A DNA stretch of 63,001 nucleotides, from the NCBI GenBank assembly GCA_964590575.1, contig CAZPWM010000005.1, forward strand, positions 1 to 63,001, given 5' to 3'. Positions 1 through 63,001 of this stretch are shown here, piece after piece. The translations under genes and the position numbers were made by a program. Each line of letters starts with the position of its first letter. The stretch's first letter is position 1. This DNA comes from an uncultured archaeon. GTDB lineage: Archaea; Asgardarchaeota; Thorarchaeia; Thorarchaeales; Thorarchaeaceae. The notes beneath the pieces are model-generated. The model made no database searches, was not told the DNA's origin, and saw nothing but the letters and a program-made list of their open reading frames with translations.

Positions 1-1
1 T

Positions 2-2041
2 GCTGAAATTACAACCCTTCTTGAAGGAGCAGGACATACCGTTGATGCACTTACAGAAGAAGACATACTCAATCATGAATTGAATACTGATGATTACGAT
101 GTCTTCATTTTGGTGAACAATGTTCCCCGACCTAGTATTTCCAAACTCGTTAAGGAATTCTGGTTGGGTGGCGGAGGTCTGCTTTCATTTAACGGAGCAA
201 TGAGTTTTCTTTGGTATGAGGAAATAATCTACCCTGGATATGCTTTGGATCCTCGTCCGGGTTCTTGGGATTATCGTGTTTCAGATGTTCTCAATGTAAC
301 TGCTCGTCATCCAACTATGAACGATTTCCATGTTAATGATACCTTTACTCAGAGTGTTGGCAACTGGGCAGTAGTTGCACAAGCGTCTCTGGATTCGTCT
401 GATCTCTCTAGCTACTTCACAACACTACTTGCAAATGCATCAACACCAAACCATGTTTCGGCATTTGCTCTTGATAGTTATTACAAAGGTGGCCGTGTTG
501 TACATCTTCCTGGTGATGGATCATCAATCGGAGCAGATTTACAGAGTATAATCGTTGACTCCGTTGAGTGGCTAATCCCTCAACCGAAAGGTCGCATTGC
601 ATTTGACTATACTCATCAGCCACGTATTGGAATTGATAGTTGGGATACTGAATACGTAACGGTCAATTTCGCGCCCCATATTTTTGAACAATTCAGAAAC
701 CTTGCAGTAAATCATTCATACACCTTTGATAAGTTGTATCCATCTTCTGCAGGGAATATCACTGCTGCTCGACTGGCACCTTATGATGTCTTCATCATGG
801 CTTGGCCAGACATAAACTATACATCAGCTGAAGGTGCTGTCATAGACGAATGGGTTAGCGGAGGGGGTAGTCTTCTGGTCTTAGGTGATAGAACCGGATT
901 AGGCTTTCCAAATGACTACGGTGACGAAACTCTCAATATGGTGTTACAGAATTTCGATATGAGCCTTGGTACAACTAACGAATTACCCACTGCAGTAATG
1001 ACTCCAGGTACACATGTCACCCTTGAGGGTTGCACAGGATTGACCTTGGGTCCACGTAACTATCTAAGCGTACTTGGGAATGCCACTACTATCTGGTTCG
1101 ATGGAACTCATCCAGTGGTTGCTGGTCAAGAGTATGGTACGGGTAGGGCAATCCTATCAGCAGACATGAATATCTTTGATGACGGAGTACTGGGTCTAAC
1201 TAACAATAGGCTTTTTGCGAACAATGTTCTGAACTGGTTGACAGCAAGAGATGCTGAGATTCTTGTTTACTCTGATTATCTAGGATGGAATGATGCGGTC
1301 TGTAAGGCTTTGAGGGATTTAGGACTTTCATATCAATTCTTTTCGGACCGTACATATTTACAGGACTTCATTGATTCTAAGGAGTGGGACCTACTAATCT
1401 ACAATTGTGTTAATTTCGCCACGGAACTACTAAGACTGGATGAACTCTATGCTTTCGTAGATGACGGTGGAAGGCTACTCATGACATACTGGAATTTTGA
1501 TGATGTATCAACGCATCCTCTCTGGTCAAAGTTGGGTGTGGAATATGCATCAACCCTCTCTGGTGATCCGTCAATGTATATCTGGGATACAACTCATCCT
1601 ATCTTCACAGAGCCAAATGACCATAGTATGTATAACTACACATCTACGGGGCCCTTTGGTGATGATGGTGACGCTGTAACAGTTAAGGCTGGATACATTG
1701 CACTCGCTGGTACAACTGCTGATGTTCAAGATGGAAAAGCTGCTATCGTTGTAAGTCCTGATAAACAGACTCTCGTCAATGCCTTTCTAATTGACAACTT
1801 TGGTAGTGATGAGGATGACTCAACTTACGAAGATGCGGTTGAACTCTGGCAAAATGAGATTGTTTTCATGATGAGTCCAGGTGGTGGTTTACCTTTCAAC
1901 CTTGATCCAATGACACTACTTCTCATCGGTGCAATTGTGGTTGTTATTATTGTGATTGGAGTGTTAGTTTCGCGTCGACGAGGGGGTGGCTCCGCTCCTG
2001 CGAAGAAATCCGCTAAGAAGACCACAAAGAAGAAGAAATAA
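2..2041 (+). CDS. Membrane-anchored surface protein, 5'-partial, with repeated alpha/beta (class I GATase-like/DUF4350-like) domains
   Basis: Frame is open from position 2. Repeated segments 'FWLGGGGLL', 'WVSGGGSLLVLG', 'FVDDGGRLL'. C-terminal TM (LLLIGAIVVVIIVIGVLV) is followed by RRR and a Lys-rich tail. Confidence 0.7.
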   Translation, partial: AEITTLLEGAGHTVDALTEEDILNHELNTDDYDVFILVNNVPRPSISKLVKEFWLGGGGLLSFNGAMSFLWYEEIIYPGYALDPRPGSWDYRVSDVLNVTARHPTMNDFHVNDTFTQSVGNWAVVAQASLDSSDLSSYFTTLLANASTPNHVSAFALDSYYKGGRVVHLPGDGSSIGADLQSIIVDSVEWLIPQPKGRIAFDYTHQPRIGIDSWDTEYVTVNFAPHIFEQFRNLAVNHSYTFDKLYPSSAGNITAARLAPYDVFIMAWPDINYTSAEGAVIDEWVSGGGSLLVLGDRTGLGFPNDYGDETLNMVLQNFDMSLGTTNELPTAVMTPGTHVTLEGCTGLTLGPRNYLSVLGNATTIWFDGTHPVVAGQEYGTGRAILSADMNIFDDGVLGLTNNRLFANNVLNWLTARDAEILVYSDYLGWNDAVCKALRDLGLSYQFFSDRTYLQDFIDSKEWDLLIYNCVNFATELLRLDELYAFVDDGGRLLMTYWNFDDVSTHPLWSKLGVEYASTLSGDPSMYIWDTTHPIFTEPNDHSMYNYTSTGPFGDDGDAVTVKAGYIALAGTTADVQDGKAAIVVSPDKQTLVNAFLIDNFGSDEDDSTYEDAVELWQNEIVFMMSPGGGLPFNLDPMTLLLIGAIVVVIIVIGVLVSRRRGGGSAPAKKSAKKTTKKKK

Positions 2042-2049
2042 TTCCATTC

Positions 2050-2083
2050 GGGAAGTCTGAGGACTTCCCTTTCCTTTCTTTTT
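2050..2083 (+). terminator. Hairpin plus T-rich tract between convergent genes
   Basis: GGGAAGTC-tgag-GACTTCCC followed by TTTCCTTTCTTTTT. Confidence 0.7.
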
Positions 2084-2084
2084 G

Positions 2085-3884
2085 TTATTCTATTCTGTGA
2101 CGTTTTTTAAACCGTTGAATAGCATCATGGCCTAGTCTGCCAACTGCCCTATCGAGATTGTCTTTCTTTATTCGAATCATTGAAGGTCTGCCATGACAGC
2201 ACGTATACTTACCTTGCGTTTTTGAGAAGTCCTCAATCAGGCTCCGAATCTCATCTACATTCAATATCTGTCCAGACCTTATTGCAGAATGACAGGCTGT
2301 AAGCTTTACAAGCTCGTCCATGAATGTGTCTTTGGCTTCTGAAATCCCAACGGTGGCTATTTGATCAAGGAGCGAGATGAGTTCGTTTTCAGATACGACT
2401 CTTCCAAATATCTCTGGAATAGTAGAAATAGATATCTCATTCCCACCAAAACTGGAGATTGAAAATCCAAGTTCTTCGAGTGTTTCTGCGAAATCAAGAA
2501 TCTGTTCAGCATCTTTAGAACCAAGGCTTAGAATGAATGGCTGAAGCAACTCTTGAACTGCGACTCTATTCTCATTTACTTCCTTTCTCAATTCTTCGTA
2601 GAGAACCCTTTCATGGGCTGCATGCTGATCAATGATCAAGAGGCCTTCTGCATCCTCAAGAAGTATGTAGAGCTGGTGGATCTGTCCAACTATCCTGAAC
2701 ACCCCACCAAGTAGATTCACAGGCTCTTCATCTTCACCAATGTCGGGAAGTGGTTCAAGGTTAGTTTGTTCGACTAATGGAACTGTTCTAAGGCCCGCTC
2801 TAGGGGCTGATTGTACTCGTTCGTCATCTAAGTCTGCACCGACTGAAGGGTCCTCATCGAGAAATGTTCCCAACGACTGGCTTTCGACCTGCTGCTTATC
2901 CGCCCCAAGAGCATCTCTTACTGCCTTTGTGATTATGGAACTCACTTTCTCGAGATCAAGAATTCTCACTTCTCGCTTGGTTGGATGAACATTCACATCG
3001 ACATTTGCCAATTTCATCGCAATATCCAACGAGCATACTGGATATTGACCTTTCATAAGCATCGTTGAATATGCAGACTCCACCGCGTAGCTAAGCTGTT
3101 CATCTGTTACAGGTCTCCTCATAACAGCGAAATATTCGCGAGACCTATTTCCTCTAGAAATTGGGGGCATTGCTGCAAATCCCTGGACCCATACATCTTC
3201 TTCGGTATAATAAATCTCAACCAGTCCCTTAGCTATGTCACTTCCCCAGAGGTACGCTATCCTGTCAATAGCACTTTGCATTGGGGGACAATCAATCACC
3301 ACATTTTCATCTCTGATTAATCTGAAACCAATATCTGTTCTAATGACCGCATGCTTCATTACAACTTCTACAATTCTTTGCCCCTCAACCTTTGGATTTC
3401 TAAGGTGCTTTCGTCTCGCTGGCATCTTCTCGAATAGATCGCTGACCTCAACGGTTGTACCTATCGGTCTTGAAGAATCGGTAATCTTTGGGGTTTCTCC
3501 AACCCGTGACACTATCAGTGTTCCAACCTCTTCCTCCTTTGTCTGGGTTGTTATTCTGATGTCTGCTACTGCTGCAATACTTGCGAGGGCTTCGCCTCTA
3601 AATCCGTATGTGGAGATAGCATCAATATCCTCCTTTGTAGAGACCTTACTTGTTGAGTGCCTTTGAAGACACACCTCACAGTCTTCATTTGAAATGCCTG
3701 AACCATTATCGGATACAACAATCTTACCAATACCTCCCTGTTCAATAGATATGTCTATCATTTCAGTTCCTGCATCTAGTGAATTCTCGATGAGTTCTTT
3801 GACAATTGATGATGGGTTCTCGATAACCTCTCCAGCAGAAATGAGTGAGATTAAATCATCACTTAGGACTTTGATTTTACCCAC
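2085..3884 (-). CDS. mutL: DNA mismatch repair endonuclease MutL
   Basis: GEVIENPSSIVKELIENSLDAG, GFRGEALAS, DVNVHPTK, endonuclease motif DQHAAHERVLYE, ACH and CHGRP. Confidence 0.97.
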   Translation of the reverse strand: MGKIKVLSDDLISLISAGEVIENPSSIVKELIENSLDAGTEMIDISIEQGGIGKIVVSDNGSGISNEDCEVCLQRHSTSKVSTKEDIDAISTYGFRGEALASIAAVADIRITTQTKEEEVGTLIVSRVGETPKITDSSRPIGTTVEVSDLFEKMPARRKHLRNPKVEGQRIVEVVMKHAVIRTDIGFRLIRDENVVIDCPPMQSAIDRIAYLWGSDIAKGLVEIYYTEEDVWVQGFAAMPPISRGNRSREYFAVMRRPVTDEQLSYAVESAYSTMLMKGQYPVCSLDIAMKLANVDVNVHPTKREVRILDLEKVSSIITKAVRDALGADKQQVESQSLGTFLDEDPSVGADLDDERVQSAPRAGLRTVPLVEQTNLEPLPDIGEDEEPVNLLGGVFRIVGQIHQLYILLEDAEGLLIIDQHAAHERVLYEELRKEVNENRVAVQELLQPFILSLGSKDAEQILDFAETLEELGFSISSFGGNEISISTIPEIFGRVVSENELISLLDQIATVGISEAKDTFMDELVKLTACHSAIRSGQILNVDEIRSLIEDFSKTQGKYTCCHGRPSMIRIKKDNLDRAVGRLGHDAIQRFKKRHRIE

Positions 3885-3893
3885 TGCAACACC

Positions 3894-5447
3894 TCACAAA
3901 CCTAATGTAGAGTGCTCAACAAGTCCCCCGACTACAGTCATTTCCACATCAATGTCTATGATTTGATCTGCAGGTACTTCGAGGATATTGTCAGAGAGTA
4001 CAATGAAATCGGCTCTCTTCCCAACGCTGAGGCTCCCAAGACTATTTTCTTGAAACACAGAATATGCGCTCTCCATTGTATAACACCGCAGTGCTTCTTC
4101 GACAGTCAGTCTGACTCTATCGTTGTGATGTGTTGTTGCAGACCAGATTCCATATAGGGGACCATATGGCATCCCATCAGAACCAAAACAGACTCGGGCT
4201 CCATTATCAAGAGCTACACGGAACATATTCATTCCGCGAACTGTTTCTTCATCGAATCTATCCTCATAAAGTCCTCCAGGTTGCTGCCACCTCCCTACAA
4301 AGTTTGGTTGCATCGATAGGATGAGACCTAGGCTCACAGCTCGTCGAATCTGATACTCGTTGATCATCTCTGCATGCTCTATTCTGTGCCGCTGTACCCT
4401 AAGTTTACTTTTCTCTGGAAGATTCTCAAATGTAGAGAGGACCATCTCTATGGCTTCATCTCCAATCGCGTGAGTCACTGTTTGGATGTTGTGTTCTACA
4501 GCTTTTTTCAATACTGCCTCAAACTCTTTCTGTGGAAAGAGAAGCATACCTTTGTTATTGGGTTCATCTCTATACCCTTTCGCAACATATGCTGTTCTTG
4601 CTCCGATTGAGCCATCGGTAAATATTTTCACTCCCCCAATCCTGACTAGGGGACTTCCCATTCCTGAAGTGAGACCCAATGATATCATGTGGTCGATCTG
4701 TTCTACAGGAATGTTCACAATCATGCGAGTACAAAGTTCATGTTTTGTTTCGATCTCTCGAATATGCCACAAGGTTCCACTCGTTGCGTTGTCAATGACA
4801 GTAGTAATACCCTTCTCATTAGCAATCGCATTCCCGACCTTCACGCCTTCCTGAATTTGCTCAGCAGTAGGTGTAATTTTCTCCCATACTTCATCAATAT
4901 CCTTCAAAACACCTGTTGGTCTGCCAAGTCTGTCTTTTTGAACACCTACTTGATTGAGACTGATTCCAAGTTTCTTGAGACCAGCACTATTGACAGATGC
5001 TAGATGACCACAGACACGTGTGGCCATAATTGGGTGGTCATCACTGATTGAGTCTAGATCTTTCGACTGAATAAACCTCTTCTTCTCCCAGGTACTCTCA
5101 TCCCAATTATACCCTAGAATCCATTCTCCTTTAGGATATCTGGGGACCGCATCCTTGAGAAATTGAACCGCCTCTTCGACAGACCCGACTTTGTTGAGCT
5201 GGACATGTGCTGCTTTAACGCCAGCACTTGTCAGGTGAGTATGTGCGTCAATAAACCCTGGGATAACTGTCTTTCCACCAAGATCGATGACCCTTCTTGC
5301 ATTGGGAATGAGCTCTACAACCTCATCCTCTTCACCCACATACAGGACCTTATAGCTCTTCACAGCAAGAGCTGTAGCAGTTGGTTTTTGTGGGTCCATT
5401 GTGATTATGTTCCCATTGAAGACAACAAGATCAGCTTCTATCTTCAT
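3894..5447 (-). CDS. Metal-dependent amidohydrolase (YtcJ-like, amidohydrolase 3)
   Basis: PGFIDAHTH, KIFTDGSIGART, HAIGD, RIEHAE, FGSDG, GKRADFIVL. Confidence 0.9.
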   Translation of the reverse strand: MKIEADLVVFNGNIITMDPQKPTATALAVKSYKVLYVGEEDEVVELIPNARRVIDLGGKTVIPGFIDAHTHLTSAGVKAAHVQLNKVGSVEEAVQFLKDAVPRYPKGEWILGYNWDESTWEKKRFIQSKDLDSISDDHPIMATRVCGHLASVNSAGLKKLGISLNQVGVQKDRLGRPTGVLKDIDEVWEKITPTAEQIQEGVKVGNAIANEKGITTVIDNATSGTLWHIREIETKHELCTRMIVNIPVEQIDHMISLGLTSGMGSPLVRIGGVKIFTDGSIGARTAYVAKGYRDEPNNKGMLLFPQKEFEAVLKKAVEHNIQTVTHAIGDEAIEMVLSTFENLPEKSKLRVQRHRIEHAEMINEYQIRRAVSLGLILSMQPNFVGRWQQPGGLYEDRFDEETVRGMNMFRVALDNGARVCFGSDGMPYGPLYGIWSATTHHNDRVRLTVEEALRCYTMESAYSVFQENSLGSLSVGKRADFIVLSDNILEVPADQIIDIDVEMTVVGGLVEHSTLGL

Positions 5448-5571
5448 GACTCACACATGTTAAGTCTGAATCAAAATAACATATCTATATTGTCATTACA
5501 GGGGTCGCAAAACTTGGGTTTTTCTATTATTTCATCCAATATAGCTTCATATAGTTGTAATAACCATATTA

Positions 5572-5730
5572 TTGTTAGATAGATTATATTCATCGACGCC
5601 GCCAACTACCTCCCCACGACCAACTGGCCCTATTAATCCATTTGAGCTATCAACAGAGATGTTGATCATGCTTGGAGGTATTGGACTTGTGGTTATTGTC
5701 CTCGGTGTGATGGCCAAGAGACGCAAGTAG
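5572..5730 (+). CDS. Small (52 aa) tail-anchored membrane protein, or remnant C-terminus of a surface-protein gene
   Basis: Not in the ORF track. TTG start gives MLDRLYSSTPPTTSPRPTGPINPFELSTEMLIMLGGIGLVVIVLGVMAKRRK*: Pro/Thr linker, TM helix, basic tail, followed by a terminator hairpin. Confidence 0.45.
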   Translation: MLDRLYSSTPPTTSPRPTGPINPFELSTEMLIMLGGIGLVVIVLGVMAKRRK

Positions 5731-5736
5731 AACAAG

Positions 5737-5778
5737 AAGAGGGGCCATTAATCGCCCCTCTTTCCCTCTCTTTTTTCC
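5737..5778 (+). terminator. Hairpin plus pyrimidine tract
   Basis: AAGAGGGGC-cattaatc-GCCCCTCTT then TCCCTCTCTTTTTT. Confidence 0.65.
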
Positions 5779-5781
5779 TAC

Positions 5782-6429
5782 CTACTTTTTCGGAACTTTC
5801 TTCCAATCATCCAAGAATTTCTTGATACCAATATCTGTGAGTGGATGATTTACCATTTTATCAAGAACATCTGGTGGGATGGTCGCGATATCTGCTCCAA
5901 TTAGTGCTGCCTCATATACATGGATTGGATGTCGAATACTCGCAACAATGATCTCTGTTTCGATCCCATAGTTTGTATAGATCTGAGCAATGGCTTCAAT
6001 CACGTCCATACCTACCTGTCCGATGTCATCCAGTCTTCCAATGAACGGTGAAACGAATGAAGCCCCAGCTTTTGCAGCAAGCAGAGCTTGATTCGGACTG
6101 AAAACAAGCGTGACATTGGTCTGGATACCCTCATCTGCACAGACTTTTACAGCCTTGAGACCCTCCCATGTCATGGGGATCTTGATAGCTGCGTTGTCGA
6201 TCCATCCATTGAGTTCACGAGCTTCTTTCAGCATTCCCTCAGCGTCCTCGCTCACAACCTCAAGACTGATTGGGCCTTTGACAAAGGATGCAATCTCATC
6301 TATTACTGTCCTGAAATCACGACCCTCTTTGGCAACAAGTGATGGGTTGGTGGTCACACCGTCAACCATGCCCCTCTCGTGTGCTTTACGTATTGCCTCA
6401 ACATTAGCAGTATCAATGAAGAATTTCAA
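5782..6429 (-). CDS. tal: Transaldolase / fructose-6-phosphate aldolase family
   Basis: [15 protein letters not shown], Schiff-base [26 protein letters not shown]. Confidence 0.93.
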
Positions 6430-6517
6430 CTCTAATTTTCTCCTGTCTCGACCAAAAAGTGGTCTTTACAATCGCAGATAGGATTTTTGCAGGATTTAAA
6501 ACGTGGGGTCTAGCAAT

Positions 6518-7183
6518 CTATTGCATAGCTTTCTTCAAATCGCGCACTCGCTGCTCGATATTAGGTGCTTTGAACACTGCAGAACCCGCGATGAAGAAGT
6601 CCGCACCTGCTTTTCGAAGGGCTCCGATGTTTTCTAGTGTAACCCCACCATCAACTGCTATCCTTACAGTTGGTTTCTGTCTATCAAGAAGAGTTCGTAA
6701 GTCTGTGATCTTCTTCATGGTTGATGGGATGAAACTCTGCCCTCCGAAGCCGGGACAAACGCTCATCAAGAGAACAGAATCGATGAGATCCAGTACTCCT
6801 TCCACTGCAGATACCGGAGTCGCTGGATTTAGTGTGATTCCTGCTCTTGCACCATGGTCTGTTATCATTTGGACTGTGCGGTACACATCATAGGCTGCTT
6901 CAACATGAGGATAGATGAGTTCCACACCTGCATCAATGAACTTGGGGATGTACTCACGGGGATTGGTTATCATGAGGTGTGCATCAATAGGCACATCCGT
7001 GATTGCTTTCATCTGTCTGGCTATCCAGGGACCAAACGAGATGTTTGGGACAAAATGACCATCCATGATGTCAAGATGGAAATAATCCGCGCCTCCTTTT
7101 TCAGCAGCTTTGATGTCCGCTTCAAGGTTGGAAAAGTTTGCTGCTAGAATGGAAGGTGTTAGAAGAGGCTTCATTGCATGCAT
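6518..7183 (-). CDS. rpe: Ribulose-phosphate 3-epimerase
   Basis: PSIL, HLDIMDGHFVPN, DAHLMI, PGFGGQ, VDGGV, AGSAVF. Start may be a few codons downstream. Confidence 0.96.
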   Translation of the reverse strand: MHAMKPLLTPSILAANFSNLEADIKAAEKGGADYFHLDIMDGHFVPNISFGPWIARQMKAITDVPIDAHLMITNPREYIPKFIDAGVELIYPHVEAAYDVYRTVQMITDHGARAGITLNPATPVSAVEGVLDLIDSVLLMSVCPGFGGQSFIPSTMKKITDLRTLLDRQKPTVRIAVDGGVTLENIGALRKAGADFFIAGSAVFKAPNIEQRVRDLKKAMQ

Positions 7184-7202
7184 AGGTCACAGCTGCTCGT
7201 TT

Positions 7203-7898
7203 TTAATCTTCTCTCTTGTTTAATCTTCTCTCCAAGCTCTTTCTGTGATGTCTGCTCATGAGAAAAACTGCGAACACATCCAGGAAAATTGCTCCGAAGA
7301 TTCCAGGGAGTGTCCAGTCGATTGTGAAATACCAGAGTCTAGTGATGTCTTCTGGGACAACAATTGCTAATGGAGGTAACCGTATCATATCTGGATATCC
7401 AAGCCCTGTAGGACCAACCTGGAACTCGATGGTGACATAGAGAGTTCTTCCCTTATCCACATCAAAAGGAAATGGATGAATCAAAGAGTTGCAGATGCTG
7501 AATGATTTTGTCATATTGGATTGACGTTCATCACTATCAAATACATGCTGTGCCACTTTAATCCATGCTTGATTATCCAGTGATAGCCACAATCCCACTC
7601 CACAACCAAGCCACGTTTCTCGATATAGTCCCTTTACTATAGGGAATTCTCCATTCCATGTGTATGTGACCTCAAGGCATGTGCTGAAGAAGCCAGTTTC
7701 AATTGAAGCGTTATTTAGAATGACTAACTCTTCAGGATCAAATTCAGATTGAGCAATAACGATTGTGGTATTCTCTGCTAACTTTGAATTACTAAACATG
7801 GGTGATAGAATGACTATGAGTGCAATCAAGAACCCGTATCTTCTATGCAACGAATACCCCCTAGACTGTTGATATCCGTAAAATATCCCCCTTTCCAT
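7203..7898 (-). CDS. Hypothetical membrane protein (N-terminal signal/TM and C-terminal TM)
   Basis: 231 aa ORF in the mutS-rpe-tal run; hydrophobic segments at both ends and a basic tail. Confidence 0.6.
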   Translation of the reverse strand: MERGIFYGYQQSRGYSLHRRYGFLIALIVILSPMFSNSKLAENTTIVIAQSEFDPEELVILNNASIETGFFSTCLEVTYTWNGEFPIVKGLYRETWLGCGVGLWLSLDNQAWIKVAQHVFDSDERQSNMTKSFSICNSLIHPFPFDVDKGRTLYVTIEFQVGPTGLGYPDMIRLPPLAIVVPEDITRLWYFTIDWTLPGIFGAIFLDVFAVFLMSRHHRKSLERRLNKRED

Positions 7899-7913
7899 TG
7901 ACGAAGTACTGTA

Positions 7914-10514
7914 CTAATCCCTGCGACGTTTAATCTCATCCTGAATCTCTTTCAGTTCAGCGAGTGCATCCATTGGAGTTGTTCTATCGAGATCTATGTG
8001 CTTTATCCTCTCCACCACTGGATCATCAATTACTAGCGCTTCAAGACTCGCTTGTTCAGTGTCTTCGAAGTTTGTATCTGAAAGATCCACAGCAGTGATG
8101 TTCTCCTTCTCTAACCTGACAAGAAGCTCTTTCGCCCTCTTTACGACTTGGTCTGGTACTCCTGCTAATGCAGCTACATGAACACCATAGCTTCTATCTG
8201 TACCCCCATCAGCAACCTTGTGGAGAAAAATAATCGAATCTCCAGATTCCTTTGCGAGAGTGTGCACGTTCTTCACACCATGATATTGCTTTGCCATATC
8301 TGTAAGTTGATGGAAATGTGTCGCAAACAGAGCTCGAGTTTTCATCTGAACAATACGCTCAGCAACTGCCCATGCAAGAGCCATTCCATCAAAGGTTGAG
8401 GTTCCCCTCCCAATCTCATCAAGTATGACAAGGCTTCTTTCTGTAGCATTGTTGAGGATGTTCGCGGTTTCTATCATCTCAACCATGAATGTACTCTGCC
8501 TTGCAGTCAGGTCATCAAATGCCCCCACTCTCGTAAATATTCGATCAACCAGACCTATCTCTGCGCTCTTTGCAGGAACGAATGAACCCATTTGAGCAAG
8601 TAGGACAATGATTGCACATTGTCGCATGTATGTGCTTTTCCCCGCCATATTGGGTCCGGTCACAATCATCAGGGTAGTCCCACCGTTTCCAATCTCTATT
8701 CCATTGGGGACGAATTCATTCGGACCGAGTATAACCTCAAGAGCAGCGTGCCTGCCATCTGTGATCTTGATACGAGTGCCATCAGTCACTTTTGGTCGAG
8801 AATATCGTCTTGTAACTGCAACATCCGCAAGTGATACCAGCACATCTGTGATAGCAACTGCCTCAGAGTCCCGTCGAAGAATCGCTATTACTTCTCTCAC
8901 TTCGTCACGTAGTTTTTCATAGATCTCAAACTCGACATTGTTAATCCTTTCTTCACCTGCGAGTACTGTGGACTCTTTCTCCTTGAGTTCGGGAGTGATG
9001 AATCTCTCAGCATTCGCTAAGGTCTGTTTCCGCTCATATTCCGGAGGCACCGAGGAAATGTTTGCCCTTGTTACTTCGATGTAGTAACCAAAGACTTTGT
9101 TGAAACCAACCTTGAGTGTCTTGATTCCAGTTCTTCTTCTTTCAGAAGCCTGAAGTGATGCAATCCATTTCTTGTCAGAAGAAATCGTGTTTCTTAGCTC
9201 ATCAAGTTCTTTGCTGAACCCATGGAGTATCATTCCCCCATCACGTACTGAAACAGGTGGGTCATCAACGATGGCTGTCTTTAACGTCTTGTGAAGAGCT
9301 GAGAGGGAGTCAATGGAATCTGCGCACTCTTTCAGCATCATGCTCTTGCAGTCTGATAGGGATTTCTTGATTTTTGGTAGTTTTTCCAGAGCGTTTTTGA
9401 GTGCTAGAAGATCTCGAGCATTAGCTGAGCCAAAGACGATTCTACTAGTAATTCTCTCGAGGTCTCCGAGGTCTCTCAGACTATCTGATATTCCTTTTCT
9501 GTTGAGGGCATCTCTTGCAAGCTCTTCTATTGCATCCTGCCTTTTCTCTATCTCCTTCAGGTTTCTCAGAGGCCTCAGCATCCACTGTTTCAGTTTTCGC
9601 TTGCCCATGGGAGTTACAGTCTTAGAGAGAACCGAGAGGAGCGTTCCTCGTGCAGTACCGTCTCTTGCGTTCTTGATAAGTTCGAGGTTTCGCTGTGTTG
9701 TGGAATCGACGATCATGTGTGTCGCTACACTGTAGGTTCGAATACCTGACACTGTTATCGCACCAGTCTTGTGAACATCGTTCAGGTATGCAATTACTGC
9801 CCCCGCTGCACCAAGAGCCACACGTTTGTCACTTAATCCATAACCATCGAGTGTTGTTACACCAAACTGCTCTTTGACGCGCTCCTCTGCTGTCCTTGCA
9901 GAATAGTCTGTGTCATTTCGAAAGGTGAGTCTGATTCCCATCTCATCGAGTGTTGAACGAAGTTTGGTTTTAGATGTTGAATCAGGTAGGAGAACCTCAG
10001 AAGGCGAGAATTTGCCTATCTCGTTCATTGTGGTTTCACTATCAAGACCTGCTTTGAACTCTGCAGCGAGAAACTCACCTGTTGATACATCAACCGCTGC
10101 AATACCTACTAAGTCCTCATGTTGAACCAAAGACACAAGGTAGTTGTTGGTTGTATCATCCAACATAGTACTCTCAAGAACTGTGCCTGGGGTTACTAAG
10201 CGAACAACATCCCGCTTCACTAGCCCCTTGGCTTGTGAAGCCTCTTCCACTTGTCTGGCAATGGCAACAGTATGACCTGCTTGCAACAGTTTAGCAATGT
10301 ATCCGTCAACAGAGTGATTCGGTACTCCACACATTGGCCACTTGTCTACACCTTCACCCCGAGCAGTTAGTACGATGTCGAGGATTTTGCTTGCAATCTT
10401 AGCATCCTCATTGAACATCTCATGGAAATCCCCCAGCTGATACATCAATATGCAATTGGGATACTGTCTTTTCAGCTGAAGGTATTGCCTCTGCATCGGG
10501 GTCTGTTTACTCAC
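7914..10514 (-). CDS. mutS: DNA mismatch repair protein MutS (MutS1)
   Basis: TPMQRQY, GDFHEMF (F-x-E mismatch motif), Walker A TGPNMAGKST, STFMVEM, DEIGRGTST, ATHFHQL, SYGVHVA. Confidence 0.97.
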   Translation of the reverse strand: MSKQTPMQRQYLQLKRQYPNCILMYQLGDFHEMFNEDAKIASKILDIVLTARGEGVDKWPMCGVPNHSVDGYIAKLLQAGHTVAIARQVEEASQAKGLVKRDVVRLVTPGTVLESTMLDDTTNNYLVSLVQHEDLVGIAAVDVSTGEFLAAEFKAGLDSETTMNEIGKFSPSEVLLPDSTSKTKLRSTLDEMGIRLTFRNDTDYSARTAEERVKEQFGVTTLDGYGLSDKRVALGAAGAVIAYLNDVHKTGAITVSGIRTYSVATHMIVDSTTQRNLELIKNARDGTARGTLLSVLSKTVTPMGKRKLKQWMLRPLRNLKEIEKRQDAIEELARDALNRKGISDSLRDLGDLERITSRIVFGSANARDLLALKNALEKLPKIKKSLSDCKSMMLKECADSIDSLSALHKTLKTAIVDDPPVSVRDGGMILHGFSKELDELRNTISSDKKWIASLQASERRRTGIKTLKVGFNKVFGYYIEVTRANISSVPPEYERKQTLANAERFITPELKEKESTVLAGEERINNVEFEIYEKLRDEVREVIAILRRDSEAVAITDVLVSLADVAVTRRYSRPKVTDGTRIKITDGRHAALEVILGPNEFVPNGIEIGNGGTTLMIVTGPNMAGKSTYMRQCAIIVLLAQMGSFVPAKSAEIGLVDRIFTRVGAFDDLTARQSTFMVEMIETANILNNATERSLVILDEIGRGTSTFDGMALAWAVAERIVQMKTRALFATHFHQLTDMAKQYHGVKNVHTLAKESGDSIIFLHKVADGGTDRSYGVHVAALAGVPDQVVKRAKELLVRLEKENITAVDLSDTNFEDTEQASLEALVIDDPVVERIKHIDLDRTTPMDALAELKEIQDEIKRRRD

Positions 10515-10759
10515 TTTTCCTCCCTACTTCTCTTATCTGCAGCCGCCTCTCTAATAATGGCTTCGACAAAATGCTTCCGGTTATTGATTTATATTCTGAG
10601 CAAAAGATGTCTACATACGAACATATTCTCATTTCAGCTCGCAACTTTCGATTTACTTTCTAAATAGTGAAGTTACAATCATTTCCTGTTTGGAGCATCA
10701 AGAAGGGTTAATACATAGGGCCTGTTCAATTAGTTAAGTACGCAGCGGATGGTTCCTAA

Positions 10760-11950
10760 ATGACACAACTATATGATGTTGCAGTAGTTGGCGCTGGTCC
10801 AGCAGGGAGCACTGTTGCCAAGGTTGTGTCTGAGCATGGATTCCGTACAATTGTAATCGACAGGAGATCCGAGGTCGGCATCCCTGTTCAATGTGGTGAG
10901 CTGATTCCTACACCATCTGAAGCTCGAACTCTCTTCCCAAATTCAAATAGGATGCCAAGTGTAGTCAATGTGCCGCATGAGTTTATCACAAACAAGACTC
11001 ATTCTATTCGATTAAACTCTCCAAATGGTTCCTCCTACGAGTTTCCTTTTGAAGCTAATATCGTTGATAGAGCAAAATACGACCAGAATCTTGCATACTT
11101 GGCCGAAGCTACAGGAGCAAAGTTACTTCTGAGGTCCAGAGTGAAAAAGCGTTCTTTCAACAACGAACTCACCTTAAAAACGGACAATTCTGAAAACACG
11201 GTTGCAGCGAGATTGATTGTTGGTGCTGATGGTGCCAACTCTGTAGTAGCTCAATCTCTCGGAAACCAGTTCATTCACTCTGAATCTGATTTAAGTCCGT
11301 CTCTGCAGTATGTGATGAGTAATGCAGATGTTGATTCATCTATCGTTGAGATGTATTTCAGCGGTAAGATTGCCCCGGGAGGATATGCTTGGGTTATTCC
11401 AAAAGGCGAGGGAATCGTTAACGTTGGATTCGGAATGAGAAGATGTATTGCACATGATGATACGCCTCTTCGCACTTACCTGGAACGGTTTATCTTCAAG
11501 ACACTTGCGGGATCTCTAGATAAAGCAAAAATAGTAAGTAAAGTGGGTGCTATCATCCCTGTAGGTGGACCACTCAAGAAGACATGGTCTAAAAATGTAC
11601 TTTTGATTGGAGATGCCGCTGGTCATGTCATGGCATCGAACGGAGGCGGAATACCAACAGCTCTTTGTGGTGGTGTGATAGCTGGTGATGTCATTAATGC
11701 CCACTTGAAAACAGATTCTCCCCTCTCTGAATACGAGGATCAATGGAGATTCGAATTTGGCAAAGAACTAGATACTGCACTAAGAGTTCTAAGGGTTGCA
11801 GATGCAGTTATGCCCTCAGATGCAGTTACTGATATCTGCATGCGACTCGCAGGAGTTAGATTTCTCGAACCATTGATTCGATGTCGATTACCTCTCCCAG
11901 TAGATTTAGCTTCAAGAACAATGGTGAAAATCCTAAGTCAGGTCATTTAA
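10760..11950 (+). CDS. Geranylgeranyl reductase family FAD-dependent prenyl reductase
   Basis: VVGAGPAG, VQCGE, GADG, PGGYAWVIP (PxxYxWxxP), GDAAGHV..SNGGGI. Confidence 0.9.
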   Translation: MTQLYDVAVVGAGPAGSTVAKVVSEHGFRTIVIDRRSEVGIPVQCGELIPTPSEARTLFPNSNRMPSVVNVPHEFITNKTHSIRLNSPNGSSYEFPFEANIVDRAKYDQNLAYLAEATGAKLLLRSRVKKRSFNNELTLKTDNSENTVAARLIVGADGANSVVAQSLGNQFIHSESDLSPSLQYVMSNADVDSSIVEMYFSGKIAPGGYAWVIPKGEGIVNVGFGMRRCIAHDDTPLRTYLERFIFKTLAGSLDKAKIVSKVGAIIPVGGPLKKTWSKNVLLIGDAAGHVMASNGGGIPTALCGGVIAGDVINAHLKTDSPLSEYEDQWRFEFGKELDTALRVLRVADAVMPSDAVTDICMRLAGVRFLEPLIRCRLPLPVDLASRTMVKILSQVI

Positions 11951-11960
11951 TGCTTCTCGA

Positions 11961-12995
11961 TTAGTAAAGTCGCTTCATTGCAAAATCTGCAAGAAGAAGA
12001 AGCAGTTCTTCATTTGCAAAGTCAAAACCGCGAATGGCTTCTTTGGCAGCGAGGATGTATTTCTTTGCAGTTTCGGTTGAATGCTCTACGGATTTATGTT
12101 CGCTGATTTGCTCTAGTGCAAATTTAACATCCCCTTCGTTCATCTTCTGAACAAATTCTTCTTTCTGTTCAGTGGAGCAGTTTTCAATCGCATGAGCAAT
12201 GAGGTAGTTACTCCGACTTCCGCGAAGGTCAGATAGGACAGTCTTTCCTGTACCGTTTTGTGTGGCAACGATATCGAGAATATCATCTCGAATCTGAAAC
12301 GAAAAACCTAGCATCTCTGAGTACTTAATTAAAGCCTCTAACTGTGTCTGATTCGCTTTTCCCAACATGGCTCCTACTTTTGCAGCAGATGTCATGAAAG
12401 AAACTGTCTTCATTCTGATGATTTCCAAAGCAGTCTTTGTCGTGTACGACTGTATCTTGTTCTGAATCATCAAGAGATCTGCTGCTTCGCCTTGACACAT
12501 TTTGATTCCTCCTGTTGCTACATGCGTCAATAGCTCGGGCGTAGATCTCTCTCCTATCAATTTGATTGCGAGGGCGACCAACAAGTCTCCTGCGATGATT
12601 GCCATCTTTCTTCCAAATTTTTCGTGAGTAGTTTCAACTCCACGACGCATACTGTCCTCATCAACCACATCATCATGGATTAGACTTGCCGTTTGAATAA
12701 ACTCAGTAGCAACTGCAAAAGGTAGAGCATCAACAACGGTTCCACCCACTGCTTCACTACAAAGTATCAACAACAGAGACCGGAGTCTTTTTCCTCCGGC
12801 AAGAATAAGGTGTCGAGTTGTTTCATAGAGTAATGCAGGTTCCCCATCTTCATCCAACAAACAACGTTTTATTTCTTCATTAATGAGGTTGATTCGAGTT
12901 CGGATTTTCTCGTTCTCAAGCAGACCAGTTTTATCCATTAACCTCAGTGTGTCTTCTGATTGTGCGTCTGTTTGAACCGAAGATCGTTCTGACAT
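11961..12995 (-). CDS. trans-Polyprenyl diphosphate synthase, probably medium/long chain
   Basis: GGKRLR, FARM ASLIHDDVVD..RRG, AGDLL, GEAAD, KT, SARM FQIRDDILD. ATG 12995 follows AGGTG (track start 13025). Confidence 0.9.
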   Translation of the reverse strand: MSERSSVQTDAQSEDTLRLMDKTGLLENEKIRTRINLINEEIKRCLLDEDGEPALLYETTRHLILAGGKRLRSLLLILCSEAVGGTVVDALPFAVATEFIQTASLIHDDVVDEDSMRRGVETTHEKFGRKMAIIAGDLLVALAIKLIGERSTPELLTHVATGGIKMCQGEAADLLMIQNKIQSYTTKTALEIIRMKTVSFMTSAAKVGAMLGKANQTQLEALIKYSEMLGFSFQIRDDILDIVATQNGTGKTVLSDLRGSRSNYLIAHAIENCSTEQKEEFVQKMNEGDVKFALEQISEHKSVEHSTETAKKYILAAKEAIRGFDFANEELLLLLADFAMKRLY

Positions 12996-13128
12996 TAAAT
13001 GATGCACCTTGGCATTTTGTTTCAATTCGTAAGCACCTTAAAGCAGTTACCTTTCCTCTTGCAAAAGCCATATCGAAGGCAATCCTTTTCTTGGTTTTGA
13101 ATTGTTGTGCACAAGTCAGGTGCAAGGT

Positions 13129-14184
13129 ATGAGCTCCGAGATTAATGAATCAATAGAGCGACCCTCCATGGCAAGAATCTGGTTAGCTGAAATGAGAGCA
13201 CCTTTTCTCACGGCCGCAATCGTTCCGGTTATCCTTGGAACAAGCGTCGCTTGGGCATCCACTGGTATATTCCTTCTTGATGTATTCCTCATGACACTAA
13301 TTGCTGGAGTCTTCATTCATATTGGTTCGAACATTGCTAATGACTACTACGACCACAAGAGTGGTACTGACGACACCAATGTTGATTTTGTTCGTCCCTT
13401 CACTGGTGGCAGTAGAATGATTCAGAGGGGATGGATGTCTCCACAAGAGGTCTTCGCAGAAGCAGTAATCTTCTTTGTGCTTGGTGGAGGGATTGGGGTC
13501 TACCTGGCATACACTAGAGGGATTGAAGTCCTTATTCTCGGAATAATTGGTGTAGGTTCTGGGTTCTTCTACACTGCCCCTCCTTTTCGCTTTGTCAGTC
13601 GTGGATATGGTGAAGTTTTCATTGGTCTGAACTTTGGAGTTCTAATGACTCTAGGAGCCTTTTTCGTTCAGACTCAGGTTCTCGCATGGGAGGCTGTATT
13701 CCCCTCAATTCCTGTAGCTATCTTAATCACTGCTGTTCTATACATAAACGAGTTTCCAGACCATGATGCTGACAGAGATGCAGGAAAGAGAACAATTGTA
13801 GTTAGATTAGGACGTCAACGCGCAGCAAAGGGATACGTCGTACTCATGGCTACTGTATACCTGTCGATTCTGATTCCTATCATTTTCAATCTGACAAGCT
13901 GGTACACTATTCTTGGGCTAACAACCATTCCTGTTGCAATATTGGGGTCGAGATATGCACTAGTTCATTATGACCATCCACTTCCACTAACTCCCGCATA
14001 TGCAAGCACTGTGACAAATCACCTTTTTACCGGTCTATTCCTAGCTTGGTCTTACATTATGATTGGCCTAGAACAGGAGCCAATCTTTGTTCTGATTTGG
14101 ATCATTACATTCATGACAATATCATCAGTTTTCTATATCATGACCCAGAAGAAAGCTGAAGCTGCTGCCGCTTCCCTTGAGTAG
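13129..14184 (+). CDS. menA: 1,4-dihydroxy-2-naphthoate polyprenyltransferase (MenA/UbiA family)
   Basis: RAPFL, NDYYDHKSGTD, YTAPP, GYGE, NEFPDHDADRDAGKRT; many TM segments. Track start is 13102. Confidence 0.88.
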   Translation: MSSEINESIERPSMARIWLAEMRAPFLTAAIVPVILGTSVAWASTGIFLLDVFLMTLIAGVFIHIGSNIANDYYDHKSGTDDTNVDFVRPFTGGSRMIQRGWMSPQEVFAEAVIFFVLGGGIGVYLAYTRGIEVLILGIIGVGSGFFYTAPPFRFVSRGYGEVFIGLNFGVLMTLGAFFVQTQVLAWEAVFPSIPVAILITAVLYINEFPDHDADRDAGKRTIVVRLGRQRAAKGYVVLMATVYLSILIPIIFNLTSWYTILGLTTIPVAILGSRYALVHYDHPLPLTPAYASTVTNHLFTGLFLAWSYIMIGLEQEPIFVLIWIITFMTISSVFYIMTQKKAEAAAASLE

Positions 14185-14477
14185 ATATTTCCTTGGTTTC
14201 TTCCACTTGTAGAACTCAGTTCCTTTCCAATAAGAGCTGACCAGATAACAGTGTAGAAACTCGCAAGTGAACAGAATATTACAGCTTCAATAGGCATTTG
14301 TAAATAAACTAAAGCAAGAACTCCAACGGTTTCAACAAGCAGTAGCTGAGCAACTACATCAAAGATTGGTGGTCGCCATTTGAATGGTGGAATCCGGTCT
14401 ACTATTTCTTCATAGATCCATTTGCGTAGGATCTCATCTTGGACCTTTGACCCATCATTCATTGTAAAAGGAACCAA
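14133..14477 (-). CDS. Small membrane protein, possibly truncated
   Basis: Follows the Fe-S gene co-directionally and has two hydrophobic segments; the 3' end overlaps menA antisense and looks non-coding. Confidence 0.4.
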   Translation of the reverse strand: MVPFTMNDGSKVQDEILRKWIYEEIVDRIPPFKWRPPIFDVVAQLLLVETVGVLALVYLQMPIEAVIFCSLASFYTVIWSALIGKELSSTSGRNQGNIYSREAAAASAFFWVMI

Positions 14478-14509
14478 TTACAACTTATTTTCCTGTCGAA
14501 GTGGTTTCA

Positions 14510-15736
14510 TCATCCATAAATCTCGTCAAGACCATCCCAAGTAAGACCGAGAGCTTGAGCAACGAGAACAGCAAGATCTTTCACTGGTTTTGATGAACCT
14601 GCTTGAGGCAATTGATCTGCCATAAAATCGACGCATGATGGACAACCGGAAGCAACAACATCCGCGTTTGTGGCTTCGATGTCTTCCACCTTGAGCTTAC
14701 TAATCTGATTGGCAAAATCCGCGTCTATTGCTCTAAGCACACCGCCAGATCCACAACAGTAACAGTTAGCTTTATTGTGAGGTAGTTCTTCGAAAGTTAC
14801 TCCAGGAAGATATTCAAGCACTTTCCTTGGTTCCTCATAAAATCCAGAATTTCGACCTGCATCGCAACCATCATGGTATGTGACGGTGATATCAAGTGGA
14901 GTATCGAGACCAGTTAATTTACCACGGTCAAGAAGGTCTGCAAGATATTGATAACCATAAACTATCTCGAATCCATGATCAATACCCAAGAACTCATGAT
15001 ACTCGCGTGCCCACATCTTGTAACAGCCTGGACAGTTTGTGATAATTCGTTCGACACCAAGCTCTTTGTACTTCTGGATGTTATGTTCAGCAAGAACTCT
15101 TGCTCCCTCGAAATCTCCAGTCATGATGAGTGGTGCGCCACAACAGTATTCCTCCTCACCGAGGACAGTATAGTCTTCCTCTATCTTATCCATAATCAGC
15201 GTTGTGGCAATAGTAGCTTGAATGGAAATACCTCGGAAAGAGGATGCACAACCAAAGAAGAATGCTGTTTTTGATGGTTTACCCTGTTTATCTAGTAACT
15301 CATCTTCGTTGGGAGTCCAATAGGACCATCCCTCTATCCTATCCATTTGTGCTTGGCCTTGAATGTTGAAGCTCTTCAAGACCGTGTCTTTAGTCATCTG
15401 GAGTTCTTCTGGCCACATATTACGTTTTTTGAACTCAGAACGCATCACTTGATAGATCTTCACAAATGGGATGTCTACTTGACATACCTCTTCACAACCA
15501 CCGCAAAGAGTACATCCAAAGATTGCATCTCTAAGACCCTCGAGACCCTCTGAAGGTTTGATTCGACCTTGCATCAAGGATCGAGCCAAGAGCATCTTTC
15601 CTTTTCCTGAATAGCTATCACGACGCTTGACTTTGTATGTAGGACAAGCACCATGACCTACTTGACAAAAACTACATTGTGCGCAAGTGAATGCGTAGTT
15701 CTGGAGGTCGTACTCATTCAATGTTGGAAAGTCCAT
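14510..15736 (-). CDS. Fe-S oxidoreductase, HdrD/GlcF-like (2x[4Fe-4S] plus two CCG domains)
   Basis: CAQCSFC..CP, CTLCGGCEEVC, FFGC, EYCCGAP, CPGC, YHDGC, CCGSGG, CPSC. Start 15736 preferred (track 15853). Confidence 0.9.
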   Translation of the reverse strand: MDFPTLNEYDLQNYAFTCAQCSFCQVGHGACPTYKVKRRDSYSGKGKMLLARSLMQGRIKPSEGLEGLRDAIFGCTLCGGCEEVCQVDIPFVKIYQVMRSEFKKRNMWPEELQMTKDTVLKSFNIQGQAQMDRIEGWSYWTPNEDELLDKQGKPSKTAFFFGCASSFRGISIQATIATTLIMDKIEEDYTVLGEEEYCCGAPLIMTGDFEGARVLAEHNIQKYKELGVERIITNCPGCYKMWAREYHEFLGIDHGFEIVYGYQYLADLLDRGKLTGLDTPLDITVTYHDGCDAGRNSGFYEEPRKVLEYLPGVTFEELPHNKANCYCCGSGGVLRAIDADFANQISKLKVEDIEATNADVVASGCPSCVDFMADQLPQAGSSKPVKDLAVLVAQALGLTWDGLDEIYG

Positions 15737-15880
15737 TGGTAATAGGTCTCCGCGAGTGACTGACTCAACAGGTGCGGTGCAATGCTCCTTAAAATCTTTC
15801 CAGTTTATCAAAGAATAACTAATTGAAACCAGTATAGCCCATTTTATGTACAAGGTATGCCCCAGGAGCTTTGCTCGCTA

Positions 15881-15890
15881 GGTTTTTATC
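15881..15890 (+). promoter_or_regulatory. TATA-like box upstream of the glcD-nuoB fusion
   Basis: GGTTTTTATC; similar TTTTATC elements at 18911-18920 (before nuoA) and 60351-60359 (before fprA). Confidence 0.35.
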
Positions 15891-15950
15891 TTACAACTTT
15901 CCAAGCCACAGACTGTAAGCAGCTCTGTTCATGAGCTGGAGAGTGGACTC

Positions 15951-17891
15951 ATGGTCCTGAAGCAAAAGCCAGAAAAGAAACTCGAAGAGATTTTTGGAGA
16001 CCGCCTAATTACACAGAAGCATGAACTGGTTCTTTTTGGACAGGACGTTGGGTCTCTTCCAAAACAGGTTGGTTGGCTCATGAATACAAAACCTGATGCC
16101 ATCGTACAGCCCATAGCTTCCGAGGAGATTCAAGCACTTTATGGTGTTGCGAGAGAATTCAAAGTACCGTTAGTACCTCGTGCTGCTGGGACATCGGGAT
16201 ATGGTGGTGCGATACCCCGAAAGGGTGGCGTAATTGTTGATATGCGCCGCATGGACAAGATACTCGAGGTTGACAGCGAGAATTTGACAGTCACGGTTGA
16301 GCCGGGGATTTCTTGGGCCAATCTTCAGTTCGAATTGAACAGAAAAGGATTGGACACTAGATGCTACCCTTCGTCAGGTCTTTCAGCCACGGTAGGCGGA
16401 TGGGTGGCTCAAGGTGGGGATGGCATAGGGTCTCTCAAGTATGGCAACATCAACAAGAATGTTATCAAACTCGAAGTCGTACTACCTGACGGAAAACTTG
16501 TCAAAACAAAAGACATTGATCTATTCTGCGATACAGAAGGAATTCTTGGAATTATAACCAAGATCACCCTCAAGATAAAACCACTCAATCCTATGAAGGT
16601 GATAGTTTCAAGCTTCGGAGAAAACTATCAGATGGTCCTAGCAATCGAGAAGATTCTCGAAGACGGTCCACTCCCATATACCATCAAGTTTGAGGAGTCA
16701 AAATACACCGACCTGAAGAAAGCAATCTGGGAGGGTGAAAAACCATTCCCAATTCCAGCTCATCACGGGTCTTTGATGGTGGTTTATGAAGGTGATGAGG
16801 AAGAGATAGAGGAAGGGATTAGAGTTGTCAAAGAAGTCACCGAAATGTATCGTGGAGTTGTCTATGGTGATGATGTTGCTGAGCATGAATGGCACGAGCG
16901 TTACTATCCAATGAAGATCAAGAAGAAAGGACCAACACTCGTCGTTGGTCAAGCCTTCGCTCCCCTAGAGAATCTTGCTGCTATACTTGATGATTTTCAG
17001 TTCGAGCAAGCATCAGCGAAAGCGGGCATTGATGGTTACGTTAACTCCAAGAGCGCGGTCACAATGATGGGCTACTTCCTAGAGGATGAACGAAGAATGT
17101 TCTACATGTTCTCATGGGCCCAGAGCTTTGTCATTTTTAAAATCGCGCAACGTCATGGAGGACACGTTCACTCAACTGGAATCTGGTTTGCAAATTACGC
17201 TTCGCAATACTTCGGAAAACAGAGACTTGCTCGAATAAGGGCTGCAAAGCTCACGTGGGATAGGCAGGAGATATCTAATCCCGGTAAAGTCTTTGCTTAT
17301 TGGTTGCCATTCATACTCAAAATCGGCAAGTACTTTCTTTGGATATTCTATGACCTATTCAGAAACGGGTTCGGTAGAATTGCTCCAATCCTTCTGAAAT
17401 GGCTTCAGAATGTACCACCACTAAAGTGGGTCTTAAGATGGGGTCGAGCTCACAGCCCATGGCCTATGCAGTATGGCATTGGCTGTTGCATGGTTGATGG
17501 TGCAGCAGGAATTGCACCCCGTTGGGACTTTGAGCGATTCGGAATGCTTCCACTCTTCGGTCCAAGACAGACTGATGTTCTATGGATCTCAGGTTCATTG
17601 ACCAAGAAGATGGCACCAAGACTCAGACGTATCTACGAACAGATGCCGGAACCTAAGTTCGTCATCGCATTCGGTCAATGCGTTGCCTCTGGAGGTCTCT
17701 TCTGGGAAGGATATTCCTTGGCGACTCCTCCAGACAAGATCGTGCCTGTGGACGTTTATTTGCCGGGATGCCCACCAAAGCCTGCTGACTTCATACGAGC
17801 GCATCTCATCCTACAAAACAAGATTCGTGCAGGTACAACTCACTGGCAACAGAAATACGAGAACCAAGATGCAATGGGGATGATGCAGTAA
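15951..17891 (+). CDS. nuoB: Fusion of an FAD-binding oxidoreductase (GlcD/D-lactate dehydrogenase-like, aa 1-~445) and complex I subunit NuoB (aa ~490-646)
   Basis: N-terminal PDAIVQP, PRAAGTSGYGG, VEPG, PSS..ATVGG, EGILGIITK, NPGK. C-terminal WGRAHSPWP, GCC, PRQTD, RRIYEQMPEPKFVIAFGQCVASGG, VDVYLPGCPP. Confidence 0.92.
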   Translation: MVLKQKPEKKLEEIFGDRLITQKHELVLFGQDVGSLPKQVGWLMNTKPDAIVQPIASEEIQALYGVAREFKVPLVPRAAGTSGYGGAIPRKGGVIVDMRRMDKILEVDSENLTVTVEPGISWANLQFELNRKGLDTRCYPSSGLSATVGGWVAQGGDGIGSLKYGNINKNVIKLEVVLPDGKLVKTKDIDLFCDTEGILGIITKITLKIKPLNPMKVIVSSFGENYQMVLAIEKILEDGPLPYTIKFEESKYTDLKKAIWEGEKPFPIPAHHGSLMVVYEGDEEEIEEGIRVVKEVTEMYRGVVYGDDVAEHEWHERYYPMKIKKKGPTLVVGQAFAPLENLAAILDDFQFEQASAKAGIDGYVNSKSAVTMMGYFLEDERRMFYMFSWAQSFVIFKIAQRHGGHVHSTGIWFANYASQYFGKQRLARIRAAKLTWDRQEISNPGKVFAYWLPFILKIGKYFLWIFYDLFRNGFGRIAPILLKWLQNVPPLKWVLRWGRAHSPWPMQYGIGCCMVDGAAGIAPRWDFERFGMLPLFGPRQTDVLWISGSLTKKMAPRLRRIYEQMPEPKFVIAFGQCVASGGLFWEGYSLATPPDKIVPVDVYLPGCPPKPADFIRAHLILQNKIRAGTTHWQQKYENQDAMGMMQ

Positions 17892-18451
17892 TGTCGCTCA
17901 GGCAAGATAGTGATCCATACTGCATGCTCTTTCTTGGCTTAGTCATACTTACAGCTTTTATCTTCAACTTTGTCTATCTTGGTTTCGTGGCTCCACCATC
18001 CGCGGCCTTGGCTGTCGCTGGTTCATTCACACTAATCGGAGGTATGTCCATTCTCTTAGTCTTCTTCTTAATCGGGTACTTCAGGCCTGAGAAAGGAAAA
18101 GGAAAGAATCTGATGATGGCACTCTCCGTTGTTGTAGGATTCTTCTTTGTTGTATTTGTTGACCAATTTGCTTTAGCAGTACCTATTGCAGGATCAACAA
18201 TGTATCTGTCATTTTGGGGTCTAGGAGGATCTATTCTCACAGCAGCTGGTTTTGCCATGATGCACAACCAAGAAGAAAGCTACTCACCGGGTATCTTAGA
18301 CACAAAATCTTTGCATTATGGTCCGGAACCTGAACCTGAGCCTGAAGCAGATACCCCGACTGAAACCGAGGCTGTAGAACTCACCGCTGAGGAAACTACT
18401 GTGGAAGATGAAACACCTAGTGAACCAGCTTCCGATGCTGGAAACGAGTAA
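17891..18451 (+). CDS. 4-TM membrane protein with acidic C-terminal tail
   Basis: TAATG stop/start overlap with the fusion gene; four hydrophobic segments; EPEPEPE acidic tail. Confidence 0.75.
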   Translation: MSLRQDSDPYCMLFLGLVILTAFIFNFVYLGFVAPPSAALAVAGSFTLIGGMSILLVFFLIGYFRPEKGKGKNLMMALSVVVGFFFVVFVDQFALAVPIAGSTMYLSFWGLGGSILTAAGFAMMHNQEESYSPGILDTKSLHYGPEPEPEPEADTPTETEAVELTAEETTVEDETPSEPASDAGNE

Positions 18452-18461
18452 GGTTGATTTC

Positions 18462-18827
18462 TCACTCGTAGAGCCAGTTGAACGCAGCAAATGCAATTAA
18501 GAGTCCAAATGCCATCCATGCAAATAGAATAATTCCCATGATAAGATCATACATGGTGAAGATTAGATATGCATGAATTCCACCTAGGATTCCAGTCATC
18601 ATAGTCAATGCAACTCTGCTGGAACGTGTTTTAGCTGCGGCGAATCCAAATGCCGTCGCTACAAGGAGCAGTCCACCTAAAACAAGTATCAAACGGAAGA
18701 GTATACTAACGACTAAAACTGTTGTATTCATGATATACCAAAAGTATGCTCCGACTAGAGCCATTCCAATTAACAGAGCAAGATAATAGAAGAATGTTCC
18801 TTCTTCGCCACGAGCCAAATGAATCAC
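18462..18827 (-). CDS. Small 4-TM membrane protein
   Basis: 121 aa, almost wholly hydrophobic; fills the gap between the fusion operon and nuoA. Confidence 0.7.
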   Translation of the reverse strand: MIHLARGEEGTFFYYLALLIGMALVGAYFWYIMNTTVLVVSILFRLILVLGGLLLVATAFGFAAAKTRSSRVALTMMTGILGGIHAYLIFTMYDLIMGIILFAWMAFGLLIAFAAFNWLYE

Positions 18828-19188
18828 CTATAATACTGAAACAGTATAACGAGATGTTGCTCGACCCCTCGTGCTATTTAACTTCTTTGAGTCACTGAAA
18901 AAACCCGAAGTGTTTTTATCACGGTACTTTCCTACCGCCGTAAGTTTCAATGTACATGGTTCAGCCAAAATCCATACTATGGAACGTTAAGAAAAGCAAT
19001 CGTTCCGTACGAAAGGGATTATGGTCTGGTCATGTCAACGACGCTTAGCACAGAAGGACCTTGGAACTTATGAAAAGGGAGATTCTCGGCACTAATCATT
19101 TTGTAGGTATCTTCAATAACCGCCGTGTCCGGACCCTTGCCTGCTTTCAACATACTGTCAAAGAAGAATCAGAGGATGGTCTTGCAGC

Positions 19189-19656
19189 ATGATGCAGAGT
19201 GAAAGATTGTTTATGGAATTCATCCCCGTTTTGATATGGGCTTTGTTAGCCATTGTCTTGGTTGTAGTGATGCTGCTTGCATCATGGGTACTGCGTCCTC
19301 ATGTGTTGCAGAACTCTGAGAAGACTTCGACATATGAGTGTGGGGAGGAACCCATCGGTCCTGCCAGGATATCATACCCCTACAACTACTTCATCTATAC
19401 TGTGCTATTTGTCGTGGTTGATGTATTAGGTGCCTTTCTCTGGCTTCTTACCTCATCAAATATACTGTGGGTTGATGCAACCAAATATGCTGTTGTTTGG
19501 CAAGTGACTGTCTTCATATTGATCATCATGGGGGGTGCTGGGTACGTTATGAAGATGCTCCCACAATCGTTCTTGGATGGCAAAGAAACCCTTGAGGTCT
19601 ATCGTTTGGCCAAAGCTGAGAGGGAACAAGAAAAGCATGTTGCAGGAGGTCATTGA
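19189..19656 (+). CDS. nuoA: Complex I subunit A
   Basis: KTSTYECGEEP, FVVVDV; three TMs. Confidence 0.92.
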   Translation: MMQSERLFMEFIPVLIWALLAIVLVVVMLLASWVLRPHVLQNSEKTSTYECGEEPIGPARISYPYNYFIYTVLFVVVDVLGAFLWLLTSSNILWVDATKYAVVWQVTVFILIIMGGAGYVMKMLPQSFLDGKETLEVYRLAKAEREQEKHVAGGH

Positions 19657-20303
19657 AGATGCAGGGTATCGAAGCAGTTTTTGAGTCGATTGAATTTTTC
19701 CTATTAGCAGGCATCGTACTGGTTTTAGCATATCTAGCATTGGAGCACAAAGAGATCGTCTATGCTGCATTCTTCTTTGGTTTCATGGCTTCTTTTGTGG
19801 CTGGATTCTTCCTATTGCTTGAAGCACCTTTCATAGCAGGGATGCAGATAGCAGTTTACACTGGAGGAATTAGTGCACTCATCATCTTTGGAGTATTATT
19901 ATTACCTAGAGCTCAAGATTCATCGCTTGAGACGTTTGCATCACCGCGAAAACGACAAGTTGGATTACTCATAGCCGCATTGGTCATAGCTCTTTCTGGG
20001 TTCCTAGCTTTCATTTTTCCATGGGCTGAATCATTTGACCAATCCTTCATTGAAATCTCAAACAACCTGAATGAACTTGCAATGTGGTTGTGGGCTGACA
20101 ATGGCATCTATGTTCAGATGATTGCTCTAATCATGGTGACTTCTTTAGTCGGAGCGATTGCGCTTCTGAAGATGGACAAGGCTGAACAACTAGCGTCCAT
20201 ACATGGAGAGTTTGGTGTTGAAGCGAAGCCTGAAATCGAAGAACCGGATTCAGTGGTGGAAGAGGAACAACCTGAAGGAGAACCGGAGGAGGTCGATGGA
20301 TAA
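19653..20303 (+). CDS. nuoJ: Complex I subunit J
   Basis: LEAPFIAGMQIAVYTGGI; five TMs; acidic tail. Confidence 0.88.
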   Translation: MKMQGIEAVFESIEFFLLAGIVLVLAYLALEHKEIVYAAFFFGFMASFVAGFFLLLEAPFIAGMQIAVYTGGISALIIFGVLLLPRAQDSSLETFASPRKRQVGLLIAALVIALSGFLAFIFPWAESFDQSFIEISNNLNELAMWLWADNGIYVQMIALIMVTSLVGAIALLKMDKAEQLASIHGEFGVEAKPEIEEPDSVVEEEQPEGEPEEVDG

Positions 20304-20614
20304 TGGTTCCGCTCTCATGGTATCTTATTCTTGCCTTTATGCTGATAGGCTTAGGTAGCTATGGGATGATGGTCAAGAGGAACCTCATCCGAATTCTTAT
20401 AGGCGCTGAAATCATGGGGAACGGGGTTAACATCGCTCTTGTAGCCCTTTCACTCTATAGTCCCGCCTTTACATTCACCGGTCAAGGACTGATTATCCTC
20501 GTCATCTCAGTTGCAGCAGCTCATACTGCCTTGGCTCTAGTTTTGATGCTTATGTACAACCGACGTTATGATTCAGTTGACCTTGGACAACCGATCGAAA
20601 TGGAGGCACCATAA
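20303..20614 (+). CDS. nuoK: Complex I subunit K
   Basis: KRNLIRILIGAEIM, VAAAHTAL; three TMs. Confidence 0.9.
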   Translation: MVPLSWYLILAFMLIGLGSYGMMVKRNLIRILIGAEIMGNGVNIALVALSLYSPAFTFTGQGLIILVISVAAAHTALALVLMLMYNRRYDSVDLGQPIEMEAP

Positions 20615-20615
20615 G

Positions 20616-21119
20616 ATGTCTACAATCGGAAGAGCGGTTATCAACAAGATACCCGAGGTGACATCGAATCCCCTAGGTGATAACAAGATTGAGCTTGTTG
20701 TTCCCAAAGACAAGATTCGAGATGTTGTCAGGATAATAGATGAGGAACTCCCAGATGCGATGCCGGAGTCAGTTTTTGGAATAGACCTCGAGAATGATCA
20801 ATACGAGCTCATCTACATCTTCTGGTCATATACTAATCGTACATTGGTCCAACTCCGAGTTTCCCTCGCTGGCGAAACTCCTGAAATTGAGAGTACATGC
20901 GATATCTTCCCTGGTCTGGAATGGCATGAGAGAGAGGCCCGAGAGATGTTTGGCATCGAGTTCAAGAATCATCCTGATCCACGACTCTTCCTACTGCCCG
21001 ATGAGTTGGATGGAGCATACCCACTCCGCAAGAGATTCCAGACTGACCAAAGCAGATTGAATGAAACTGGTATCACTCCGCCAAAACCACGACCCAAAGA
21101 GGGAGGTGAAGACAAGTGA
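20616..21119 (+). CDS. nuoC: Complex I subunit C
   Basis: WHEREAREMFGIEFKNHPDPRLFLLP...YPLRK. ATG 20616 directly follows the nuoK stop (track 20568). Confidence 0.92.
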   Translation: MSTIGRAVINKIPEVTSNPLGDNKIELVVPKDKIRDVVRIIDEELPDAMPESVFGIDLENDQYELIYIFWSYTNRTLVQLRVSLAGETPEIESTCDIFPGLEWHEREAREMFGIEFKNHPDPRLFLLPDELDGAYPLRKRFQTDQSRLNETGITPPKPRPKEGGEDK

Positions 21120-22252
21120 GTCCCGACATTCTTGATGAAGCAATGGAGATCTGGTTTGGCCCTCAACACGTTTCTGCTCATGGTTGGGCAACCAAATTGA
21201 CATTGGTCGGTGACTATGTGGTTGAGTGTGACCCAAATGCAGGTTACTTCCACCGCTCCGCTGAGAAAGTCCTTGAGTACAAGAACTTTAGACAGGGTGC
21301 ACTTGTATTAGAAAGAATGTGTATGCTTGAGGCATTCTTAGCTGAGTACCCCTATGTTGCAGCGGTGGAGAAAATTGCAGAACTCGAGGTGCCAGAACGC
21401 GCAAAGGTCATGCGAACCATCATGATGGAGATGTCCCGTCTTCACAGCATTCAGTTCTGGTGGGGTCAGTTCAACGCAGAGCTTGGATTTTTCACAATGG
21501 CTCTCTGGCCCTGGGTTGACCGAGAATACTCACTTGATGCCTTTGAAGAGCTAACAGGGTCACGACACACTGTTTCATACTCTACTCCAGGTGGTGTGAA
21601 ATACGATTTCACCGAGAAGTTCATGAAACAACTTAACCGTGCCATCGATCGCTTTGAGGATAGACTGCCCAAATTCAGGGATATGCAAATGGGTAGTCCC
21701 ACTTTTAGAGCAAGAACCGAGAATATCGGCCTATACGATGTCAAACAGGGTCTCAAATGGGGATTGAGTGGTCCCCCTATCAAAGCCTGCGGTGTCCCAA
21801 TGGACCTGAGAAAGGATGACCCCGATTCAAACCTTGCGTACGACATGGTGGACTGGGAAGTGCCCATAACAGAGAATCGTGAACATCCGGGTCAGAGCGA
21901 CGCCCTTGATAGGATGGAGCAACGATTTGCGGAAGCTGAAACTGCTTGTGAGATTATCAAACAGCTGATACCTCAGATTCCAGAAGGACCGATAATTGAT
22001 CCTAAGGCTCGCGCCAAAGCAAATAGACTTCCTGAAGGGGAAGCATACGCCAGAGTGGAGGGCACACGAGGTATCACAACACTGTGGCTCAAGACTCAAG
22101 ACAAAGCGCAGACCGCGTATCGAGCAAAGATACGTGGACCTTGTATCGCCTCATACTATGCATTGAAGGACTTAGTGCCTGGCTCGAAGTTTGCAGACTT
22201 CATTGTAATATTTGGAAGCTTAGATCCATATCCAGGGTGGTGGGATCGCTGA
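21116..22252 (+). CDS. nuoD: Complex I subunit D (no NiFe site)
   Basis: GPQHVSAHG, GYFHRSAEK, ELTGSR, EGTRG, YRAKIRGP; C-terminal SLDPYPGWWDR lacks CxxC. Confidence 0.92.
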   Translation: MSPDILDEAMEIWFGPQHVSAHGWATKLTLVGDYVVECDPNAGYFHRSAEKVLEYKNFRQGALVLERMCMLEAFLAEYPYVAAVEKIAELEVPERAKVMRTIMMEMSRLHSIQFWWGQFNAELGFFTMALWPWVDREYSLDAFEELTGSRHTVSYSTPGGVKYDFTEKFMKQLNRAIDRFEDRLPKFRDMQMGSPTFRARTENIGLYDVKQGLKWGLSGPPIKACGVPMDLRKDDPDSNLAYDMVDWEVPITENREHPGQSDALDRMEQRFAEAETACEIIKQLIPQIPEGPIIDPKARAKANRLPEGEAYARVEGTRGITTLWLKTQDKAQTAYRAKIRGPCIASYYALKDLVPGSKFADFIVIFGSLDPYPGWWDR

Positions 22253-22263
22253 TGGGAGGTGTC

Positions 22264-23403
22264 ATGTTGCAATTCGACTTCTTTGCATGGCTTGCTGGGA
22301 TTCCAACCTGGCTTGAAAGCGTGCTTTTCTGGATATGGGGTATAGTCAAAGGCATCATCCTGTGGATCTGGGACGTTATTGTATGGGTTTGGGGACTTGT
22401 ATTTGCTCCTGACAACTTCATGTTTCTCTTCCGTGCTGTCCTGTTCCCCGGTCTGATATTCGTGGTTCTAACTCTGATTTGGGCCGTTTGGTTCACTAGA
22501 AAATTATGGGCTAGAATCCAAGATAGACGTGGTCCTGTACATATGGGTAAGTATGGTGGACTCCAATTGTTTGCTGACGCGATCAAACTAATCGCAAAGG
22601 AAACTATCATTCCTGACAAAGCGAAGAGATGGATGTTTAGGTTCCTACCAGGATTTCTCCTCATCATGGTACTCTTGCCATTCTGCTTCATACCTTGGGA
22701 TTTTGATTATTGGTTCATTGCAGACCTTTCAGTTAGTCTAGTACTGGTCTTCGCCTTTCTCACTGCAGTTCCTGTTATTGCTCTATTGGCTGGTTGGGTC
22801 AGTGGTTCAAAGTACTCACTCATTGGTGGATTTAGGGCGGCCAACAATCAGTTTGCAGCTGAGATTCCTATGATTATCTCAACAATCGGACCTGCTCTGC
22901 TGGCAGGTTCTCTGAGTCTCATGGGCATAGCACAAGCGCAGACTAATGTCTGGTTTGCAATATTGTTGCCAATCAACCTAGCAACTTTCCTAGTTGCAGC
23001 AATTGCATCTGTGGGTATATTTCCATTCGATGCTCCTGTTGCAGACTCTGAGATCATCTTCGGATGGAGAACAGAGTTCACAGGCATCCACTTCACACTC
23101 ACGTATTTTGCAGAGTTTGCAGAACAGATGTTATACTCCGCACTCATAGTTGCCCTGTTCTTAGGAGGACCGATTGGGTTCCCATTCCTACCGGGTGCAG
23201 TGAACTTCATCATCAAGTTCCTGATAACGTTCTTCTTCTTTGTACTTGTGAGTTCATCATTCCAAAGACTCAGACAAGACCAGATTGTCCACTACTGCTG
23301 GAAATATCTACTACCACTTGCGCTCTTGAATGTCATAATCGCAATGTTCGCGATAGTCTACCTTCCTGGACTGGCAGCATTATTCCCCTTAGGAGGCGGT
23401 TAA
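22264..23403 (+). CDS. nuoH: Complex I subunit H
   Basis: RKLWARIQDRRGP, LQLFADAIKLIAKE, SKYSLIGGFRA, PFD, RLRQDQ..CWKYLLP. ATG 22264 follows GGAGGT (alternative 22252). Confidence 0.93.
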   Translation: MLQFDFFAWLAGIPTWLESVLFWIWGIVKGIILWIWDVIVWVWGLVFAPDNFMFLFRAVLFPGLIFVVLTLIWAVWFTRKLWARIQDRRGPVHMGKYGGLQLFADAIKLIAKETIIPDKAKRWMFRFLPGFLLIMVLLPFCFIPWDFDYWFIADLSVSLVLVFAFLTAVPVIALLAGWVSGSKYSLIGGFRAANNQFAAEIPMIISTIGPALLAGSLSLMGIAQAQTNVWFAILLPINLATFLVAAIASVGIFPFDAPVADSEIIFGWRTEFTGIHFTLTYFAEFAEQMLYSALIVALFLGGPIGFPFLPGAVNFIIKFLITFFFFVLVSSSFQRLRQDQIVHYCWKYLLPLALLNVIIAMFAIVYLPGLAALFPLGGG

Positions 23404-23406
23404 ACG

Positions 23407-23838
23407 ATGGGTTTCTTCAGTGTATTAGGTGATTGCTTCCAGATTTTGAAACATACATTCAGACAGGTCTTCAAGAGACCCTTCACATACTTCTTCCCAT
23501 TCGAAGATAGAATCTATCCTGAAAGGACAAGGGGTAGACATATTCATGTGCGTCAGAATTGTACAGCCTGTGCACAGTGTGTCCGCGCATGTCCAGTGGT
23601 AGCGATCCGTATGGACAAGGAAGATAAGATGTACGAGAAAGACTGTGCTCTGACCTTTGACTACACACGCTGTATCTTCTGTGGTCTATGTGTTGAGGCT
23701 TGTAGATTCGAAGCTCTATTCCACACTCCTGTTGTTGACCTGAGTGAAGGTGACCGGGAAGACCTCATCTACGGTCCTGACAAAATTGAAACCCTTGATA
23801 GAGACCCGTTAAAGTGGCGCGGAAGGAGGTTCCGTTAG
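23407..23838 (+). CDS. nuoI: Complex I subunit I (2x[4Fe-4S])
   Basis: PERTRGRH, CTACAQCVRACP, CIFCGLCVEAC. Confidence 0.93.
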   Translation: MGFFSVLGDCFQILKHTFRQVFKRPFTYFFPFEDRIYPERTRGRHIHVRQNCTACAQCVRACPVVAIRMDKEDKMYEKDCALTFDYTRCIFCGLCVEACRFEALFHTPVVDLSEGDREDLIYGPDKIETLDRDPLKWRGRRFR

Positions 23839-25371
23839 ATGCAGATCACAAACCTCCCGTTTGCTGCCCTATCATTAGCAGTGCTCTTCTTTGGAGCACT
23901 CATGATCTATGTGTTCAAAGACAGTCTTCAGAAATCTGCAGGAAGAGTTGCAGTTGGAATTTCAGGTGTAGCGTCCCTATTGATGGTCTATCCTTTCTTT
24001 CAAGTATTCAACGGGTCTACATACGAAGAGTATGCGACCTGGTCCAGCCTTCTCGAGCAATTCGGTCTAAGGCTTGATGGAATTGCCTTTCCAATCACAT
24101 TTGCAGTTGTCGTGTTAGGTTTTCTATCAGTTGTTTACGCTATTGGTTATACAGAGCATAGTGAGAATAAACCAACCTTCTTCGCTAACACACTCTTCTT
24201 CCTAATGGGAATGCAATGGGTTACCTTAGCAACGAACCTGATCGAATTTTTCATAGCTTGGGAGCTCATGTTGGTTCCCGCTTATTTCCTGATTCTATTC
24301 TGGGGACTACCTGATACTCGAAAGCGAACAGCTATGAAGTTCTGGCTCTACACTCAATCTGGTGCAGTCTGTATCTTGGTTGGCTTTGGAATTCTATATT
24401 CCCTTACAGGGTCATTCGACTTAGCCTTAATTCAACCCGGGATTGACTCACTTGCTCTCGGCGCAATACTACCCGGTCTTGGTATCACTGTTGGCACGAT
24501 ATTAAAATTAGTCTTCATTCTCCTTGCCGCAGGATTCCTTGTGAAGATGGCTGTCTTCCCCATTCATTGGTGGCTCCCACCGGTTCATGCTGAGGCTCCT
24601 ACTCCTATCTCTGTCTTGCTTTCAGGTGCAATGATTGAGACCGGTGCCTACGCGTTGGTGCGGTTTGGATCTCTTACCTTGATAGATGCTGCAATTCAAC
24701 TATCGTTCTTTGTTGCAGCCTTGGGAGTCATCACCATGTTTTATGGTGGTTTCATGGCTCTTGCACAGATTGACATCAAGAGGCTCCTTGCATATTCATC
24801 GGTATCTCAGATGGGATACGTACTGTTTGCCTTGGGTGTGTACTCACCCATGGGTGCTGCAGGTGGAATGTTCCATTTGATCAATCATGCTTTCTCAAAG
24901 GGTCTGTTGTTTATGACCGCAGGTGCTGTGATCCATCAGACTGGCCTACGTGACATAACTAAGATGGGCGGTCTCTCGAACAAGATGCCAATCACAGCTT
25001 TTGCTGCTGCTATTGGAATGATGAGCATTGCAGGAAGTCCTCCTCTCTCTGGATTCGCAAGTGAGTGGATGATGTTCCTCGGAGGGTTCGAGCGAGCGGT
25101 CGTAGGTGGTGCAATAGCAAGTCTACCATTCCTTATTCTAACTATCATAGCAGCATCAAGTTCAATTCTCAGCGCAGGTTATATGATGCGCTTTTTCTGG
25201 AAGGTCTTCCTTGGCCCTCATCCAGATGAGTTGGAAGATGTGAAAGAGAGTTCCAACTCTATGACCATCCCTATGATCATACTTGGAATCCTCATTGTAA
25301 TCTTTGGAATATTCCCAGGACTGGCACTGGATGTCATTGTCCCGGCGGTTCAAGGAATCGTTGCTCCCTGA
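23839..25371 (+). CDS. Additional antiporter-like subunit (NuoM/HyfB/MrpD-like)
   Basis: FFIAWELM, VKMAVFPIHWWLPPVHAEAPT, KRLLAYSS, NHAFSKGLLF, GFASEW. Confidence 0.88.
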   Translation: MQITNLPFAALSLAVLFFGALMIYVFKDSLQKSAGRVAVGISGVASLLMVYPFFQVFNGSTYEEYATWSSLLEQFGLRLDGIAFPITFAVVVLGFLSVVYAIGYTEHSENKPTFFANTLFFLMGMQWVTLATNLIEFFIAWELMLVPAYFLILFWGLPDTRKRTAMKFWLYTQSGAVCILVGFGILYSLTGSFDLALIQPGIDSLALGAILPGLGITVGTILKLVFILLAAGFLVKMAVFPIHWWLPPVHAEAPTPISVLLSGAMIETGAYALVRFGSLTLIDAAIQLSFFVAALGVITMFYGGFMALAQIDIKRLLAYSSVSQMGYVLFALGVYSPMGAAGGMFHLINHAFSKGLLFMTAGAVIHQTGLRDITKMGGLSNKMPITAFAAAIGMMSIAGSPPLSGFASEWMMFLGGFERAVVGGAIASLPFLILTIIAASSSILSAGYMMRFFWKVFLGPHPDELEDVKESSNSMTIPMIILGILIVIFGIFPGLALDVIVPAVQGIVAP

Positions 25372-25381
25372 GGTGATTTAG

Positions 25382-27637
25382 ATGCTGTTCGGTCTACCTT
25401 ACTATCTAATCCTCGTCATCCCCTTGGCTGGTTCACTGCTAGTCCCAGTTGTTGGACGCTACAGTGAGAAGCTCAGGGACTGGACACCTGCAATCTTCAT
25501 GGGCATCGCTATGGTCCTCTGTTGGTCTCTTCTCCTAGAGATTGATCATGCCACTCAGCCTACTAGCTGGGTATGGATAGAGGCACTAGGAATAGAGTTC
25601 AGTGTTCTACTTGACCCACTGTCTGTCATAATGGCTGTTCTAGCAAGCACACTTTGTTTCCTCATCTATGTATACAGCACGGAATACATTGCTGATGATG
25701 AAGACCGCAATCGGTTCTTCTTCCTGATGCTCGCTTTTGGTGGTGGCATGCTTACACTCGTGTTGAGCAACAACTTGTTAATCGGGTTTATTGGATGGGA
25801 AATCATGGGCTTCTGCTCCTATGGCCTCATTGGCTTCTGGAACGACAAGAGGAATCCTCCTGAGGAGGACCCAACTGGCTATGAGCAGAACAATCCATTG
25901 CTCCAGTTCGAGACCGAAGGCGCATACAACAGCTACTGTGGAACAAAAGCCTTCATCGTCACACGGATTGGTGACGCCTTCATGCTGGGTGGCATCCTTC
26001 TCCTCTTCATGTTCACGGGCTCCTTCCTGTTCACAGACATGGCTGATCCTGTACATTTGTCGAACAACTGGTGGGAGAACATGGCATCCGTAGGGATTCT
26101 GATTCCTGCACTGCTCCTCATCTTCATGGGTGCCATCGGAAAATCCGGTCAAGCTCCCCTACAGGTGTGGCTTCCTGAAGCCATGGCAGGTCCGACTCCG
26201 GTTTCGGCTTTGATTCACGCTGCAACCATGGTGAAGGCAGGTGTTTACATCACCGCCCGATTCTTAATCACAATAGTAAGTGCGTCAGGCATCCACGCAG
26301 AGATTGGACCAGGTCCTCCAAGCTTCACATCAGCTCAAATCTTTGGCTTTGAGGCTGCGCTGACCTTCTTCATCATCGTGGCTATTATTGGTGGAATTAC
26401 TGCTATTATGACTGCAACAATGGGAATGGTTTCCAATGAGTTGAAACAGATTCTAGCATTCTCGACGCTGTCGCAGCTTGGATACATGATTCTAGCACTG
26501 GGAGTTGGAGGAGTTCTCCAAGCAAATCACCTTCACTATGACCAGGCGTATCTGAGTGGTGTCTTACACGTTGTATCACATGGAGCCTTCAAAGCACTCC
26601 TGTTTCTTGCCTCCGGTGGTGTGATACATGCACTGCATACGAAGTACATCTCAAAGATGGGCGGACTCCGGAAACATATGCGGAAGACGTTCATTGTCAT
26701 GTGGATAGGCGTCTTGGCCTTAGCAGGCATCCCACCCTTCTCAGGCTTCTGGTCAAAAGACTCAATCATTGAGTACACCTATGAACTTGCTGCACACTGG
26801 ACAAATCCAATTGGATGGATTCTATTCATCTTTGCAATTCTAGCAGCAGCCTGCACCATATTCTACAGCTTCAGATTGATGGGCATCACATTCTATGGAC
26901 CCCCACAGGGTGAATCTCATGACTCTCATGAAACTCACGAGGATGAAACTGAGTCTCACGCTGAGGAAGAACATCACGATGACCATCATCAGACACCACA
27001 CGATCCTGGTCCAGCTATGATGGTGCCGCTCTACATACTCGCTGCATTCACGGTCATTGCTTTTGCTGTGTTTCCAATCCTTCAGAACATTGTACTGAAT
27101 GAGAGCAATACATGGATAGAGACCATGACTGAAATGATCGTGGTCAAACTCACTATGCCTGGACTTGTTCCCTTCGTTATCACTTTGGGCGCTCTGGCTA
27201 TTGGTGGGATTCCGGGTTACATCATTTACATCAAGAATTCTAACAAACCAAACACAATCATTGGTGAGAAAGGCTTCAGTCGCAAGATCTACACTTTCCT
27301 CAGACACAGGTGGTACATCAACGAAGGATATCATTGGATTCTTGGAAAATTCCTCAACTTTGCTGCCATGTGGCGAGTCCGAGTGGATGACAAAATCATT
27401 GATGGCATTGACTTCAAGTCTGCTGATGCAGCGATAACCATCTCCACAAAGGTTCGCTGGTTTGATGACAATGTTGTCGATGGGTTTGCTGAGAGCATCT
27501 CAACCCAGAGTGTCAAAGCCTCAGAAACCAGCTTAGCTGAGACGCAGACAGGACGAATCAATGACTACGTTAGCGTGGTGATATTCGGTATAGGAATACT
27601 GGTTATCCTCGCACTGGTTTCATTGGGAGTGATATAG
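25382..27637 (+). CDS. nuoL: Complex I subunit L
   Basis: GWEIMG..SYGLIGFW, KAFIVTRIGD, KSGQAPLQVWLPEAMAGPTPVSALIHAATMVKAGVY, HGAFKALLFL, GFWSKD; lateral helix ending QTGRINDY. Confidence 0.95.
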   Translation: MLFGLPYYLILVIPLAGSLLVPVVGRYSEKLRDWTPAIFMGIAMVLCWSLLLEIDHATQPTSWVWIEALGIEFSVLLDPLSVIMAVLASTLCFLIYVYSTEYIADDEDRNRFFFLMLAFGGGMLTLVLSNNLLIGFIGWEIMGFCSYGLIGFWNDKRNPPEEDPTGYEQNNPLLQFETEGAYNSYCGTKAFIVTRIGDAFMLGGILLLFMFTGSFLFTDMADPVHLSNNWWENMASVGILIPALLLIFMGAIGKSGQAPLQVWLPEAMAGPTPVSALIHAATMVKAGVYITARFLITIVSASGIHAEIGPGPPSFTSAQIFGFEAALTFFIIVAIIGGITAIMTATMGMVSNELKQILAFSTLSQLGYMILALGVGGVLQANHLHYDQAYLSGVLHVVSHGAFKALLFLASGGVIHALHTKYISKMGGLRKHMRKTFIVMWIGVLALAGIPPFSGFWSKDSIIEYTYELAAHWTNPIGWILFIFAILAAACTIFYSFRLMGITFYGPPQGESHDSHETHEDETESHAEEEHHDDHHQTPHDPGPAMMVPLYILAAFTVIAFAVFPILQNIVLNESNTWIETMTEMIVVKLTMPGLVPFVITLGALAIGGIPGYIIYIKNSNKPNTIIGEKGFSRKIYTFLRHRWYINEGYHWILGKFLNFAAMWRVRVDDKIIDGIDFKSADAAITISTKVRWFDDNVVDGFAESISTQSVKASETSLAETQTGRINDYVSVVIFGIGILVILALVSLGVI

Positions 27638-27638
27638 A

Positions 27639-29243
27639 ATGCAATTAGACTTCGCCTTAAACATCCTGAACTCATTACCCTTTGGACCGCTAGGGTTCAT
27701 GCTGATCTTACCACTAGCTGCTGCATTAATAGCATACTTTGCAGGAAAAGGAGCCAGAGCTATAACACTACTAGTCACTGCTGTTGAACTTGGACTATCA
27801 CTCCTGTTGGTTCTAGCGGTTGACACAAGTGAGATTCTTGCTACAGACTCAGTTGCTGGTATGCAGTTTGTCGAATACTTTGTTATGGGAACGATTCCTG
27901 TTGGAGCCACTGATACAGTGTTCCAGTTTATCCTTGGAGTTGACGGACTCTCTGCAATAATGCTTCTACTCTCGAACCTCGTTGTGTTCATTGCAGCAAT
28001 CAGCTCAAACCACATTCACAAGTCTGAAGGTTTCTACTACTCACTCTTCATGCTTCTACAGGTAGGTCTCATGGGCGTGTTCATGTCCATGGATTTGATC
28101 GGATTTTTCATTTTCTGGGAACTGGTTCTCATCCCGATGTTCTTCATCATCGGAAGATGGGGCGAGGAGGGCTGTCAGCATGCGGCTGTGAAGTTCTTTA
28201 TCTATACCCATCTTGGCTCAGCAGTGATGCTGGTCGCATTCTTCATGATGTACCTCATCGCGGGAGATGCAACTGGCACATATACGTTCGCTATGATTGG
28301 CGCTGATGGACTGAGAAGCACTCTTCCAACACTTGCTCCAATGATTCAGATTGGTTTTGCACTAGCCATATTCATGGGTGCCGGAGTCAAGCTACCTGTC
28401 TGGCCGCTACACAACTGGCTTCCATGGGCGCACGTCAAAGCTCCCACGCCTGGTTCAGTCATACTTGCTGGCATCCTTCTGAAGATGGGCGGTTACACAT
28501 TTATCCGTCTTGGGCTCTGGTTGGTGCCAAGTGCATTTGCACGATTGAGCATCCCGTTTGCAGCATTAGCCATCTTCACCTGTATTTATGCTGCATTCAC
28601 AGCAATGGCTCAGACAGATTTGAAGAGCCTCGTCGCATATACCTCAATCAATCACATGTCCTGGGTACTTCTTGGTGTAGCTGTAGCAGCATTTGGTATT
28701 GGTCTCGATCCACTTGTCGCAGCTAATGTGGCTTACATCAATGCAGCAAACTTGGCACTTCAAGGAGCGATATTCATGATGTTCAGTCATGGAACTATCA
28801 TCTCTGTGATGTTTATCATGGCTGGTCAACTCAAGTACTCAGCTGGCACGCGTGAGATTCCTGATATTAAAGGTCTCATGACTAAAGCGCCGCGTCTCTC
28901 AGCAATCTTGATACTTGCCGCCTTTGCGGCCTTTGGTCTGCCGGGATTCAGCGGCTTCATAGCAGAAGCACTGGTCATCTTTGGGTCCGTTGTAATCTAC
29001 CTCTGGGCTGCAATCATCACATTTGGAATATTCATAACAGTGGGCTATGTCCTATGGATGTTGAACCGAATTGTGTTCAGCGACCCTGACCCCGAGAAGG
29101 AAGTTTCAGAGGCACCTTGGACTGACCTCATCGCACCTATTCTGATGATGATACCAGTCATCCTCTTGGGTATATGGCCTGACCTTGTCCTTAACTTCAC
29201 ACAAGCAGTCGTCACTTTCATCATTGGAGGTGTTGCACCATGA
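27639..29243 (+). CDS. nuoM: Complex I subunit M
   Basis: GVDGLS, FWELVLIPM, KFFIYT, VKLPVWPLHNWLPWAHVKAPT, LAGILLKMGGY, SHG, GFIAE. Confidence 0.94.
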   Translation: MQLDFALNILNSLPFGPLGFMLILPLAAALIAYFAGKGARAITLLVTAVELGLSLLLVLAVDTSEILATDSVAGMQFVEYFVMGTIPVGATDTVFQFILGVDGLSAIMLLLSNLVVFIAAISSNHIHKSEGFYYSLFMLLQVGLMGVFMSMDLIGFFIFWELVLIPMFFIIGRWGEEGCQHAAVKFFIYTHLGSAVMLVAFFMMYLIAGDATGTYTFAMIGADGLRSTLPTLAPMIQIGFALAIFMGAGVKLPVWPLHNWLPWAHVKAPTPGSVILAGILLKMGGYTFIRLGLWLVPSAFARLSIPFAALAIFTCIYAAFTAMAQTDLKSLVAYTSINHMSWVLLGVAVAAFGIGLDPLVAANVAYINAANLALQGAIFMMFSHGTIISVMFIMAGQLKYSAGTREIPDIKGLMTKAPRLSAILILAAFAAFGLPGFSGFIAEALVIFGSVVIYLWAAIITFGIFITVGYVLWMLNRIVFSDPDPEKEVSEAPWTDLIAPILMMIPVILLGIWPDLVLNFTQAVVTFIIGGVAP

Positions 29244-30778
29244 TGCTACAACTAGACCTTATTGCAGATTCAATCCGTGGGATTCTTTCCCCTATTACCA
29301 ATTGGTTACTGACAATCATACCCGCAGGGTGGATCATGTCATTGCCTGCTCTAACATTGATTGTCTTCGCTATATTGGCACTTGCAGTAGGTCTCAAGTA
29401 CAACCCACTTGGTCTAAGCTTTATCGGTCTCATAATTGCTGGTCTTGAGATGTTGATGTTTGAACCCGCAGTTCTTGGGGCAGAATCTTTCGGAGGTCAG
29501 TTTGTAAGAGACCCTATGGCTGACTTCTTCATCTACATCATTCTCATAGTCGGCTTTCTAGTCTTGATGTCTTCTACTCTATATGGCGGGGATAAAGGTC
29601 CATACAACTTCCTGCTGCTAATTTCCTTTTCAGGAGCAATCTGGGTTGTAATGGCGACCGACTTGGTTGGACTGTTCTTGGCTTGGGAGATGATGTCAAC
29701 ACCGACATACATACTTGTTGCCCTTGGCCCTGCCCGAGAGGCAATTGATGGTGCAACGAAGTACTTCGTCATGGGCCTTCTTGCTACTATGTTGATGTTG
29801 TTTGGAATTGCCCTTGTATACGGTGTTACTGGAACAACTGACCTTGTCCTCGTGGCATCTGCAGTAGAGGGCATCTGGGGTATGTTCGCTACAACTCCAA
29901 ACGCTGCCTATACAATCCTTCTAGCTTTGGTGTTATTCATTGTTTCATTCGGATTTAAGGTAGGTGTGTTCCCTGGATGGCAATGGGTGCCAGATGCATA
30001 TGCCAGTGCAGATGGAAGCGTCACTGCATATCTTGCAGGCGGATCCAAGAAGACAGGTGTGGGTGCTCTTATGAGAATCCTCGTCATTGGGTTCGTAGTA
30101 GCTCAGACTCAATGGGTGTTTCTCATCGTTGGAGTCGCAATCCTCACCATGATTATTGGAAATGTTCTAGCTCTCGCACAGAAGGATATCATGAGGATGT
30201 TGGCATATAGTAGCATTGCTATGATGGGCTATCTCTTCATTGGAATTGCCTCTGCCATGAATCCCGTCGATACTGCAAGTATTGCTGCATATAATCTGGG
30301 CGTTGGTGCAGCACTTTTCCATGCTTTCACACACGCATTGATGAAGACATCTGCATTCATTCTGGTGTGGGCGCTTTCAATCAAGCTCGCAAAACGGATA
30401 ACGTACGATGATCTAGCTGGGCTAAGCAAACGTGCACCCTTTGCTGCGGGTATGCTGACTATTCTAATGCTATCATTAGCTGGTATGCCACTCACGGTTG
30501 GGTTCTGGTCAAAACTGATTCTCTTCCAGAGTGCAGTCGTTGCTGGAATGTGGTGGCTCGCACTCATAGGTCTCTTGAACTCGGTGTTTTCACTCGGTTA
30601 CTATTTGCGTGTGTTAAGATACTCCTACATGATGGATGCTCCAGATGATTCAAGAATCAAACTGCCAACTATTCCCTTTGTTGCAGTTACAATCTGTGTC
30701 ATCGCAGTGATTGCCCTCTTCCTCTTTCCAAATATTATACTAGACTATGCATTCGCAGCTGTACCCGCAGTACCATAG
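29240..30778 (+). CDS. nuoN: Complex I subunit N
   Basis: WEMMS, KYFVMG, FKVGVFP..WVPDAY, SKK, RMLAYSSI, LAGMPLTVGFWSK, YYLRV. Confidence 0.93.
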   Translation: MMLQLDLIADSIRGILSPITNWLLTIIPAGWIMSLPALTLIVFAILALAVGLKYNPLGLSFIGLIIAGLEMLMFEPAVLGAESFGGQFVRDPMADFFIYIILIVGFLVLMSSTLYGGDKGPYNFLLLISFSGAIWVVMATDLVGLFLAWEMMSTPTYILVALGPAREAIDGATKYFVMGLLATMLMLFGIALVYGVTGTTDLVLVASAVEGIWGMFATTPNAAYTILLALVLFIVSFGFKVGVFPGWQWVPDAYASADGSVTAYLAGGSKKTGVGALMRILVIGFVVAQTQWVFLIVGVAILTMIIGNVLALAQKDIMRMLAYSSIAMMGYLFIGIASAMNPVDTASIAAYNLGVGAALFHAFTHALMKTSAFILVWALSIKLAKRITYDDLAGLSKRAPFAAGMLTILMLSLAGMPLTVGFWSKLILFQSAVVAGMWWLALIGLLNSVFSLGYYLRVLRYSYMMDAPDDSRIKLPTIPFVAVTICVIAVIALFLFPNIILDYAFAAVPAVP

Positions 30779-30803
30779 AATTGAGAGCAAATAGAAGACT
30801 TGG

Positions 30804-31361
30804 CTATTTCTTACGGCTAAGTCGTCCTTCTTCTTTTTTAATAGCAGTTTCTACACACTTGGTGAACATCTCTTCGATATTCTCTCCTGTTTTTGCAGAG
30901 GTCTCAATGTAGTCTATATTTAGCCATCGACTGACCATTTCCCCTGCCTCCTGAGGGACTACACGATCCTCCCTATCCACCTTGTTTGCAACCAGAATAA
31001 TAACTGCATCGGGAGAGACCTTTATGAAATTGTCATACCATGAAGCCACGTTCAGAAAAGTCGGAGGTCTAGTCACGTCATACACAAGAAATGCAATTGA
31101 TGCCCCTACCATGTATCTTGAACGAAGGTCTTTGTAGGTGGGTTGTCCTGCTAGATCCCAGAGAACAACTTGTGCTATCGAATGTTCGCCCGGTCGAAGC
31201 TCAATCTCGACGTTCTTCAGAGCTATGCTTGTACCAATTGTTGCCTTATACGTTTCTCCGTAACTGTTCTGAGTGTACCGCATGATGCAGCTTGTTTTAC
31301 CTACGGCCCCATCACCAAGTGCTACCATTTTAAGCACATATCTGGGACCTTCTTCTTCCAC
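30804..31361 (-). CDS. Rab-like small GTPase (Ras superfamily)
   Basis: G1 GDGAVGKT, G2 YKATIG, G3 WDLAGQ, G4 NKVD, G5 ETSAK; no terminal Cys. Confidence 0.93.
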   Translation of the reverse strand: MEEEGPRYVLKMVALGDGAVGKTSCIMRYTQNSYGETYKATIGTSIALKNVEIELRPGEHSIAQVVLWDLAGQPTYKDLRSRYMVGASIAFLVYDVTRPPTFLNVASWYDNFIKVSPDAVIILVANKVDREDRVVPQEAGEMVSRWLNIDYIETSAKTGENIEEMFTKCVETAIKKEEGRLSRKK

Positions 31362-31442
31362 TAGACACCCTTCCTCTACTTGGAATCTGTACGCACTCTT
31401 ATGATTTAACCATTCTGGGAAATTAGATGCAAATAGGGAAAT

Positions 31443-33401
31443 CTAGCAGCCGTTGGGCAGTTTCAGAACAAATCGCGTACCCTTGGTGAAATCTCCTTCT
31501 ACACGATTCTCAACCCAAATATCACCTGAGTATATGTCAACAATCTGCTTGACCAAAGTGAGCCCTACTCCAGAGACCCTATGGACCCTGTCATCAATTC
31601 CTGTAAGGAGGCTTTTCTTTAGTCGGTCATCGATTCCTTGGCCCCAGTCTTCAAAATCAAACTGTATGAATGCCCCCTCCTCTACAAGGCTAGTGTTGAC
31701 ATTTACACGTATATCATCACTACTAGAGAATTTCACAGCATTATGAAGTAGATTGTAAAAAACGTCTTGCAGGAATTCATTGGACATTATGCAATATACT
31801 CCACTTTCCAAGTTTGTTGTAATTGTGATTTTTCTATGAGGAAATGATTGCTTAACAGTCTGGATAGCATCTATCAATGCATTTGCGGGGTCAGTCTTTT
31901 TAAGTGCAAATTTCTTCTGATTCACCACTGAGAACTTCTTCACATTGTGAATGAGAGACACGCTTCGATTGACCTGAAATAGCGCATTCTGCGCTATTTC
32001 TTTAAGATGCTCAGGAAAATTCTCATCCTCAAGTAGCAACTCAAGGCTCGACATTATTCCTTGGTGAAGATTATTGATATCGTGTGCCATCAAATCTGAC
32101 ATCCAAATCGCACGAGCTCTAGCTTCTTCACGTTGTTTCTCAGCTTCCACCTGCTCAGTGATATCAATGGAGAATCCCCCAATCAAAGGTGAACTCCCTT
32201 CTTTGATAATGGGAAACTTGTGAGTTCGAAATGTCCGTTGCTTTCCATCCTGAATTGTTTCCTGTATTCTGTCAACTGGACCTTCTTTCAATACTCTCTT
32301 GTCTTCTTCCGTCAACTCTGTCGCGCGCTCACTCTCGAAAAGATCAAAATTTGTTAGACCCTCCCAATTTTCACGATTCTGCTCTGGTGCCTGGCCACGC
32401 ATGCATCTATTTACGAATAGCACTTTTGATGTTTCATCCTTGATGTATACTGGACCTGGCATATTATCAGCAAATGCTGTGAAGCGTTCTTGGAACTCCT
32501 GAAGTTCTTGTTGAGTTCTTCTACGTTCTAGAACAGTGGCGAACATGCTTGCGATTGTTGCAAAGACAGTCCTCTGATCTTCTTGAAGTTGTTTTGATTT
32601 CTTGGCTGCAATGTTTATCACACCGAGAAGGTTATCCTTTGAACCTATGATTGGCCAGAATATAAGAGTATGAATACCTAACTCTCTTGCCCTCTTCATT
32701 CTGTCCTTACTTTCAGGTGATTTGTCTATGTCTTCAGTGAAAAGTGGCGACATTGTTCGACCAGTCCTTGCAACGAGGAAATTGGGATCATCAAGGTGAA
32801 CACCCTCTGGTGTGCCTCCCTTCTCAATCCCGACAAACGCCATCAAATCGAGTGAGTTTGTTGAGGAATTATATAATCGGATTGTACCAAGGTCGAATCC
32901 AAGTGTTTCGATAAGTCCAGAGAGTACTTGATTACACAAGGATGGAATCTCCTCAGTGCTAATTGCAGCCTCTGCTATGACGCTGTATGCGTGTCGTTCA
33001 GTAGCAAGTGTTTCTTTGGAAAGTTCATCGCTTGTGACATCGATAGAGTAGGCAATTACATACTTTTCATTTTCGACCACTATTGAATTGGCTGTCACCT
33101 CAAGAAAACGTCTTTCGCTTTTTGCATTAATGAATTGATAACGTGCTTGATCTTTTTCTCTCCTTCCAGAGCTAAGTGCTAACAATCTAGTTAGAGCTAA
33201 CTCTTGATCGTCGGGACCTAGGACCGTCGCTATATTAGCTACTTTTTTGCCGACAACTTGTTCCGGTTCGAATCCCAATCCAGCGGCCATTATTGGGTTA
33301 ATATACACTATCTTCTCATCATGAATGACAATAACTCCCTGTGGTGAGGAATCAAATAGTGTATGCAGAAGCGTATCTCGAGAACCTTCCAATTGAGTCA
33401 C
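31443..33401 (-). CDS. Soluble PAS-GAF-PAS sensor histidine kinase
   Basis: PAS (IVYINP..DVT), GAF (LLGVINI), PAS (DIT), H-box AHDINN, N-box NLLHNAVKF, DWGQGI, SGVGL. Confidence 0.9.
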   Translation of the reverse strand: MTQLEGSRDTLLHTLFDSSPQGVIVIHDEKIVYINPIMAAGLGFEPEQVVGKKVANIATVLGPDDQELALTRLLALSSGRREKDQARYQFINAKSERRFLEVTANSIVVENEKYVIAYSIDVTSDELSKETLATERHAYSVIAEAAISTEEIPSLCNQVLSGLIETLGFDLGTIRLYNSSTNSLDLMAFVGIEKGGTPEGVHLDDPNFLVARTGRTMSPLFTEDIDKSPESKDRMKRARELGIHTLIFWPIIGSKDNLLGVINIAAKKSKQLQEDQRTVFATIASMFATVLERRRTQQELQEFQERFTAFADNMPGPVYIKDETSKVLFVNRCMRGQAPEQNRENWEGLTNFDLFESERATELTEEDKRVLKEGPVDRIQETIQDGKQRTFRTHKFPIIKEGSSPLIGGFSIDITEQVEAEKQREEARARAIWMSDLMAHDINNLHQGIMSSLELLLEDENFPEHLKEIAQNALFQVNRSVSLIHNVKKFSVVNQKKFALKKTDPANALIDAIQTVKQSFPHRKITITTNLESGVYCIMSNEFLQDVFYNLLHNAVKFSSSDDIRVNVNTSLVEEGAFIQFDFEDWGQGIDDRLKKSLLTGIDDRVHRVSGVGLTLVKQIVDIYSGDIWVENRVEGDFTKGTRFVLKLPNGC

Positions 33402-33478
33402 CTACCATACAACCTGAGGAATTTCATTCAAAAGCGATTTGGTAGTTACATATAAACAGATGAAACAGCGGAATTAAG

Positions 33479-33507
33479 CGATGTACATTTACGTACATCG
33501 ATGGACA
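33479..33507 (+). promoter_or_regulatory. TRP-box-like operator upstream of trpB2
   Basis: TGTACA-N4-CGTACA-N4-TGGACA (33482-33507). The first two boxes lie within the inverted repeat CGATGTAC-N6-GTACATCG. Resembles the TrpY-bound TGTACA box. Confidence 0.55.
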
Positions 33508-33520
33508 TATATGCGTAATG

Positions 33521-33528
33521 CTTATAAG
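33521..33528 (+). promoter_or_regulatory. TATA box candidate for trpB2
   Basis: CTTATAAG directly downstream of the TRP-box-like repeats. Confidence 0.45.
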
Positions 33529-33771
33529 GACGCTTCAAACGACGATTACAACCGTTTCTGAATGTGGAAACATGATACGAGCGTGCCTTGGCCAATGGCT
33601 TTTGGGTCCTGCGGGACCCGTTTAGTCTGTATGCTACATGGCACAGGCACACTATCATCTTCTTCTGATAGATTGTATATTCCATGTCTGACGCAGCCCA
33701 TTGCTTCATCCGTGACAGTAGCTCAGAGGACACTCCATACTCAGATTCGGTTCTTTTCCGGAGACTGAATT

Positions 33772-35133
33772 ATGAATAAAGAACTTGCTAGAATCCAATT
33801 GGATGTCGAAGATACACCGAAACAATATCTGAACATTCTACCACATCTGAAGCATCCTCTTCCGCCACCAATTAATCCGGTTACAGAGGAACCAGTTAGT
33901 CCTGAAGCTCTAATTGCCCTCTTTCCAAAAGAGTGTGTCATGCAGGAGGTCTCTACCAAGAAGAACATCTCTATACCTGAAGAAGTTCGAGAAATTCTCA
34001 TGAGATCAGGTCGACCAACGCCTTTACAGAGAGCGATTGGACTCGAAAGGGCATTAAAGACTCATTGTCGGATATATTACAAGCGAGAAGACGTTTCTCC
34101 AACTGGTAGCCACAAGCTGAACACTGCAGCTGCTCAAGCCTATTATGCTCAGAAAGAGGGGGTCGAACGGTTGGCTACCGAAACAGGTGCTGGTCAGTGG
34201 GGCAGTGCAGTTTCCCTTGCATGTGCATATTTTGGGCTTGAGGCTATGGTCTACATGGTTCGAATAAGTTACGAGCAGAAACAATACCGTGGTGTTATGA
34301 TGAGGACTTATGGCGCTAAGATTGTCCCAAGTCCCTCTGATCTAACGGAGTTTGGCCGCAAGTTCAACAAAGAGCACCCAGGTCATCCTGGGACTCTTGG
34401 CATTGCCATTAGCGAGGCTATTGAGGACACTATCCACAATGAGAATACAAAGTATACACTTGGCTCAGTCCTCAACTTTGTTATGCTCCATCAGTCTGTT
34501 ATTGGATTAGAAACCATTGCACAGCTTGATAGTGTCGATGAAACTCCAGATTATGTCATTGGTTGTGTTGGTGGCGGCAGCAACTACGCGGGATTGGCTT
34601 ATCCATTCATAGTAGATAATCGATTCCGTGATACTACGTTCATTGCTGCAGAACCCACAGCCTGTCCATCTCTCACAAAAGGTGAATACCGATACGACTT
34701 TGGAGATACAGCAGGCCTGACTCCAAAATTGAAAATGCACACCTTGGGCGCTGACTTCACGCCTCCCAAAATACACGCAGGTGGTCTAAGATACCACGGT
34801 GTTGCTCCAACGATCAGCGCCCTTGTACTAGAAGGGCGAATTACCGCGAGGGCATTCAATCAGATTGACATTTTGAATGCAGGAGTGCTTTTTGCGAAGT
34901 CGGAAGGTATTATCCCCGCACCTGAATCTGCTCATGCAATAAAGGCAACTATTGACATTGCTATGGAAGCTACTAAGAAGAATGAATCACCTACAATAGT
35001 GTTCAACCTTTCAGGACATGGCCACTTTGACATGGCGGCTTATGGCGCTTTATTGGATGGCACTCTGAATGGTGACGTTCCAGATTTTATTCCTCAAGCA
35101 CAAAGTGATCTCCTCACAGTGCAGGGTAAGTGA
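33772..35133 (+). CDS. trpB2: Tryptophan synthase beta chain, type 2 (TrpB2)
   Basis: [65 protein letters not shown]. Confidence 0.95.
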
Positions 35134-35138
35134 TGCAA

Positions 35139-35170
35139 AACCGCTGCTATATGCAGCGGTTATCTTTTTT
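35139..35170 (+). terminator. Hairpin plus T tract between convergent genes
   Basis: AACCGCTGC-tatat-GCAGCGGTT then ATCTTTTTT. Confidence 0.7.
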
Positions 35171-36558
35171 TATCTGGAGAGTTTCAGCACATTTGCGAGT
35201 GCTTGTGCAGCTCTTTGAGGACTTGAGAAGAATGGGATTCCTGATGCCTCCAGAATCTCATACCCAGGAGGTTTTTTTGTGTCCGGTGATGTTAGGATAC
35301 TGATTACTGGTTTCGAAACCTTTCTGGATGCCTCAACTATCTCATTGATTGGTACTCCCCCACCAATCCCCTCTTGGTAGTTTGGTGAGAAAACAATCAT
35401 AGCTGCATCGAACTGGTCTTCCATCAGAACCAACTCAAATGACTCTGCAAATATTCGAGGATTTGCCCAACCCTGTGCAAGGAGATCAATTGGATTCTTG
35501 ATTGGAATATCAACTGGCATGCCAAGCTTTGACTGAATTTTCGTTGCTACTGTTCTGGATGGAAGTGGAAGTTCTATTCCATTCGACTCGAGGGTCTGAG
35601 CAGCAATTAAAGCGATACCCAACGTGTGAGTTACAATTGCAACACTACGTCCCTTAGGTCGATGTTTGCATATGGTAAGAATGCGAGCTGTATCAATCAT
35701 CTCACTGACGCCTCCTACCTCAATGGCTCCAGCTTGTTTCATTGCTGCAGTATACAATTCTGCATTACCTGCCAGACTGCCAGTGTGGCTTAATGCTGCC
35801 TCTCTTGATGCAGGAGTCTTTCCTACTTTGAAGACGATAACTGGTTTCTCGGGAGTTGTTTTTTGAATCTCCTCAGTCATCTCCCGTGCATACTCAGTGC
35901 CTTCGATAAAGAGACAAATGGTTTTAGTGTCTGAGTCCTCTCTGAGATATCTCAACATATCGTGGAAGTCTATGTTGACACGATTTCCAATACTTGCGAA
36001 CTTCGATACCCCGAGGTCCGAGTCTGCTGCTCGATAGATCATCATTCCTGTGACGCCCCCACTCTGACTCACCATCGCAACTGAGCCGCCTTTCATTGGT
36101 GTGGGGTGTGGGAAGAAGGTTGCATTCAGATTAATATTGCAATTCCCTGCGCCAAGGCAGTTTGGTCCAATTACTGCAATGTGTCCAGAATCAGCAACTT
36201 CCCGAACTTTGCGCTGATGCTCCTCGCCAATACCTCCAAGTTCTTTGAAACCTGCTGAGAAGATGATAGCTCCCTTCACACCGACCTTTGCGCATTCGGT
36301 AAGTGTCGAGATGATATATTGTGGACCAAGAGCAATTATTGCAAGGTCTACTTGTTTGTCAATATCACTTACTGAAGGATAGCATTTTGAATCTCCAACC
36401 TTCTTGAGTCGTGGATTCACGGGGTAAAGATCCCCCTTGTATGTCTGAAGCGCGAGCAGAGTAAGCGCACCGAGTTTGTCTGGTTTGTCTGAAGCTCCAA
36501 CTACTGCAATTGATTGAGGATTGAACAATTTATGCAATGATTCATTCTTCCAAGTCAT
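35170..36558 (-). CDS. ADP-forming acyl-CoA synthetase alpha subunit (AcdA-like)
   Basis: FNPQSIAVVGAS, YPVNP, SAGFKE, GPNCLG, SQSGG, phospho-His SHTGSLAG, NPIDL. Confidence 0.9.
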   Translation of the reverse strand: MTWKNESLHKLFNPQSIAVVGASDKPDKLGALTLLALQTYKGDLYPVNPRLKKVGDSKCYPSVSDIDKQVDLAIIALGPQYIISTLTECAKVGVKGAIIFSAGFKELGGIGEEHQRKVREVADSGHIAVIGPNCLGAGNCNINLNATFFPHPTPMKGGSVAMVSQSGGVTGMMIYRAADSDLGVSKFASIGNRVNIDFHDMLRYLREDSDTKTICLFIEGTEYAREMTEEIQKTTPEKPVIVFKVGKTPASREAALSHTGSLAGNAELYTAAMKQAGAIEVGGVSEMIDTARILTICKHRPKGRSVAIVTHTLGIALIAAQTLESNGIELPLPSRTVATKIQSKLGMPVDIPIKNPIDLLAQGWANPRIFAESFELVLMEDQFDAAMIVFSPNYQEGIGGGVPINEIVEASRKVSKPVISILTSPDTKKPPGYEILEASGIPFFSSPQRAAQALANVLKLSR

Positions 36559-37457
36559 GATGTGCTACCTTCCTCAAAGGAACTAAGTATTCCCCTTGCT
36601 TTTGAGATTATGAAAGTTGAGATTGCTTTTCGTGCATCATCATATCCTGTCAAAGGAATTATCGTAACTTTCCTCTTCTTAGCCTTATCAATCATGTATT
36701 CCTGAATCAACCGTGTAGCCTCGAACTCCATATCCCGGACCGCTATATCCTCAGAAACTGTCCTCAGTTTTCCAATCGCATGCTTACTTGCAAACATTGC
36801 TCTGTGTGATTCTCTATCTGGATTAATTAAAATCTCACACACGCCAGAACTTAGATCTTGGAGAGATCCTGGTTCAATGTGGACGCCTTCAATGACTGAA
36901 ATAGCCCCCTCAGCAATTACTCTTTCAGTCATGGCGACAATGTGTGGTGTAATGATTTCGCACTGAGCTATGTAACCTCTGACTACTGGTTTCAAGCTCT
37001 GTTGTCCTGCTTGTCTGCACTTATGTGCTTGGTAAGTGTGACAGAATAATTCAGGATGTTGTTCTTCAGTGTAGATGCTTCGAAGAACCTGTCTGATTGA
37101 ATCAGTACTGATAAATCTCGTCGCTGTGAGATCATGCATAAGTTCGAGTGCTATCAGAGACTTGCCTGTAGCGGAAGCCCCCTCAAGAGCAACAACGATT
37201 GCTGGAATATCCAGTAACTTTCCTCTAAGGTCATCATATCTTGAGAGAATATCAAAATTACTTATGATAGAAGATTGGTATGAACTCAGAGATTTTCTGA
37301 TGTGTCCAAGTAAGTCCTTCTCTGATTCTATCTTTGCAATTGATGATTCATTCATGATTTCCGAGATGCCCCGTTCATTAAGACCACTAAGTCTTAGTCT
37401 GCCTTTTAATGAGAACAGTGGGTATGGAATTGTTTCATCTCGAACTCGTAGCTTCAT
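36555..37457 (-). CDS. 2-phosphoglycerate kinase-like P-loop kinase
   Basis: GASATGKS, ISTDSIRQVLR, IEGVH; overlaps the acdA start. Track start 37478. Confidence 0.75.
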   Translation of the reverse strand: MKLRVRDETIPYPLFSLKGRLRLSGLNERGISEIMNESSIAKIESEKDLLGHIRKSLSSYQSSIISNFDILSRYDDLRGKLLDIPAIVVALEGASATGKSLIALELMHDLTATRFISTDSIRQVLRSIYTEEQHPELFCHTYQAHKCRQAGQQSLKPVVRGYIAQCEIITPHIVAMTERVIAEGAISVIEGVHIEPGSLQDLSSGVCEILINPDRESHRAMFASKHAIGKLRTVSEDIAVRDMEFEATRLIQEYMIDKAKKRKVTIIPLTGYDDARKAISTFIISKARGILSSFEEGSTS

Positions 37458-37497
37458 GACAGTTGCACCTGTATACAAGTGCCATGCCCGAACAACC

Positions 37498-37998
37498 TCA
37501 AAAGCCCTTCCGTGAGCAATATCCCTTTGATTCCCTTCCTGGAGTGCCTTGGAAAGAACGCCCTGTTGGAGACCTCCTCTGTTTCCTGCGTTTTGGTCTT
37601 CCCATAAATGGTCTGCTCATATTTACTGTTCCTTCTACTTTTGTAATTGCATTAGAAGCAATTCGGATATTTCCCCATCGTCCCTTTGAAAGACTCATAC
37701 ATTCATCGTATATGCTAACATACCCATTCAACAATTCGTATGTCTGTCCATTTTCTATCTCTTCTATCTCTTCATTCCATAGAGTGAGAGTAATGACTGC
37801 CGATTCATCACCTACAACACTTTCAGTGATAAGATAGGGTTTCCCTGTTGCTCTTGCAGTAACCTGTCGTTGTGATCCTTTCTTGATTACACTGAATCTG
37901 ACATTGACTGCTCTCGATTCAACGGTTAGTTTCGAAATTAGAGTCCAATCCTTTTCTGGAATTGCTACTGATTCGCTCACGTCTTGCAAAATGGACAC
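37498..37998 (-). CDS. Single OB-fold ssDNA-binding protein (SSB/RPA-like) with basic tail
   Basis: VNVRFSVI, VGDESAVITLTLWN, LNGYV, LSKGRWG; Arg-rich C-terminus. Confidence 0.8.
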   Translation of the reverse strand: MSILQDVSESVAIPEKDWTLISKLTVESRAVNVRFSVIKKGSQRQVTARATGKPYLITESVVGDESAVITLTLWNEEIEEIENGQTYELLNGYVSIYDECMSLSKGRWGNIRIASNAITKVEGTVNMSRPFMGRPKRRKQRRSPTGRSFQGTPGRESKGYCSRKGF

Positions 37999-38046
37999 GC
38001 ATCCACAGTTGTGTTCCCTTGGGAATTAAAGAACACCACACTTTCT

Positions 38047-39135
38047 TCAGCTGTGTATTTCTTTCAGTGCTTTGCCTAATTGTTTCAGACCCTGGATCAG
38101 CTCATCCTGTTCCCCACCGAATCCAAGTCGGAAGTAGCCTTCAAGCTCCATTCGAGAACCTGGAACCGTGAACGTTCTGTACTTGGTGACTAGCAGTTTA
38201 CATAGCTCATCAGTACTCCCACCTCTCTTCAGTCTTGGCGCACCGATGACTCCACTCTTGGGCTCAATCCACTCAAGCCAATCTTGGGATTCCATCCATT
38301 CCTTTACAATCTTGAAATTCATGCGAACTGCTTTCATTACTACGGCAAGGACCTCCTTCTTCTTGTGGAGTACTTCTTTTGCAATTACTTCTCCTATAGC
38401 TGAATTACAAATAGTGATTTGTTCTCTCACAGCTCTAATTGCTTCAATAATGGATTCGTCTGCTACTGCCCAGCCTATTCGAATGCCTGGTAGACCCCAT
38501 GTCTTAGACATGCTTGTCAGGCTAATCGCATTTCGACTAATAGATGCAGCGGGGGGCGGGGGTGAATCAAACATGAGGTCTCTATATGTTTCGTCAAGCA
38601 TTAGGTAGGCACCTGCGTCCTCCGCAATCTCAATCGCCTCTTTGATTTCTGCCTCTGTAATTACTGAACCTGTTGGATTATTGGGATGAGTAAGCGTGAT
38701 CAGTTTTGTATTGGGTTTTACCAACTTTCTGAGTTTATCCATATCCGGTCTAAATTCATCATTCCACTCAAGTTTGAATAGAGTGAGGTTTCTTTTGAGA
38801 GACCGTGCCACCTGATAGAGTGAGGGGTACGTTGGATGCTCTACGATAAGGTGGTCCTTTGGCCCCACTAAATGAGCTATAATCGAGAAGTTCGCCTCAC
38901 TAGCCCCCGTAGTGACAGCAACGTTGTCAAGAGATTTACCCTTGTACTGTTTTGCTATCTCTTTTCTTAAACTGGGATGACCAAGGTGGTATCCATATCG
39001 TAGCTCTACATTGTCGAGATCGATATCAAGCTCCTTCACTGTCAGGAATTTTGTACCACTCTCTCCAATATCATAATCAGTTTCGAACTGGTAATCGTCA
39101 AACCATATCTCTAGAGGCATTCTGTTAAAGGTCAA
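38047..39135 (-). CDS. PLP-dependent aminotransferase class I/II
   Basis: TTGASEAN, HPNNPTG, DETY, SMSKTWGLPGIRIGW, FRLGFG. Confidence 0.92.
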   Translation of the reverse strand: MTFNRMPLEIWFDDYQFETDYDIGESGTKFLTVKELDIDLDNVELRYGYHLGHPSLRKEIAKQYKGKSLDNVAVTTGASEANFSIIAHLVGPKDHLIVEHPTYPSLYQVARSLKRNLTLFKLEWNDEFRPDMDKLRKLVKPNTKLITLTHPNNPTGSVITEAEIKEAIEIAEDAGAYLMLDETYRDLMFDSPPPPAASISRNAISLTSMSKTWGLPGIRIGWAVADESIIEAIRAVREQITICNSAIGEVIAKEVLHKKKEVLAVVMKAVRMNFKIVKEWMESQDWLEWIEPKSGVIGAPRLKRGGSTDELCKLLVTKYRTFTVPGSRMELEGYFRLGFGGEQDELIQGLKQLGKALKEIHS

Positions 39136-39263
39136 TATTCTAACCTCACTGAATGAGCAATGTAATCTGGGATAAATAAGTTCGTGAAGTGATGCTCAGT
39201 CATATAACACACGATTATTAAGGCGTCGCGAAATTAAATCATTGTTAAGCATTTTTCTGTGGG

Positions 39264-39683
39264 ATGCACATGACCTTTCGAATACTGATAGTGGATGACG
39301 AGCCAGCCATTCATGAGGTCATGTTAGTCTATCTCAAACGGTTTCTAGATGACTTCGAGCTTCTGTTGGCATCTACGGGCCAAGAGGCAATCGAGAAAGC
39401 CTCCAAGCTACATAATGATGGGCAATCGCTTGATATTGTCTTAATGGATATGAAAATGCCAGGAATGGATGGTATCGAGTGTACAAAGAAACTCTCGGAA
39501 CTTGGTGTGAAGAACATTCATCTCCTAACAGCATACTTCGATCCCAGTACTGCAAATCAAGCAGCTGAAGTCGGAGCGAATGGTGTAATGAGAAAAAGTG
39601 AGGGGTTCATGTCGGTAGCGAGAAAGGTTGCAGATTTGATTCGAGGAACTAAGGAACCAACTCCTCCAACCAGTCCTAGCTAG
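39264..39683 (+). CDS. Stand-alone response regulator receiver (CheY-like)
   Basis: ILIVDDE, DMKMPGMDG, LTA, RKS. Confidence 0.9.
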   Translation: MHMTFRILIVDDEPAIHEVMLVYLKRFLDDFELLLASTGQEAIEKASKLHNDGQSLDIVLMDMKMPGMDGIECTKKLSELGVKNIHLLTAYFDPSTANQAAEVGANGVMRKSEGFMSVARKVADLIRGTKEPTPPTSPS

Positions 39684-39756
39684 GTCCCCAAAACCCTTTT
39701 CAGTTCTGAAGCATCAGTCGAATTCTAAGCGTTGCTATTGGAGATGAGATAGTATC

Positions 39757-41334
39757 ATGCGTCACTCACCGTCACGCCTATTATTCATAGGTTTCATAGC
39801 TTTGTTCCTTGTAACGATGGCTGGAAGCATCACCACAGCTGATGCTCAAACCACTGACCCGATTACAGATGGTAAACTGTCTGTACTCATTACTCTGGAC
39901 GGACTGAATTTCTTCGATTATAATGTAACAAATCCGCTACCACTGAACATGGATGAAGCAATGTATCTAGATATGGAACTCGCGAATATATGGACTCAGG
40001 ATCTCAACATGAGTGGGTCTATCACTTTTTGGTATCAAGGATTTGCATTGTTCCCTATCCAAATAAAGGATAATCACAACAACAGTTGGTTCAATATTCC
40101 AGCCAACTCTTCAAGTTCCCTACCCGAACCTGTTGAAATGGATTTCTCAGTGATGCTGAATGTTCTTGGCCCCATTCATCTCACTACGGGTATTTTCGAA
40201 GCTACTGTTGACTTTCAGTACTATGTTGAGGGGAATGTGAACGTGAACAATTTACAGCACCGATTCTCATTTGAGCTACCATCAACAATATTTGATGTAA
40301 TCACATCTGTTACTGGTATAACAGCTGGAGTTGCCACAGTTGGTGCTGTCTATGGTGCTGCGGCTGGGCTCAACAGTCTTTGGGAAGGTCTCAAGACAGC
40401 ATACAAGCTTAGGGGAATTCACAAGAAAGCATCTGAGATTCGTTCGCTACCAAATCTAACAGTGTTAGGTGCGTTGCCACTTCTCTTCTCATTGCTCGAT
40501 AGTATGAAGAAAGGTACGAAAGAAGGGCGAGAAGACAGTGGTGTCAGTGAGTACATATTGCGACAACGGCTCCGAGAAGTCGCACCAGACGCTTGGCAGG
40601 CAGACAAATGTCCTAAATGTAAGCGTAACTGGAACAAGAAGTTGGATATGTGTAAGAAGTGTAATTTCACACAGGATGATGCTAGAGCTGCTTATGCCGA
40701 TCTCCTCGCTGAAAAAGTTCCCGCTGCTCTTCGATGGATGGGTAAGAAGAAATCAACAGACGTCAAGACTCTGGCAAAGAAGACAAAATCAACTCAATAC
40801 AACGCAGGTGTGATTGCAGCAGCAATGGTTGACACTGAGGTGACTGAAATTACCAAGGTTGGAACCCCACTTCGTTCCTTTGTCATGAACATTGCAGGTT
40901 TAGCCTTTCTCGTAGTGACTTGGCAGCAACTGCTAGGTGATAGTTCAAGTTCTTGGCTGACTACCCTCACACTCATTGGTGCTGCTTTGTCTCTTGCTGT
41001 CATCGTAGCTCTCTATATCAGTAGGAAAACGCAGATTGCGAGATTCGTCGCTGATCAGGAAGAAGGCAAGAAGATGCTTCCAACCAAAGAAGAAGCCGCT
41101 GCTGAATCGGAGTCTAGGCAAGAGGAAGTTGGGGACGAACCGGAAGTGGAAGATAAAGTCGCTGATGAAGTGGTCGATGAGTACGAATCTGAGGTCGCAG
41201 AGGAAGACACTATATCTTCTGATGACATCGAGTCAGAAAAAGATCTTCCCGAAGAGGGACCAGTAGAAACAACTGAGAACTTAGACTCAGATGATGAGAT
41301 TTATGACGAAGACGAACTCTCTGACGACGAGTAG
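39757..41334 (+). CDS. Multi-domain membrane protein (signal peptide, beta-rich ectodomain, Zn ribbon, TMs, acidic tail)
   Basis: N-terminal signal; CPKC-x9-CKKC; two late TMs; Asp/Glu-rich C-terminus. Confidence 0.75.
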   Translation: MRHSPSRLLFIGFIALFLVTMAGSITTADAQTTDPITDGKLSVLITLDGLNFFDYNVTNPLPLNMDEAMYLDMELANIWTQDLNMSGSITFWYQGFALFPIQIKDNHNNSWFNIPANSSSSLPEPVEMDFSVMLNVLGPIHLTTGIFEATVDFQYYVEGNVNVNNLQHRFSFELPSTIFDVITSVTGITAGVATVGAVYGAAAGLNSLWEGLKTAYKLRGIHKKASEIRSLPNLTVLGALPLLFSLLDSMKKGTKEGREDSGVSEYILRQRLREVAPDAWQADKCPKCKRNWNKKLDMCKKCNFTQDDARAAYADLLAEKVPAALRWMGKKKSTDVKTLAKKTKSTQYNAGVIAAAMVDTEVTEITKVGTPLRSFVMNIAGLAFLVVTWQQLLGDSSSSWLTTLTLIGAALSLAVIVALYISRKTQIARFVADQEEGKKMLPTKEEAAAESESRQEEVGDEPEVEDKVADEVVDEYESEVAEEDTISSDDIESEKDLPEEGPVETTENLDSDDEIYDEDELSDDE

Positions 41335-41359
41335 ATTGAGAATCTTCTGAAAAAAGCAG

Positions 41360-41396
41360 GCGGCCCTTGCTTGGGCCGCTCTTCATTCTTTTCTCT
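41360..41396 (+). terminator. Hairpin between convergent genes, possibly bidirectional
   Basis: GCGGCCC-ttgctt-GGGCCGC with an upstream A run and a downstream pyrimidine tract. Confidence 0.65.
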
Positions 41397-41405
41397 CCAA
41401 TTGCT

Positions 41406-44400
41406 TTAAACATCAGTTGGAGCAGCTGGTATTTTCCCTCTCGATATCTTGCTGAATACCTGAATTATCTTTGATGAGATGAAAGGTATCACAACGAGGA
41501 ATGCAACTGGCAAGAGTATTATGACGCCAAGTTCCCAGCTTGCCAAGAAGTCCATGCTCATGACCGTGGTCGCGCCCACAATCACTAAGAACATCAAGAA
41601 CTTGATTCTGATAGATGAGCTGAACCTCCCCACCATTGTTGTCTTCTCATCTTCAACAATACTTGCTGGTGTACCAGCCTCCTCCATCTTTTCGATTTTC
41701 TTGATGCCCTTGCTCACTTCGCGGTAGAGGTTAATTACTACGACTATTATCGATGATATGTATGCTGTGAAGATGGTTGTCATGATTGATGGGATTGCGA
41801 TATCTCCGATTACAAATGACTGGTCTATGATGTACGCCTTGAACCAATCGATTTCCACACCATAGATCAGTATCAAGAATATGACTAATGGTACGAACAC
41901 CAGATGCCACAGTCCCATAATCATTCTTCCTCTTCTGAGTGAACCTCGAACAAGCACAGCATCTGTAGCATCTCGATATAGCCAGAGTCCATATAGAAGC
42001 ACTGAACATCCGAGGAGTGCTACCGTGAGAAGCAGAGCTACTGCATAGTTGCTTGCTGTATACATCAAGTATGATCCAACAAGACCTGCTCCGGCTCCAA
42101 AGACAATCAGAAGATACAATCGGTCCATACTTCTGATTGACTTCTTACGACCATCCAATGACTTGTCTTCAACTCTCATGGAGGATGCCAGTCGAAAGTA
42201 GATGACCATACCAATGAGACTCAGGACAAATGACAATCCGGCTCCAAGTGAAAGTGAGCTCGTTGACATTGCAAAGTTTGGAGTTGCCGGAGCAATCGTT
42301 ATGATTGTATTTGTGTCCACATCCTCTGTTACAAACTCGCCTGTTGCTGACACTGTAAGTATGAACTCTCCATATCCTGCATTTGTTGGTATATGCGGAA
42401 TGGAAACGACATACTCTCCAATCTGTTCAGTTTGATATGCTATCATTGGGGGCATTCCCATGAATTCCATCACTACTTCGAGGTCCGGTACTGGGTTTCC
42501 ATAACCATCTGTCGCAATAATAAACACAGTCAGTTCTTGTCCCTGAATTGGTTTTTCAGGAGAATACGTGACATCGAACGCTATGTTGCCCAGAACAGTC
42601 AGAGTTCCATTGATTGGGTTTCCTGTTTCAACATCTGGATGGACAACGGAAACAATGTACTCATATTCTCCGGGTAACCAACCTACGGTAGATATGTTTC
42701 CCGAATACACTCCTGGACTACTCACCAATAGATTGTAGGAAAGTGCTTTGACAAAGACCGTCACCGTGGCACCAGCCACAGGATTATTATTCCAATCAAC
42801 AAAATGCAGTTCAACTGTTGTCTGGTCACCTTGGATTAGTACCCACCCTGCTGTCGATATCACCTCAGCCGTTGTTGCTGCATCAGAATATGTACGAATC
42901 GAACGAACCCCAAACCATGGGGTTGCGTGTGTTGCATTAACATAGACTGTGAAGGTATCAGGTCCTAATAGAAAATCTGCAATGACCGACAAAGTGATTT
43001 CTGGATCTCCTGAGGCGGTTTGATATGCTGTATAGAGAGTCCCATTGATGTCAACTTGAATCGAGGTCCAGTTGAACACAGGTCCATATTTGTCTTTAAC
43101 AAACACAGTGATATCAAAATTGGCTCCTCCTTCTACTCTCGTTTCATAGAACACATTACATGTGAGGTTTCCGAACAACTCAAAGTTGAACTCAGCAACA
43201 GGTGGTCCTATTATACCCGGTTTCTGCACGACTAATTCGAATATATGAGAACCAATGCCCAAAGTAAGATTGTGAGAAAAGATATAGCTCCCCAAAATTG
43301 AACTCTCGACTAGTTCGAATACTATTGGACCACTTCTGAGAATTACAATAGCCCCTTGGATTGGTTGTCCTAATCCACCTGTGATATTGAACCATGAGGT
43401 GATTAATTCATCCTGTTGTGCAGTAGCTGGGAAATCTGATAAAACCGTGAGTGACGTAGTCAGTATCTGAACATTAATTGTAACCTCTCCAATCCCTATT
43501 CCTGTTGCATAAGCGTGATCTGCAGTGGCTGAAACTATATGAGGTCCCGCATTCAATTGAACTTCTGTAATGACAACAATATAGTTTGAAACCGTGGGCG
43601 TAGCTGCCTGCCCAACTCCGTCAATCATGACTGATACTGTTGCATCTTCAACCGTACCCCCCAGATTATCGAGAACCCAGATTGTAAGGTTCATACTCTC
43701 TCCCTGAGTGACAAGAGCTGGAGCTTGAACTGATATATGGAGATTGCTGATAACAGTCACAGCATCAACAAAGGTCTGATCCAGTGGGTGATAGAATCCA
43801 TTGTTAATCCTGATACTCAAGTTAGCCATACCAATTGGCCATGCTGCTTCTGTACTCCCTTGATATTTCATTGAGAGCCAGTCATAATAGAACCCATATG
43901 TGTTCACTCCTGGACCTTCTGGTGTCATAAAGTGTGCACTCATGTACACACTGGCATCCTCTACGATTTCATCATAAATGTTGGTGACAGTCACATTGGC
44001 AGTGAATGGCTGTCCTTGCTCTACAACCCATGGAGAATAGTCAAAAACCGCGGTCAATCTATAAAACCAATCTAGATCTCGGATGGCACCAATCACTACA
44101 TCTCCAACACCTTGGACTAGTGGATATGCCGCGATTTCTTGTCCCTCTCCTGGATCAACATTGCCAATTGGTATTGGTACATAGACCTCTCCAACTACTG
44201 CGGTCCTGTCAATATCCCCATTTGCTGAAATTGCGGTTAGTCGCCCATCTTCTTTGGTAAATAGAATGAATTCCTCCTCATTATCACCATCGAAATCTGT
44301 GACTAAACCACTGAGCGGGCTTGCATCTGTAACCTGAATTATCCAGTCGACAGATGGTGGGCCATTTACTCGAGCCAACAATAGCTCACCAACCTCGTCC

Positions 44401-46943
44401 AAGACAACAAGCTCGTCAACGCCATCTTGTTCCACGTCAAATGGATGCAGAAAAGATACATCCTTTCCTGCTAAGAAATATGTGTCCATTTCTCCTAGAT
44501 TCTGCACAGAACCATCAAACAAGTATATTCTAGTTTCTGGTGTTGTTCCCGTCCAGAAGGTTAGTCCGAATGCGAATTCTCCACTCTTGGGACCTAGACG
44601 GTCCATTGTATTGATAGTTTTAGCTTCAATCTTTGTGAACCCAGCTCGTGGTATTGCAAATGCACGGTATGCCATAATGTTCGATCCGTCTACAATTTCA
44701 ATGAAAGTATCGCCACGAACAATGGTCAAGTTGTTGGAGGGTGCGTCACTATCAAAGGCTCCAATCATAAACTGTGGTGCTAAATCACTGTCTGTAGAAT
44801 CTGTGAGGATTCTTGCAGTCCATGAACCACTACTATCCATTCTGGCTAATGTGAAATCATCTGTATTCCGAAGCAAATAGACATCATCTTTTCCATCTGC
44901 ATTTCCATCTATGACCTCAACTAGGTTGATATTCTTCATATACACTGGTGATATCTGTGAATGATATAGTGTGAAATCATTTCCATGTAGGACATAGACG
45001 GTAGTAGCGATATCTGCAGTTACAATTGCTATGGGATCAAGGATTGAGTCATCATCAACCATTCCAGAGAGAAGTGCAAAATCATAGAGTGTACCGGTGA
45101 AACTAATATCATACGAGTCCATTAGCGTCCCATCTGCAAAATATTGATTCAATTTCAAAGATTTTCCAGAAGGTCCAATCTCCAAATTGTAAAGGATAGG
45201 ACTTCCATCTGACATGTTACCCAGTGCTAGCAAGCTGTGTGTACCAAACCTGTTGTACGTTTCTGACTTGTCATGCTGCCATGCAAGATGGCCTGTAATA
45301 ACAAACGCTCCCGGATGAGTTTCATTGTTGGCGTACCCGATATTTAGATACACATCTCGGACAGTGATATAATACTCATAGGTTGCTGCTTCAAGACCAA
45401 CTAGAAATGCGAAATACGTATCTCCGCTGTCCGGAGTGAGCAATTCATTATGTGGCTGAGTCCAGAGGAGCGTTCCTTCTTTTCTGATGAAAAGCTCTGC
45501 AGATTCAACTGCGGTTGTTTCGTCAATGAGAATCTTGAAAGTAACGTATTCATCCTCAACAGTTGGATGAAACGGGTCAAGTGGTTCTGGTGTAATAACC
45601 GGCGCCTCTGGCTCTGAGAGAAGTATGTAAAGATCAGAACCATAGTTGATGAAGATGTCATCCATTCCATTTGCATCTAGGTCGTACACTTTTAGAGTGT
45701 CCACATCCTCGATGAATGTTTCTGCATATGCAAGCTCTGCGTTGCGACCATGAATGAAACAAGGATTATCTAAAATGGTCACTAATGCAACATCGGTCAG
45801 TTCATCATTATCAATATGGCCTGTTGCCAGTGCATTTAGGTAAGAATAGACATCGGGTGTTTCCCGAATGATAGTCCCATTACTTCCGTCAATGAACATT
45901 GCTGTATGCAAGGAGGTTGACACTGCTACAATGTCTTCCTGAGAATCTCCAGTGAAATTACCTACTGTGGACTGAATCTGCCCGCCTACTGGACTGATAA
46001 TTGTCTGATAGATTTGAGATAAATCTGAACCATCATACAACGTAATGTGTCCTAAATTATCAGTGACAAAGAAATCAGAGAGTCCTCCCCCATAATCCAT
46101 TTTTTGAATGCCTCTCGTGCTGACTGACATGCTCATGTCTAGAGCAGTTGAGCCATTTCCGTTGAAAACCCAAATATGTACAGGTGCGGTAGTATTTGTC
46201 AAGACAATCTGGTCTGCACTAGGATCTGAGAAACGACCAATAGCATTGTAGTTCCGGAAACTACCATTTTCATCTGCAGTTCCTATAACCAATCCTGTTG
46301 AGAGGTCCAAAGTGATCATCCAATTACCACCATTTACATTGATGGCTGCATCTGGTTGGGTGTCACCATCAAAATCTCCCAAGCCAAGAAGACTCGCACT
46401 TACACCTGGAAAACTCCATTCTGTTAAGGTGTCATTGTTGAAATCCACAATAAACAATTCGACATTTGCGGTATCAGGTCTCTTTAACCCAAGAAATTCA
46501 TCATGCCCATCATCATCAATGTCTGCAACAATCAGAGAACTATAGAGGCCACTCGGGATGGCAGGTCCTACACTTATATTCAGTGTTACGCCACTGAAAG
46601 GATCTGTGAAGAATAGCTTTTCCTCTACAGTATTAACATATGCAAAACCCCGTAATCCATTTGTACTACCTGGGTGAGCTCGATACTCTCCGGATAGCGC
46701 AATATGCAGGAGGTTGTCCGGTCCGCCAACAGCTGGTGTAAGGAAATCAGTTGGTTCATTGATAGACACTGAATTTGTTACAGTAACATCCGCAGATAGT
46801 ACTGGAATTGTCATTAAAAGAACCAACATGACCACTGATAATAATTTGAACAAATCATTACCCAATGTGCCAACATGACGCTCTTTTGGTCTGAATTTAC
46901 TTGCTCTTCTTATAGAATCAATCTCACTCACAGATTTCTTCAT
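41406..46943 (-). CDS. Giant surface protein with FG-GAP/VCBS-like Ca-binding repeats, Ig-like repeats and a seven-TM C-terminal domain
   Basis: Signal-like segment (LLSVVMLVLLMTIPVLSA); repeats DIDDDGHDE, DFDGDTQPD, DLDANGMDD, DGNADGKDD, DVEQDGVDE, DFDGDNEEE; beta-rich repeats with GxPVxxAxV; seven hydrophobic segments at the C-terminus. Confidence 0.85.
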   Translation of the reverse strand: MKKSVSEIDSIRRASKFRPKERHVGTLGNDLFKLLSVVMLVLLMTIPVLSADVTVTNSVSINEPTDFLTPAVGGPDNLLHIALSGEYRAHPGSTNGLRGFAYVNTVEEKLFFTDPFSGVTLNISVGPAIPSGLYSSLIVADIDDDGHDEFLGLKRPDTANVELFIVDFNNDTLTEWSFPGVSASLLGLGDFDGDTQPDAAINVNGGNWMITLDLSTGLVIGTADENGSFRNYNAIGRFSDPSADQIVLTNTTAPVHIWVFNGNGSTALDMSMSVSTRGIQKMDYGGGLSDFFVTDNLGHITLYDGSDLSQIYQTIISPVGGQIQSTVGNFTGDSQEDIVAVSTSLHTAMFIDGSNGTIIRETPDVYSYLNALATGHIDNDELTDVALVTILDNPCFIHGRNAELAYAETFIEDVDTLKVYDLDANGMDDIFINYGSDLYILLSEPEAPVITPEPLDPFHPTVEDEYVTFKILIDETTAVESAELFIRKEGTLLWTQPHNELLTPDSGDTYFAFLVGLEAATYEYYITVRDVYLNIGYANNETHPGAFVITGHLAWQHDKSETYNRFGTHSLLALGNMSDGSPILYNLEIGPSGKSLKLNQYFADGTLMDSYDISFTGTLYDFALLSGMVDDDSILDPIAIVTADIATTVYVLHGNDFTLYHSQISPVYMKNINLVEVIDGNADGKDDVYLLRNTDDFTLARMDSSGSWTARILTDSTDSDLAPQFMIGAFDSDAPSNNLTIVRGDTFIEIVDGSNIMAYRAFAIPRAGFTKIEAKTINTMDRLGPKSGEFAFGLTFWTGTTPETRIYLFDGSVQNLGEMDTYFLAGKDVSFLHPFDVEQDGVDELVVLDEVGELLLARVNGPPSVDWIIQVTDASPLSGLVTDFDGDNEEEFILFTKEDGRLTAISANGDIDRTAVVGEVYVPIPIGNVDPGEGQEIAAYPLVQGVGDVVIGAIRDLDWFYRLTAVFDYSPWVVEQGQPFTANVTVTNIYDEIVEDASVYMSAHFMTPEGPGVNTYGFYYDWLSMKYQGSTEAAWPIGMANLSIRINNGFYHPLDQTFVDAVTVISNLHISVQAPALVTQGESMNLTIWVLDNLGGTVEDATVSVMIDGVGQAATPTVSNYIVVITEVQLNAGPHIVSATADHAYATGIGIGEVTINVQILTTSLTVLSDFPATAQQDELITSWFNITGGLGQPIQGAIVILRSGPIVFELVESSILGSYIFSHNLTLGIGSHIFELVVQKPGIIGPPVAEFNFELFGNLTCNVFYETRVEGGANFDITVFVKDKYGPVFNWTSIQVDINGTLYTAYQTASGDPEITLSVIADFLLGPDTFTVYVNATHATPWFGVRSIRTYSDAATTAEVISTAGWVLIQGDQTTVELHFVDWNNNPVAGATVTVFVKALSYNLLVSSPGVYSGNISTVGWLPGEYEYIVSVVHPDVETGNPINGTLTVLGNIAFDVTYSPEKPIQGQELTVFIIATDGYGNPVPDLEVVMEFMGMPPMIAYQTEQIGEYVVSIPHIPTNAGYGEFILTVSATGEFVTEDVDTNTIITIAPATPNFAMSTSSLSLGAGLSFVLSLIGMVIYFRLASSMRVEDKSLDGRKKSIRSMDRLYLLIVFGAGAGLVGSYLMYTASNYAVALLLTVALLGCSVLLYGLWLYRDATDAVLVRGSLRRGRMIMGLWHLVFVPLVIFLILIYGVEIDWFKAYIIDQSFVIGDIAIPSIMTTIFTAYISSIIVVVINLYREVSKGIKKIEKMEEAGTPASIVEDEKTTMVGRFSSSIRIKFLMFLVIVGATTVMSMDFLASWELGVIILLPVAFLVVIPFISSKIIQVFSKISRGKIPAAPTDV

Positions 46944-47046
46944 CCTAAGTCAACTCATCCTATCTCGTGTTGCACGCGACTTTTTTAAGTTAAAGTAGCA
47001 TAGACCCAAATTATTCAGTTATTCATGTAGAGAGGAGTTCATACCA

Positions 47047-48408
47047 TTGGTCGAAAAAATCATAGTAATCGGATGTGGAGCAGCTGGTGCTACTGCTGCA
47101 CTCCAAGCACGAAAATTCAACAGACAGGTCGAGATTTCAATCTTCAACTCAGAACCGTATTCACAATACTCTCGTTGTGGGCTTCCCTATACAATATCTG
47201 GGAAAGTCGGTTCATTTGAGGATCTGGTCCTGATGCCGCCAGACAACTGGGGTGCACTAAATATCGACGCACACCTAGGTGTTACAGTTACTAATATTGA
47301 CCCTAAATCAAAGGAGCTTGTGTTTTCTTCCGCAGGTGATGAGAGTACACTAAACTACGATGCCTTAGTTTTCGCGACTGGAGCAGAAAATGCCGATCCT
47401 CCCATTAAAGGACTTGACAAGAAACGGGTGTATGGCTTACGAACTCTTGATGATGCTAAAGCACTATCTGCTGAAGTTAACAAGGCAAAAACTGCTGTTG
47501 TGATAGGTGGTGGTTTAGTGGGCATGGAAGCTGCTGAGGCATTCCACGAGAGAGGTCTTGAAGTCACTGTCGTCGAATTTCTTCCACACATTTTACTCGC
47601 AATGGTTGATTCAGATATGGCTGCAATTGTTGAGGAACACTGTGAAGAGCACGGATTAAAGATTCTCACCAACACAGCTGCGCAAGAGATCAAAGGTAAG
47701 GATTCACCACAGTCAGTAGTCGTTCAAAATCGAGAGACCCACGAAGTGTCTGAGATTCCTGCAGATTTTGTTGTAGTAGCGACCGGAGTCAGACCAGTCA
47801 CAACACTCGCGGAAAAAATGGGTGTCGAGATTGGAAAAAGTCGAGGTATCAAGACAGATGATAAGATGATGACAAATATTGACCAGGTATATGCATGTGG
47901 TGACTGTGCGGAGAATGTTGAGTTCATCACCCGCGCCCCTATGGCTGGGGGTCTTGGTACAGTCGCAGTCAGACAAGCAAGAGTAGCTGGAATTAATGCT
48001 GCTGGGGGTGATGTTACATTCCCTGGAATTGTCGGAGCCAAGGTCACTAAACTCTTCGGGCTGGAAATAGCGAGTACCGGTTTTACCGATGATATGGCAC
48101 AAAGGTTTGAGGTTCCGGTAGTCAAGGGCTCTATGAAGGGCAGTACAAAACCTCCATACTACATTGGAGGAAAAGAACTCAAGGTGAAGACATTCTACAA
48201 CAAAGAGACCGGCAAACTTGTGGGTGGTCAGCTTATCGGAGAGGAGGATGCAGCAATGCGACTCAATGTTCTAACTTTGGGAATACAACAAAACATCGAC
48301 GCATCAGAGCTGTTTGACTTTGAGAACTGCTATGCACCAGCAATCTGCGACACTTGGGATCCACTGGTGTCTTCTGCGGATGCTGCACGCCGTAGACTCA
48401 AGATGTAA
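47047..48408 (+). CDS. NADH oxidase / CoA-disulfide reductase family flavoprotein
   Basis: GCGAAG, single redox Cys YSRCGLPY, ATG, GGGLVGME, ACGDC, YAP. Confidence 0.9.
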   Translation: MVEKIIVIGCGAAGATAALQARKFNRQVEISIFNSEPYSQYSRCGLPYTISGKVGSFEDLVLMPPDNWGALNIDAHLGVTVTNIDPKSKELVFSSAGDESTLNYDALVFATGAENADPPIKGLDKKRVYGLRTLDDAKALSAEVNKAKTAVVIGGGLVGMEAAEAFHERGLEVTVVEFLPHILLAMVDSDMAAIVEEHCEEHGLKILTNTAAQEIKGKDSPQSVVVQNRETHEVSEIPADFVVVATGVRPVTTLAEKMGVEIGKSRGIKTDDKMMTNIDQVYACGDCAENVEFITRAPMAGGLGTVAVRQARVAGINAAGGDVTFPGIVGAKVTKLFGLEIASTGFTDDMAQRFEVPVVKGSMKGSTKPPYYIGGKELKVKTFYNKETGKLVGGQLIGEEDAAMRLNVLTLGIQQNIDASELFDFENCYAPAICDTWDPLVSSADAARRRLKM

Positions 48409-48856
48409 TCTTTTCCCGAGTCAGAATTGCGATGTTATTCAATGCAAACTGAAAGGAGCTTATCTGCGTAGGTGAGCTAGCAACCAGTAGGATTCTATTG
48501 AGACTGCTCTCTGTCTTTGAATGACTGGCAAGTGCTTTCACAATTTCTTCAGCAACCTCCCAACTTGGAATTCGGGAAACCTCTAGTCCCATTGTAAAAA
48601 ATCCTACTTTCTGAGCTTTCAAACCATCAGCTCTCTCTAGAGCTCCTAATGCAGTTGCGAAAATAGGTGTCCGTCGGTCGGGATCGCTCATTGAGATTCT
48701 TGGCCAGTATAACACCTGCTCTGCATTACTCCCCTCTTTCACAGTTATATTCCCAAGCGAAATATCTTTTGTCTTAACAACTACATCGAGGTCCGAATCA
48801 TTTTCGTGTCCAAGCTCAACACTGATGCTGAAGTTACCTATAGACCATCCATTCAA
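48398..48856 (-). CDS. Degenerate macro-domain-like protein
   Basis: C-terminal half (ALERADGLKAQKVGFFTMG..EVAEEIVKAL..LNRILLV) parallels the macro C-terminal half of its neighbour; lacks NAAN and the Gly loop. Confidence 0.55.
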   Translation of the reverse strand: MNGWSIGNFSISVELGHENDSDLDVVVKTKDISLGNITVKEGSNAEQVLYWPRISMSDPDRRTPIFATALGALERADGLKAQKVGFFTMGLEVSRIPSWEVAEEIVKALASHSKTESSLNRILLVASSPTQISSFQFALNNIAILTREKITS

Positions 48857-48861
48857 GACCG

Positions 48862-49398
48862 TTACTCCTCACTTTCATTGACTGCGTCACAGAAGCAATC
48901 GCAGGTATACTTGTTCAGACATACGAGTGTTATTTCCTTTACTGAACCTGGACTCCTAGTATAATGAGCTATGCCTTCAACAATTGCTTTCGCAGATTGT
49001 TCTCCAGATAAACCTCCTACTCCCGCTCCAATTGCAGGGAATGCTATGGAACTTAGATTGTGGTCTGATGCGATATTTAGCGCAGCTTGAACTGATGATA
49101 GTACTTTCCAATAGGTTGCCTTTCCCCCTGGCGGCATTCCTGCACAATGAATTACATACTTCGATGGCAGGTTTCCTGCAGTGGTCATTACAGCTTCTCC
49201 CGGTCTAATTGGACCCATAGAGAGAGCTTCTTCTTCTATCTGCTGACCCCCCTTAGATTTGATAGCTCCCGCAACGCCAGATCCCATCCAGAGGTCCGAA
49301 TTTGCAGCATTTGCAATCACATCCACAGCGAGTTCGGTGATGTCACCAATGTAAGTTTTAACTAGCACAGCACCAAACTTCTTCTCCATGGACCACAT
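48862..49398 (-). CDS. Macro domain protein (ADP-ribose binding/hydrolase)
   Basis: GDIT, ANAANSDLWMGSGVAGAI, VIH, AFPAIGAGVGG. Start may be 49389. Confidence 0.92.
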   Translation of the reverse strand: MWSMEKKFGAVLVKTYIGDITELAVDVIANAANSDLWMGSGVAGAIKSKGGQQIEEEALSMGPIRPGEAVMTTAGNLPSKYVIHCAGMPPGGKATYWKVLSSVQAALNIASDHNLSSIAFPAIGAGVGGLSGEQSAKAIVEGIAHYTRSPGSVKEITLVCLNKYTCDCFCDAVNESEE

Positions 49399-49486
49399 CC
49401 TCCATTTACAGTGATAACACTAAGGAATCCTATTCGTAAAAGGTTGTCGTCCCACAACCTTTATGCACCTAGGTACTGGATTTTTG

Positions 49487-50077
49487 ATGGCGAGTCTACT
49501 GAACGAGATTAATGACAGAGAGATAATGTCACTAAAGGAGAAATATGGTGAACCAATTATCCACGAGTTCACCGCAGATTTTCTAGATTTTGAATGTAAT
49601 CTAGTCAAACGTACAGAAGCTAAGGGTCGTCTGCATGACATAACCTGTTTCATTCGTAGGAATGATGGCGATTTCGTTGTAATCCAGAAACCACAATATG
49701 CTAGGACTGGAATATACCGCGCTCCCTCTGGTGGAGCAACTCCTGGTGAACCCCTAGAAGATGCGGCAATTCGTGAGATGCATGAAGAAACTGGATTGAC
49801 GATTCATCTAACTCATTTTGTATTAGATATGCGACTTAATGTTGTCTGTAAAGATCGCACGATTCCCTGGCGTTCACTTGTCTTTCTAGCTGAACCCGTT
49901 GATGGGGAAATGAAACAAATTGACACAAGAGAGATCTTTGATGTCACAGTGATGTCACGAGAACAACTTGTTGGAAAAGTATCTCAACTTATGGAAGACT
50001 CAGGATGGGGCGGTTTCAAGTATCGCGCTTTTCTGACTCGCGAGTTCTTCCGGCGTCTTGATGAATTAGATATCTGA
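49487..50077 (+). CDS. NUDIX hydrolase
   Basis: Nudix box GGATPGEPLEDAAIREMHEETG. Track start 49463. Confidence 0.9.
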   Translation: MASLLNEINDREIMSLKEKYGEPIIHEFTADFLDFECNLVKRTEAKGRLHDITCFIRRNDGDFVVIQKPQYARTGIYRAPSGGATPGEPLEDAAIREMHEETGLTIHLTHFVLDMRLNVVCKDRTIPWRSLVFLAEPVDGEMKQIDTREIFDVTVMSREQLVGKVSQLMEDSGWGGFKYRAFLTREFFRRLDELDI

Positions 50078-50358
50078 CCTTGTGATACTCGATTCCATAT
50101 TTCTCATGCGCCGCATAAAACATAGAGCAGAGGCATTCCGACAGATAGAGTTTTCCTAAAAATCAACAAACTCAACACTTTAACTCTTAACCCCCACAAT
50201 TCCTGGCGGTGCACTCTGCTCAAATCCCTTTTTCGAAATCAATCTCCAAAATATCTCATGAAACTTTCGTCTTTTCTAGGTGAAGTTCAGGTGAGAACTC
50301 ATATCAGAAATAAGCCACATGACGCTATAGTTTAGAAAGTAGGAATTACCACTCCCAG

Positions 50359-50958
50359 TCACTTCGATAACTTGGTGATTAATTCCTCTGAGAATTGCTC
50401 TAGAATAAGACCTACTCTATCTTGAACCTCTTCTGATCCAAAAAGTGAAGTCAGCAGATTCAAGAGAGCAAGGTTATGAAGCATAGACACTGAAAATTCG
50501 TTTCTAGAATAAAAATCAGAGATGCGTTTATCAACTACCTTTTTTGCATCATCAGTCCCTAAACGCTTTATTGCATCTCTTCTGATATTATACATGCAAG
50601 CTTCGAATTCTCTTGTCTGAAGAGCTGACCGGATAGGGCCAATCAGGAAATTTGCAGATAACTCATCATTGAGATTGTGGCTCCCTAGTTCTCGAACATT
50701 ATCATTGAATTGAATAAGAACCGGTTCTACATCAAATGGAATAGTCTTCGCAACCCTCTTGAGAAACGATTGGAACTCTTTCCGTCGGATGAGATGTAGA
50801 TGTTGTTTAAACTCCTCTTCAAACGCTAAGACAACTGGACCAATTCCTTTTATTGAGAGCCGATGTTTCTTATCGCGACTATAAAGAACATCCTCTTCCT
50901 CAGAGTAGAACTGTAGATGGACTAGATATTTCACCATTAGTTCTAATTGGTCCGTCAT
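50359..50958 (-). CDS. Hypothetical alpha-helical protein
   Basis: 199 aa ORF with no overlap and protein-like composition; no motif recognised. Confidence 0.7.
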   Translation of the reverse strand: MTDQLELMVKYLVHLQFYSEEEDVLYSRDKKHRLSIKGIGPVVLAFEEEFKQHLHLIRRKEFQSFLKRVAKTIPFDVEPVLIQFNDNVRELGSHNLNDELSANFLIGPIRSALQTREFEACMYNIRRDAIKRLGTDDAKKVVDKRISDFYSRNEFSVSMLHNLALLNLLTSLFGSEEVQDRVGLILEQFSEELITKLSK

Positions 50959-51058
50959 CTATCTGTTACCAATTCTCAATGTCTAATTGAACATATATCC
51001 CTAATTAGGGGGAATGAAATAGGCGTCGTTAAATGTAGGATTTCCACCGTTTTTTTAG

Positions 51059-51646
51059 TTACTCAATTGGAAAGAAGTCCTCGAATAAAGATGAAGTAAC
51101 GATTATCTCTTGATCCTCATATGAAATCAGAACACGTCCATAAGCTACGATGCTCCCTTGTTCCGGTGTTATGCCTTCAATGGTATTTAGAGTTCTATCC
51201 CCGTCGTAGTAAAGGGTAATATTCGAGAACGCTTCTATGGTTGTATTTGTCGATGGGATTAGACCAAAAGTGTAGTAATGCCAATGATCATCTCTGAATA
51301 TCGAAAGCTTCACTGGATGAAAATCCCAAAAACTAGTTGGTCCCGTGTTGTTTACCCTAATAATAAGGTTCACGTCGAATCTGTCGATCTGATGAGTATC
51401 CCAAACGTAGCAATTGATTCTTGTACTAATTGATATATTATCAAAGCTCTCCCAAAATGGTTCTTGACTTGGCTGAACGTCTGCAGGCGGAAGAGGATCG
51501 AAAATAGGCAGATTTGGTTGTGGAGGAACAACAATGAGTATTGTTCCACTTACCATGATGATAAGGGACACAACCATGAGTATTTTTATGAGGTCATCTA
51601 TTTTTCGACCTTTGGCTGGAGGTTTATATTGACCCGCAATTGCCAT
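51059..51646 (-). CDS. Hypothetical single-TM protein with extracellular beta domain
   Basis: TM ILMVVSLIIMVSGTILIVV, Pro-rich linker, NxS/T sequons. Confidence 0.7.
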   Translation of the reverse strand: MAIAGQYKPPAKGRKIDDLIKILMVVSLIIMVSGTILIVVPPQPNLPIFDPLPPADVQPSQEPFWESFDNISISTRINCYVWDTHQIDRFDVNLIIRVNNTGPTSFWDFHPVKLSIFRDDHWHYYTFGLIPSTNTTIEAFSNITLYYDGDRTLNTIEGITPEQGSIVAYGRVLISYEDQEIIVTSSLFEDFFPIE

Positions 51647-51704
51647 TACTACTAAGCCCTCGCTATAGTCTTGAATCTAATGAGATATGTATTTCGAAGT
51701 ACTC

Positions 51705-51748
51705 AAGAGAAAGAGAAACGTCTAGCTGCGGACTTACTACAGCTAGAC
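51705..51748 (-). terminator. Hairpin plus pyrimidine tract downstream of the carbamoyltransferase
   Basis: GTCTAGCTG (51720)...CAGCTAGAC (51748), preceded on + by AAGAGAAAGAGAAA. Confidence 0.6.
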
Positions 51749-51758
51749 AATGAACCTA

Positions 51759-52805
51759 CTAACGCATTGTTAATGCCATGACTGCTTTTTGGGCATGCAA
51801 TCTATTCTCGGCTTGATCGAAGGCAATGGACTGAGGACCATCAAGGACCGAATTACTCACCTCAAAGCCTCTGTCAGCAGGAAGGCAGTGCATATAGTGA
51901 GCCTTTGGTCCTGCAATCTTCATCTTCTCGTCATCACAGATCCAATGCTTGTTCTTGTCAAACACAGCTTGTGACTTCTCTAGCTCAGGTTTAGTATTGA
52001 ATGGTGGAATGAACTCCTTACACGTCCAAGCTTTTGGATAGACAACATTTGCACCTTCGAATGCTTCGTCCATATCATTCACAATTTCGAAACTGGACTC
52101 GTTCTCTTCAGCCATTATCTTGCACTGCTTGAGTATCTCATCATCCAGCTCCATCCCCTTAGGATGAGCCAACACCGTGTCCATTCCCACTTTTGTTGAG
52201 GCGATAATTGCGCTCTGTGGGACTGCTAGTGGTTTGTGAACAGATGGCGAGTATGCCCAAGACATGACAAACTTCACATCTTTGAATGTTCCATACTTTT
52301 CCTTCACTGTCATGATGTCTGCAAGACCCTGACATGGGTGGTAGATATCGTCCTCCATGTTGATGACTGGAATGTGACTCCAATGCGCAAAGTTACGAAT
52401 CACCTCATTCGCTCTGCCATATATCCATCCTACCGGGTCTCCATAACAACGAATTGCGATTGCGTGGCCCATTCTCGCAAGAACACGTGCTACATCAGAT
52501 ACGCGTTCGGTAGAATAGGCCTTCTCGTCACCTTCAAGAGCTGGAGCATATATCTTGCTGGGGTCTAAAAAGTGGGCATGACCGCCGAGCTGGGTCATAC
52601 CAGCCTCGAATGAGTTCCGAGTTCTTAAGCTTTGATTGTAAAAGATCATGAACAAGGTTTTTGCATCGAGAAGTTTGTGAGGTTCACCCATTGCGAATTT
52701 TCGCTTTAGATCAAGTGCAACCTCAAGGAGGGTCTCGATCTCCTCCTTTGTATAATCAAGCAGGGTTATGAAGTCCCTGCCACGAAAGGTTTCTGTCTTA
52801 ACCAT
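51759..52805 (-). CDS. Ornithine carbamoyltransferase family, YgeW/ArgF'-like
   Basis: SLRTRNSFE, HPCQGLAD, WAYSPSVHKPLAVPQS, HCLPADRG, QAENRLHAQKA. Confidence 0.88.
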   Translation of the reverse strand: MVKTETFRGRDFITLLDYTKEEIETLLEVALDLKRKFAMGEPHKLLDAKTLFMIFYNQSLRTRNSFEAGMTQLGGHAHFLDPSKIYAPALEGDEKAYSTERVSDVARVLARMGHAIAIRCYGDPVGWIYGRANEVIRNFAHWSHIPVINMEDDIYHPCQGLADIMTVKEKYGTFKDVKFVMSWAYSPSVHKPLAVPQSAIIASTKVGMDTVLAHPKGMELDDEILKQCKIMAEENESSFEIVNDMDEAFEGANVVYPKAWTCKEFIPPFNTKPELEKSQAVFDKNKHWICDDEKMKIAGPKAHYMHCLPADRGFEVSNSVLDGPQSIAFDQAENRLHAQKAVMALTMR

Positions 52806-53007
52806 AATTGGTCACAACCTCATAGTTTGCAACTTTACTTATAGAAAAAGGTTACCAACGGGGTTCCAGATTTCGTTCAAGCAAAGTTTGACATCATACT
52901 GGCTTGAGTAATCATTCTATCAGGGATGAGCGTTCTTGCAAGGAAGTCCTCTCCTCCATGTTCTTTTAAAGCACGAGAATCAATGTTGAATCCACTTGGT
53001 GGTAGTA

Positions 53008-53448
53008 ATGGAAACTGTAGTCCTTGAGATTGAAGAGATTGTCAACAGGGAAACTCGGGCTTGGGATACACAGGATGTTGACCTTCTAATGACCGTATTT
53101 CATCATGACATGGTCTGGCCTTGGCCTCCTGACTCAAAGACACATAATCCCATAAACTGGGTTCTTGAATGGGGCCGCTATGATGACGCACGCTGGCGTC
53201 AAGGTTGGCAGGACCTCTTTGATACTCACAAACTCGTTCACAATATTAGAACTATCAAGAGAATTGAGGTTTCGAAAGAAAGCGATGGGGCTTTTGTGGT
53301 TGTCGACATAGACACGCTCTGGCGTGATTCTTCAGGAAACGATAATCGTTGGATTGGCCGAACCTGTAAGATCTATTCAAAGGTCAAGGATGAATGGAAG
53401 ATGACCGCACAGATTGGTGTTCTTGACTACGAAGATGTCGCGATTTAG
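53008..53448 (+). CDS. SnoaL/NTF2-like domain protein
   Basis: AWDTQDVDLLMTVF, VSKESDGAFVVVD, KVKDEWKM. Track start 52996. Confidence 0.75.
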   Translation: METVVLEIEEIVNRETRAWDTQDVDLLMTVFHHDMVWPWPPDSKTHNPINWVLEWGRYDDARWRQGWQDLFDTHKLVHNIRTIKRIEVSKESDGAFVVVDIDTLWRDSSGNDNRWIGRTCKIYSKVKDEWKMTAQIGVLDYEDVAI

Positions 53449-53537
53449 CAATATTTTCAATCGAACCATCTCTCCTAATGCTTAAAGGGAGCGACGCACA
53501 TATCATCTGAATTGAACTAATGAGAGTTGGAGAGAAA

Positions 53538-56108
53538 ATGAAAAGAAAGGTTGTGAACCTAGCACTCTCGCTCATTGGACCGATTGCATTGATTATTATC
53601 TTGACAATGCCAATTGGACCATTGACTGGAGGATTAGGCATCATTCAACCAGTTGGTGGAATCTTCGACAACGGTGCTCCAGACCCTGGGTCCCAAACAA
53701 TTACCCTAACAGGTCTAGATGCTGAAGTTGAAGTCATTATCGACCATCTGGGAATCCCGCATATCTATGCTGAGTCCGTCCATGATGCTATGATGGCACT
53801 GGGGTATATGCATGCAAGAGATAGACTGTTTCAGGTTACGATGCAGAATTTCTTTGCGGCTGGAAGAATCAGTGAGATTGTTGGTGGATATGCTGCTAGC
53901 TCAGACATGTTCTACCGAACAATTGGATTGAAACGTTCTGCTCAAGAGACCCTAGACTGGTATGAAGCAAATGCAGCCACCTATCCTGAAGTGGCTGAAG
54001 AACTTGATGCTATCTATGCGGAAGTTGAGGGTGCGAACGCATTCATCCGAACCCTGACAAGTGCAACTATGCCCATCGAGTTCAAGGTGCTTGGATATAC
54101 TCCTGAACTTTGGACACCTGTAGATTGTTTTGTCAACGCTAAGATGCTGACGTGGGGGTTATCGGGTTCAATTCCAGATTTTCAACGTCAGTGGATTCGA
54201 AATACACTTGACAATGACACCATCTACAATGACCTATTTCCAGACCTAATGCCCTATACAATTCCGATTGTGCAAGAGCAGGTAAACATCAGTTATGCTG
54301 AATATCCACTTGCTCCCGGAATGGCTCCTGCAACTGATGACCCTGGTCAATATGCCAGTATGGCTCTTGCAGGCGAGGCTGTAATTCCTGATGAGAAATT
54401 GGCAGCACTGATCAATACAATGAATGAGGTAATCAATCCGCTAGGTGATATGGATTTTGTTGGGAGTAACAACTGGGCGATTAATGGGTCAAAGTCCTCA
54501 ACAGGCATGCCCATTGTCGCTGGAGATCCTCACCTAACATTCCAAGCCCCATCCGTTTGGTATGAAGCTCATATTGTTGTTCCTGGAGTGCTCGATATCA
54601 CAGGCACAACCTTTCCTGGATTACCAGCAGTTTTGATCGGTCATAATGATCATGTGGCTTATAGCTTCACTAATGTTGGTGCAGATGTCGCTGACATTTT
54701 CGTTGAACAGCTTAACCCCTCAAATCCTGATCAATACATGTACAATGGTGCCTACAGAAACTTCACGATTCACCAAGAAAATATCCATACAAAGGAAGGT
54801 GAAGTCATTCCATTCACTGTAAAGGAATCTGTTCATGGTCCCTGTATTGATTCTGTATTAAACACCTACAACCTGGATGGTGAGGATAATCCGAACTTGG
54901 CAATGACTTGGACTGGCTCTGGAGTAACTCACGAGATGGTTGCAGCTGGTCAGTTTATGAAAGCTGATGGCCTAGATGAGTTCATTGATGCCATGTATTG
55001 GTGGGACAGTCCAGCTCAGAACTGTGTGTTTGGAGATGACTCTGGAAATATCGCCATGCTTGTTGTTGGACGGTTTCCAGTGCGAGCTGGTTATACTGGG
55101 GAATATCCAGTCGTGGCATTGAACGATTCAGTGGGAATGGTAAGTAATATCCCCTATGCCTACAATCCACGAGAGATTAACCCTGCTCGAGGGTTTGTTC
55201 AGTCTGCCAACCAGAGAACAATCGAACCAAGCAATTATGGGTATGATATTCTCGGCCCACAGGCGAACGGATACAGAGCACGACGCATCTTCTATCTTTT
55301 GGACAATAATGATGGTATATCAGTGAATGACATGAAACGGTTCCAAGCGGATGTTGTTGAGGTCCGGGCTGAAGTCATCGTGCCATACGTCATTGATGCG
55401 TGGGATGTCGTAGGTGATGGAAATACAACAATTTCTGATGCTGTTGACCTTTTGCGAGTCTGGGGCTTTGACATGGAACCAGACTTAGTGGCACCGACAA
55501 TCTGGATGTATCTCCTAGATGCAATTCACGAAGAAACGTTTGACGAGATCAGTTCTATCAATACTGCATTACCACTCTCAAGAACACCAATCTTGGAAGA
55601 ATTGATTGTGACCAACAATACTTACTACCTCGATGACCACACTACAGTTCCAGTCGAGACCCGTGATGAGATACTTGTTCAAGCTCTCTTCAAAGCAATC
55701 GATACGCTCACAGCTGAGTGGGAAGATGAACCTGATTGGACATATGGTAACCGTCACATTATCTTCATTGATCATCTCGCTGGATTCACTTACATTGGAG
55801 GTGGCCCGCGCCGAGGACAAAACACAATCGATGTTGCAAGTGGATGGACTGTCACTCATGGTCCCTCAACAAGACTCATCGCAGATCTAAGCAACATTGG
55901 GAAGTCGTACATGGCATATCCAGGTGGACAAAGTGGTAACATTTTCAGTCCTCATTGGGATGATATCTTTGAGATCTGGAACTCATTCAACGAAGTCACT
56001 GAGCAACACGGATACCATGAGATGTACTTCTATTCGACAGCAGATGCGTTTAGAACTGCAGACACAGATAACACTCTGATAGAGCGGACTATCACTTTTG
56101 TACCATAG
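53538..56108 (+). CDS. Penicillin acylase family Ntn-hydrolase, membrane-anchored/secreted
   Basis: N-terminal TM, GIPHIYA, GYMHARDRLFQ, autocleavage GSNNWAI, GDPHL, WYEAH, SANQ, PGGQSG. Track start 53520. Confidence 0.93.
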   Translation: MKRKVVNLALSLIGPIALIIILTMPIGPLTGGLGIIQPVGGIFDNGAPDPGSQTITLTGLDAEVEVIIDHLGIPHIYAESVHDAMMALGYMHARDRLFQVTMQNFFAAGRISEIVGGYAASSDMFYRTIGLKRSAQETLDWYEANAATYPEVAEELDAIYAEVEGANAFIRTLTSATMPIEFKVLGYTPELWTPVDCFVNAKMLTWGLSGSIPDFQRQWIRNTLDNDTIYNDLFPDLMPYTIPIVQEQVNISYAEYPLAPGMAPATDDPGQYASMALAGEAVIPDEKLAALINTMNEVINPLGDMDFVGSNNWAINGSKSSTGMPIVAGDPHLTFQAPSVWYEAHIVVPGVLDITGTTFPGLPAVLIGHNDHVAYSFTNVGADVADIFVEQLNPSNPDQYMYNGAYRNFTIHQENIHTKEGEVIPFTVKESVHGPCIDSVLNTYNLDGEDNPNLAMTWTGSGVTHEMVAAGQFMKADGLDEFIDAMYWWDSPAQNCVFGDDSGNIAMLVVGRFPVRAGYTGEYPVVALNDSVGMVSNIPYAYNPREINPARGFVQSANQRTIEPSNYGYDILGPQANGYRARRIFYLLDNNDGISVNDMKRFQADVVEVRAEVIVPYVIDAWDVVGDGNTTISDAVDLLRVWGFDMEPDLVAPTIWMYLLDAIHEETFDEISSINTALPLSRTPILEELIVTNNTYYLDDHTTVPVETRDEILVQALFKAIDTLTAEWEDEPDWTYGNRHIIFIDHLAGFTYIGGGPRRGQNTIDVASGWTVTHGPSTRLIADLSNIGKSYMAYPGGQSGNIFSPHWDDIFEIWNSFNEVTEQHGYHEMYFYSTADAFRTADTDNTLIERTITFVP

Positions 56109-56119
56109 GAGGTTAAAAA

Positions 56120-56551
56120 ATGGGAAAAATTGATGACACAATTCCTGACGTTGGATTCTTAGCTGCACTAGTGCTTACCATTGTCTTCGGTATAGCTCTC
56201 CAGCTGGCTGGCGACTGGAAATTAATGCTCATAGCTGGAGCACTAGGAGCACTCTTTGTGAGGAGAATCAGGAAAGCCTTCTTGGTAGGATTTCTAGGTG
56301 TAGGACTTGCTTGGAGTTTCCTCTTTGTCTATCTGATAATAACTGCTCAGGCGATGGCTGTAGCTAACATCTTCATTGGACTTCTAGGTCTTGAAGGTCT
56401 TGGAGCAATTGTCATTGTGATAAGCGTCCTCATTGGTGCGCTGCTTGGAGGTTTTGGTGGTATGCTCGGCCGATCTCTCTACGAATTGATAGACGAGTTT
56501 CTACCAACTGATTCAGGAGAAGACCAAACTCCGGCACTAGACGCTGGCTAA
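56120..56551 (+). CDS. Small Gly-rich membrane protein (paralog of 59867-60310)
   Basis: GGAGG RBS; hydrophobic; LQLAGDWKLMLIAGALG..AFLVGFLGVGLAWS. Confidence 0.8.
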   Translation: MGKIDDTIPDVGFLAALVLTIVFGIALQLAGDWKLMLIAGALGALFVRRIRKAFLVGFLGVGLAWSFLFVYLIITAQAMAVANIFIGLLGLEGLGAIVIVISVLIGALLGGFGGMLGRSLYELIDEFLPTDSGEDQTPALDAG

Positions 56552-56585
56552 GAAGAAACCGCGATTGGATCAGAATTGTTGACTT

Positions 56586-56623
56586 GCTGTGGCAAGCTCT
56601 GCCACAGCTCTCTTACTTTTTCT
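56586..56623 (+). terminator. Hairpin plus T tract between convergent genes
   Basis: GCTGTGGCA-agctc-TGCCACAGC then TCTCTTACTTTTT. Confidence 0.65.
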
Positions 56624-57167
56624 TCCAGAGGAAGAATGACACTATTAGAAGAGATGAAAGACCAATCAAACCAATAATGGTCACAGCAAGAGTGAATCCA
56701 TTTTGTGAGATATTCTCAATACTACCCTCAACCTGTTTCATGAAGATTGAATCATTAAGGTAAACAACATACCAGATTCCATCACTCGGTATTTGAACAG
56801 TCCAGGAGAGCTCAACGACCCCATCTCTCTCATACAAGGGATATGCAGGTTGGTCATTGATCCAGAGAACATAATTAGATTCGTCTAGAACCAGAATGGT
56901 AATTCCAGTCAGGAGCCAGTTATCATACTTGGTCTGGTCGCCAATAAAGAGATCACCATTACTGCTGAGTCTGAACTCTCCTGAGAGAGTATCCCCTGCA
57001 ATGCACCTAATAGGAAATGACTTCCACGAAACAGCATCCAATAAGATATCATGAGTTCCCATGGGCAATTCTTCTGCTGTCAGAGTCTGATCCCATGCAT
57101 CAACACTAACCACTACTAAACTCAAAACAAGTATGAGTAGGCTAAGTTTCTTCCTCAACTTATGCAA
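56613..57167 (-). CDS. Small surface protein (signal peptide, beta domain, C-terminal TM and KKK)
   Basis: LLILVLSLVVVSVDA signal; GIWYVVYLN; C-terminal TM ending WKKK. Confidence 0.75.
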   Translation of the reverse strand: MHKLRKKLSLLILVLSLVVVSVDAWDQTLTAEELPMGTHDILLDAVSWKSFPIRCIAGDTLSGEFRLSSNGDLFIGDQTKYDNWLLTGITILVLDESNYVLWINDQPAYPLYERDGVVELSWTVQIPSDGIWYVVYLNDSIFMKQVEGSIENISQNGFTLAVTIIGLIGLSSLLIVSFFLWKKK

Positions 57168-57251
57168 CTTCCATCTGATACCTTGATACTCAATAATTCT
57201 GCTTTTATTTCATTTCAAAGACTAACTTAATACTCCGAAGGAAAATGTAGA

Positions 57252-57503
57252 TTATCCCCCACCAACAGGTGGGAATATGACAATTACATCATCTGATGAT
57301 ACTTTGTGGTCAAGATTAGTGATACGGATTCCATTGACCATGATGATTTTGGCTTGCTCTTTCCCAATTCCTAATCTATCGAGAATTCCACTAATTGTTG
57401 CCACGTCAATCTCCACCAGAAATGCCTTGCCTAGCTCCACATCATTAGGTGCGAATTTTCTGAGGGTCGCATAGAGTTTGACCTGAACTAACATTGGATT
57501 CAC
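57252..57503 (-). CDS. MoaD/ThiS/SAMP ubiquitin-like sulfur carrier
   Basis: VKLYATLR, IMVNG, IFPPVGGG C-terminus; next to AOR. Confidence 0.9.
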   Translation of the reverse strand: MNPMLVQVKLYATLRKFAPNDVELGKAFLVEIDVATISGILDRLGIGKEQAKIIMVNGIRITNLDHKVSSDDVIVIFPPVGGG

Positions 57504-57823
57504 CCATAGTAGTCTACGTCAACATCCTTACGAGTATACCCATGTCCTTTGAGATGTTGTCCACCACATAACAAGACCATATTGAAAGGGAATAAACCAA
57601 TCCGTGCTCCTTTTGGAATCACGTCCTTGTGTTTCGCCAATGTACCATTAAGAAAACAATCTCCAATGTCTGACAGACTTAATCCCAAACGTTTTACAAG
57701 TTGCTCAAAGCTTTCATCTTCTTGAAAATCGAGTTTTAGTACAGTATCCTCATCTGGACGACTACCTTTGACGAGCTTTCGGAGACGCCCATAGAGGTGG
57801 ATTTCAATGGAATCATTAGTCAT
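57500..57823 (-). CDS. Second beta-grasp (MoaD-like) protein with C-terminal extension
   Basis: IHLYGRLR, FLNG, RIGLFP, then internal CGG plus 19 aa. ATG 57823 follows GGAGTG; the track's upstream part spans a terminator. Confidence 0.75.
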   Translation of the reverse strand: MTNDSIEIHLYGRLRKLVKGSRPDEDTVLKLDFQEDESFEQLVKRLGLSLSDIGDCFLNGTLAKHKDVIPKGARIGLFPFNMVLLCGGQHLKGHGYTRKDVDVDYYG

Positions 57824-57870
57824 GTGCATCACTCCCACTAAAGTGACAGTACAGATAATACTAATGGTAT

Positions 57871-57904
57871 GAAGAAAAACAAGGGGGATATCTAATCCCC
57901 CTTG
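57871..57904 (-). terminator. Hairpin plus T tract downstream of AOR
   Basis: CAAGGGGGAT-atcta-ATCCCCCTTG, preceded on + by GAAGAAAAA. Confidence 0.7.
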
Positions 57905-57909
57905 AAGAT

Positions 57910-59700
57910 TCACATATCTTTGAAGACAGCATCTAGTTCCTCATCAGGAACATCGAAGACCACATTGTGGGGAGGTAAGGACTCTGTTCTGAAGAACTCT
58001 GGTAATCTATCATCCTGTTCTGTGAAACCAGCCTTCTTGTTGAACTCCCGTTCTTTTCTCAGTATGTCTTTACCATAGCTTGTGACATCAATGCTCTGTC
58101 CTAAGAATGAGTCAACTGTATCCTTCATTGCATTGAATCCATCATCATCATCGAGAATACAGAATGCAATGAATAAACAGTAACCCATGGAATCTATGTA
58201 AGCTGTCGTTGCCTGGAAAGCTTGAGACAATTCCGCCTTCTTCAGAGCACGAGGATCTGTAACCGTGCCTTTAATACCTAGAATCTCAGCCGCTATTGTG
58301 TATCCTGCCGTATGATCTGCACCCATAGGTGTTGTCGCATATGTTACGCCAATTCCTTTGATAGGGCGTGGGTCGTATGCTGGAAGTGCTTGACCCTTGA
58401 CTACCGGAATTCTGGTAACACCTAGCGTTTCGCCAGCAGTTTGCGTTCCTGAGCTGACAAGCCTTCCATCAACTGATTTCTCATCGTAGGCTTTCTTTAA
58501 TAACTCAATGGCTTTTGGACCATCACCATAAGGAATAATCCCAGCTTCCATGAACATCGCAATTGTATTTCCTGCTTCTATTGTATCAAGCCCAATATCA
58601 TTGCACAAACGGTTCAACTCTGCAACATCATGAAGCACGCCAATGTCGAGATTAGCACCAAATGCCCAAGCTGTCTCATACTCAAGTGGAGAAACATGAA
58701 GTTTCCCTGTTTTCTCATATGGTACAATATTAGAGCATGACATTACACAACCGGGGTGACAAGCGTGTGCATACCGACCTTCTGCTTTATCGCCAAATTT
58801 TTCCTTTGTCCTATCAACGAGGTCATGTACCGCTTCACCAGATATCTTTGCAGCCTTGTCGAACCTACCTGAACTAAACCCTTTGGTTGGTAATCCTCCT
58901 GCCTCACTGAGGATATTCTGAAGAATGTTTGTTCCGTAGTTCTTGAGACCACCATAAGGCTCGCCTTTGTCGTCATTCAACCTGCCTGTCACAGCATGAG
59001 CATTTAACGACTTGACGAAGACCTTTCTTGCTGCATCGAACTTTTCTTGGTCTTTTGCTTCAGGTCTAGTTCCTCCAGTCCCATCGCTGATTATAGCTAC
59101 AATTCTTTTGGAACCAAACACAGCACCTAGTCCCCCTCGACCTGCATATCTGCCTGGATCTGAGTTCTCAATATTATTGCCAAAAACTCCGGCACATTTG
59201 AGCAACCTCTGTCCAGCGATACCAGCACCAATGATTCCGGGTTTTGTTGGATACTTCTTCCAGACCTTACCGATTAATTCGTAAAGACCGATCCCTGCAT
59301 ATTCGTTTGTTTTGATTATCTCACACTTGTCTTTACCAATAAGAATGCTATACCAGTCCTTGGTATCTGGCGGAGCTCCTTCAATAACTATACCCCTCAC
59401 ACCAATGCTTCCCAGTCTGGTTCCAGTCAATCCTCCAGCATTTGCTTCTTTGATTCCTCCAGTCAGTGGTGACTTTGCACCCACACTCATTCTACCTGAG
59501 GATGGTGCTAAAGTCCCTGCAAGTAGTCCTGGCGAAATAACAATCTTGTTGTTCTCCCTGAGTGGGTGACAGGTTGGATCCACTTCCTCTGAAAGAATCG
59601 CAGTGGTGTATGCACGACCAGCAAGCGTCTTATGATCGGGTTTTACGTTCTCCCACCTGTGTGAGAGATCTTCCATGTTTATACGAAGTACCTTGCTCAT
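57910..59700 (-). CDS. aor: Tungsten-dependent aldehyde:ferredoxin oxidoreductase
   Basis: KSPLTGGIKEANAGG, AGRGGLGAVFGSK, CHPGCVMSC, EYET, GLDTIE, VKGQALPAYDPR, GADH, DDRLP. ATG 59700 follows GGAGG (track 59769). Confidence 0.93.
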   Translation of the reverse strand: MSKVLRINMEDLSHRWENVKPDHKTLAGRAYTTAILSEEVDPTCHPLRENNKIVISPGLLAGTLAPSSGRMSVGAKSPLTGGIKEANAGGLTGTRLGSIGVRGIVIEGAPPDTKDWYSILIGKDKCEIIKTNEYAGIGLYELIGKVWKKYPTKPGIIGAGIAGQRLLKCAGVFGNNIENSDPGRYAGRGGLGAVFGSKRIVAIISDGTGGTRPEAKDQEKFDAARKVFVKSLNAHAVTGRLNDDKGEPYGGLKNYGTNILQNILSEAGGLPTKGFSSGRFDKAAKISGEAVHDLVDRTKEKFGDKAEGRYAHACHPGCVMSCSNIVPYEKTGKLHVSPLEYETAWAFGANLDIGVLHDVAELNRLCNDIGLDTIEAGNTIAMFMEAGIIPYGDGPKAIELLKKAYDEKSVDGRLVSSGTQTAGETLGVTRIPVVKGQALPAYDPRPIKGIGVTYATTPMGADHTAGYTIAAEILGIKGTVTDPRALKKAELSQAFQATTAYIDSMGYCLFIAFCILDDDDGFNAMKDTVDSFLGQSIDVTSYGKDILRKEREFNKKAGFTEQDDRLPEFFRTESLPPHNVVFDVPDEELDAVFKDM

Positions 59701-59866
59701 TGAAAATCCTCCTTCTCTATTGAACATATACGCAAACTCCCTTATAATCGATATGTCATCTTGATTCATATCGTTATGTTCGATTGTTCATAACGAGAAG
59801 GTTTCGAAACAACCTCTTCAAAATTCATATTGGGCCCAAGTTTATTTTAATTAGGTTAAATCCAAC

Positions 59867-60310
59867 GTGGAATGGAGATTCGAAAGATTGAGTTGGAACT
59901 GGTATGAGAAATACTTTCATGATACTGGTATTGGTTACTCGTGCCTGATCACAACACTAATCGCAATAGGTTTGCAACTTCTCGGCCACTGGGAATTAAT
60001 GATACTTGCAGGGGCTTTTGGTTGCGTCTATGTAAAACGACACAGCCATGCATTCATTGCTGGTTTTCTAGGAGTTGGTGTGGCTTGGTCGATTCTATTT
60101 TTGATCTTAGTTCAATTCTATCAAGCCTATGTTATTGCTGAGTTTTTTGCTACGCTTATTAGTGCGTCTGGTTTAGGTCGATTTATTGTTTCACTGTCAA
60201 TATTGATTGGAGGGTTGTTAGGAGGAAGTGGTGCTCTCGTGGGCTATTCGTTTCTTGACCTAGTTAAAGAGTATAGGTCATCGAAATCCTCCACGACGAA
60301 AAATATTTAA
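59867..60310 (+). CDS. Small Gly-rich membrane protein (paralog of 56120-56551)
   Basis: LQLLGHWELMILAGAFG..AFIAGFLGVGVAWS; start uncertain. Confidence 0.75.
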   Translation: MEWRFERLSWNWYEKYFHDTGIGYSCLITTLIAIGLQLLGHWELMILAGAFGCVYVKRHSHAFIAGFLGVGVAWSILFLILVQFYQAYVIAEFFATLISASGLGRFIVSLSILIGGLLGGSGALVGYSFLDLVKEYRSSKSSTTKNI

Positions 60311-60313
60311 CTA

Positions 60314-60330
60314 TGGTTAACATGTAACCA
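60314..60330. promoter_or_regulatory. Palindromic candidate operator upstream of fprA
   Basis: TGGTTA-acatg-TAACCA about 20 bp before a TTTTATC TATA-like box. Confidence 0.3.
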
Positions 60331-60409
60331 GAAGACGAGTAGAGGGAAGGTCTTTTATCTTCAGACCCTCGACGCCTGCTCGGATATCATGAAATGCTTG
60401 GTGAAATGA

Positions 60410-61594
60410 ATGCATAGAGAGATTACAAAGGGAATCTATTACATCGGTGTTGATGATCATCATACAGAGTTATTCGAGAACCTCTGGTCGATACCATTTG
60501 GTGTTTCATATAATAGCTACTTGATTGTAGATGATAAGATTGCTCTTATTGAGACCGTGAAAGGTCCATGGGCCGATGAATGGATCAATAACATTCGTGA
60601 GCTTATTGACCCTGCAAAAATCGATTATATCATTTTGAACCATATGGAACCCGATCATACGAGCTCTCTACCTGATATTGCAGCTCTAGCACCTAATGCA
60701 ACGCTTGTGTATACACCAAAGGCTGCACCAATGCAGAAATCATTCTATGATGTACCATTACAGGAAAAATTGGTTGAGGATTTAGAAGAATTAAACCTTG
60801 GTTCAAAGACTCTCAAATTTCTACATGCTCCATTTTTACACTGGCCTGAGACTATGATGACATATGTCGTAGAGGATGAGGTAGTCTTCTCTTGTGATGC
60901 GTTTGGTTCATTCGGTGCACTGAATGGAAAGCACTTTGATGATGAGATTGACCTACGTCTGATTGAGAAGGAAAGTCGACGGTATGTATCTGCGATTATA
61001 ACCTCCTACTTTAAATTTGTACAACGTGCGCTGGCAAAGGTCAAAGAACTTGGAATTGGAATCAAGGTCATCGCTCCAAGTCATGGACCAATCTATCGCA
61101 AGAATCCGATGTGGATAATTAGCAGGTACGATGAGTGGACTCGCCCTGAATTAGAGAAATACTGCACCATTGTTTTTGGGACAATGTATGGATACTCCTA
61201 CCGCATTGCTATGAAGCTCAAGAAAGAGCTCGTTGATCTAGGAGTAGAAGTGAAATTGCACAACGTGGCATACAGCGACATGAGCAAGATAATCACAGAC
61301 GCTGTACGTGCAAGTGTCCTTGTTGTCGGAACACCAACATATGATGCACATCCCTATCCTAAGGTTTGGGCTTTTGTCAATGAGGTAGAAGGGAAGCGAT
61401 TTCCGGTCAACACAATTGCACTGTTTGGAACCTATGGTTGGGGCGGTGGTGGAGTCAAGAAACTTCAGAGCATGTTCACAGATATGAAGAAGGAGATTCT
61501 TGAACCAGTCATTCGTGTCAAAGCCCGTGCAAGCGAAGAAGAGAACGAACTGATCAAAGAGCTTGCAAATGTCATTGCAAAGAGAATCAACTAA
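60410..61594 (+). CDS. fprA: Flavodiiron protein (FprA, O2/NO reductase)
   Basis: GVSYNSYL, NHMEPDH, LHWPET, CDAFG, PSHG; flavodoxin TMYG and FGTYGWGGG. Confidence 0.95.
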   Translation: MHREITKGIYYIGVDDHHTELFENLWSIPFGVSYNSYLIVDDKIALIETVKGPWADEWINNIRELIDPAKIDYIILNHMEPDHTSSLPDIAALAPNATLVYTPKAAPMQKSFYDVPLQEKLVEDLEELNLGSKTLKFLHAPFLHWPETMMTYVVEDEVVFSCDAFGSFGALNGKHFDDEIDLRLIEKESRRYVSAIITSYFKFVQRALAKVKELGIGIKVIAPSHGPIYRKNPMWIISRYDEWTRPELEKYCTIVFGTMYGYSYRIAMKLKKELVDLGVEVKLHNVAYSDMSKIITDAVRASVLVVGTPTYDAHPYPKVWAFVNEVEGKRFPVNTIALFGTYGWGGGGVKKLQSMFTDMKKEILEPVIRVKARASEEENELIKELANVIAKRIN

Positions 61595-61718
61595 GATACG
61601 ATTGCAAGTTAGTTTAGTCTAAGAACAGTCTTATTAACGAGTTGAAGTAACCCATCGTATTCTCGCGAAAGCGTAGAAACATGGTGGAGGATATACTCCA
61701 CTGAGAGAGATGAGGTTA

Positions 61719-62306
61719 ATGAATCTAAAGGGGACAAAAACCGAGAAAAATCTGCTAACCTCTTTTGCTGGTGAGTCTCAAGCTCGCAATCGATATACGA
61801 TGGCAGCTAAGACTGCCAAGAAGGAAGGCTATGCTCATATCGCTGCTATCTTCGAAGAAACTGCAGGTCATGAGTTGGAACATGCTAAGAGATTCTTCAA
61901 GTATCTGAAGGAAGGTGGAGCAACAGAAGCGCTCAAAGTTGAGTGGGACTTTCCAACCAGTGGGTCCTATGAGAGTACTGAGGATAATCTCAGACATGCT
62001 GCCGCTGGAGAGAAATTTGAATTCACCGAAATGTATCCGGGTTATGCAAAGGTTGCTGACGAGGAAGGTTTTCCTAAAATCGCTCACCAGTGGCGAATGA
62101 TTGCCCACGCAGAATCCTGGCATCATGAGCGCTACCTTGCCTTAGCTGACCAGATTAAAGATGGTTCAATCTTCAAGAAGAAAGAGAAGGTCAAGTGGCG
62201 CTGCGACAATTGTGGTTACATCCATGAAGGAGACCACCCACCTGACATGTGTCCAGCTTGTCAACACGAAAAGGGCTACTTCATGCTACACTTTTCAGAA
62301 TACTAG
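61719..62306 (+). CDS. rbr: Rubrerythrin
   Basis: FAGESQARNRY, ELEHA, GEKFE..MYP, EEGF, ESWH; rubredoxin-like CDNCG..CPAC. Track start 61710. Confidence 0.95.
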   Translation: MNLKGTKTEKNLLTSFAGESQARNRYTMAAKTAKKEGYAHIAAIFEETAGHELEHAKRFFKYLKEGGATEALKVEWDFPTSGSYESTEDNLRHAAAGEKFEFTEMYPGYAKVADEEGFPKIAHQWRMIAHAESWHHERYLALADQIKDGSIFKKKEKVKWRCDNCGYIHEGDHPPDMCPACQHEKGYFMLHFSEY

Positions 62307-62316
62307 AAACTAAAGA

Positions 62317-62368
62317 GATCCAGTGACTTTCGAGTCATTGGATCAACTATCTTCTTTTTCCTTTTTCC
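62317..62368 (+). terminator. 12-bp hairpin with UUCG loop plus T tract
   Basis: GATCCAGTGACT-ttcg-AGTCATTGGATC (one G-U pair), then CTTCTTTTTCCTTTTT a few bases later. Confidence 0.75.
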
Positions 62369-62440
62369 AGATGACAGGACAATCCTCTTTTGTGCGATAG
62401 ACTCAAAAATCAGATAGAGTCCAGTTGTCATGTGACTATA

Positions 62441-63001
62441 ATGAAGAGCCTGTACGGACGCGATCTGATTACAACACAAGACTGGAGTGTTGAAGAGCTC
62501 GAGAAGACCCTCGACCTCTCTTTTGAGATGAAGGCGAATCGATATGACCATCCCATGAACAACTGTCTTGATAGACGGACATTCTTCATGTTCTTCTATA
62601 ATCCAAGTGTCAGGACCCGGCAGTCGTTCGAGGCTGCAGCTACTGAGCTTGGAGGACATGCGCAGTTTCTGGAACCGAAGTCAATGAGGTTAAAATCTGG
62701 AAAATCCGCTGGAGAAACGGTTGAGGATGCGGCACAGGTGATGAGTAGGTATGCTGTGGGAATCGGAATTAGGATTCTTGAGACTGCCATTGAGTATTAC
62801 GGTCAGGGGGATGAGCTTTTGAGGCAGTACGCTGACAATGCTAGCATCCCAATTGTTTCAATGGCTCATGATAGATTTCATCCCTGTCAAGGTCTTGCTG
62901 ATGTTATGGGGTACAGACAACATGCAGGTAAGAAACTCAAGGGCAAGAAGATTGTACAGGTCTGGGGAAAAGGCGCATTAGTACGATCGTGGTGTAGTGT
63001 C
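62441..63001 (+). CDS. Second ornithine-carbamoyltransferase-family protein, 3'-partial
   Basis: Not in the ORF track. Translates MKSLYGRDLITTQDW..FFYNPSVRTRQSFE..LGGHAQFL..ETVEDAAQVMSRY..HPCQGLAD.. and is open to the window end. Confidence 0.9.
   Translation, partial: MKSLYGRDLITTQDWSVEELEKTLDLSFEMKANRYDHPMNNCLDRRTFFMFFYNPSVRTRQSFEAAATELGGHAQFLEPKSMRLKSGKSAGETVEDAAQVMSRYAVGIGIRILETAIEYYGQGDELLRQYADNASIPIVSMAHDRFHPCQGLADVMGYRQHAGKKLKGKKIVQVWGKGALVRSWCSV

What the first reader, a model, noticed from the sequence alone, without database searches (positions are those of the whole stretch)
15951..30778. Complex I-like enzyme whose NuoB is fused to a GlcD/D-lactate-dehydrogenase-like flavoprotein, with no NuoEFG
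Seen: the nuo operon (A-J-K-C-D-H-I-M'-L-M-N) lacks nuoB and nuoEFG. The only NuoB (CC, GxC and GCPP ligands of cluster N2 intact) is the C-terminal ~155 aa of a 646-aa ORF. Its first ~445 aa are an FAD-linked oxidase ending at NPGK, joined by a ~50-aa Trp/Lys/Leu amphipathic linker with no stop and no in-frame ATG. Known: 11-subunit complex I relatives use separate input modules (NuoEFG, FpoF, ferredoxin). Inference: a flavoprotein is covalently tethered at the quinone-proximal subunit. This could be a substrate-specific input/output module coupling organic-acid redox chemistry to ion pumping or reverse electron transport. I do not know of a characterised example.
Basis: partly seen in the sequence, partly recalled or inferred. 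Interest (0 to 1): 0.92.

Follow-up and report, generated by a model that had tools for sequence, protein, structure and literature searches.

The report
Flavoprotein fused to complex-I NuoB subunit
In a whole family of Thorarchaeota (Asgard archaea), the iron-sulfur subunit NuoB of a complex I-like ion pump is permanently fused to an FAD enzyme; this seemingly undescribed arrangement physically ties a dehydrogenase module to the pump.

Summary
Window 15951-17891 (+) encodes a 646-aa protein with a VAO/GlcD-type FAD domain (1-446), a 44-residue amphipathic linker and a complete NuoB with all four N2 cysteines. It is the only NuoB in this 91%-complete Thorarchaeota genome, which has no NuoE, F or G. 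The downstream operon nuoA-J-K-C-D-H-I-M'-L-M-N lacks nuoB; a sister family keeps a free nuoB between nuoK and nuoC.

The fusion is real. 57 of 59 family genomes that hold the NuoB ortholog show the junction in one frame and none has a free ortholog. Independent metagenome contigs match it exactly, and the linker is under strong purifying selection.

The "D-lactate/glycolate dehydrogenase input module" reading is only partly supported. The flavoprotein lacks the His-His-Glu triad of that family, so its substrate is unknown. Its likely partner is the conserved divergent HdrD/GlcF-like CCG protein (complex prediction 0.84, best control 0.00; relatives are fused to such domains). MenA, a polyprenyl synthase and a geranylgeranyl reductase are conserved neighbours.

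Best reading (about 50%): a quinone-linked dehydrogenase module tethered at the membrane-proximal heel of a ferredoxin-dependent pump. Direct wiring to cluster N2, like the proposed Fpo-like/HdrD pairing, is not excluded. I found no description in print.

The parts
10760..11950 (+). geranylgeranyl reductase-family flavoprotein (prenyl-chain saturation)
   Evidence: Pfam GGR_cat 6.4e-19 and FAD_binding_3; the syntenic copy is kept in genus g27
11961..13025 (-). polyprenyl diphosphate synthase
   Evidence: Pfam polyprenyl_synt 5e-57; conserved upstream neighbour in the loci with enough flank
13102..14184 (+). MenA-type 1,4-dihydroxy-2-naphthoate polyprenyltransferase (UbiA family)
   Evidence: TIGR00751 menA 133.1 bits, cut-off 102.15; conserved neighbour, also in g27, which lacks nuo
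14133..14477 (-). orf114, small conserved protein of unknown function with two hydrophobic segments
   Evidence: no Pfam or NCBIfam hit; 41-72% identical copies at the same place in relatives; translation
14510..15736 (-). HdrD/GlcF/GlpC-like iron-sulfur protein (2x[4Fe-4S] ferredoxin domain plus two CCG domains), likely partner of the flavoprotein; start taken at the Met at 15736
   Evidence: Pfam CCG 1.6e-30 (2 stretches) and Fer4_8 7e-10; all motif cysteines invariant in 19 sequences; found upstream in 35 of 48 loci; complex prediction 0.84 against best control 0.00
15951..17288 (+). fusion protein residues 1-446: VAO/GlcD-type FAD domain ending in NPGK
   Evidence: (pLDDT mostly above 90)
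17289..17420 (+). fusion protein residues 447-490: aromatic/basic amphipathic linker (predicted helices 452-472 and 474-486)
   Evidence: same length in every complete fused copy listed; hydrophobic moment 0.53-0.63; median pN 0.10 against 0.17 for the FAD domain; covered by error-free independent contigs
17421..17891 (+). fusion protein residues 491-646 plus stop: complete NuoB with N2 ligands C512, C513, C577, C607
17891..18451 (+). TM186: conserved membrane protein (about 4 hydrophobic segments, acidic tail), start overlaps the fusion's stop codon; function unknown
   Evidence: translation; no Pfam or NCBIfam hit; conserved at 34-86% in relatives; Atlas gave nothing at 0.9 or above
18462..18827 (-). 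TM121: conserved small membrane protein on the opposite strand; function unknown
   Evidence: translation; no family hit; conserved at 28-84% in relatives
19189..19656 (+). nuoA
   Evidence: Pfam Oxidored_q4 1.8e-17
19653..20303 (+). nuoJ
   Evidence: Pfam Oxidored_q3 1.1e-20
20303..20614 (+). nuoK
   Evidence: Pfam Oxidored_q2 5.5e-20
20568..21119 (+). nuoC, directly after nuoK; a free nuoB sits between these two genes in the sister family
   Evidence: Pfam Complex1_30kDa 1e-29; operon order in G025
21116..22252 (+). nuoD: no Ni-Fe cysteines, Nqo4 His38 equivalent kept, Tyr87 position is Met
   Evidence: Pfam Complex1_49kDa 2.5e-58; alignments to 2fug_4 and 6u8y_L; Met or Leu in 33 of 33 orthologs
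22084..23403 (+). nuoH (longest ORF; the true start is probably near 22252)
   Evidence: Pfam NADHdh 7.9e-86; NCBIfam NuoH
23407..23838 (+). nuoI (2x[4Fe-4S])
   Evidence: Pfam Fer4, two stretches; TIGR01971 8.3e-24
23839..25371 (+). nuoM', an extra fourth antiporter-like subunit
   Evidence: Pfam Proton_antipo_M 5.4e-69; TIGR01972 306 bits, cut-off 263.8
25382..27637 (+). nuoL (751 aa, long form)
   Evidence: TIGR01974 458.9 bits, cut-off 407.5
27639..29243 (+). nuoM
   Evidence: TIGR01972 399.9 bits
29240..30778 (+). nuoN
   Evidence: TIGR01770 272 bits, below its 332.6 cut-off; best family is NuoN

Best explanation
Shown: the gene is a genuine, selected fusion. In the ancestor of most Thorarchaeota of this family, nuoB left its usual slot between nuoK and nuoC and became the C-terminal domain of a VAO/GlcD-type flavoprotein. 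That flavoprotein gene sits in a cluster with an HdrD/GlcF-like CCG iron-sulfur protein and quinone-tail genes (MenA, polyprenyl synthase, geranylgeranyl reductase). Inferred mechanism: the flavoprotein and the HdrD-like protein form a membrane-surface dehydrogenase. Electrons run from FAD through two [4Fe-4S] clusters to two non-cubane CCG clusters, and are exchanged with a prenylated quinone-type carrier, as in GlcDEF, Dld-II, YdiJ and GlpABC-type enzymes. Its substrate is unknown and is probably not handled like D-lactate, because the catalytic metal triad is missing. Two short amphipathic helices (residues 447-490) tie this module to the N-terminus of NuoB, at the membrane-proximal heel of a NuoEFG-less complex I-like pump with four antiporter-like subunits. 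That pump most likely exchanges electrons with ferredoxin at NuoI. The result is an obligatory 1:1 supercomplex of two enzymes that react with the same membrane carrier. Either the dehydrogenase reduces the carrier and the pump uses ion-motive force to push those electrons up to ferredoxin (reverse electron transport), or both enzymes feed the carrier, with only the ferredoxin branch pumping. The direction is not decided by my data.
For: Fusion real: Pfam and NCBIfam domains. In family f1, 59 of 86 genomes hold a NuoB ortholog at 81% identity or more. 52 of these lie in frames of 614-719 aa. 5 more lie in 266-540-aa frames that run up through the linker and are cut by contig ends or, in G360, by one frameshift. 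2 begin at a contig start. None is free-standing. 38 of 48 named loci span all 646 residues, including a closed chromosome. 14 of the 16 orthologs listed run to exactly 646 aa with a stop next; the other two used reference coordinates that were trimmed by 1-2 residues. The linker has median pN 0.10, against 0.17 (FAD domain) and 0.09 (NuoB), over 105 pairs. Contigs of two other studies cover the junction with 0 differences and no indels. Only NuoB, no NuoEFG. nuoB relocation: sister-family operon J-K-B-C-D-H-I-M'-L-M-N. Partner: 6 of the 10 closest flavoprotein relatives scanned are fused to Fer4_8 plus CCG domains. Complex prediction gave 0.84 against a best control of 0.00; that mark was reached by 58 of 80 solved complexes and 2 of 110 mismatched pairs; the runs agree in at least 95% of contacts and the partner's pLDDT is at least 90; my own alignments were used, so those counts hold only roughly. 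The ferredoxin domain (residues 13-88) sits on the FAD domain at 142-145 and 379-381. No solved flavoprotein-CCG complex appeared among the PDB hits of either partner. Quinone link: MenA is above its curated cut-off. MenA, polyprenyl synthase and GGR are conserved neighbours. Genus g27 has lost, or never had, the NuoB domain and the nuo operon, yet keeps MenA, the HdrD-like gene and the flavoprotein with its amphipathic tail together. One relative is fused to an NrfD quinone-interacting membrane domain. Tether: predicted helices 452-472, 474-486 and 491-501, hydrophobic moments 0.53-0.65.
Against: No quinone is shown. MqnA/D and MenD gave 0 matches, and MenB gave only 4 sub-threshold enoyl-CoA-hydratase-like hits in a 91%-complete genome. 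The head group that MenA would prenylate is therefore unaccounted for. NuoD lacks the conserved quinone-ligand Tyr (Met or Leu in 33 of 33 orthologs; Phe in the sister family), and its best PDB match is MbsL of the quinone-independent MBS. The flavoprotein's substrate is unknown. The AF2 model did not resolve the NuoB part (pLDDT 33-76) or any inter-domain geometry. The 'heel' position rests on recalled complex I structures, not on a model of this complex. An FpoF-like gene exists elsewhere in the genome, so ferredoxin as the donor at NuoI is an assumption. Expression rests on one exact 233-nt metatranscriptome contig, and DNA carry-over is not excluded.
Confidence: 0.5

Rival explanations
1. 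Direct wiring. The flavoprotein/HdrD-like module is the terminal electron output (or input) of the pump itself. Electrons would pass between cluster N2, or the former quinone cavity, and the CCG clusters without a free quinone. The enzyme would then be an ion-pumping ferredoxin:substrate oxidoreductase, like the Fpo-like/HdrD pairing proposed for Methanomassiliicoccales.
For: The fusion is to the N2-bearing subunit. NuoD lacks the quinone-ligand Tyr and most resembles MbsL of MBS. No head-group pathway for menaquinone was found. An HdrD-type protein is the conserved partner. The Fpo-like/HdrD interaction proposal is quoted in PMC6147122 (passages read).
Against: The loss of Tyr predates the fusion: the sister family has Phe with a free NuoB. 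MenA and the prenyl genes are conserved beside the module and stay with it in g27, where there is no pump, so the module has an acceptor of its own. The attachment is to NuoB's N-terminus through amphipathic helices. From recalled structures, N2 is buried at the NuoB/NuoD interface. No model places the CCG clusters near N2.
Confidence: 0.2
2. Anchor only. The fusion merely uses complex I as a membrane anchor or assembly scaffold for an otherwise independent dehydrogenase, in place of a dedicated anchor subunit. There would be no functional redox coupling beyond a shared membrane.
For: The g27 form works without any Nuo and keeps its own amphipathic tail. Relatives use other anchors such as NrfD. 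Peripheral dehydrogenases often need only membrane attachment (own knowledge).
Against: nuoB was removed from its operon and no free copy remains, so every pump molecule must carry the flavoprotein. That is a costly constraint for mere anchoring. Exact length conservation and strong purifying selection on the linker suggest a defined geometry.
Confidence: 0.15
3. Classical input module. The flavoprotein replaces NuoEFG and feeds substrate electrons through the NuoI/NuoB cluster chain to the quinone site, driving ion pumping.
For: NuoEFG are absent. The module is covalently attached to the peripheral arm.
Against: The attachment point is NuoB's N-terminus, not NuoI. With about 44 linker residues, partly helical and amphipathic, reaching the distal NuoI cluster is doubtful. 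From recalled midpoint potentials (2-hydroxyacid/2-oxoacid about -190 mV, menaquinone about -74 mV) the span is too small to drive a pump with four antiporter-like subunits. The D-lactate-type catalytic triad is absent.
Confidence: 0.07
4. Artefact: a misassembly, a chimeric contig or a decaying pseudogene.
For: The window comes from a 194-contig MAG. One relative has a frameshift (G360) and one has an N-gap (L058).
Against: The same 646-aa frame occurs in 52 family genomes, in 47 protein clusters at 90% identity from NCBI, JGI, ENA and Logan, and in a closed chromosome. Independent contigs are identical across the junction. There is purifying selection. The G360 frameshift lies before NPGK and leaves the linker and NuoB in one frame.
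Confidence: 0.01

Closest known systems
11-subunit, NuoEFG-less complex I relatives of archaea (Fpo-like complexes of Methanothrix and Methanomassiliicoccales; Asgard Nuo of Sifarchaeia and Jordarchaeia)
   Same: It has the subunit set A, B, C, D, H, I, J, K, L, M, N without an NADH module. Ferredoxin is the presumed partner. [quoted passage not shown] Sun et al. 2021 describe Asgard complex I without NuoEFG, together with menaquinone genes and many Dld genes next to HdrD genes (PMC9723677, passages).
   Different: Here the association is covalent: NuoB itself carries a flavoprotein, and nuoB has left the operon. The FpoD, FpoH, FpoC, FpoI and FpoL models all score far below their cut-offs. 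There is a fourth antiporter-like subunit.
FAD plus Fe-S(CCG) 2-hydroxyacid:quinone dehydrogenases (GlcDEF glycolate oxidase, Dld-II of Shewanella, YdiJ D-2-hydroxyglutarate dehydrogenase; names recalled, YdiJ and GlcD/F models)
   Same: A VAO-type FAD domain is paired or fused with a ferredoxin domain and two CCG domains. The system is membrane/quinone-linked. 6 of the 10 closest relatives scanned are such fusions.
   Different: The His-His-Glu triad is absent. Scores are far below the curated cut-offs (glcD 140 vs 568; YdiJ 78 vs 1350; GlcF 63 vs 333). The flavoprotein is fused to NuoB rather than to its Fe-S partner.
Mouse LDHD (8jdb/8jdc), LctD of the Ldh-EtfAB complex (7qh2_C), isopod D-lactate dehydrogenase (9qgz/9qit), AGPS (4bby, 5ae1)
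   Same: These are the nearest solved folds: TM-score 0.81-0.86 normalised to the target for the D-lactate dehydrogenases, about 0.7 for AGPS. Profile E-values are 2.5e-72, 1.4e-71, 1.2e-67 and about 1e-53.
   Different: Identity is 18-24%. The metal ligands (H398, H405, E442 in mouse numbering) are replaced. There is an extra amphipathic C-terminal tail and a NuoB domain.
'2M' complex I of Nitrospira and relatives (as described in PMC9040806, passages)
   Same: There is a fourth antiporter-like subunit encoded by an extra nuoM-like gene, plus a long NuoL (751 aa). A role in reverse electron transport has been proposed for such complexes.
   Different: This is an archaeal complex without NuoEFG. 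I did not verify the NuoL helix-HL insertion. None of those complexes is reported with a NuoB fusion.
[quoted passage not shown]
   Same: NuoD's best PDB match is MbsL (203 bits). Ferredoxin-dependent ion pumps of this kind are common in Asgard archaea. Some congeners carry a true group-4 hydrogenase as a second complex.
   Different: NuoD has no Ni-Fe cysteines. NuoB has the complex I tandem-Cys motif and is far closer to NdhK/PSST (151 bits) than to MbsJ/MbhJ (104 bits). NuoA and NuoJ are present. The membrane arm is of complex I type.
Known fusions among complex I core subunits (NuoCD, NuoBCD)
   Same: NuoB can be part of a larger polypeptide; the NCBIfam NuoB/C/D model NF009808 exists.
   Different: Those fusions join core subunits to each other. 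Here NuoB is joined at its N-terminus to a non-complex I enzyme.

Membership tests
Respiratory complex I / NDH-1 superfamily (11-subunit core) | Genes for core subunits A, B, C, D, H, I, J, K, L, M, N | tested here: met
   Pfam and NCBIfam hits for all eleven, with B as the C-terminal domain of the fusion
Respiratory complex I / NDH-1 superfamily (11-subunit core) | NuoB with the four Cys ligands of cluster N2, including the tandem CC | tested here: met
   C512, C513, C577, C607; aligned with NdhK and PSST over 136 residues
Respiratory complex I / NDH-1 superfamily (11-subunit core) | NuoD quinone-headgroup ligands (T. thermophilus Nqo4 His38 and Tyr87; residue roles recalled) | tested here: not met
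   The His38 equivalent is present. The Tyr87 position is Met in the window and Met or Leu in 33 of 33 orthologs; Phe in the sister family
NADH:quinone oxidoreductase (14-subunit complex I) | NADH-oxidising module NuoE, NuoF, NuoG | tested here: not met
   0 matches for PF01257, PF01512 and PF10588 in the 91.45%-complete genome; controls positive
NuoB (NCBIfam NF005012 / TIGR01957) | Score above the curated cut-off | tested here: met
   174.3 vs 116 and 165.6 vs 142.7 bits
GlcD / metal-dependent D-2-hydroxyacid dehydrogenases (D-LDH, D-2HGDH, LctD) | FAD_binding_4 plus FAD-oxidase_C two-domain fold | tested here: met
   Pfam; Foldseek TM-score 0.84-0.86 normalised to mouse LDHD
GlcD / metal-dependent D-2-hydroxyacid dehydrogenases (D-LDH, D-2HGDH, LctD) | His-His-Glu metal/substrate triad (GH.GDGN.H and GEHG.G motifs; mouse LDHD H398, H405, E442; roles recalled, H405 confirmed by the title of 8jdb) | tested here: not met
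   Pairwise and profile alignments put Tyr363, Val370 and a GGHVHSTG segment at these places. The subfamily consensus has no His/His/Glu there
GlcD / metal-dependent D-2-hydroxyacid dehydrogenases (D-LDH, D-2HGDH, LctD) | Curated equivalog cut-off (TIGR00387 glcD) | tested here: not met
   140.4 bits against a cut-off of 567.9
HdrD/GlcF/GlpC-type CCG iron-sulfur proteins (neighbour 14510-15736) | Two ferredoxin-type 4-Cys motifs and two complete CCG domains | tested here: met
   Pfam Fer4_8 and CCG x2. Invariant C18/21/24/31, C75/78/81/85, C163/198/199/235/238 and C291/327/328/365/368 in 19 sequences
HdrD/GlcF/GlpC-type CCG iron-sulfur proteins (neighbour 14510-15736) | Membership of a named equivalog (TfrB, LdhH, GlpC, GlcF, HdrB, DsrK) | tested here: not met
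   The best is TfrB at 161.5 bits against a cut-off of 385; all others are lower
MenA (1,4-dihydroxy-2-naphthoate polyprenyltransferase) | Score above the TIGR00751 cut-off | tested here: met
   133.1 vs 102.15 bits. The rest of the menaquinone head-group pathway was not found
F420H2 dehydrogenase (Fpo) | FpoF input subunit with the operon; Fpo-specific subunit models | tested here: not met
   No FrhB-family gene in the locus. One FpoF-like gene lies on contig C33 and one FdhB on C32. The FpoD, FpoH, FpoC, FpoI and FpoL models are all below their cut-offs
'2M' complex I | Fourth antiporter-like subunit | tested here: met
   nuoM' at 23839-25371 in addition to L, M and N; also present in the sister family
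'2M' complex I | Insertion that lengthens helix HL of NuoL | tested here: inconclusive
   NuoL is 751 aa and has extra segments relative to NdhF and Nqo12, but I did not map them onto helix HL
Group 4 [NiFe] hydrogenase / MBH | Ni-Fe-binding CxxC pairs in the large subunit | tested here: not met
   Absent in the window's NuoD. Present in the separate second complex of congener G010

The most novel reading that the evidence does not exclude
The complex is a new type of complex I-family enzyme with no freely diffusing quinone in the loop. It would be a ferredoxin-dependent ion pump whose electron-output module (a flavoprotein plus an HdrD-like CCG protein) is covalently built onto the N2 subunit and reduces, or in reverse oxidises, a soluble organic substrate. 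This would be the first hard-wired example of the long-hypothesised 'Fpo-like + HdrD' principle, and it would define how Thorarchaeota conserve energy.
Probability: 0.2. Interest if true: 0.92.

Novelty: new variant of a known kind. Interest (0 to 1): 0.78.

Why it matters
What NuoEFG-less, 11-subunit complex I relatives of archaea exchange electrons with has been argued from gene neighbourhoods for years (Fpo-like/HdrD, ferredoxin, the Asgard 'complex I-like' enzymes). Here evolution has supplied a Rosetta-stone answer for one lineage. Across 12 of the 16 genera of a Thorarchaeota family, every copy of the pump must carry a flavoprotein, and that flavoprotein in turn recruits an HdrD-type iron-sulfur protein. 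This makes the physical coupling of HdrD/flavoprotein modules to complex I-type pumps directly testable, for example by structure determination, junction peptides in metaproteomes and heterologous expression of the soluble module. It gives a concrete handle on energy conservation in a widespread, uncultured Asgard group. It also warns annotators: public records call this 646-aa protein simply 'NuoB' or 'hypothetical'. The related 'Dld' genes of Asgard archaea (PMC9723677) may not be D-lactate dehydrogenases, because this subfamily lacks the catalytic triad.

Tried and rejected
1. The other three PF01058 loci as free NuoB. Rejected: all are small subunits next to [NiFe] large subunits.

2. G360 as an unfused relative. 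Rejected: it has a single frame change just before NPGK, and its linker and NuoB lie in one frame.

3. L058 as a relative lacking NuoB. Rejected: a 100-N gap replaces residues 382-625 and both flanks are in frame.

4. Polarising the g27 form by a tree. Only the quick tree finished in time. It used 52 rows (45 fused, 2 unfused, 5 long-branch outgroups). g27 is sister to all fused sequences on a long branch, with SH-aLRT 88 for the fused clade, so the direction is undecided. Rows left out were identical domain sequences and pieces under 430 residues.

5. AF2 of the whole fusion gave no usable NuoB model and no inter-domain geometry.

6. The Protein Atlas for TM186 gave a best score of 0.86, below the 0.9 lead level.

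7. Searches for MqnA/D, MenD and MenB found no pathway.

8. Read laying. X10 covers only positions from about 17541. The RNA run X18 covers 9 of 30 bins. No single listed contig spans the whole 1701-nt stretch. One 'skips 85' joint in X4 has a 21-nt side and is probably noise or another organism.

9. P0088 (533 aa with repeated NdhK-like segments) is not a flavoprotein fusion; I did not pursue it.

11. Papers not held or not read, recalled only: Seitz 2016, Liu 2018 and Spang 2019 on Thorarchaeota/Asgard metabolism, Lang 2015 (Fpo-like/HdrD) and Chadwick 2018 (2M complex I). Supplementary tables, such as Table S9 and Fig. S15 of PMC9723677, were closed and might mention Thorarchaeota Dld/Nuo genes.

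12. The claim 'not in print' rests on searches and on passages read. The library lacks most subscription journals.

Full report
OBSERVATION. The window is contig C5 (bases 1-63001) of a 3.40-Mb, 194-contig genome that is 91.45% complete. Relatives fetched from named records are almost all labelled Candidatus Thorarchaeota, which are Asgard archaea. ORF 15951-17891 (+) encodes 646 residues. Pfam finds FAD_binding_4 (48-186, 9.7e-39), FAD-oxidase_C (216-447, 6.1e-9) and Oxidored_q6 (524-617, 2.2e-22) in this one frame. NCBIfam's NuoB models score above their curated cut-offs over residues 493-630. The N2 ligands are C512, C513, C577 and C607. Downstream lie two small conserved membrane ORFs and then nuoA-J-K-C-D-H-I-M'-L-M-N (19189-30778), with no nuoB and no nuoEFG.

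ONLY NuoB, NO NADH MODULE. The genome has four Oxidored_q6 places. The other three are 258-307-aa small subunits followed by large-subunit ORFs that carry the Ni-Fe Cys motif: two MvhD-G-A-type clusters and one group-3 type (read from translations). Searches for NuoF (PF01512), NuoE (PF01257) and the NuoG Fe-S domain (PF10588) each gave 0 matches, with positive controls. There are two FrhB-family genes. One is FdhB, next to a molybdopterin subunit. The other (contig C33) is a stand-alone Fer4+FrhB_N+FrhB_C protein with FpoF-like architecture. I cannot exclude that it docks to the complex.

THE FUSION IS REAL AND SELECTED.
- In the GTDB family of this genome (86 genomes, 16 genera), 59 genomes hold a NuoB ortholog at 81% identity or more.
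- 52 of these lie in open frames of 614-719 aa.
- 5 lie in 266-540-aa frames that run upstream through the linker and are cut by contig ends or, in G360, by a single frameshift just before NPGK.
- 2 start at a contig edge, and none is free-standing.
- Of 48 named loci, 38 span all 646 residues, including a closed 3.16-Mb chromosome. One apparent exception, L058, is a 100-N scaffold gap.
- Every frame listed that contains NPGK continues through a linker of identical length into NuoB. The exceptions are one copy cut by a contig end and the two g27 genomes.
- 14 of the 16 orthologs listed run to exactly 646 aa with a stop next. The other two used reference coordinates trimmed by 1-2 residues.
- Over 105 pairs of 15 sequences, synonymous sites are saturated (median pS 0.81-0.85). 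Median pN is 0.17 for the FAD domain, 0.10 for the linker and 0.09 for NuoB.
- Logan contigs of runs from other studies cover 17090-17406 and 17387-18086 with 0 differences (X4), tile the region in X1, and show no indels.
- A metatranscriptome contig matches 16826-17058 exactly. This is a weak hint of expression.
- Among 1.84 billion cluster representatives, one 50%-identity cluster holds the full-length architecture. A word-based search for long NuoB-containing proteins returned 47 clusters at 90% identity with the same three Pfam domains. Their sources call them 'NuoB' or 'hypothetical', and the search found no other flavoprotein-NuoB design.

ORIGIN.
- The fusion occurs in 12 of the 16 genera (g1, g15-g25). 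These also carry the orthologous NuoH, at 63-96% identity, a few kb away.
- In a genome of a sister family of the same order (G025), the operon reads nuoA(-), J, K, B, C, D, H, I, M', L, M, N. Its free 152-aa NuoB has the tandem-Cys motif. So nuoB has been taken out of the K-C slot here.
- Genus g27 (2 genomes) has a 498-499-aa flavoprotein that keeps the amphipathic tail up to the PPLKW motif and then stops. Both flanks are syntenic with the window (MutS-GGR-polyprenyl synthase-MenA-HdrD-like-flavoprotein on one side, the ADP-forming acetyl-CoA synthetase-like gene on the other). About 17.7 kb of the window, from the NuoB domain through nuoN to the gene before that synthetase, has no counterpart. 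g27 has no NuoH ortholog at E 1e-30 or better.
- A quick maximum-likelihood tree puts g27 as sister to all 45 fused sequences on a long branch (SH-aLRT 88). Truncation versus ancestral state is therefore undecided.
- Genera g26, g28 and g29, and some fusion-bearing congeners, carry a different complex. Its NuoB-like subunit has a CxxC motif, and in G010 the large subunit has full Ni-Fe ligands, so it is a true group-4 hydrogenase. The window's genome lacks it.

THE FLAVOPROTEIN.
- Sequence profile and fold both place it nearest to D-lactate dehydrogenases and then to AGPS. Profile E-values are 2.5e-72 for mouse LDHD, 1.4e-71 for LctD and 1.2e-67 for an isopod D-LDH. TM-scores normalised to the target are 0.81-0.86, against about 0.7 for AGPS.
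- Identity is only 18-24%. The glcD equivalog model reaches 140 bits of the 568 required.
- In both the pairwise and the profile alignment, the positions of LDHD's H398, H405 and E442 are not His/His/Glu. The window protein has Tyr363, Val370 and a GGHVHSTG segment there, and the subfamily consensus of about 40 relatives agrees. The roles of these residues are recalled; the numbering was checked against the 'H405A' entry title.
- I therefore do not file it as a D-lactate or glycolate dehydrogenase. Its substrate is unknown.
- Of its ten closest non-orthologous relatives scanned (36-40% identity), six are fused C-terminally to Fer4_8 plus two CCG domains. One is fused N-terminally to an NrfD quinone-interacting membrane domain, one is a double FAD-domain protein and two stand alone.

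THE PARTNER.
- The divergent gene 14510-15736 (-) has a 2x[4Fe-4S] ferredoxin domain and two CCG domains, with every motif cysteine invariant in 19 sequences. No named equivalog is reached; TfrB is best at 161 of 385 bits.
- It lies upstream of the fusion in 35 of 48 loci. Most of the other loci are cut by contig ends, and a few have insertions or rearrangements. In g27 it sits directly upstream on the same strand.
- Complex prediction with my own alignments (flavoprotein 1-450 plus partner) gave 0.84 against a best control of 0.00. That mark was reached by 58 of 80 solved complexes and 2 of 110 mismatched pairs. The runs agree in at least 95% of contacts and the partner's pLDDT is at least 90. 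Because my own alignments were used, those counts hold only roughly.
- In the model, the ferredoxin domain (residues 13-88) sits on the FAD domain and touches 142-145 and the subfamily's conserved DER at 379-381.
- The model supports binding but does not show it. I found no solved flavoprotein-CCG complex among the PDB hits of either chain, so recall of a solved complex is not evident. Fused relatives may still have informed the model.

QUINONE CONTEXT AND ITS PROBLEMS.
- The neighbour at 13102-14184 passes the menA cut-off (133 vs 102 bits). A polyprenyl synthase and a geranylgeranyl reductase lie beside it. The set is conserved across the family and stays with the flavoprotein and HdrD-like genes in g27.
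- However, MqnA/D and MenD gave no match and MenB gave only sub-threshold paralogs.
- NuoD keeps the Nqo4 His38 equivalent, has Glu for Asp139, and has Met where Tyr87 stands. This position is Met or Leu in 33 of 33 orthologs and Phe in the sister family. Its best PDB match is MbsL of MBS (203 bits, against 177 for Nqo4). NuoB, in contrast, is far closer to NdhK/PSST (151 bits) than to MbsJ/MbhJ (104 bits).
- The acceptor may therefore be a non-canonical or scavenged prenylated carrier. This remains unexplained.

GEOMETRY. AF2 folds the FAD domain with pLDDT mostly above 90. It predicts helices 452-472, 474-486 and 491-501 at pLDDT about 60-67 and leaves NuoB poorly defined. The first two helices are aromatic and basic, with hydrophobic moments of 0.53 and 0.63. 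Solved NuoB chains align from residue 491 onwards. From recalled complex I structures, NuoB's N-terminus lies at the membrane surface next to NuoH and NuoA, near the quinone entry, and far from the NuoI end where donors dock.

MECHANISM. Putting this together, the best-supported picture (about 50%) is a quinone-type-carrier-linked dehydrogenase (flavoprotein plus HdrD-like protein) tethered 1:1 to the heel of a ferredoxin-dependent pump with four antiporter-like subunits. Recalled potentials are about -190 mV for 2-hydroxyacids, -74 mV for menaquinone and -400 to -500 mV for ferredoxin. These make substrate-driven pumping through the whole chain unlikely. They make either reverse electron transport (carrier to ferredoxin at the expense of ion-motive force) or parallel feeding of the carrier plausible. 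Extra pumping subunits have been linked to reverse electron transport in '2M'-type complexes (PMC9040806, passages). The main rival (about 20%) is direct wiring of the CCG clusters to N2, in the manner proposed for the Fpo-like complex and HdrD (PMC6147122, passages).

LITERATURE. Passages read in Appler et al. 2024 (bioRxiv 10.1101/2024.07.04.601786), Sun et al. 2021 (PMC9723677) and Valentin-Alvarado et al. 2024 (PMC11291895) describe NuoEFG-less Asgard complexes. They also describe hydrogenase-like NuoD in Heimdallarchaeia, and Dld genes next to HdrD genes in Sifarchaeia and Jordarchaeia. None mentions a flavoprotein-NuoB fusion. No paper in the library holds both 'Thorarchaeota' and 'NuoB'. 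Subscription papers and supplements could not be checked.

LIMITS. No experiment was done, no model of the assembled complex exists, and the substrate, the carrier and the direction of electron flow are unknown. Expression is only hinted at.

Noticed in passing
window 30804-31361 (-) and 31443-33401 (-): A Ras/Roc-family small GTPase (Pfam Ras 1.8e-42) lies directly after nuoN on the opposite strand, followed by a PAS-GAF-PAS histidine kinase. Both are missing, together with the nuo operon, in genus g27.
   Followed up: partly
relatives: G002:C1:119141-132200, G005:C7:25624-36508, G006:C36:15961-29060, G010:C3:2839-13725 (L108): There are tandem clusters of 490-600-aa GlcD-like paralogs, some with an insertion between the two flavoprotein domains. 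They lie 15-30 kb from the fusion. In G010 an HdrD-like/GlcD-like pair lies about 3.7 kb upstream of a true group-4 [NiFe] hydrogenase operon. The link between such modules and Nuo-like pumps may be wider than the fusion.
   Followed up: partly
window 21116-22252 (nuoD): The quinone-ligand Tyr (Nqo4 Tyr87) is Met or Leu throughout the fusion clade and Phe in the sister family. The best PDB match is MbsL of the sulfane-sulfur reductase MBS.
   Followed up: partly
window 25382-27637 (nuoL): NuoL is 751 aa and has a His/Asp/Glu-rich insertion around residues 517-550 relative to NdhF. Together with the extra nuoM' this resembles '2M' complex I. I did not map the helix-HL extension.
   Followed up: no
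G000:C33:3348-4445 (L101 934-2031): A stand-alone Fer4+FrhB_N+FrhB_C gene with FpoF-like architecture lies next to a GTP cyclohydrolase II gene. It is a possible separate F420-type module. F420 biosynthesis was not checked.
   Followed up: partly
window 2085-3884 (-) and 7914-10514 (-): Bacterial-type MutL and MutS mismatch-repair genes are present in this archaeal genome. MutS is syntenic in g27.
   Followed up: no
window 41406-46943 (-): A 1845-aa ORF was not examined.
   Followed up: no
L031 and protein P0164: Two records labelled Hermodarchaeota and Hodarchaeota carry the fusion; the L031 copy is 82% identical to the window's protein overall, and P0164 is 90% identical over the NuoB part. 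In the tree L031 nests among Thorarchaeota sequences. These are probably labelling inconsistencies.
   Followed up: no
L105 (G360:C5:92800-95400) and L058 2717-2816: One relative has a single frameshift just before NPGK, probably an assembly error. Another has a 100-N scaffold gap inside the gene.
   Followed up: yes
window 14133-14477 (-), 17891-18451 (+), 18462-18827 (-): Three small hydrophobic ORFs without any family are conserved in position across the family. They are candidates for extra membrane subunits or anchors of the module.
   Followed up: partly

Follow-up and report, generated by a model that had tools for sequence, protein, structure and literature searches.

Among the closest known systems to the locus studied here are the 2M complexes I (Chadwick, Hemp, Fischer & Orphan 2018, ISME J 12:2668), as described in PMC9040806, PMC6606698 and PMC7300363, with a nuo cluster that encodes an additional NuoM-type subunit, an NADH module that is often absent and a proposed fifth translocated ion. 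In the excerpts of PMC9040806 and PMC6606698 the class is defined by this second NuoM together with a 26-residue insertion in the lateral helix (HL) of NuoL. PMC9040806 also reports HL insertions of a similar kind in NuoL from Manganitrophaceae clusters that are otherwise canonical and have three pumps; therefore a long HL is not always paired with a fourth subunit. [quoted passage not shown] Two three-pump archaeal systems are also close, namely the Asgard group-4 [NiFe]-hydrogenase complexes (PMC11291895; bioRxiv 10.1101/2024.07.04.601786), with an L-like and two antiporter-like subunits, and the eleven-subunit Nuo of ammonia-oxidising archaea (A-B-C-D-H-I-J-K-M-L-N). We found no literature description of a Thorarchaeota nuo cluster, and the text of PMC6737245 mentions none of Nuo, NADH dehydrogenase, complex I or quinone.

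The window, a stretch of 63,001 nucleotides from a Thorarchaeota genome, carries a nuo operon at 19189-30778 on the + strand in the order nuoA-J-K-C-D-H-I-X-L-M-N, where X denotes the first of two M-type genes. The features of the operon, the two HL modules and a nearby NuoB fusion are as follows.

15951..17891, + strand: NuoB domain (residues ~493-630) fused behind a GlcD-like FAD oxidase (PF01565 + PF02913 + PF01058)
19189..19656, + strand: nuoA (PF00507)
19653..20303, + strand: nuoJ (PF00499)
20303..20614, + strand: nuoK (PF00420)
20568..21119, + strand: nuoC (PF00329)
21116..22252, + strand: nuoD (PF00346), the sole NuoD locus of the genome, without CxxC nickel-iron motifs
22084..23403, + strand: nuoH (PF00146), coordinates of the longest ORF; the true start probably lies ~150 nt further in, since relatives have 385-391 aa
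23407..23838, + strand: nuoI (PF00037/PF12838), two 4Fe-4S motifs
23839..25371, + strand: X, first M-type antiporter-like subunit (archaeal M type), 510 aa (PF00361, 233 bits; TIGR01972, 306 bits)
25382..27637, + strand: nuoL, 751 aa, with lengthened lateral helix HL (PF00662 + PF00361; TIGR01974, 459 bits)
27368..27445, + strand: HL module 1, NuoL residues 663-688, containing DDKIIDG at 27386
27446..27523, + strand: HL module 2, NuoL residues 689-714, containing DDNVVDG at 27464
27639..29243, + strand: nuoM, second M-type subunit (canonical, grouping with bacterial NuoM), 534 aa (TIGR01972, 400 bits; NuoM clade, 100 SH-aLRT)
29240..30778, + strand: nuoN, 512 aa (NuoN clade, 100/99 SH-aLRT; best PDB match NuoN 8e9g_N)

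The four antiporter-family genes lie where the original prediction had placed them, and all match PF00361; the 91%-complete genome holds no further PF00361 genes. They are tightly packed, with I and X abutting, 10 nt between X and L, 1 nt between L and M, and a 4-nt overlap of M and N. L passes the NuoL model TIGR01974 (cut-off 407.5 bits) and falls in the NuoL clade with 99 SH-aLRT support, so the window keeps a true NuoL where the green complex has MrpD-like proteins. NuoN scores 272 bits on TIGR01770, under the cut-off of 332.6.

HL of NuoL normally extends from TM15 across M and N to its anchor at TM16. In the NuoL of the window, the motifs DDKIIDG (residue 669) and DDNVVDG (residue 695) are spaced by exactly 26 residues, which confirms the 78-nt repeat of the original prediction. 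Both motifs occur at this spacing in 115 of 120 Thorarchaeota NuoL homologues, which reach down to 63% identity and are kin, not independent samples; among the five exceptions, P0041, P0111 and P0113 gave one motif by regex, and P0116 and P0120 are truncated at the C-terminus. The best ungapped 22-residue self-match within HL was found at an offset of 26, scoring 26 where shuffles averaged 10.6 (z = 2.9), and was equalled by 14 of 1000 shuffles, a modest signal for one sequence by itself. Other lineages with a long HL display clear 27-residue tandem repeats (z = 4.6-9.3, with 0 of 1000 shuffles as high).

Both solved NuoL/NdhF chains that align here, 6hum_F and 8qby_L, have a single motif and align without gaps up to the first motif of the window NuoL, after which 44-49 residues remain in them versus 76 in the window NuoL. 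Queried with the C-terminal 221 residues of NuoL, the PDB gave an alignment ending at the first motif, and the gap was therefore shown by our own alignment instead. In the AF2 model, one continuous helix (residues 644-715) spans both modules and TM16 follows at 724-747, with low confidence over HL (pLDDT 38-55 for residues 670-730).

To relate HL length to pump number, NuoL sequences from many loci were compared. A single block of 26-27 columns was present in all eight NuoLs of four-pump operons in the alignment and missing from 10 of 11 of three-pump operons, which bears out the predicted net helix insertion relative to three-pump complexes. Rubrobacter NuoL, which comes from a three-pump cluster, also has residues aligned in the block, offset by a gap upstream. 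In the window NuoL, the block corresponds in this alignment to residues 691-717 (27452-27532); because the modules form a tandem repeat, their boundary cannot be fixed. Measured from the RWYxN anchor to the C-terminus, the length was 108-109 residues in 6/6 four-pump loci and 77-83 residues in three-pump loci where the anchor was found, except for 94 in L050, where the C-terminus bears a tail. The stretch between the anchor and the QTG motif numbered 50-54 residues in 37 three-antiporter loci; in 17 four-antiporter loci it was 77-79, or 72 in three that an early regex match affected.

The long HL was tied to the presence of both X and NuoM in the six loci first examined (6/6) and in all uncut Thorarchaeota and Bathyarchaeota loci. 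X stands immediately before L in 14/14 Thorarchaeota loci examined, and also in one other Asgard family, so close homologues with the same NuoL do keep the additional gene. A long HL with three or fewer adjacent pump genes was seen in five uncut loci (L051, L070, L079, L088 and L092). When the whole genomes of four of these (not that of L070) were searched, further pump genes were found elsewhere, the numbers per genome being 4 in G061, 4 in G301, 3 plus two fragments in G302, and 5 in G303.

As had been predicted for the fourth gene, X is M-like. Both X and NuoM pass the NuoM model TIGR01972 (cut-off 263.8 bits), share an M-type superclade with 99 SH-aLRT support, and carry at the TM12 position a Glu in place of the Lys of L and N. 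X also retains E142, K236, K354 and E409, the charged set of a functional pumping module, which is invariant across 14 X-type sequences; Glu instead of Lys at its TM8 position is a point against the four-pump reading given below. X is only 31% identical to the NuoM of its own operon versus 41-51% to X-type subunits from other lineages, and it was thus rejected as a recent copy of that NuoM. An MrpA/MbhH-like identity, suggested by the best PDB and plasmid hits, was also rejected, since the trees put X in the M-type superclade.

X is closest to subunits that occupy the M position in archaeal complexes. Outside four-pump operons, its nearest relative (41-44% identity) is the subunit beside L in the Asgard group-4 complexes, whose L falls in the same Asgard NuoL clade as that of the window and has a full HL. 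These complexes differ from the window in their three pumps, their short HL (78-83 residues after the anchor) and the ERICGICS nickel-iron motif of their large subunit, which is lost in the window NuoD. The Nuo of ammonia-oxidising archaea resembles the window operon in having an X-type M before nuoL and no NuoEFG, and differs in its three pump genes genome-wide (3 genomes checked), its short helix and its stand-alone NuoB. When three-pump archaeal relatives are taken as the reference, what has been added is the canonical-type NuoM downstream of nuoL; X may thus not be the "extra" M-type gene.

Taken with these results, we consider it likely that the Thorarchaeota enzyme is a 2M-class complex I-like pump, head-less and of 11 subunits, with four antiporter-like subunits in its arm and an HL made one module longer by an old tandem duplication. 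Lacking NuoEFG, the complex would have a membrane arm of NuoL, X, NuoM and NuoN. The duplication would have copied the module bearing the D-x-x-(I/V)-(I/V)-D-G motif, adding 26 residues, or ~39 Å as an alpha-helix, and X would be placed under HL between L and N. For every two electrons, such an arm would translocate one ion more than an arm with three pumps. The operon has both the two NuoM-type genes and the ~26-residue HL insertion of the published 2M complex I, with a putative place for X in the arm and a putative fifth ion. It differs from the described 2M complexes in its lineage, in the fusion of NuoB to a flavoprotein, and in its two divergent M-type subunits, of which X groups with archaeal M-type subunits and NuoM with bacterial NuoM. 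One other Asgard family (G025) and Heimdallarchaeum aukensis share the design, to which Bathyarchaeota operons offer a parallel.

A first alternative is that the four-pump design arose separately in the Thorarchaeota lineage, which we regard as possible though rather unlikely. A NuoL tree built without most of the HL region scatters the long-HL NuoLs over five or more positions and requires at least six changes of HL state, so that the helix lengthening itself arose several times; a single long-HL NuoL clade was rejected by the AU test (p = 3.7e-28), the group having been named after the tree was seen. In the trees of L and of X alike, the Thorarchaeota and Bathyarchaeota groups are also separate. 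However, the long NuoLs of Thorarchaeota, of Asgard family f18 (G025) and of Heimdallarchaeum aukensis form one clade (95 SH-aLRT), all with the order X-L-M-N, and this shared layout is therefore older than Thorarchaeota. The second M subunits of the Thorarchaeota and Bathyarchaeota groups form one clade beside bacterial NuoM (94 SH-aLRT), in trees that, like the L tree, contain no Nitrospira or Chloroflexi 2M sequences.

An independent origin had been proposed because the extra gene lies ahead of nuoL, an argument that finds no support here. The order X-L-M-N also occurs in Bathyarchaeota, Heimdallarchaeum aukensis and Promethearchaeota and is common to all archaeal four-pump operons seen, and ammonia-oxidising archaea have K-X-L-N with their sole M-type gene before nuoL; gene order is thus no argument for independent origin. 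From the original prediction, the fourth M-like gene, the longer HL and their pairing stand, and PMC9040806 and PMC6606698 agree with its statement that 2M variants link a fourth pump to an HL insertion.

Alternatively, X could occupy the distal tip of the arm, past NuoL, with the HL insertion serving another contact. The green complex offers a precedent, since the order on S. meliloti pSymA (J-K-MrpD1-(84 aa)-MrpD2-NuoM-NuoN) puts its extra pump gene just upstream of the HL-bearing subunit, as with X, and MrpD2 reportedly has no HL insertion despite the four pumps (excerpts of PMC9040806). We consider this arrangement improbable, given that HL is longer in the window, that module number tracks pump-gene number across lineages, and that the tree keeps X apart from both MrpD1 and MrpD2 and next to archaeal M-position subunits. 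It is very improbable that X and NuoM, both M-type and the former akin to the only M of ammonia oxidisers, are alternative subunits of two three-pump isoforms (L-X-N or L-M-N) and never occur together, because both genes share one operon with abutting neighbours, the long HL is strictly tied to both in the loci described above, and an HL with one module too many would not fit a three-pump arm.

The four-pump design is already known in other microbes, and with the 2M-class reading the operon is a clear further example rather than a new machine. It extends this design to Thorarchaeota and their Asgard kin, and across a broad sample of archaea a change in helix length goes with a change in pump number, which suggests a rule of one 26-27-residue HL module, gained by tandem duplication, per extra pump subunit. 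For Asgard bioenergetics, the Thorarchaeota pump is predicted to reach a higher ion/electron ratio than the shortened complexes described for Heimdallarchaeia; knowledge of how complex I works is not altered by the finding.

NuoD was aligned to E. coli NuoCD and to relatives of the hydrogenase type. [quoted passage not shown] The position of the E. coli quinone-site tyrosine Y273 is Met, and we dropped this as evidence against quinone use since ammonia oxidisers likewise lack the tyrosine. The operon is also no F420H2 dehydrogenase by the Fpo cut-offs (FpoL 309 vs 1050 bits; FpoD 250 vs 600 bits). The genome has 4 Oxidored_q6 matches for its one NuoD locus, the copy nearest the operon being the GlcD-fused NuoB, which passes the cut-offs of the NuoB models. 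No relevant literature on the combination of GlcD and NuoB was found, and the families searched revealed neither a terminal oxidase nor a quinone head-group pathway in the genome, a result that supports neither forward electron flow nor the reverse electron transport of the original prediction.

More speculatively, HL might be a modular ruler of 26-27-residue units, extended by repeated independent tandem duplication in archaea, whose unit count predicts the pump count, and the Thorarchaeota arm, the NuoB-flavoenzyme and an HdrD-like partner might form a high-ratio reversible coupler linking ferredoxin, a membrane carrier produced by MenA, and a redox couple of the 2-hydroxyacid or disulfide type; taken jointly, we find these proposals doubtful. 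Under the ruler, a five-pump enzyme might be encoded on two Promethearchaeota contigs (L099 and L111), where HL has three units.

The complex studied here is encoded by a tight operon, nuoA-J-K-C-D-H-I-X-L-M-N, in which X is an M-type antiporter-like (PF00361) gene directly before nuoL. In the genome carrying the window (3.4 Mb, 91% complete), only one NuoD locus was present, and the PF00361 genes detected genome-wide were the four of this operon, which lie at the coordinates of the original prediction. The operon and its surroundings are as follows.

11961-13025 (-): prenyl diphosphate synthase
13102-14184 (+): MenA-type prenyltransferase
14510-15853 (-): HdrD/GlcF-like iron-sulfur protein, back to back with the next gene
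15951-17891 (+): NuoB fused with a GlcD-like FAD oxidase in one protein
17891-18451 (+): small hydrophobic ORF, 186 aa, without Pfam or NCBIfam family
18462-18827 (-): small hydrophobic ORF, 121 aa, without Pfam or NCBIfam family
19189-30778 (+): nuo operon
30804-31361 (-): Ras-family small GTPase, beyond nuoN
31443-33401 (-): PAS-GAF-PAS histidine kinase, beyond nuoN

The gene nuoB was absent within the operon, and the closest NuoB domain occupies the last third, at the C-terminus, of a protein of 646 residues that begins with 450 residues of GlcD-like FAD oxidase. This fusion was kept in 13 Thorarchaeota loci (whole in L033, L034, L037, L058, L059 and L062-L066, split in L035) and was not found adjoining the operon in locus L036 or in G025, a genome of one other Asgard family. 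No NuoE, NuoF or NuoG domains were detected among the scanned ORFs neighbouring the operon. Since the nickel-iron cysteine motifs, kept by related Asgard hydrogenase-type complexes, are lost in the window NuoD, the enzyme belongs to the Nuo type rather than to the hydrogenases. The two small hydrophobic ORFs may encode accessory membrane subunits. Their position is conserved across Thorarchaeota loci, while the Ras-family GTPase recurs in L033, L034, L037, L060, L064 and L066, and the histidine kinase in L033, L037 and L060.

The protein encoded by X passed the NuoM subfamily model (306 bits, cut-off 263.8), and its top solved-structure and plasmid matches were MbsH', MrpA and MbhH. It shares 31% identity with the operon NuoM and 29% with both NuoN and NuoL. 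In two quick maximum-likelihood trees (76 and 65 rows, SH-aLRT support only), X fell in an M-type superclade (99), which includes a canonical NuoM clade (100) formed by E. coli, S. meliloti, Rubrobacter and the M from every archaeal X-L-M-N operon. The Thorarchaeota X clustered with those of G025 and Heimdallarchaeum aukensis (96), and in Bathyarchaeota, 'Acidiferrales' and Promethearchaeota X clustered with the only M that ammonia oxidisers have (95). The TM5 Glu, TM7 Lys, TM11 Lys and TM12 Glu are kept in X and invariant among 14 X-type sequences; these sites follow the E. coli reference numbering, and the residues there were confirmed on E. coli sequences. At the TM8 position (residue 267, nt 24637-24639), X and the X-type consensus have Glu, and the operon NuoM, NuoL and NuoN have Lys. 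The NuoM model, the M-type superclade and the TM12 Glu thus show that the extra gene had been correctly labelled 'M-like'. Judged by sequence, this is a two-M enzyme whose two M's are old and of different affinity.

The lateral helix (HL) of the 751-residue NuoL carries the predicted two motifs, DDKIIDG at residue 669 (nt 27386) and DDNVVDG at residue 695 (nt 27464), 78 nt or 26 residues apart. Both motifs were exactly 26 residues apart in 115 of 120 NuoL homologues (63-100% identity); the other five comprised three full-length proteins with a single pattern match and two truncated ones. As all 120 are kin, named Candidatus Thorarchaeota by their sources, this count measures conservation and not independent recurrence. 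The best 22-residue self-match in the helix region was at offset 26 (z = 2.9, reached in 14 of 1000 shuffles), which is suggestive, though not strong, evidence for one old, diverged repeat.

Three measures agreed on a net lengthening of HL, by one 26-27-residue module. First, the solved structures 6hum_F (NdhF1) and 8qby_L (Paracoccus NuoL) aligned gap-free to the window NuoL until the first motif, past which 44-49 residues were left in them versus 76 in the window NuoL; past its second motif, the latter has 50. Second, from the RWYxN anchor to the C-terminus there were 108-109 residues in each of the first six four-pump loci looked at, which come from five Thorarchaeota genomes and G025, and 77-83 in three-pump loci where the anchor was found, with 94 in L050 owing to a tail beyond TM16. 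Third, in a MAFFT alignment of the C-terminus, one 26-27-column block was filled in 8/8 NuoLs of X-L-M-N operons (the window, two Thorarchaeota, G025, H. aukensis, two Bathyarchaeota and the 'Acidiferrales' contig, which ends after M) and empty in 10/11 of three-pump clusters (Thorarchaeota second type, three Asgard, Baldr, Odin, a Nitrososphaeria, three ammonia oxidisers and E. coli). The three-pump Rubrobacter NuoL aligns into the block, but 17 columns are gapped further upstream, which makes this case ambiguous. AF2 (44-sequence alignment, mean pLDDT 72) predicted a continuous helix across both modules (644-715), at a low pLDDT of 38-55 over the HL region, followed by TM16 (724-747). The window NuoL has two further insertions relative to solved NuoLs, both retained in the Thorarchaeota consensus: an approximately 30-residue loop following TM5 (residues 153-187, 25838-25942) and a His/Asp/Glu-rich stretch before TM15 (508-542, 26903-27007), disordered in AF2 (pLDDT <50).

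Module number co-varied with pump number in the compared loci. Over all 81 NuoL ORFs >550 aa, the distance between the anchor and the QTG motif ahead of TM16 was 50-54 in 37 three-antiporter loci, 77-79 in 17 four-antiporter loci (72 in three of them, through an early regex match) and 106 in two four-antiporter Promethearchaeota loci, with 12 ORFs giving no usable measure. X stood directly before L in 14/14 Thorarchaeota loci with a long NuoL (L033-L037, L058-L066), five of which end at a contig edge after X-L or X-L-M. Nine loci combined a long HL with at most three pump genes nearby. Four of these (L058, L065, L083 and L108) run into a contig end or have a partial N, and five (L051, L070, L079, L088 and L092) are uncut; for the latter except L070, searching the whole genome revealed more pump genes away from the locus, with totals of 4 (G061), 4 (G301), 3 plus two fragments (G302) and 5 (G303). 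The same NuoL without the extra gene, named beforehand as one outcome that would count against the prediction, was not found in the searched genomes. A strict one-to-one rule of modules and pumps is weakened, because the part of PMC9040806 that deals with HL also places insertions in NuoL of canonical clusters.

The two Promethearchaeota contigs with the distance of 106 (L099 and L111; 79 and 53 elsewhere) encode a 766-aa NuoL with three HL modules, repeating at offset 27 (z = 4.6). Within the cluster there are four pump genes, and the L099 genome has an additional lone 631-aa antiporter-like gene on a separate contig; these loci may encode a five-pump enzyme. Some Thorarchaeota genomes (L038-L043) have a second cluster, K-L-X'-X'', with a short-HL NuoL of ~670 aa, which a few genera carry alone and which was not found in the window genome.

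To place the gene order, an X-type alignment was scanned over one genome per species, giving 80 named loci. The order (K or I)-X-L-M-N occurred in Thorarchaeota, at least nine Bathyarchaeota contigs, H. aukensis, two Promethearchaeota contigs and one contig labelled Candidatus Acidiferrales bacterium (L083). The X, L and M of L083 are nearly identical to those of Bathyarchaeota, with very short tree branches, so that L083 reflects recent transfer into a bacterium or else mis-binning of an archaeal contig. In ammonia oxidisers the order is K-X-L-N, HL is short, and there are three pump genes genome-wide (three genomes checked). Given how widespread X-L-M-N is, together with K-X-L-N in ammonia oxidisers, an M-type gene before nuoL is the ordinary archaeal layout, and it is the canonical-type NuoM downstream of nuoL that lacks a counterpart in archaeal relatives with three pumps. 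The observation in the original prediction is confirmed, and its interpretation, with a fourth, M-like pump and a longer HL, is largely right apart from the direction of flow, taken up below, and the argument for an independent origin from the gene before nuoL, which fails.

When most of the HL region was left out of the NuoL tree, long-HL proteins fell in at least five places, and the HL state needed at least six changes. An AU test rejected a single long-HL clade (p = 3.7e-28, the group having been named after the tree was inspected). Long-HL lineages besides Thorarchaeota have strong 27-residue tandem repeats (z = 4.6-9.3), and the Thorarchaeota extension is common to G025 and H. aukensis (clade support 95). 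The NuoL, X and M trees all leave aside the published bacterial 2M sequences.

Known complexes offer close parallels. According to the relevant part of PMC9040806, both the NuoL of Nitrospira 2M complex I and the MrpD2 of a five-pump Manganitrophaceae enzyme carry a 26-amino-acid HL insertion; a passage of PMC7300363 assigns the 'clade 2' 2M form to heterotrophic marine Thaumarchaea. Two Asgard papers (PMC11291895; bioRxiv 10.1101/2024.07.04.601786), in their passages on these complexes, describe at most three pumps and mention no four-pump form. A position of X distal to L is kept alive by the rhizobial green complex I (pSymA), whose extra pump gene has the same position as X, yet which lacks an HL insertion in the account of PMC9040806, whereas the window NuoL has the longer HL. 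We infer instead that HL would keep X in place beneath it, between L and N, and that one additional ion would be moved per two electrons. The 26 residues, at 1.5 Å per residue in an alpha-helix, would span ~39 Å, roughly as much as a single antiporter-like subunit is wide.

As for direction, the MenA-type prenyltransferase, which like the prenyl diphosphate synthase adjoins the nuo cluster, exceeded the menA cut-off (TIGR00751). MqnA, MenD, MenB above cut-off, haem-copper oxidase and cytochrome bd were not found in the 91%-complete genome. No high-potential chain is thus visible that could feed the reverse electron flow once suggested. We tentatively favour forward operation driven by ferredoxin through NuoI, a mode already proposed for further head-less complexes. 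At the quinone site, the window NuoD (21116-22252) has Met at the tyrosine position (E. coli NuoCD Y273), where other aligned archaeal Nuo-type complexes have Met, Phe, Ile or Leu, and it retains the His224 equivalent.

Follow-up and report, generated by a model that had tools for sequence, protein, structure and literature searches.

A giant surface protein with an adhesion-receptor-like layout from a Thorarchaeota-type Asgard archaeon, carrying a seven-helix membrane domain that appears restricted to Asgard archaea

The described systems closest to the protein analyzed in this study are adhesion GPCRs, bacterial 7TMR-DISM receptors, integrin alpha, and archaeal surface glycoproteins. Adhesion GPCRs (class B2; 7tm_2 with GAIN/GPS) carry, as does our protein, a long modular adhesive ectodomain N-terminal to seven N-out/C-in helices, and their membrane part, like that of the family described here, is more conserved than the ectodomain. 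Their GPS cleavage motif comprises His-Leu/Thr with conserved Cys pairs. Bacterial 7TMR-DISM receptors (7TMR-DISM_7TM, DISMED ectodomains) use cytoplasmic kinase, cyclase, or GGDEF outputs and share with our protein a prokaryotic origin and an extracellular sensor region joined to a seven-helix module. In integrin alpha, as in our protein, Ig-like "leg" domains come after an FG-GAP-type propeller whose loops carry Dx[DN]xDG motifs. Archaeal surface-layer and other surface glycoproteins are acidic, rich in sequons and Ig-like domains, and membrane-anchored at the C-terminus. Integrin-type FG-GAP propellers also occur in bacteria, as described in the accessible text of Chouhan et al. (2011; PMC3192720). 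In the accessible part of another report, a cultured Asgard archaeon is described as having numerous complex surface proteins and not an ordered S-layer, and Asgard archaea have no known lattice (PMC9834061).

We analyzed a window of 63,001 nucleotides (the whole stretch of DNA examined; contig CAZPWM010000005.1), in which positions 41406..46943 of the reverse strand form an intact ORF of 1845 aa (P0001) with an ATG start and without an internal stop. This is a real gene, with 54 relatives at E≤1e-3 when P0001 is not counted, the named ones belonging to Thorarchaeota, Promethearchaeota, or Sifarchaeia MAGs; a 2514-aa paralogue is encoded in the same genome. The surroundings consist of housekeeping genes, with the flanking genes arranged convergently and divergently, and no signaling partner is present in an operon. 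The N-terminus, termed signal-like in the preliminary description, contains a basic n-region followed by a hydrophobic segment (aa ~34-52) peaking at about aa 24-57 in the hydropathy profile (Kyte-Doolittle, 19-aa window), which agrees with a predicted signal peptide or signal anchor (aa 1-54; 46782..46943, reverse strand, as are all further features of this ORF); an FRP motif in this region is kept in the family consensus. The protein is acidic (D+E 197 vs. K+R 51) and possesses 21 N-x-S/T sequons, compared with 12.1 +/- 3.3 in shuffled sequences. Since all sequons are located within aa 55-1555 and acidic residues exceed basic ones, this ectodomain is placed outside the cell. The analysis thus shows P0001, from an Asgard archaeon of the Thorarchaeota type, to be an acidic surface protein of giant size.

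The Dx[DN]xDG-type repeats noticed earlier do occur in two blocks, and in the AF2 model of aa 55-1000 (m30a866363b36; pLDDT 88.6) they are predicted to fold as two beta-propellers separated by a 7-strand beta-sandwich. Propeller 1, of the FG-GAP type (aa ~71-448; 45600..46733), has Dx[DN]xDG loops at aa 141 and 421; the sandwich, delimited by secondary structure, spans aa ~449-549 (model residues 395-496; 45297..45599); and propeller 2 (aa ~550-960; model residues 496-906; 44064..45296) bears the motifs at aa 679 and 836. With 32 predicted strands, each propeller would have eight blades, which differs from the seven proposed previously and from the seven of integrin alpha. A Pfam FG-GAP_3 match in P0001 itself (aa 679-733; 19.9 bits) is sub-threshold; the domain scores above the cut-off in the homologs P0053 (46.4 bits), P0061 (43.9 bits), and P0080 (40.7 bits), and, among relatives that exceed the cut-off for FG-GAP_3 and Big_1, P0077 reaches 69.3 bits. 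The homolog scores and the predicted fold both point to propellers of the integrin alpha FG-GAP type. The closest structural matches in VIA comparisons are, however, WD40, BamB, and PQQ propellers (Z 24-26, rmsd 3.1-3.6 Å for propeller 1; Z up to 24.8 for propeller 2) and not integrin alpha5, which aligns with propeller 1 and the following sandwich at Z 18.4. A Foldseek search with the whole ectodomain returned only multi-propeller proteins (DDB1, CPSF160, EMC1) at TM about 0.2, matches that reflect two propellers and nothing more specific.

The propellers are followed by a predicted Ig-like stalk (aa ~961-1555; 42279..44063), judged from Pfam profile matches and ending at Pro1555. Corresponding to the Ig-like repeats reported earlier, Big_1/Invasin_D3 occur in many homologs and exceed the cut-off in relatives, whereas P0001 itself yields only sub-threshold matches to Big_1 (aa 1373-1398), DUF7382, and A2M. 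In adhesion GPCRs, the membrane-proximal module is GAIN rather than Ig-like. In comparison with 7TMR-DISM receptors, the ectodomain is five to ten times larger. Two further features separate P0001 from integrin alpha, namely seven membrane helices instead of one and the lack of a known beta subunit.

The seven-helix membrane domain (aa 1556-1830; 41454..42278) was delimited by hydropathy, AF2, and alignment. Hydropathy places TM1-TM4 at aa ~1562-1585, 1609-1628, 1632-1656, and 1674-1696, and TM5-TM7 at aa ~1715-1740, 1779-1800, and 1803-1826, that is, at nt ~41466-42260, in agreement with the position given in the preliminary description. The AF2 model of aa 1540-1845 (pLDDT 88.9, pTM 0.82) contains seven long helices at the same positions, so the count of seven holds by both approaches. 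Positive residues are concentrated on one side of the membrane: among 35 homologs, mean K+R is 6.5 in the TM1-2 loop, 4.8 in TM3-4, 7.2 in TM5-6, and 3.7 in the tail, compared with 0.1 before TM1, 0.0 in TM2-3, 1.1 in TM4-5, and 0.1 in TM6-7. This distribution indicates an N-out/C-in orientation, as deduced before from basic loops after TM1, TM3, and TM5 of the single sequence, and the TM5-TM6 loop (38 aa; aa ~1741-1778) is indeed the longest. The model further predicts that TM4 and TM5 are joined by an extracellular beta-hairpin and that, toward the cytoplasm, the helices continue past their hydrophobic stretches. TM3-TM6 align best to long four-helix bundles; this description as a helix bundle is based on secondary structure and the residues spanned by fold matches.

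This domain is the best conserved region of the protein (mean identity 70.7% vs. 38.6-52.0% for ectodomain parts). P1555, W1700, F1785, and P1812 are invariant family-wide among 34 distant members. Residues kept throughout the family include W1700 and P1718 in the extracellular hairpin, P1812, G1790, and F1785 at helix kinks, and a polar cluster on the cytoplasmic face formed by D1658, Y1740-R1741, and K1781; in the Thor clade, the conserved residues sit in the motifs YGLWLYRDA, GLWH, YRE, and SSxRxKF. Few charged residues occur inside the membrane helices, and hhalign supports no internal duplication (probability 1.9-7%).

Two short motifs linked P0001 to adhesion receptors in the preliminary description, and neither is conserved. 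The basic cytoplasmic tail (aa 1831-1845 and the stop codon; 41406..41453; about 20 aa) does end in TDV, proposed as a class I PDZ ligand, but S/T-x-V ends only 4 of 35 homologs, mean identity of the tail is 34.7%, and in other clades the C-terminus is a long acidic tail. The ATPNFAM segment before TM1, likened to a GPS motif, contains neither His nor Cys, and its N, F, and A recur in only 12, 19, and 13 of 35 homologs, respectively; the only invariant residue here is P1555, just before the membrane (35/35 close and 34/34 distant members). As to possible partners, the genome does encode two tandem Arrestin_N ORFs and one PDZ_2 ORF, on contigs other than that of P0001, but nothing ties them to this protein.

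A very distant true homology to eukaryotic adhesion or class C GPCRs, which would make the family an Asgard forerunner of 7TM receptors, could be read from the shared layout of a large adhesive ectodomain and seven N-out/C-in helices, and GPCR chains do turn up in the lower ranks of the Foldseek and VIA results. The accessible part of a 2026 preprint (10.64898/2026.10.28.762692) also describes a structural cluster of Asgard and eukaryotic proteins with a class C GPCR annotation, in that part with no link to the P0001 family. The scores, however, speak against homology. Foldseek with the 7TM model gave no match at E≤1e-3, GPCR rows having E 0.36-1.4 and TM 0.14-0.27, and in VIA the GPCR and rhodopsin rows reached Z 6.8-7.7 with rmsd 12-16 Å over about 220-240 residues. 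When the full-length sequence was run through hmmscan at E≤1, no 7tm_1/2/3, GPS, or GAIN match appeared, and a PDB sequence search gave no matches at E≤10. There is thus no sequence or convincing fold similarity to adhesion GPCRs, and judging superposability from these scores, the domain does not appear to have a GPCR or rhodopsin fold, contrary to the GPCR-like fold suggested at the outset. Neither was a Pfam match to Bac_rhodopsin found in P0001. Microbial rhodopsins bind retinal through a Lys halfway along TM7; near this helix, P0001 has a single Lys, K1825, at the cytoplasmic end. Together with the poor conservation of the GPS-like and PDZ-ligand motifs, these data leave GPCR homology highly improbable and close to refuted. 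What is retained is an analogy in layout to an integrin-alpha ectodomain set on an adhesion-GPCR membrane part, with propellers and Ig-like modules on an N-out/C-in seven-helix domain, and the initial caution that homology was not established was justified.

A conduit or lipid-handling device, formed by the seven helices alone or as an oligomer and fed or gated by the ectodomain, seems unlikely. Conserved Pro and Gly in TM4, TM5, TM6, and TM7 suggest mobile helices, and TM3-TM6 weakly match the four-helix membrane bundles of pentameric channels (Z 8.0-8.4). Such Z values are nevertheless within the range reached by unrelated helical bundles, the scarcity of intramembrane charges and the lack of the internal repeat typical of many carriers argue against transport, and neither a transporter family in Pfam or NCBIfam nor a transporter or permease fold was matched. 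In an informal comparison by eye, signatures of rhomboid, CPBP, archaeosortase, and PQ-loop-type proteins did not fit the conserved residues.

The 7TM domain family comprises 130 clusters, in which the domain is nearly always C-terminal in proteins of 1400-2500 aa. Within the phylum, 88 of 400 genomes encode it, including 56 of the 85 from the taxonomic family of the source organism, and because no part of a protein family so distributed is more conserved than the seven helices, their occurrence is far beyond chance. All 40 confirmed loci are labeled as Thorarchaeota, Promethearchaeota, "uncultured archaeon", or "archaeon" MAGs, and named records are Asgard MAGs, except one on a 4.4-kb contig labeled Latescibacterota. 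Judged on the named minority of the 130 clusters, the family appears restricted to Asgard archaea; strict restriction is not proven because of the Latescibacterota member and because most clusters are without a name. Searches of P0001 against Pfam and NCBIfam assigned no family to the domain, with no match to the 7TMR-DISM_7TM profile in Pfam at E≤1, the ESM Atlas gave no usable match, and no description was found in the literature, within a scope that ended before the supplements of the above preprint. Judging from these searches, the 7TM domain is an undescribed family, and P0001 appears to represent an undescribed, Asgard-restricted family of 7TM-anchored surface proteins with an adhesion-receptor-like layout that are not GPCR homologs. 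Their ectodomains vary between FG-GAP/Ig modules and BNR propellers (BNR_2 in 6 of 25 scanned members). Cytoplasmic double zinc ribbon (DZR) tails occur in 7 of the 25, all distant members (22-28% identity); zinc ribbons are ubiquitous in archaea. Members combining BNR, 7TM, and zinc ribbon are encoded in Hel/Loki-like MAGs. Family tails are short, acidic, or zinc-ribbon, in contrast to the signaling outputs of 7TMR-DISM receptors.

The convergent neighbor of P0001 (39757..41334, forward strand) encodes 525 aa with a signal peptide, small ectodomain, TM, zinc ribbon, TM hairpin, and acidic tail, the CxxC...CxxC zinc ribbon lying in the conserved cytoplasmic part. It adjoins the large gene in 29 of 41 loci searched (~31 genomes when compared by eye). 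However, the whole block around both genes is syntenic, the neighbor is commoner than the 7TM domain in the taxonomic family (83/85 vs. 56/85 genomes), and in genome G320 it lies directly beside an oxidoreductase gene without the large gene; adjacency is therefore discounted as evidence for a partnership. Complex prediction of the 7TM domain with aa 175-430 of the neighbor (score 0.00 vs. a mark of 0.32) argues neither for nor against binding.

We infer that P0001 may have a contact-sensing or transducing role. We also infer that the 7TM module does more than anchor the protein, because it evolves more slowly than any other part, recurs beneath different ectodomains, retains conserved residues, and in distant members precedes a cytoplasmic double zinc ribbon. 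The most likely working model, with a probability of roughly 0.45, is an adhesion or contact module in which the ectodomain would engage a partner cell, matrix, or mineral surface, this engagement would be coupled through the TM4-TM5 hairpin and the helix bundle, and the coupling would reach a conserved cytoplasmic docking platform. Counting against this model, P0001 has no cytoplasmic output domain in Pfam and only a short tail, its gene has no signaling partner in an operon, the zinc-ribbon fusion is confined to distant members, and membrane packing, oligomerization, or lattice formation could explain the high conservation of a polytopic anchor equally well.

It is possible, if rather doubtful, that P0001 is instead a structural envelope protein, one of the main components of the Thorarchaeota coat, for which the 7TM domain serves as a sturdy, possibly oligomerizing anchor without signaling. 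An acidic, sequon-enriched ectodomain of Ca-loop propellers and Ig-like modules, retention of the domain in most genomes of its own taxonomic family, a conserved position of the P0001-type gene among syntenic housekeeping genes, the missing output domain, and the complex surface proteins without an ordered S-layer described in the accessible part of PMC9834061 are all consistent with such a role. Against it, one helix is enough for anchoring, conservation of the seven-helix domain clearly exceeds that of the exposed part, its polar cytoplasmic and extracellular-hairpin residues are kept across different ectodomains, and some relatives have added a cytoplasmic double zinc ribbon. Archaeal surface glycoproteins have a single helix or lipid anchor where P0001 has a conserved seven-helix domain.

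Returning to the contact-module model, we tentatively consider that these proteins form an Asgard-own, independently evolved class of adhesion-type heptahelical receptors, in which a swappable giant ectodomain is joined to a new seven-helix fold relaying contact inward. Such a relay would end at the conserved cytoplasmic helical platform, represented in some lineages by the fused double zinc ribbon. If this is true, the family would be a prokaryotic analog of integrin and adhesion-GPCR outside-in signaling in the lineage closest to eukaryotes. Models of eukaryote origin lean on intimate contact between an Asgard host and its partner, and Asgard surface molecules are almost unknown; the 7TM family is large and conserved, being common in one Asgard family and of scattered occurrence across the phylum. 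Were the 7TM domain only an anchor, a new membrane fold and a likely major constituent of the envelope would still have been identified. If it transmits information or force, it would represent a new kind of prokaryotic receptor and provide a concrete handle on Asgard contact biology.

The 1845-aa protein encoded at 41406..46943 (-), from an ATG start, represents an undescribed family of giant surface proteins built on a new seven-helix membrane module (7TM domain, aa 1556-1830). A 19-residue hydropathy scan located a single N-terminal hydrophobic segment and seven C-terminal ones (aa ~1562-1585, 1609-1628, 1632-1656, 1674-1696, 1715-1740, 1779-1800, and 1803-1826), the latter at the positions reported in the preliminary description. 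Among 35 full-length homologues, mean K+R counts per loop were 6.5 (TM1-2), 4.8 (TM3-4), 7.2 (TM5-6, the longest cytoplasmic loop), and 3.7 (tail) on the cytoplasmic side, and 0.1 (before TM1), 0.0 (TM2-3), 1.1 (TM4-5), and 0.1 (TM6-7) on the outer side. This distribution places the large N-terminal part outside and the C-terminus inside the cell, in agreement with the topology proposed earlier. The AlphaFold2 model of aa 1540-1845, based on a 60-row alignment, was confident (mean pLDDT 88.9, pTM 0.82) and comprised seven long helices (29-37 residues) matching the hydropathy segments, with a small beta-hairpin separating the fourth from the fifth. Since on the cytoplasmic side the helices run beyond their hydrophobic stretches, the model suggests a helical platform beneath the membrane.

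The 7TM domain belongs to no described family and has no convincing known fold. Pfam and NCBIfam contained no family matching it at E<=1, a PDB sequence search returned 0 matches at E<=10, the ESM Atlas offered no usable neighbor, and Foldseek comparison of the model with the PDB gave nothing at E<=1e-3. Internal duplication was not detectable in the domain, and full-text literature searches yielded no description of the present family. In VIA-align comparisons with 48,161 representatives, followed by Foldseek's top 989 chains, the best matches were designed or natural four-helix bundles aligned to model residues ~93-259 (TM3-TM6; Z 10.4-10.7, rmsd 2.4-3.4 A, 137-153 residues); such Z values are common among unrelated helical proteins. 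GPCRs appeared in Foldseek at E 0.36-1.4 and TM 0.14-0.27, and GPCRs and rhodopsins reached only Z 6.8-7.7 with rmsd 12-16 A in VIA-align, again a range common among unrelated helical proteins. A GPCR-like fold thus found no significant structural match, and true homology to GPCRs, with which the protein shares its general layout, is very improbable. In passages of one preprint, Asgard '7TM proteins' are mentioned along with a structural cluster called 'class C GPCR', with no detail that links them to the present family (10.64898/2026.10.28.762692), and the term-matching parts of PMC13466386 and PMC12993045 contain nothing further on the Asgard 7TM/GPCR question.

In the ectodomain, all Pfam matches were sub-threshold (Big_1, FG-GAP_3, DUF7382, A2M) and NCBIfam gave none, while FG-GAP_3, FG-GAP, Big_1, and Invasin_D3 scored above cut-off in relatives. 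The AlphaFold2 model of aa 55-1000 (pLDDT 88.6, pTM 0.65) predicts two all-beta domains (aa ~71-448 and ~550-960) of 32 strands each, separated by a seven-strand sandwich. Each domain forms eight four-stranded blades, not the seven anticipated in the preliminary description, and resembles WD40, BamB, and PQQ-type propellers (VIA-align Z 24-26, rmsd 3.1-3.6 A); a match to integrin alpha5 reached Z 18.4. Foldseek returned multi-propeller proteins alone for the whole aa 55-1000 model (TM about 0.2). Strict Dx[DN]xDG-type loops occur at aa 141, 421, 679, and 836, and a putative Ig-like stalk (aa ~961-1555), assigned from sub-threshold Pfam matches and from Big_1 and Invasin_D3 in relatives, leads to the membrane. 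All 21 N-x-S/T sequons (21/21) lie within aa 55-1555 (shuffles, 12.1 +/- 3.3), and ectodomain charge is 197 D+E vs 51 K+R. Integrin-type propellers are documented in bacteria (PMC3192720), and PMC9834061 describes numerous complex surface proteins and the absence of an ordered S-layer in a cultured Lokiarchaeon.

A word-indexed search retrieved 55 proteins, including the query, at E<=1e-3; full-length relatives have 1800-1900 aa and overall identities of 29-79%, and those named derive from Thorarchaeota, Promethearchaeota, or Sifarchaeia MAGs. With the 7TM domain alone as query, exhaustive phmmer searching of 1.84 billion cluster representatives gave 130 clusters at E<=1e-3, of which 69 reached <=1e-10 and 43 reached <=1e-30. 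The domain is C-terminal in nearly all long matches (1400-2500 aa); short matches mostly begin within it and are fragment-like. The module is reused beneath different ectodomains: among 25 members scanned, nearer ones mainly carry FG-GAP/Ig ectodomains, 6/25 have BNR_2 propellers, and 7/25 (four above the Pfam cut-off) have a double zinc ribbon C-terminal to the 7TM domain. Distant members, where named, belong to Sigynarchaeota, Helarchaeota, and Promethearchaeota. With one query, the domain was found in 88/400 same-phylum genomes, and a single query at E<=1e-5 detected it in 56/85 genomes of the source organism's family; all confirmed loci in species-representative genomes (40/40) came from MAGs whose titles read Thorarchaeota, Promethearchaeota, 'uncultured archaeon', or 'archaeon'. 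The family is apparently restricted to Asgard archaea. One 1451-aa protein (P0080; FG-GAP_3, Big_1, and 7TM) on a 4.4-kb contig is labeled Latescibacterota bacterium; it represents either a binning error or a rare occurrence of the family beyond Asgard.

The source genome also contains a paralogue, a 2514-aa open frame with a 46% identical 7TM domain (G000:C35:10461-11324 (-), locus L002), whose orthologues (L031, L039) have different neighbors, e.g., a VWA-domain ORF downstream in L031. Two further proteins, P0116 (1508 aa) and P0169 (1725 aa, double zinc ribbon), are encoded on a single 225-kb contig of Promethearchaeota with accession numbers that directly follow each other, and are therefore tandem paralogues. 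In another genome (G320), a frame of 1478 aa whose N-terminal part matches an ArsR-type HTH (L044 7213-11649 (-)) spans a stretch of N, and this apparent HTH fusion is an artefact of reading across the gap.

The surrounding block is syntenic as a whole, with a pyridine-nucleotide disulphide oxidoreductase gene on the divergent flank and, on the convergent flank (39757-41334 (+)), a gene for a 525-aa zinc-ribbon membrane protein, which adjoins the big gene in 29/41 loci searched. Because of this synteny, the presence of the neighbor in 83/85 genomes of the family, and its direct adjacency to the oxidoreductase gene in G320, where the big gene is absent between them, no functional link between the two is inferred. 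The neighbor has no Pfam family. Its signal peptide, small ectodomain, and TM helix are followed by a highly conserved cytoplasmic part that contains a CxxC...CxxC zinc ribbon, then by a TM hairpin and an acidic tail; a paralogue (~410-445 aa, about 30% identity) occurs in most of those genomes, including the source genome (G000:C15:3775-4425). The remaining window is ordinary chromosome (MutS/MutL, pentose-phosphate enzymes, isoprenoid genes, and others). It includes a Ras-family small GTPase ORF (30804-31361 (-); Ras 145 bits, Roc 90 bits) adjoining a cytoplasmic PAS/GAF histidine kinase (31443-33401 (-)), and a complex-I-like operon (19189-30778 (+); Oxidored_q4, q3, 30 kDa, 49 kDa, NADHdh, and four Proton_antipo_M) preceded by a 646-aa ORF (15951-17891) in which FAD_binding_4/FAD-oxidase_C is fused with Oxidored_q6. 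Elsewhere in the genome, unlinked to the big gene, two tandem ORFs (286- and 304-aa frames; G000:C43:14760-16042 (-)) match Arrestin_N above the Pfam cut-off.

The 7TM domain is the best-conserved region (mean identity to the 1845-aa protein 70.7%, vs 38.6% in propeller 1, 47.0% in the sandwich, 40.8% in propeller 2, 52.0% in the stalk, and 34.7% in the tail). Positions invariant in the Thor clade cluster at cytoplasmic helix ends (TM3 YGLWLYRDA, TM4 R...GLWH..VP, TM5 YRE, TM6 SSxRxKF) and in the TM5-6 hairpin (TP, E1766). Across 34 distant members (<36% identity), P1555, W1700 in an extracellular loop, P1718, F1785, and P1812 are fully or almost fully conserved, followed by G1790, G1695, G1806, K1781, D1658, and Y1740; family-wide, conservation is strongest in the TM4-5 extracellular loop and in TM6. 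Function in transport or as a channel is unlikely.

The short motifs earlier read as a class I PDZ ligand (TDV) and a GPS-like site (ATPNFAM) both fail, since they vary among homologues. An S/T-x-V terminus occurs in 4/35 (TDV twice, TEV, SDV), and other clades have acidic tails of 20-100 aa. In ATPNFAM, N is kept by 12/35 homologues (19 have D), F by 19/35 (13 have I), and A by 13/35, His and Cys are absent, and the Pfam scan gave no GPS/GAIN match. Only P1555 is invariant (35/35 close homologues and all 34 distant members), and what remains of the motif is a conserved juxtamembrane proline. The features first described are confirmed, and the adhesion-receptor reading is partly supported: it stands as an analogy of layout, stripped of its GPCR, GPS, and PDZ components.

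The main rival, somewhat unlikely in our view, is a purely structural envelope role, which would suit a long, sequon-bearing ectodomain and would leave the best-conserved part of the protein as an anchor. We favor, with a probability of roughly 0.45, a module that does more than anchor, in a contact or adhesion protein. Through the conserved proline, the extracellular hairpin, and the kinked helices, the ectodomain of these giant Asgard proteins may be coupled to the conserved cytoplasmic surface.
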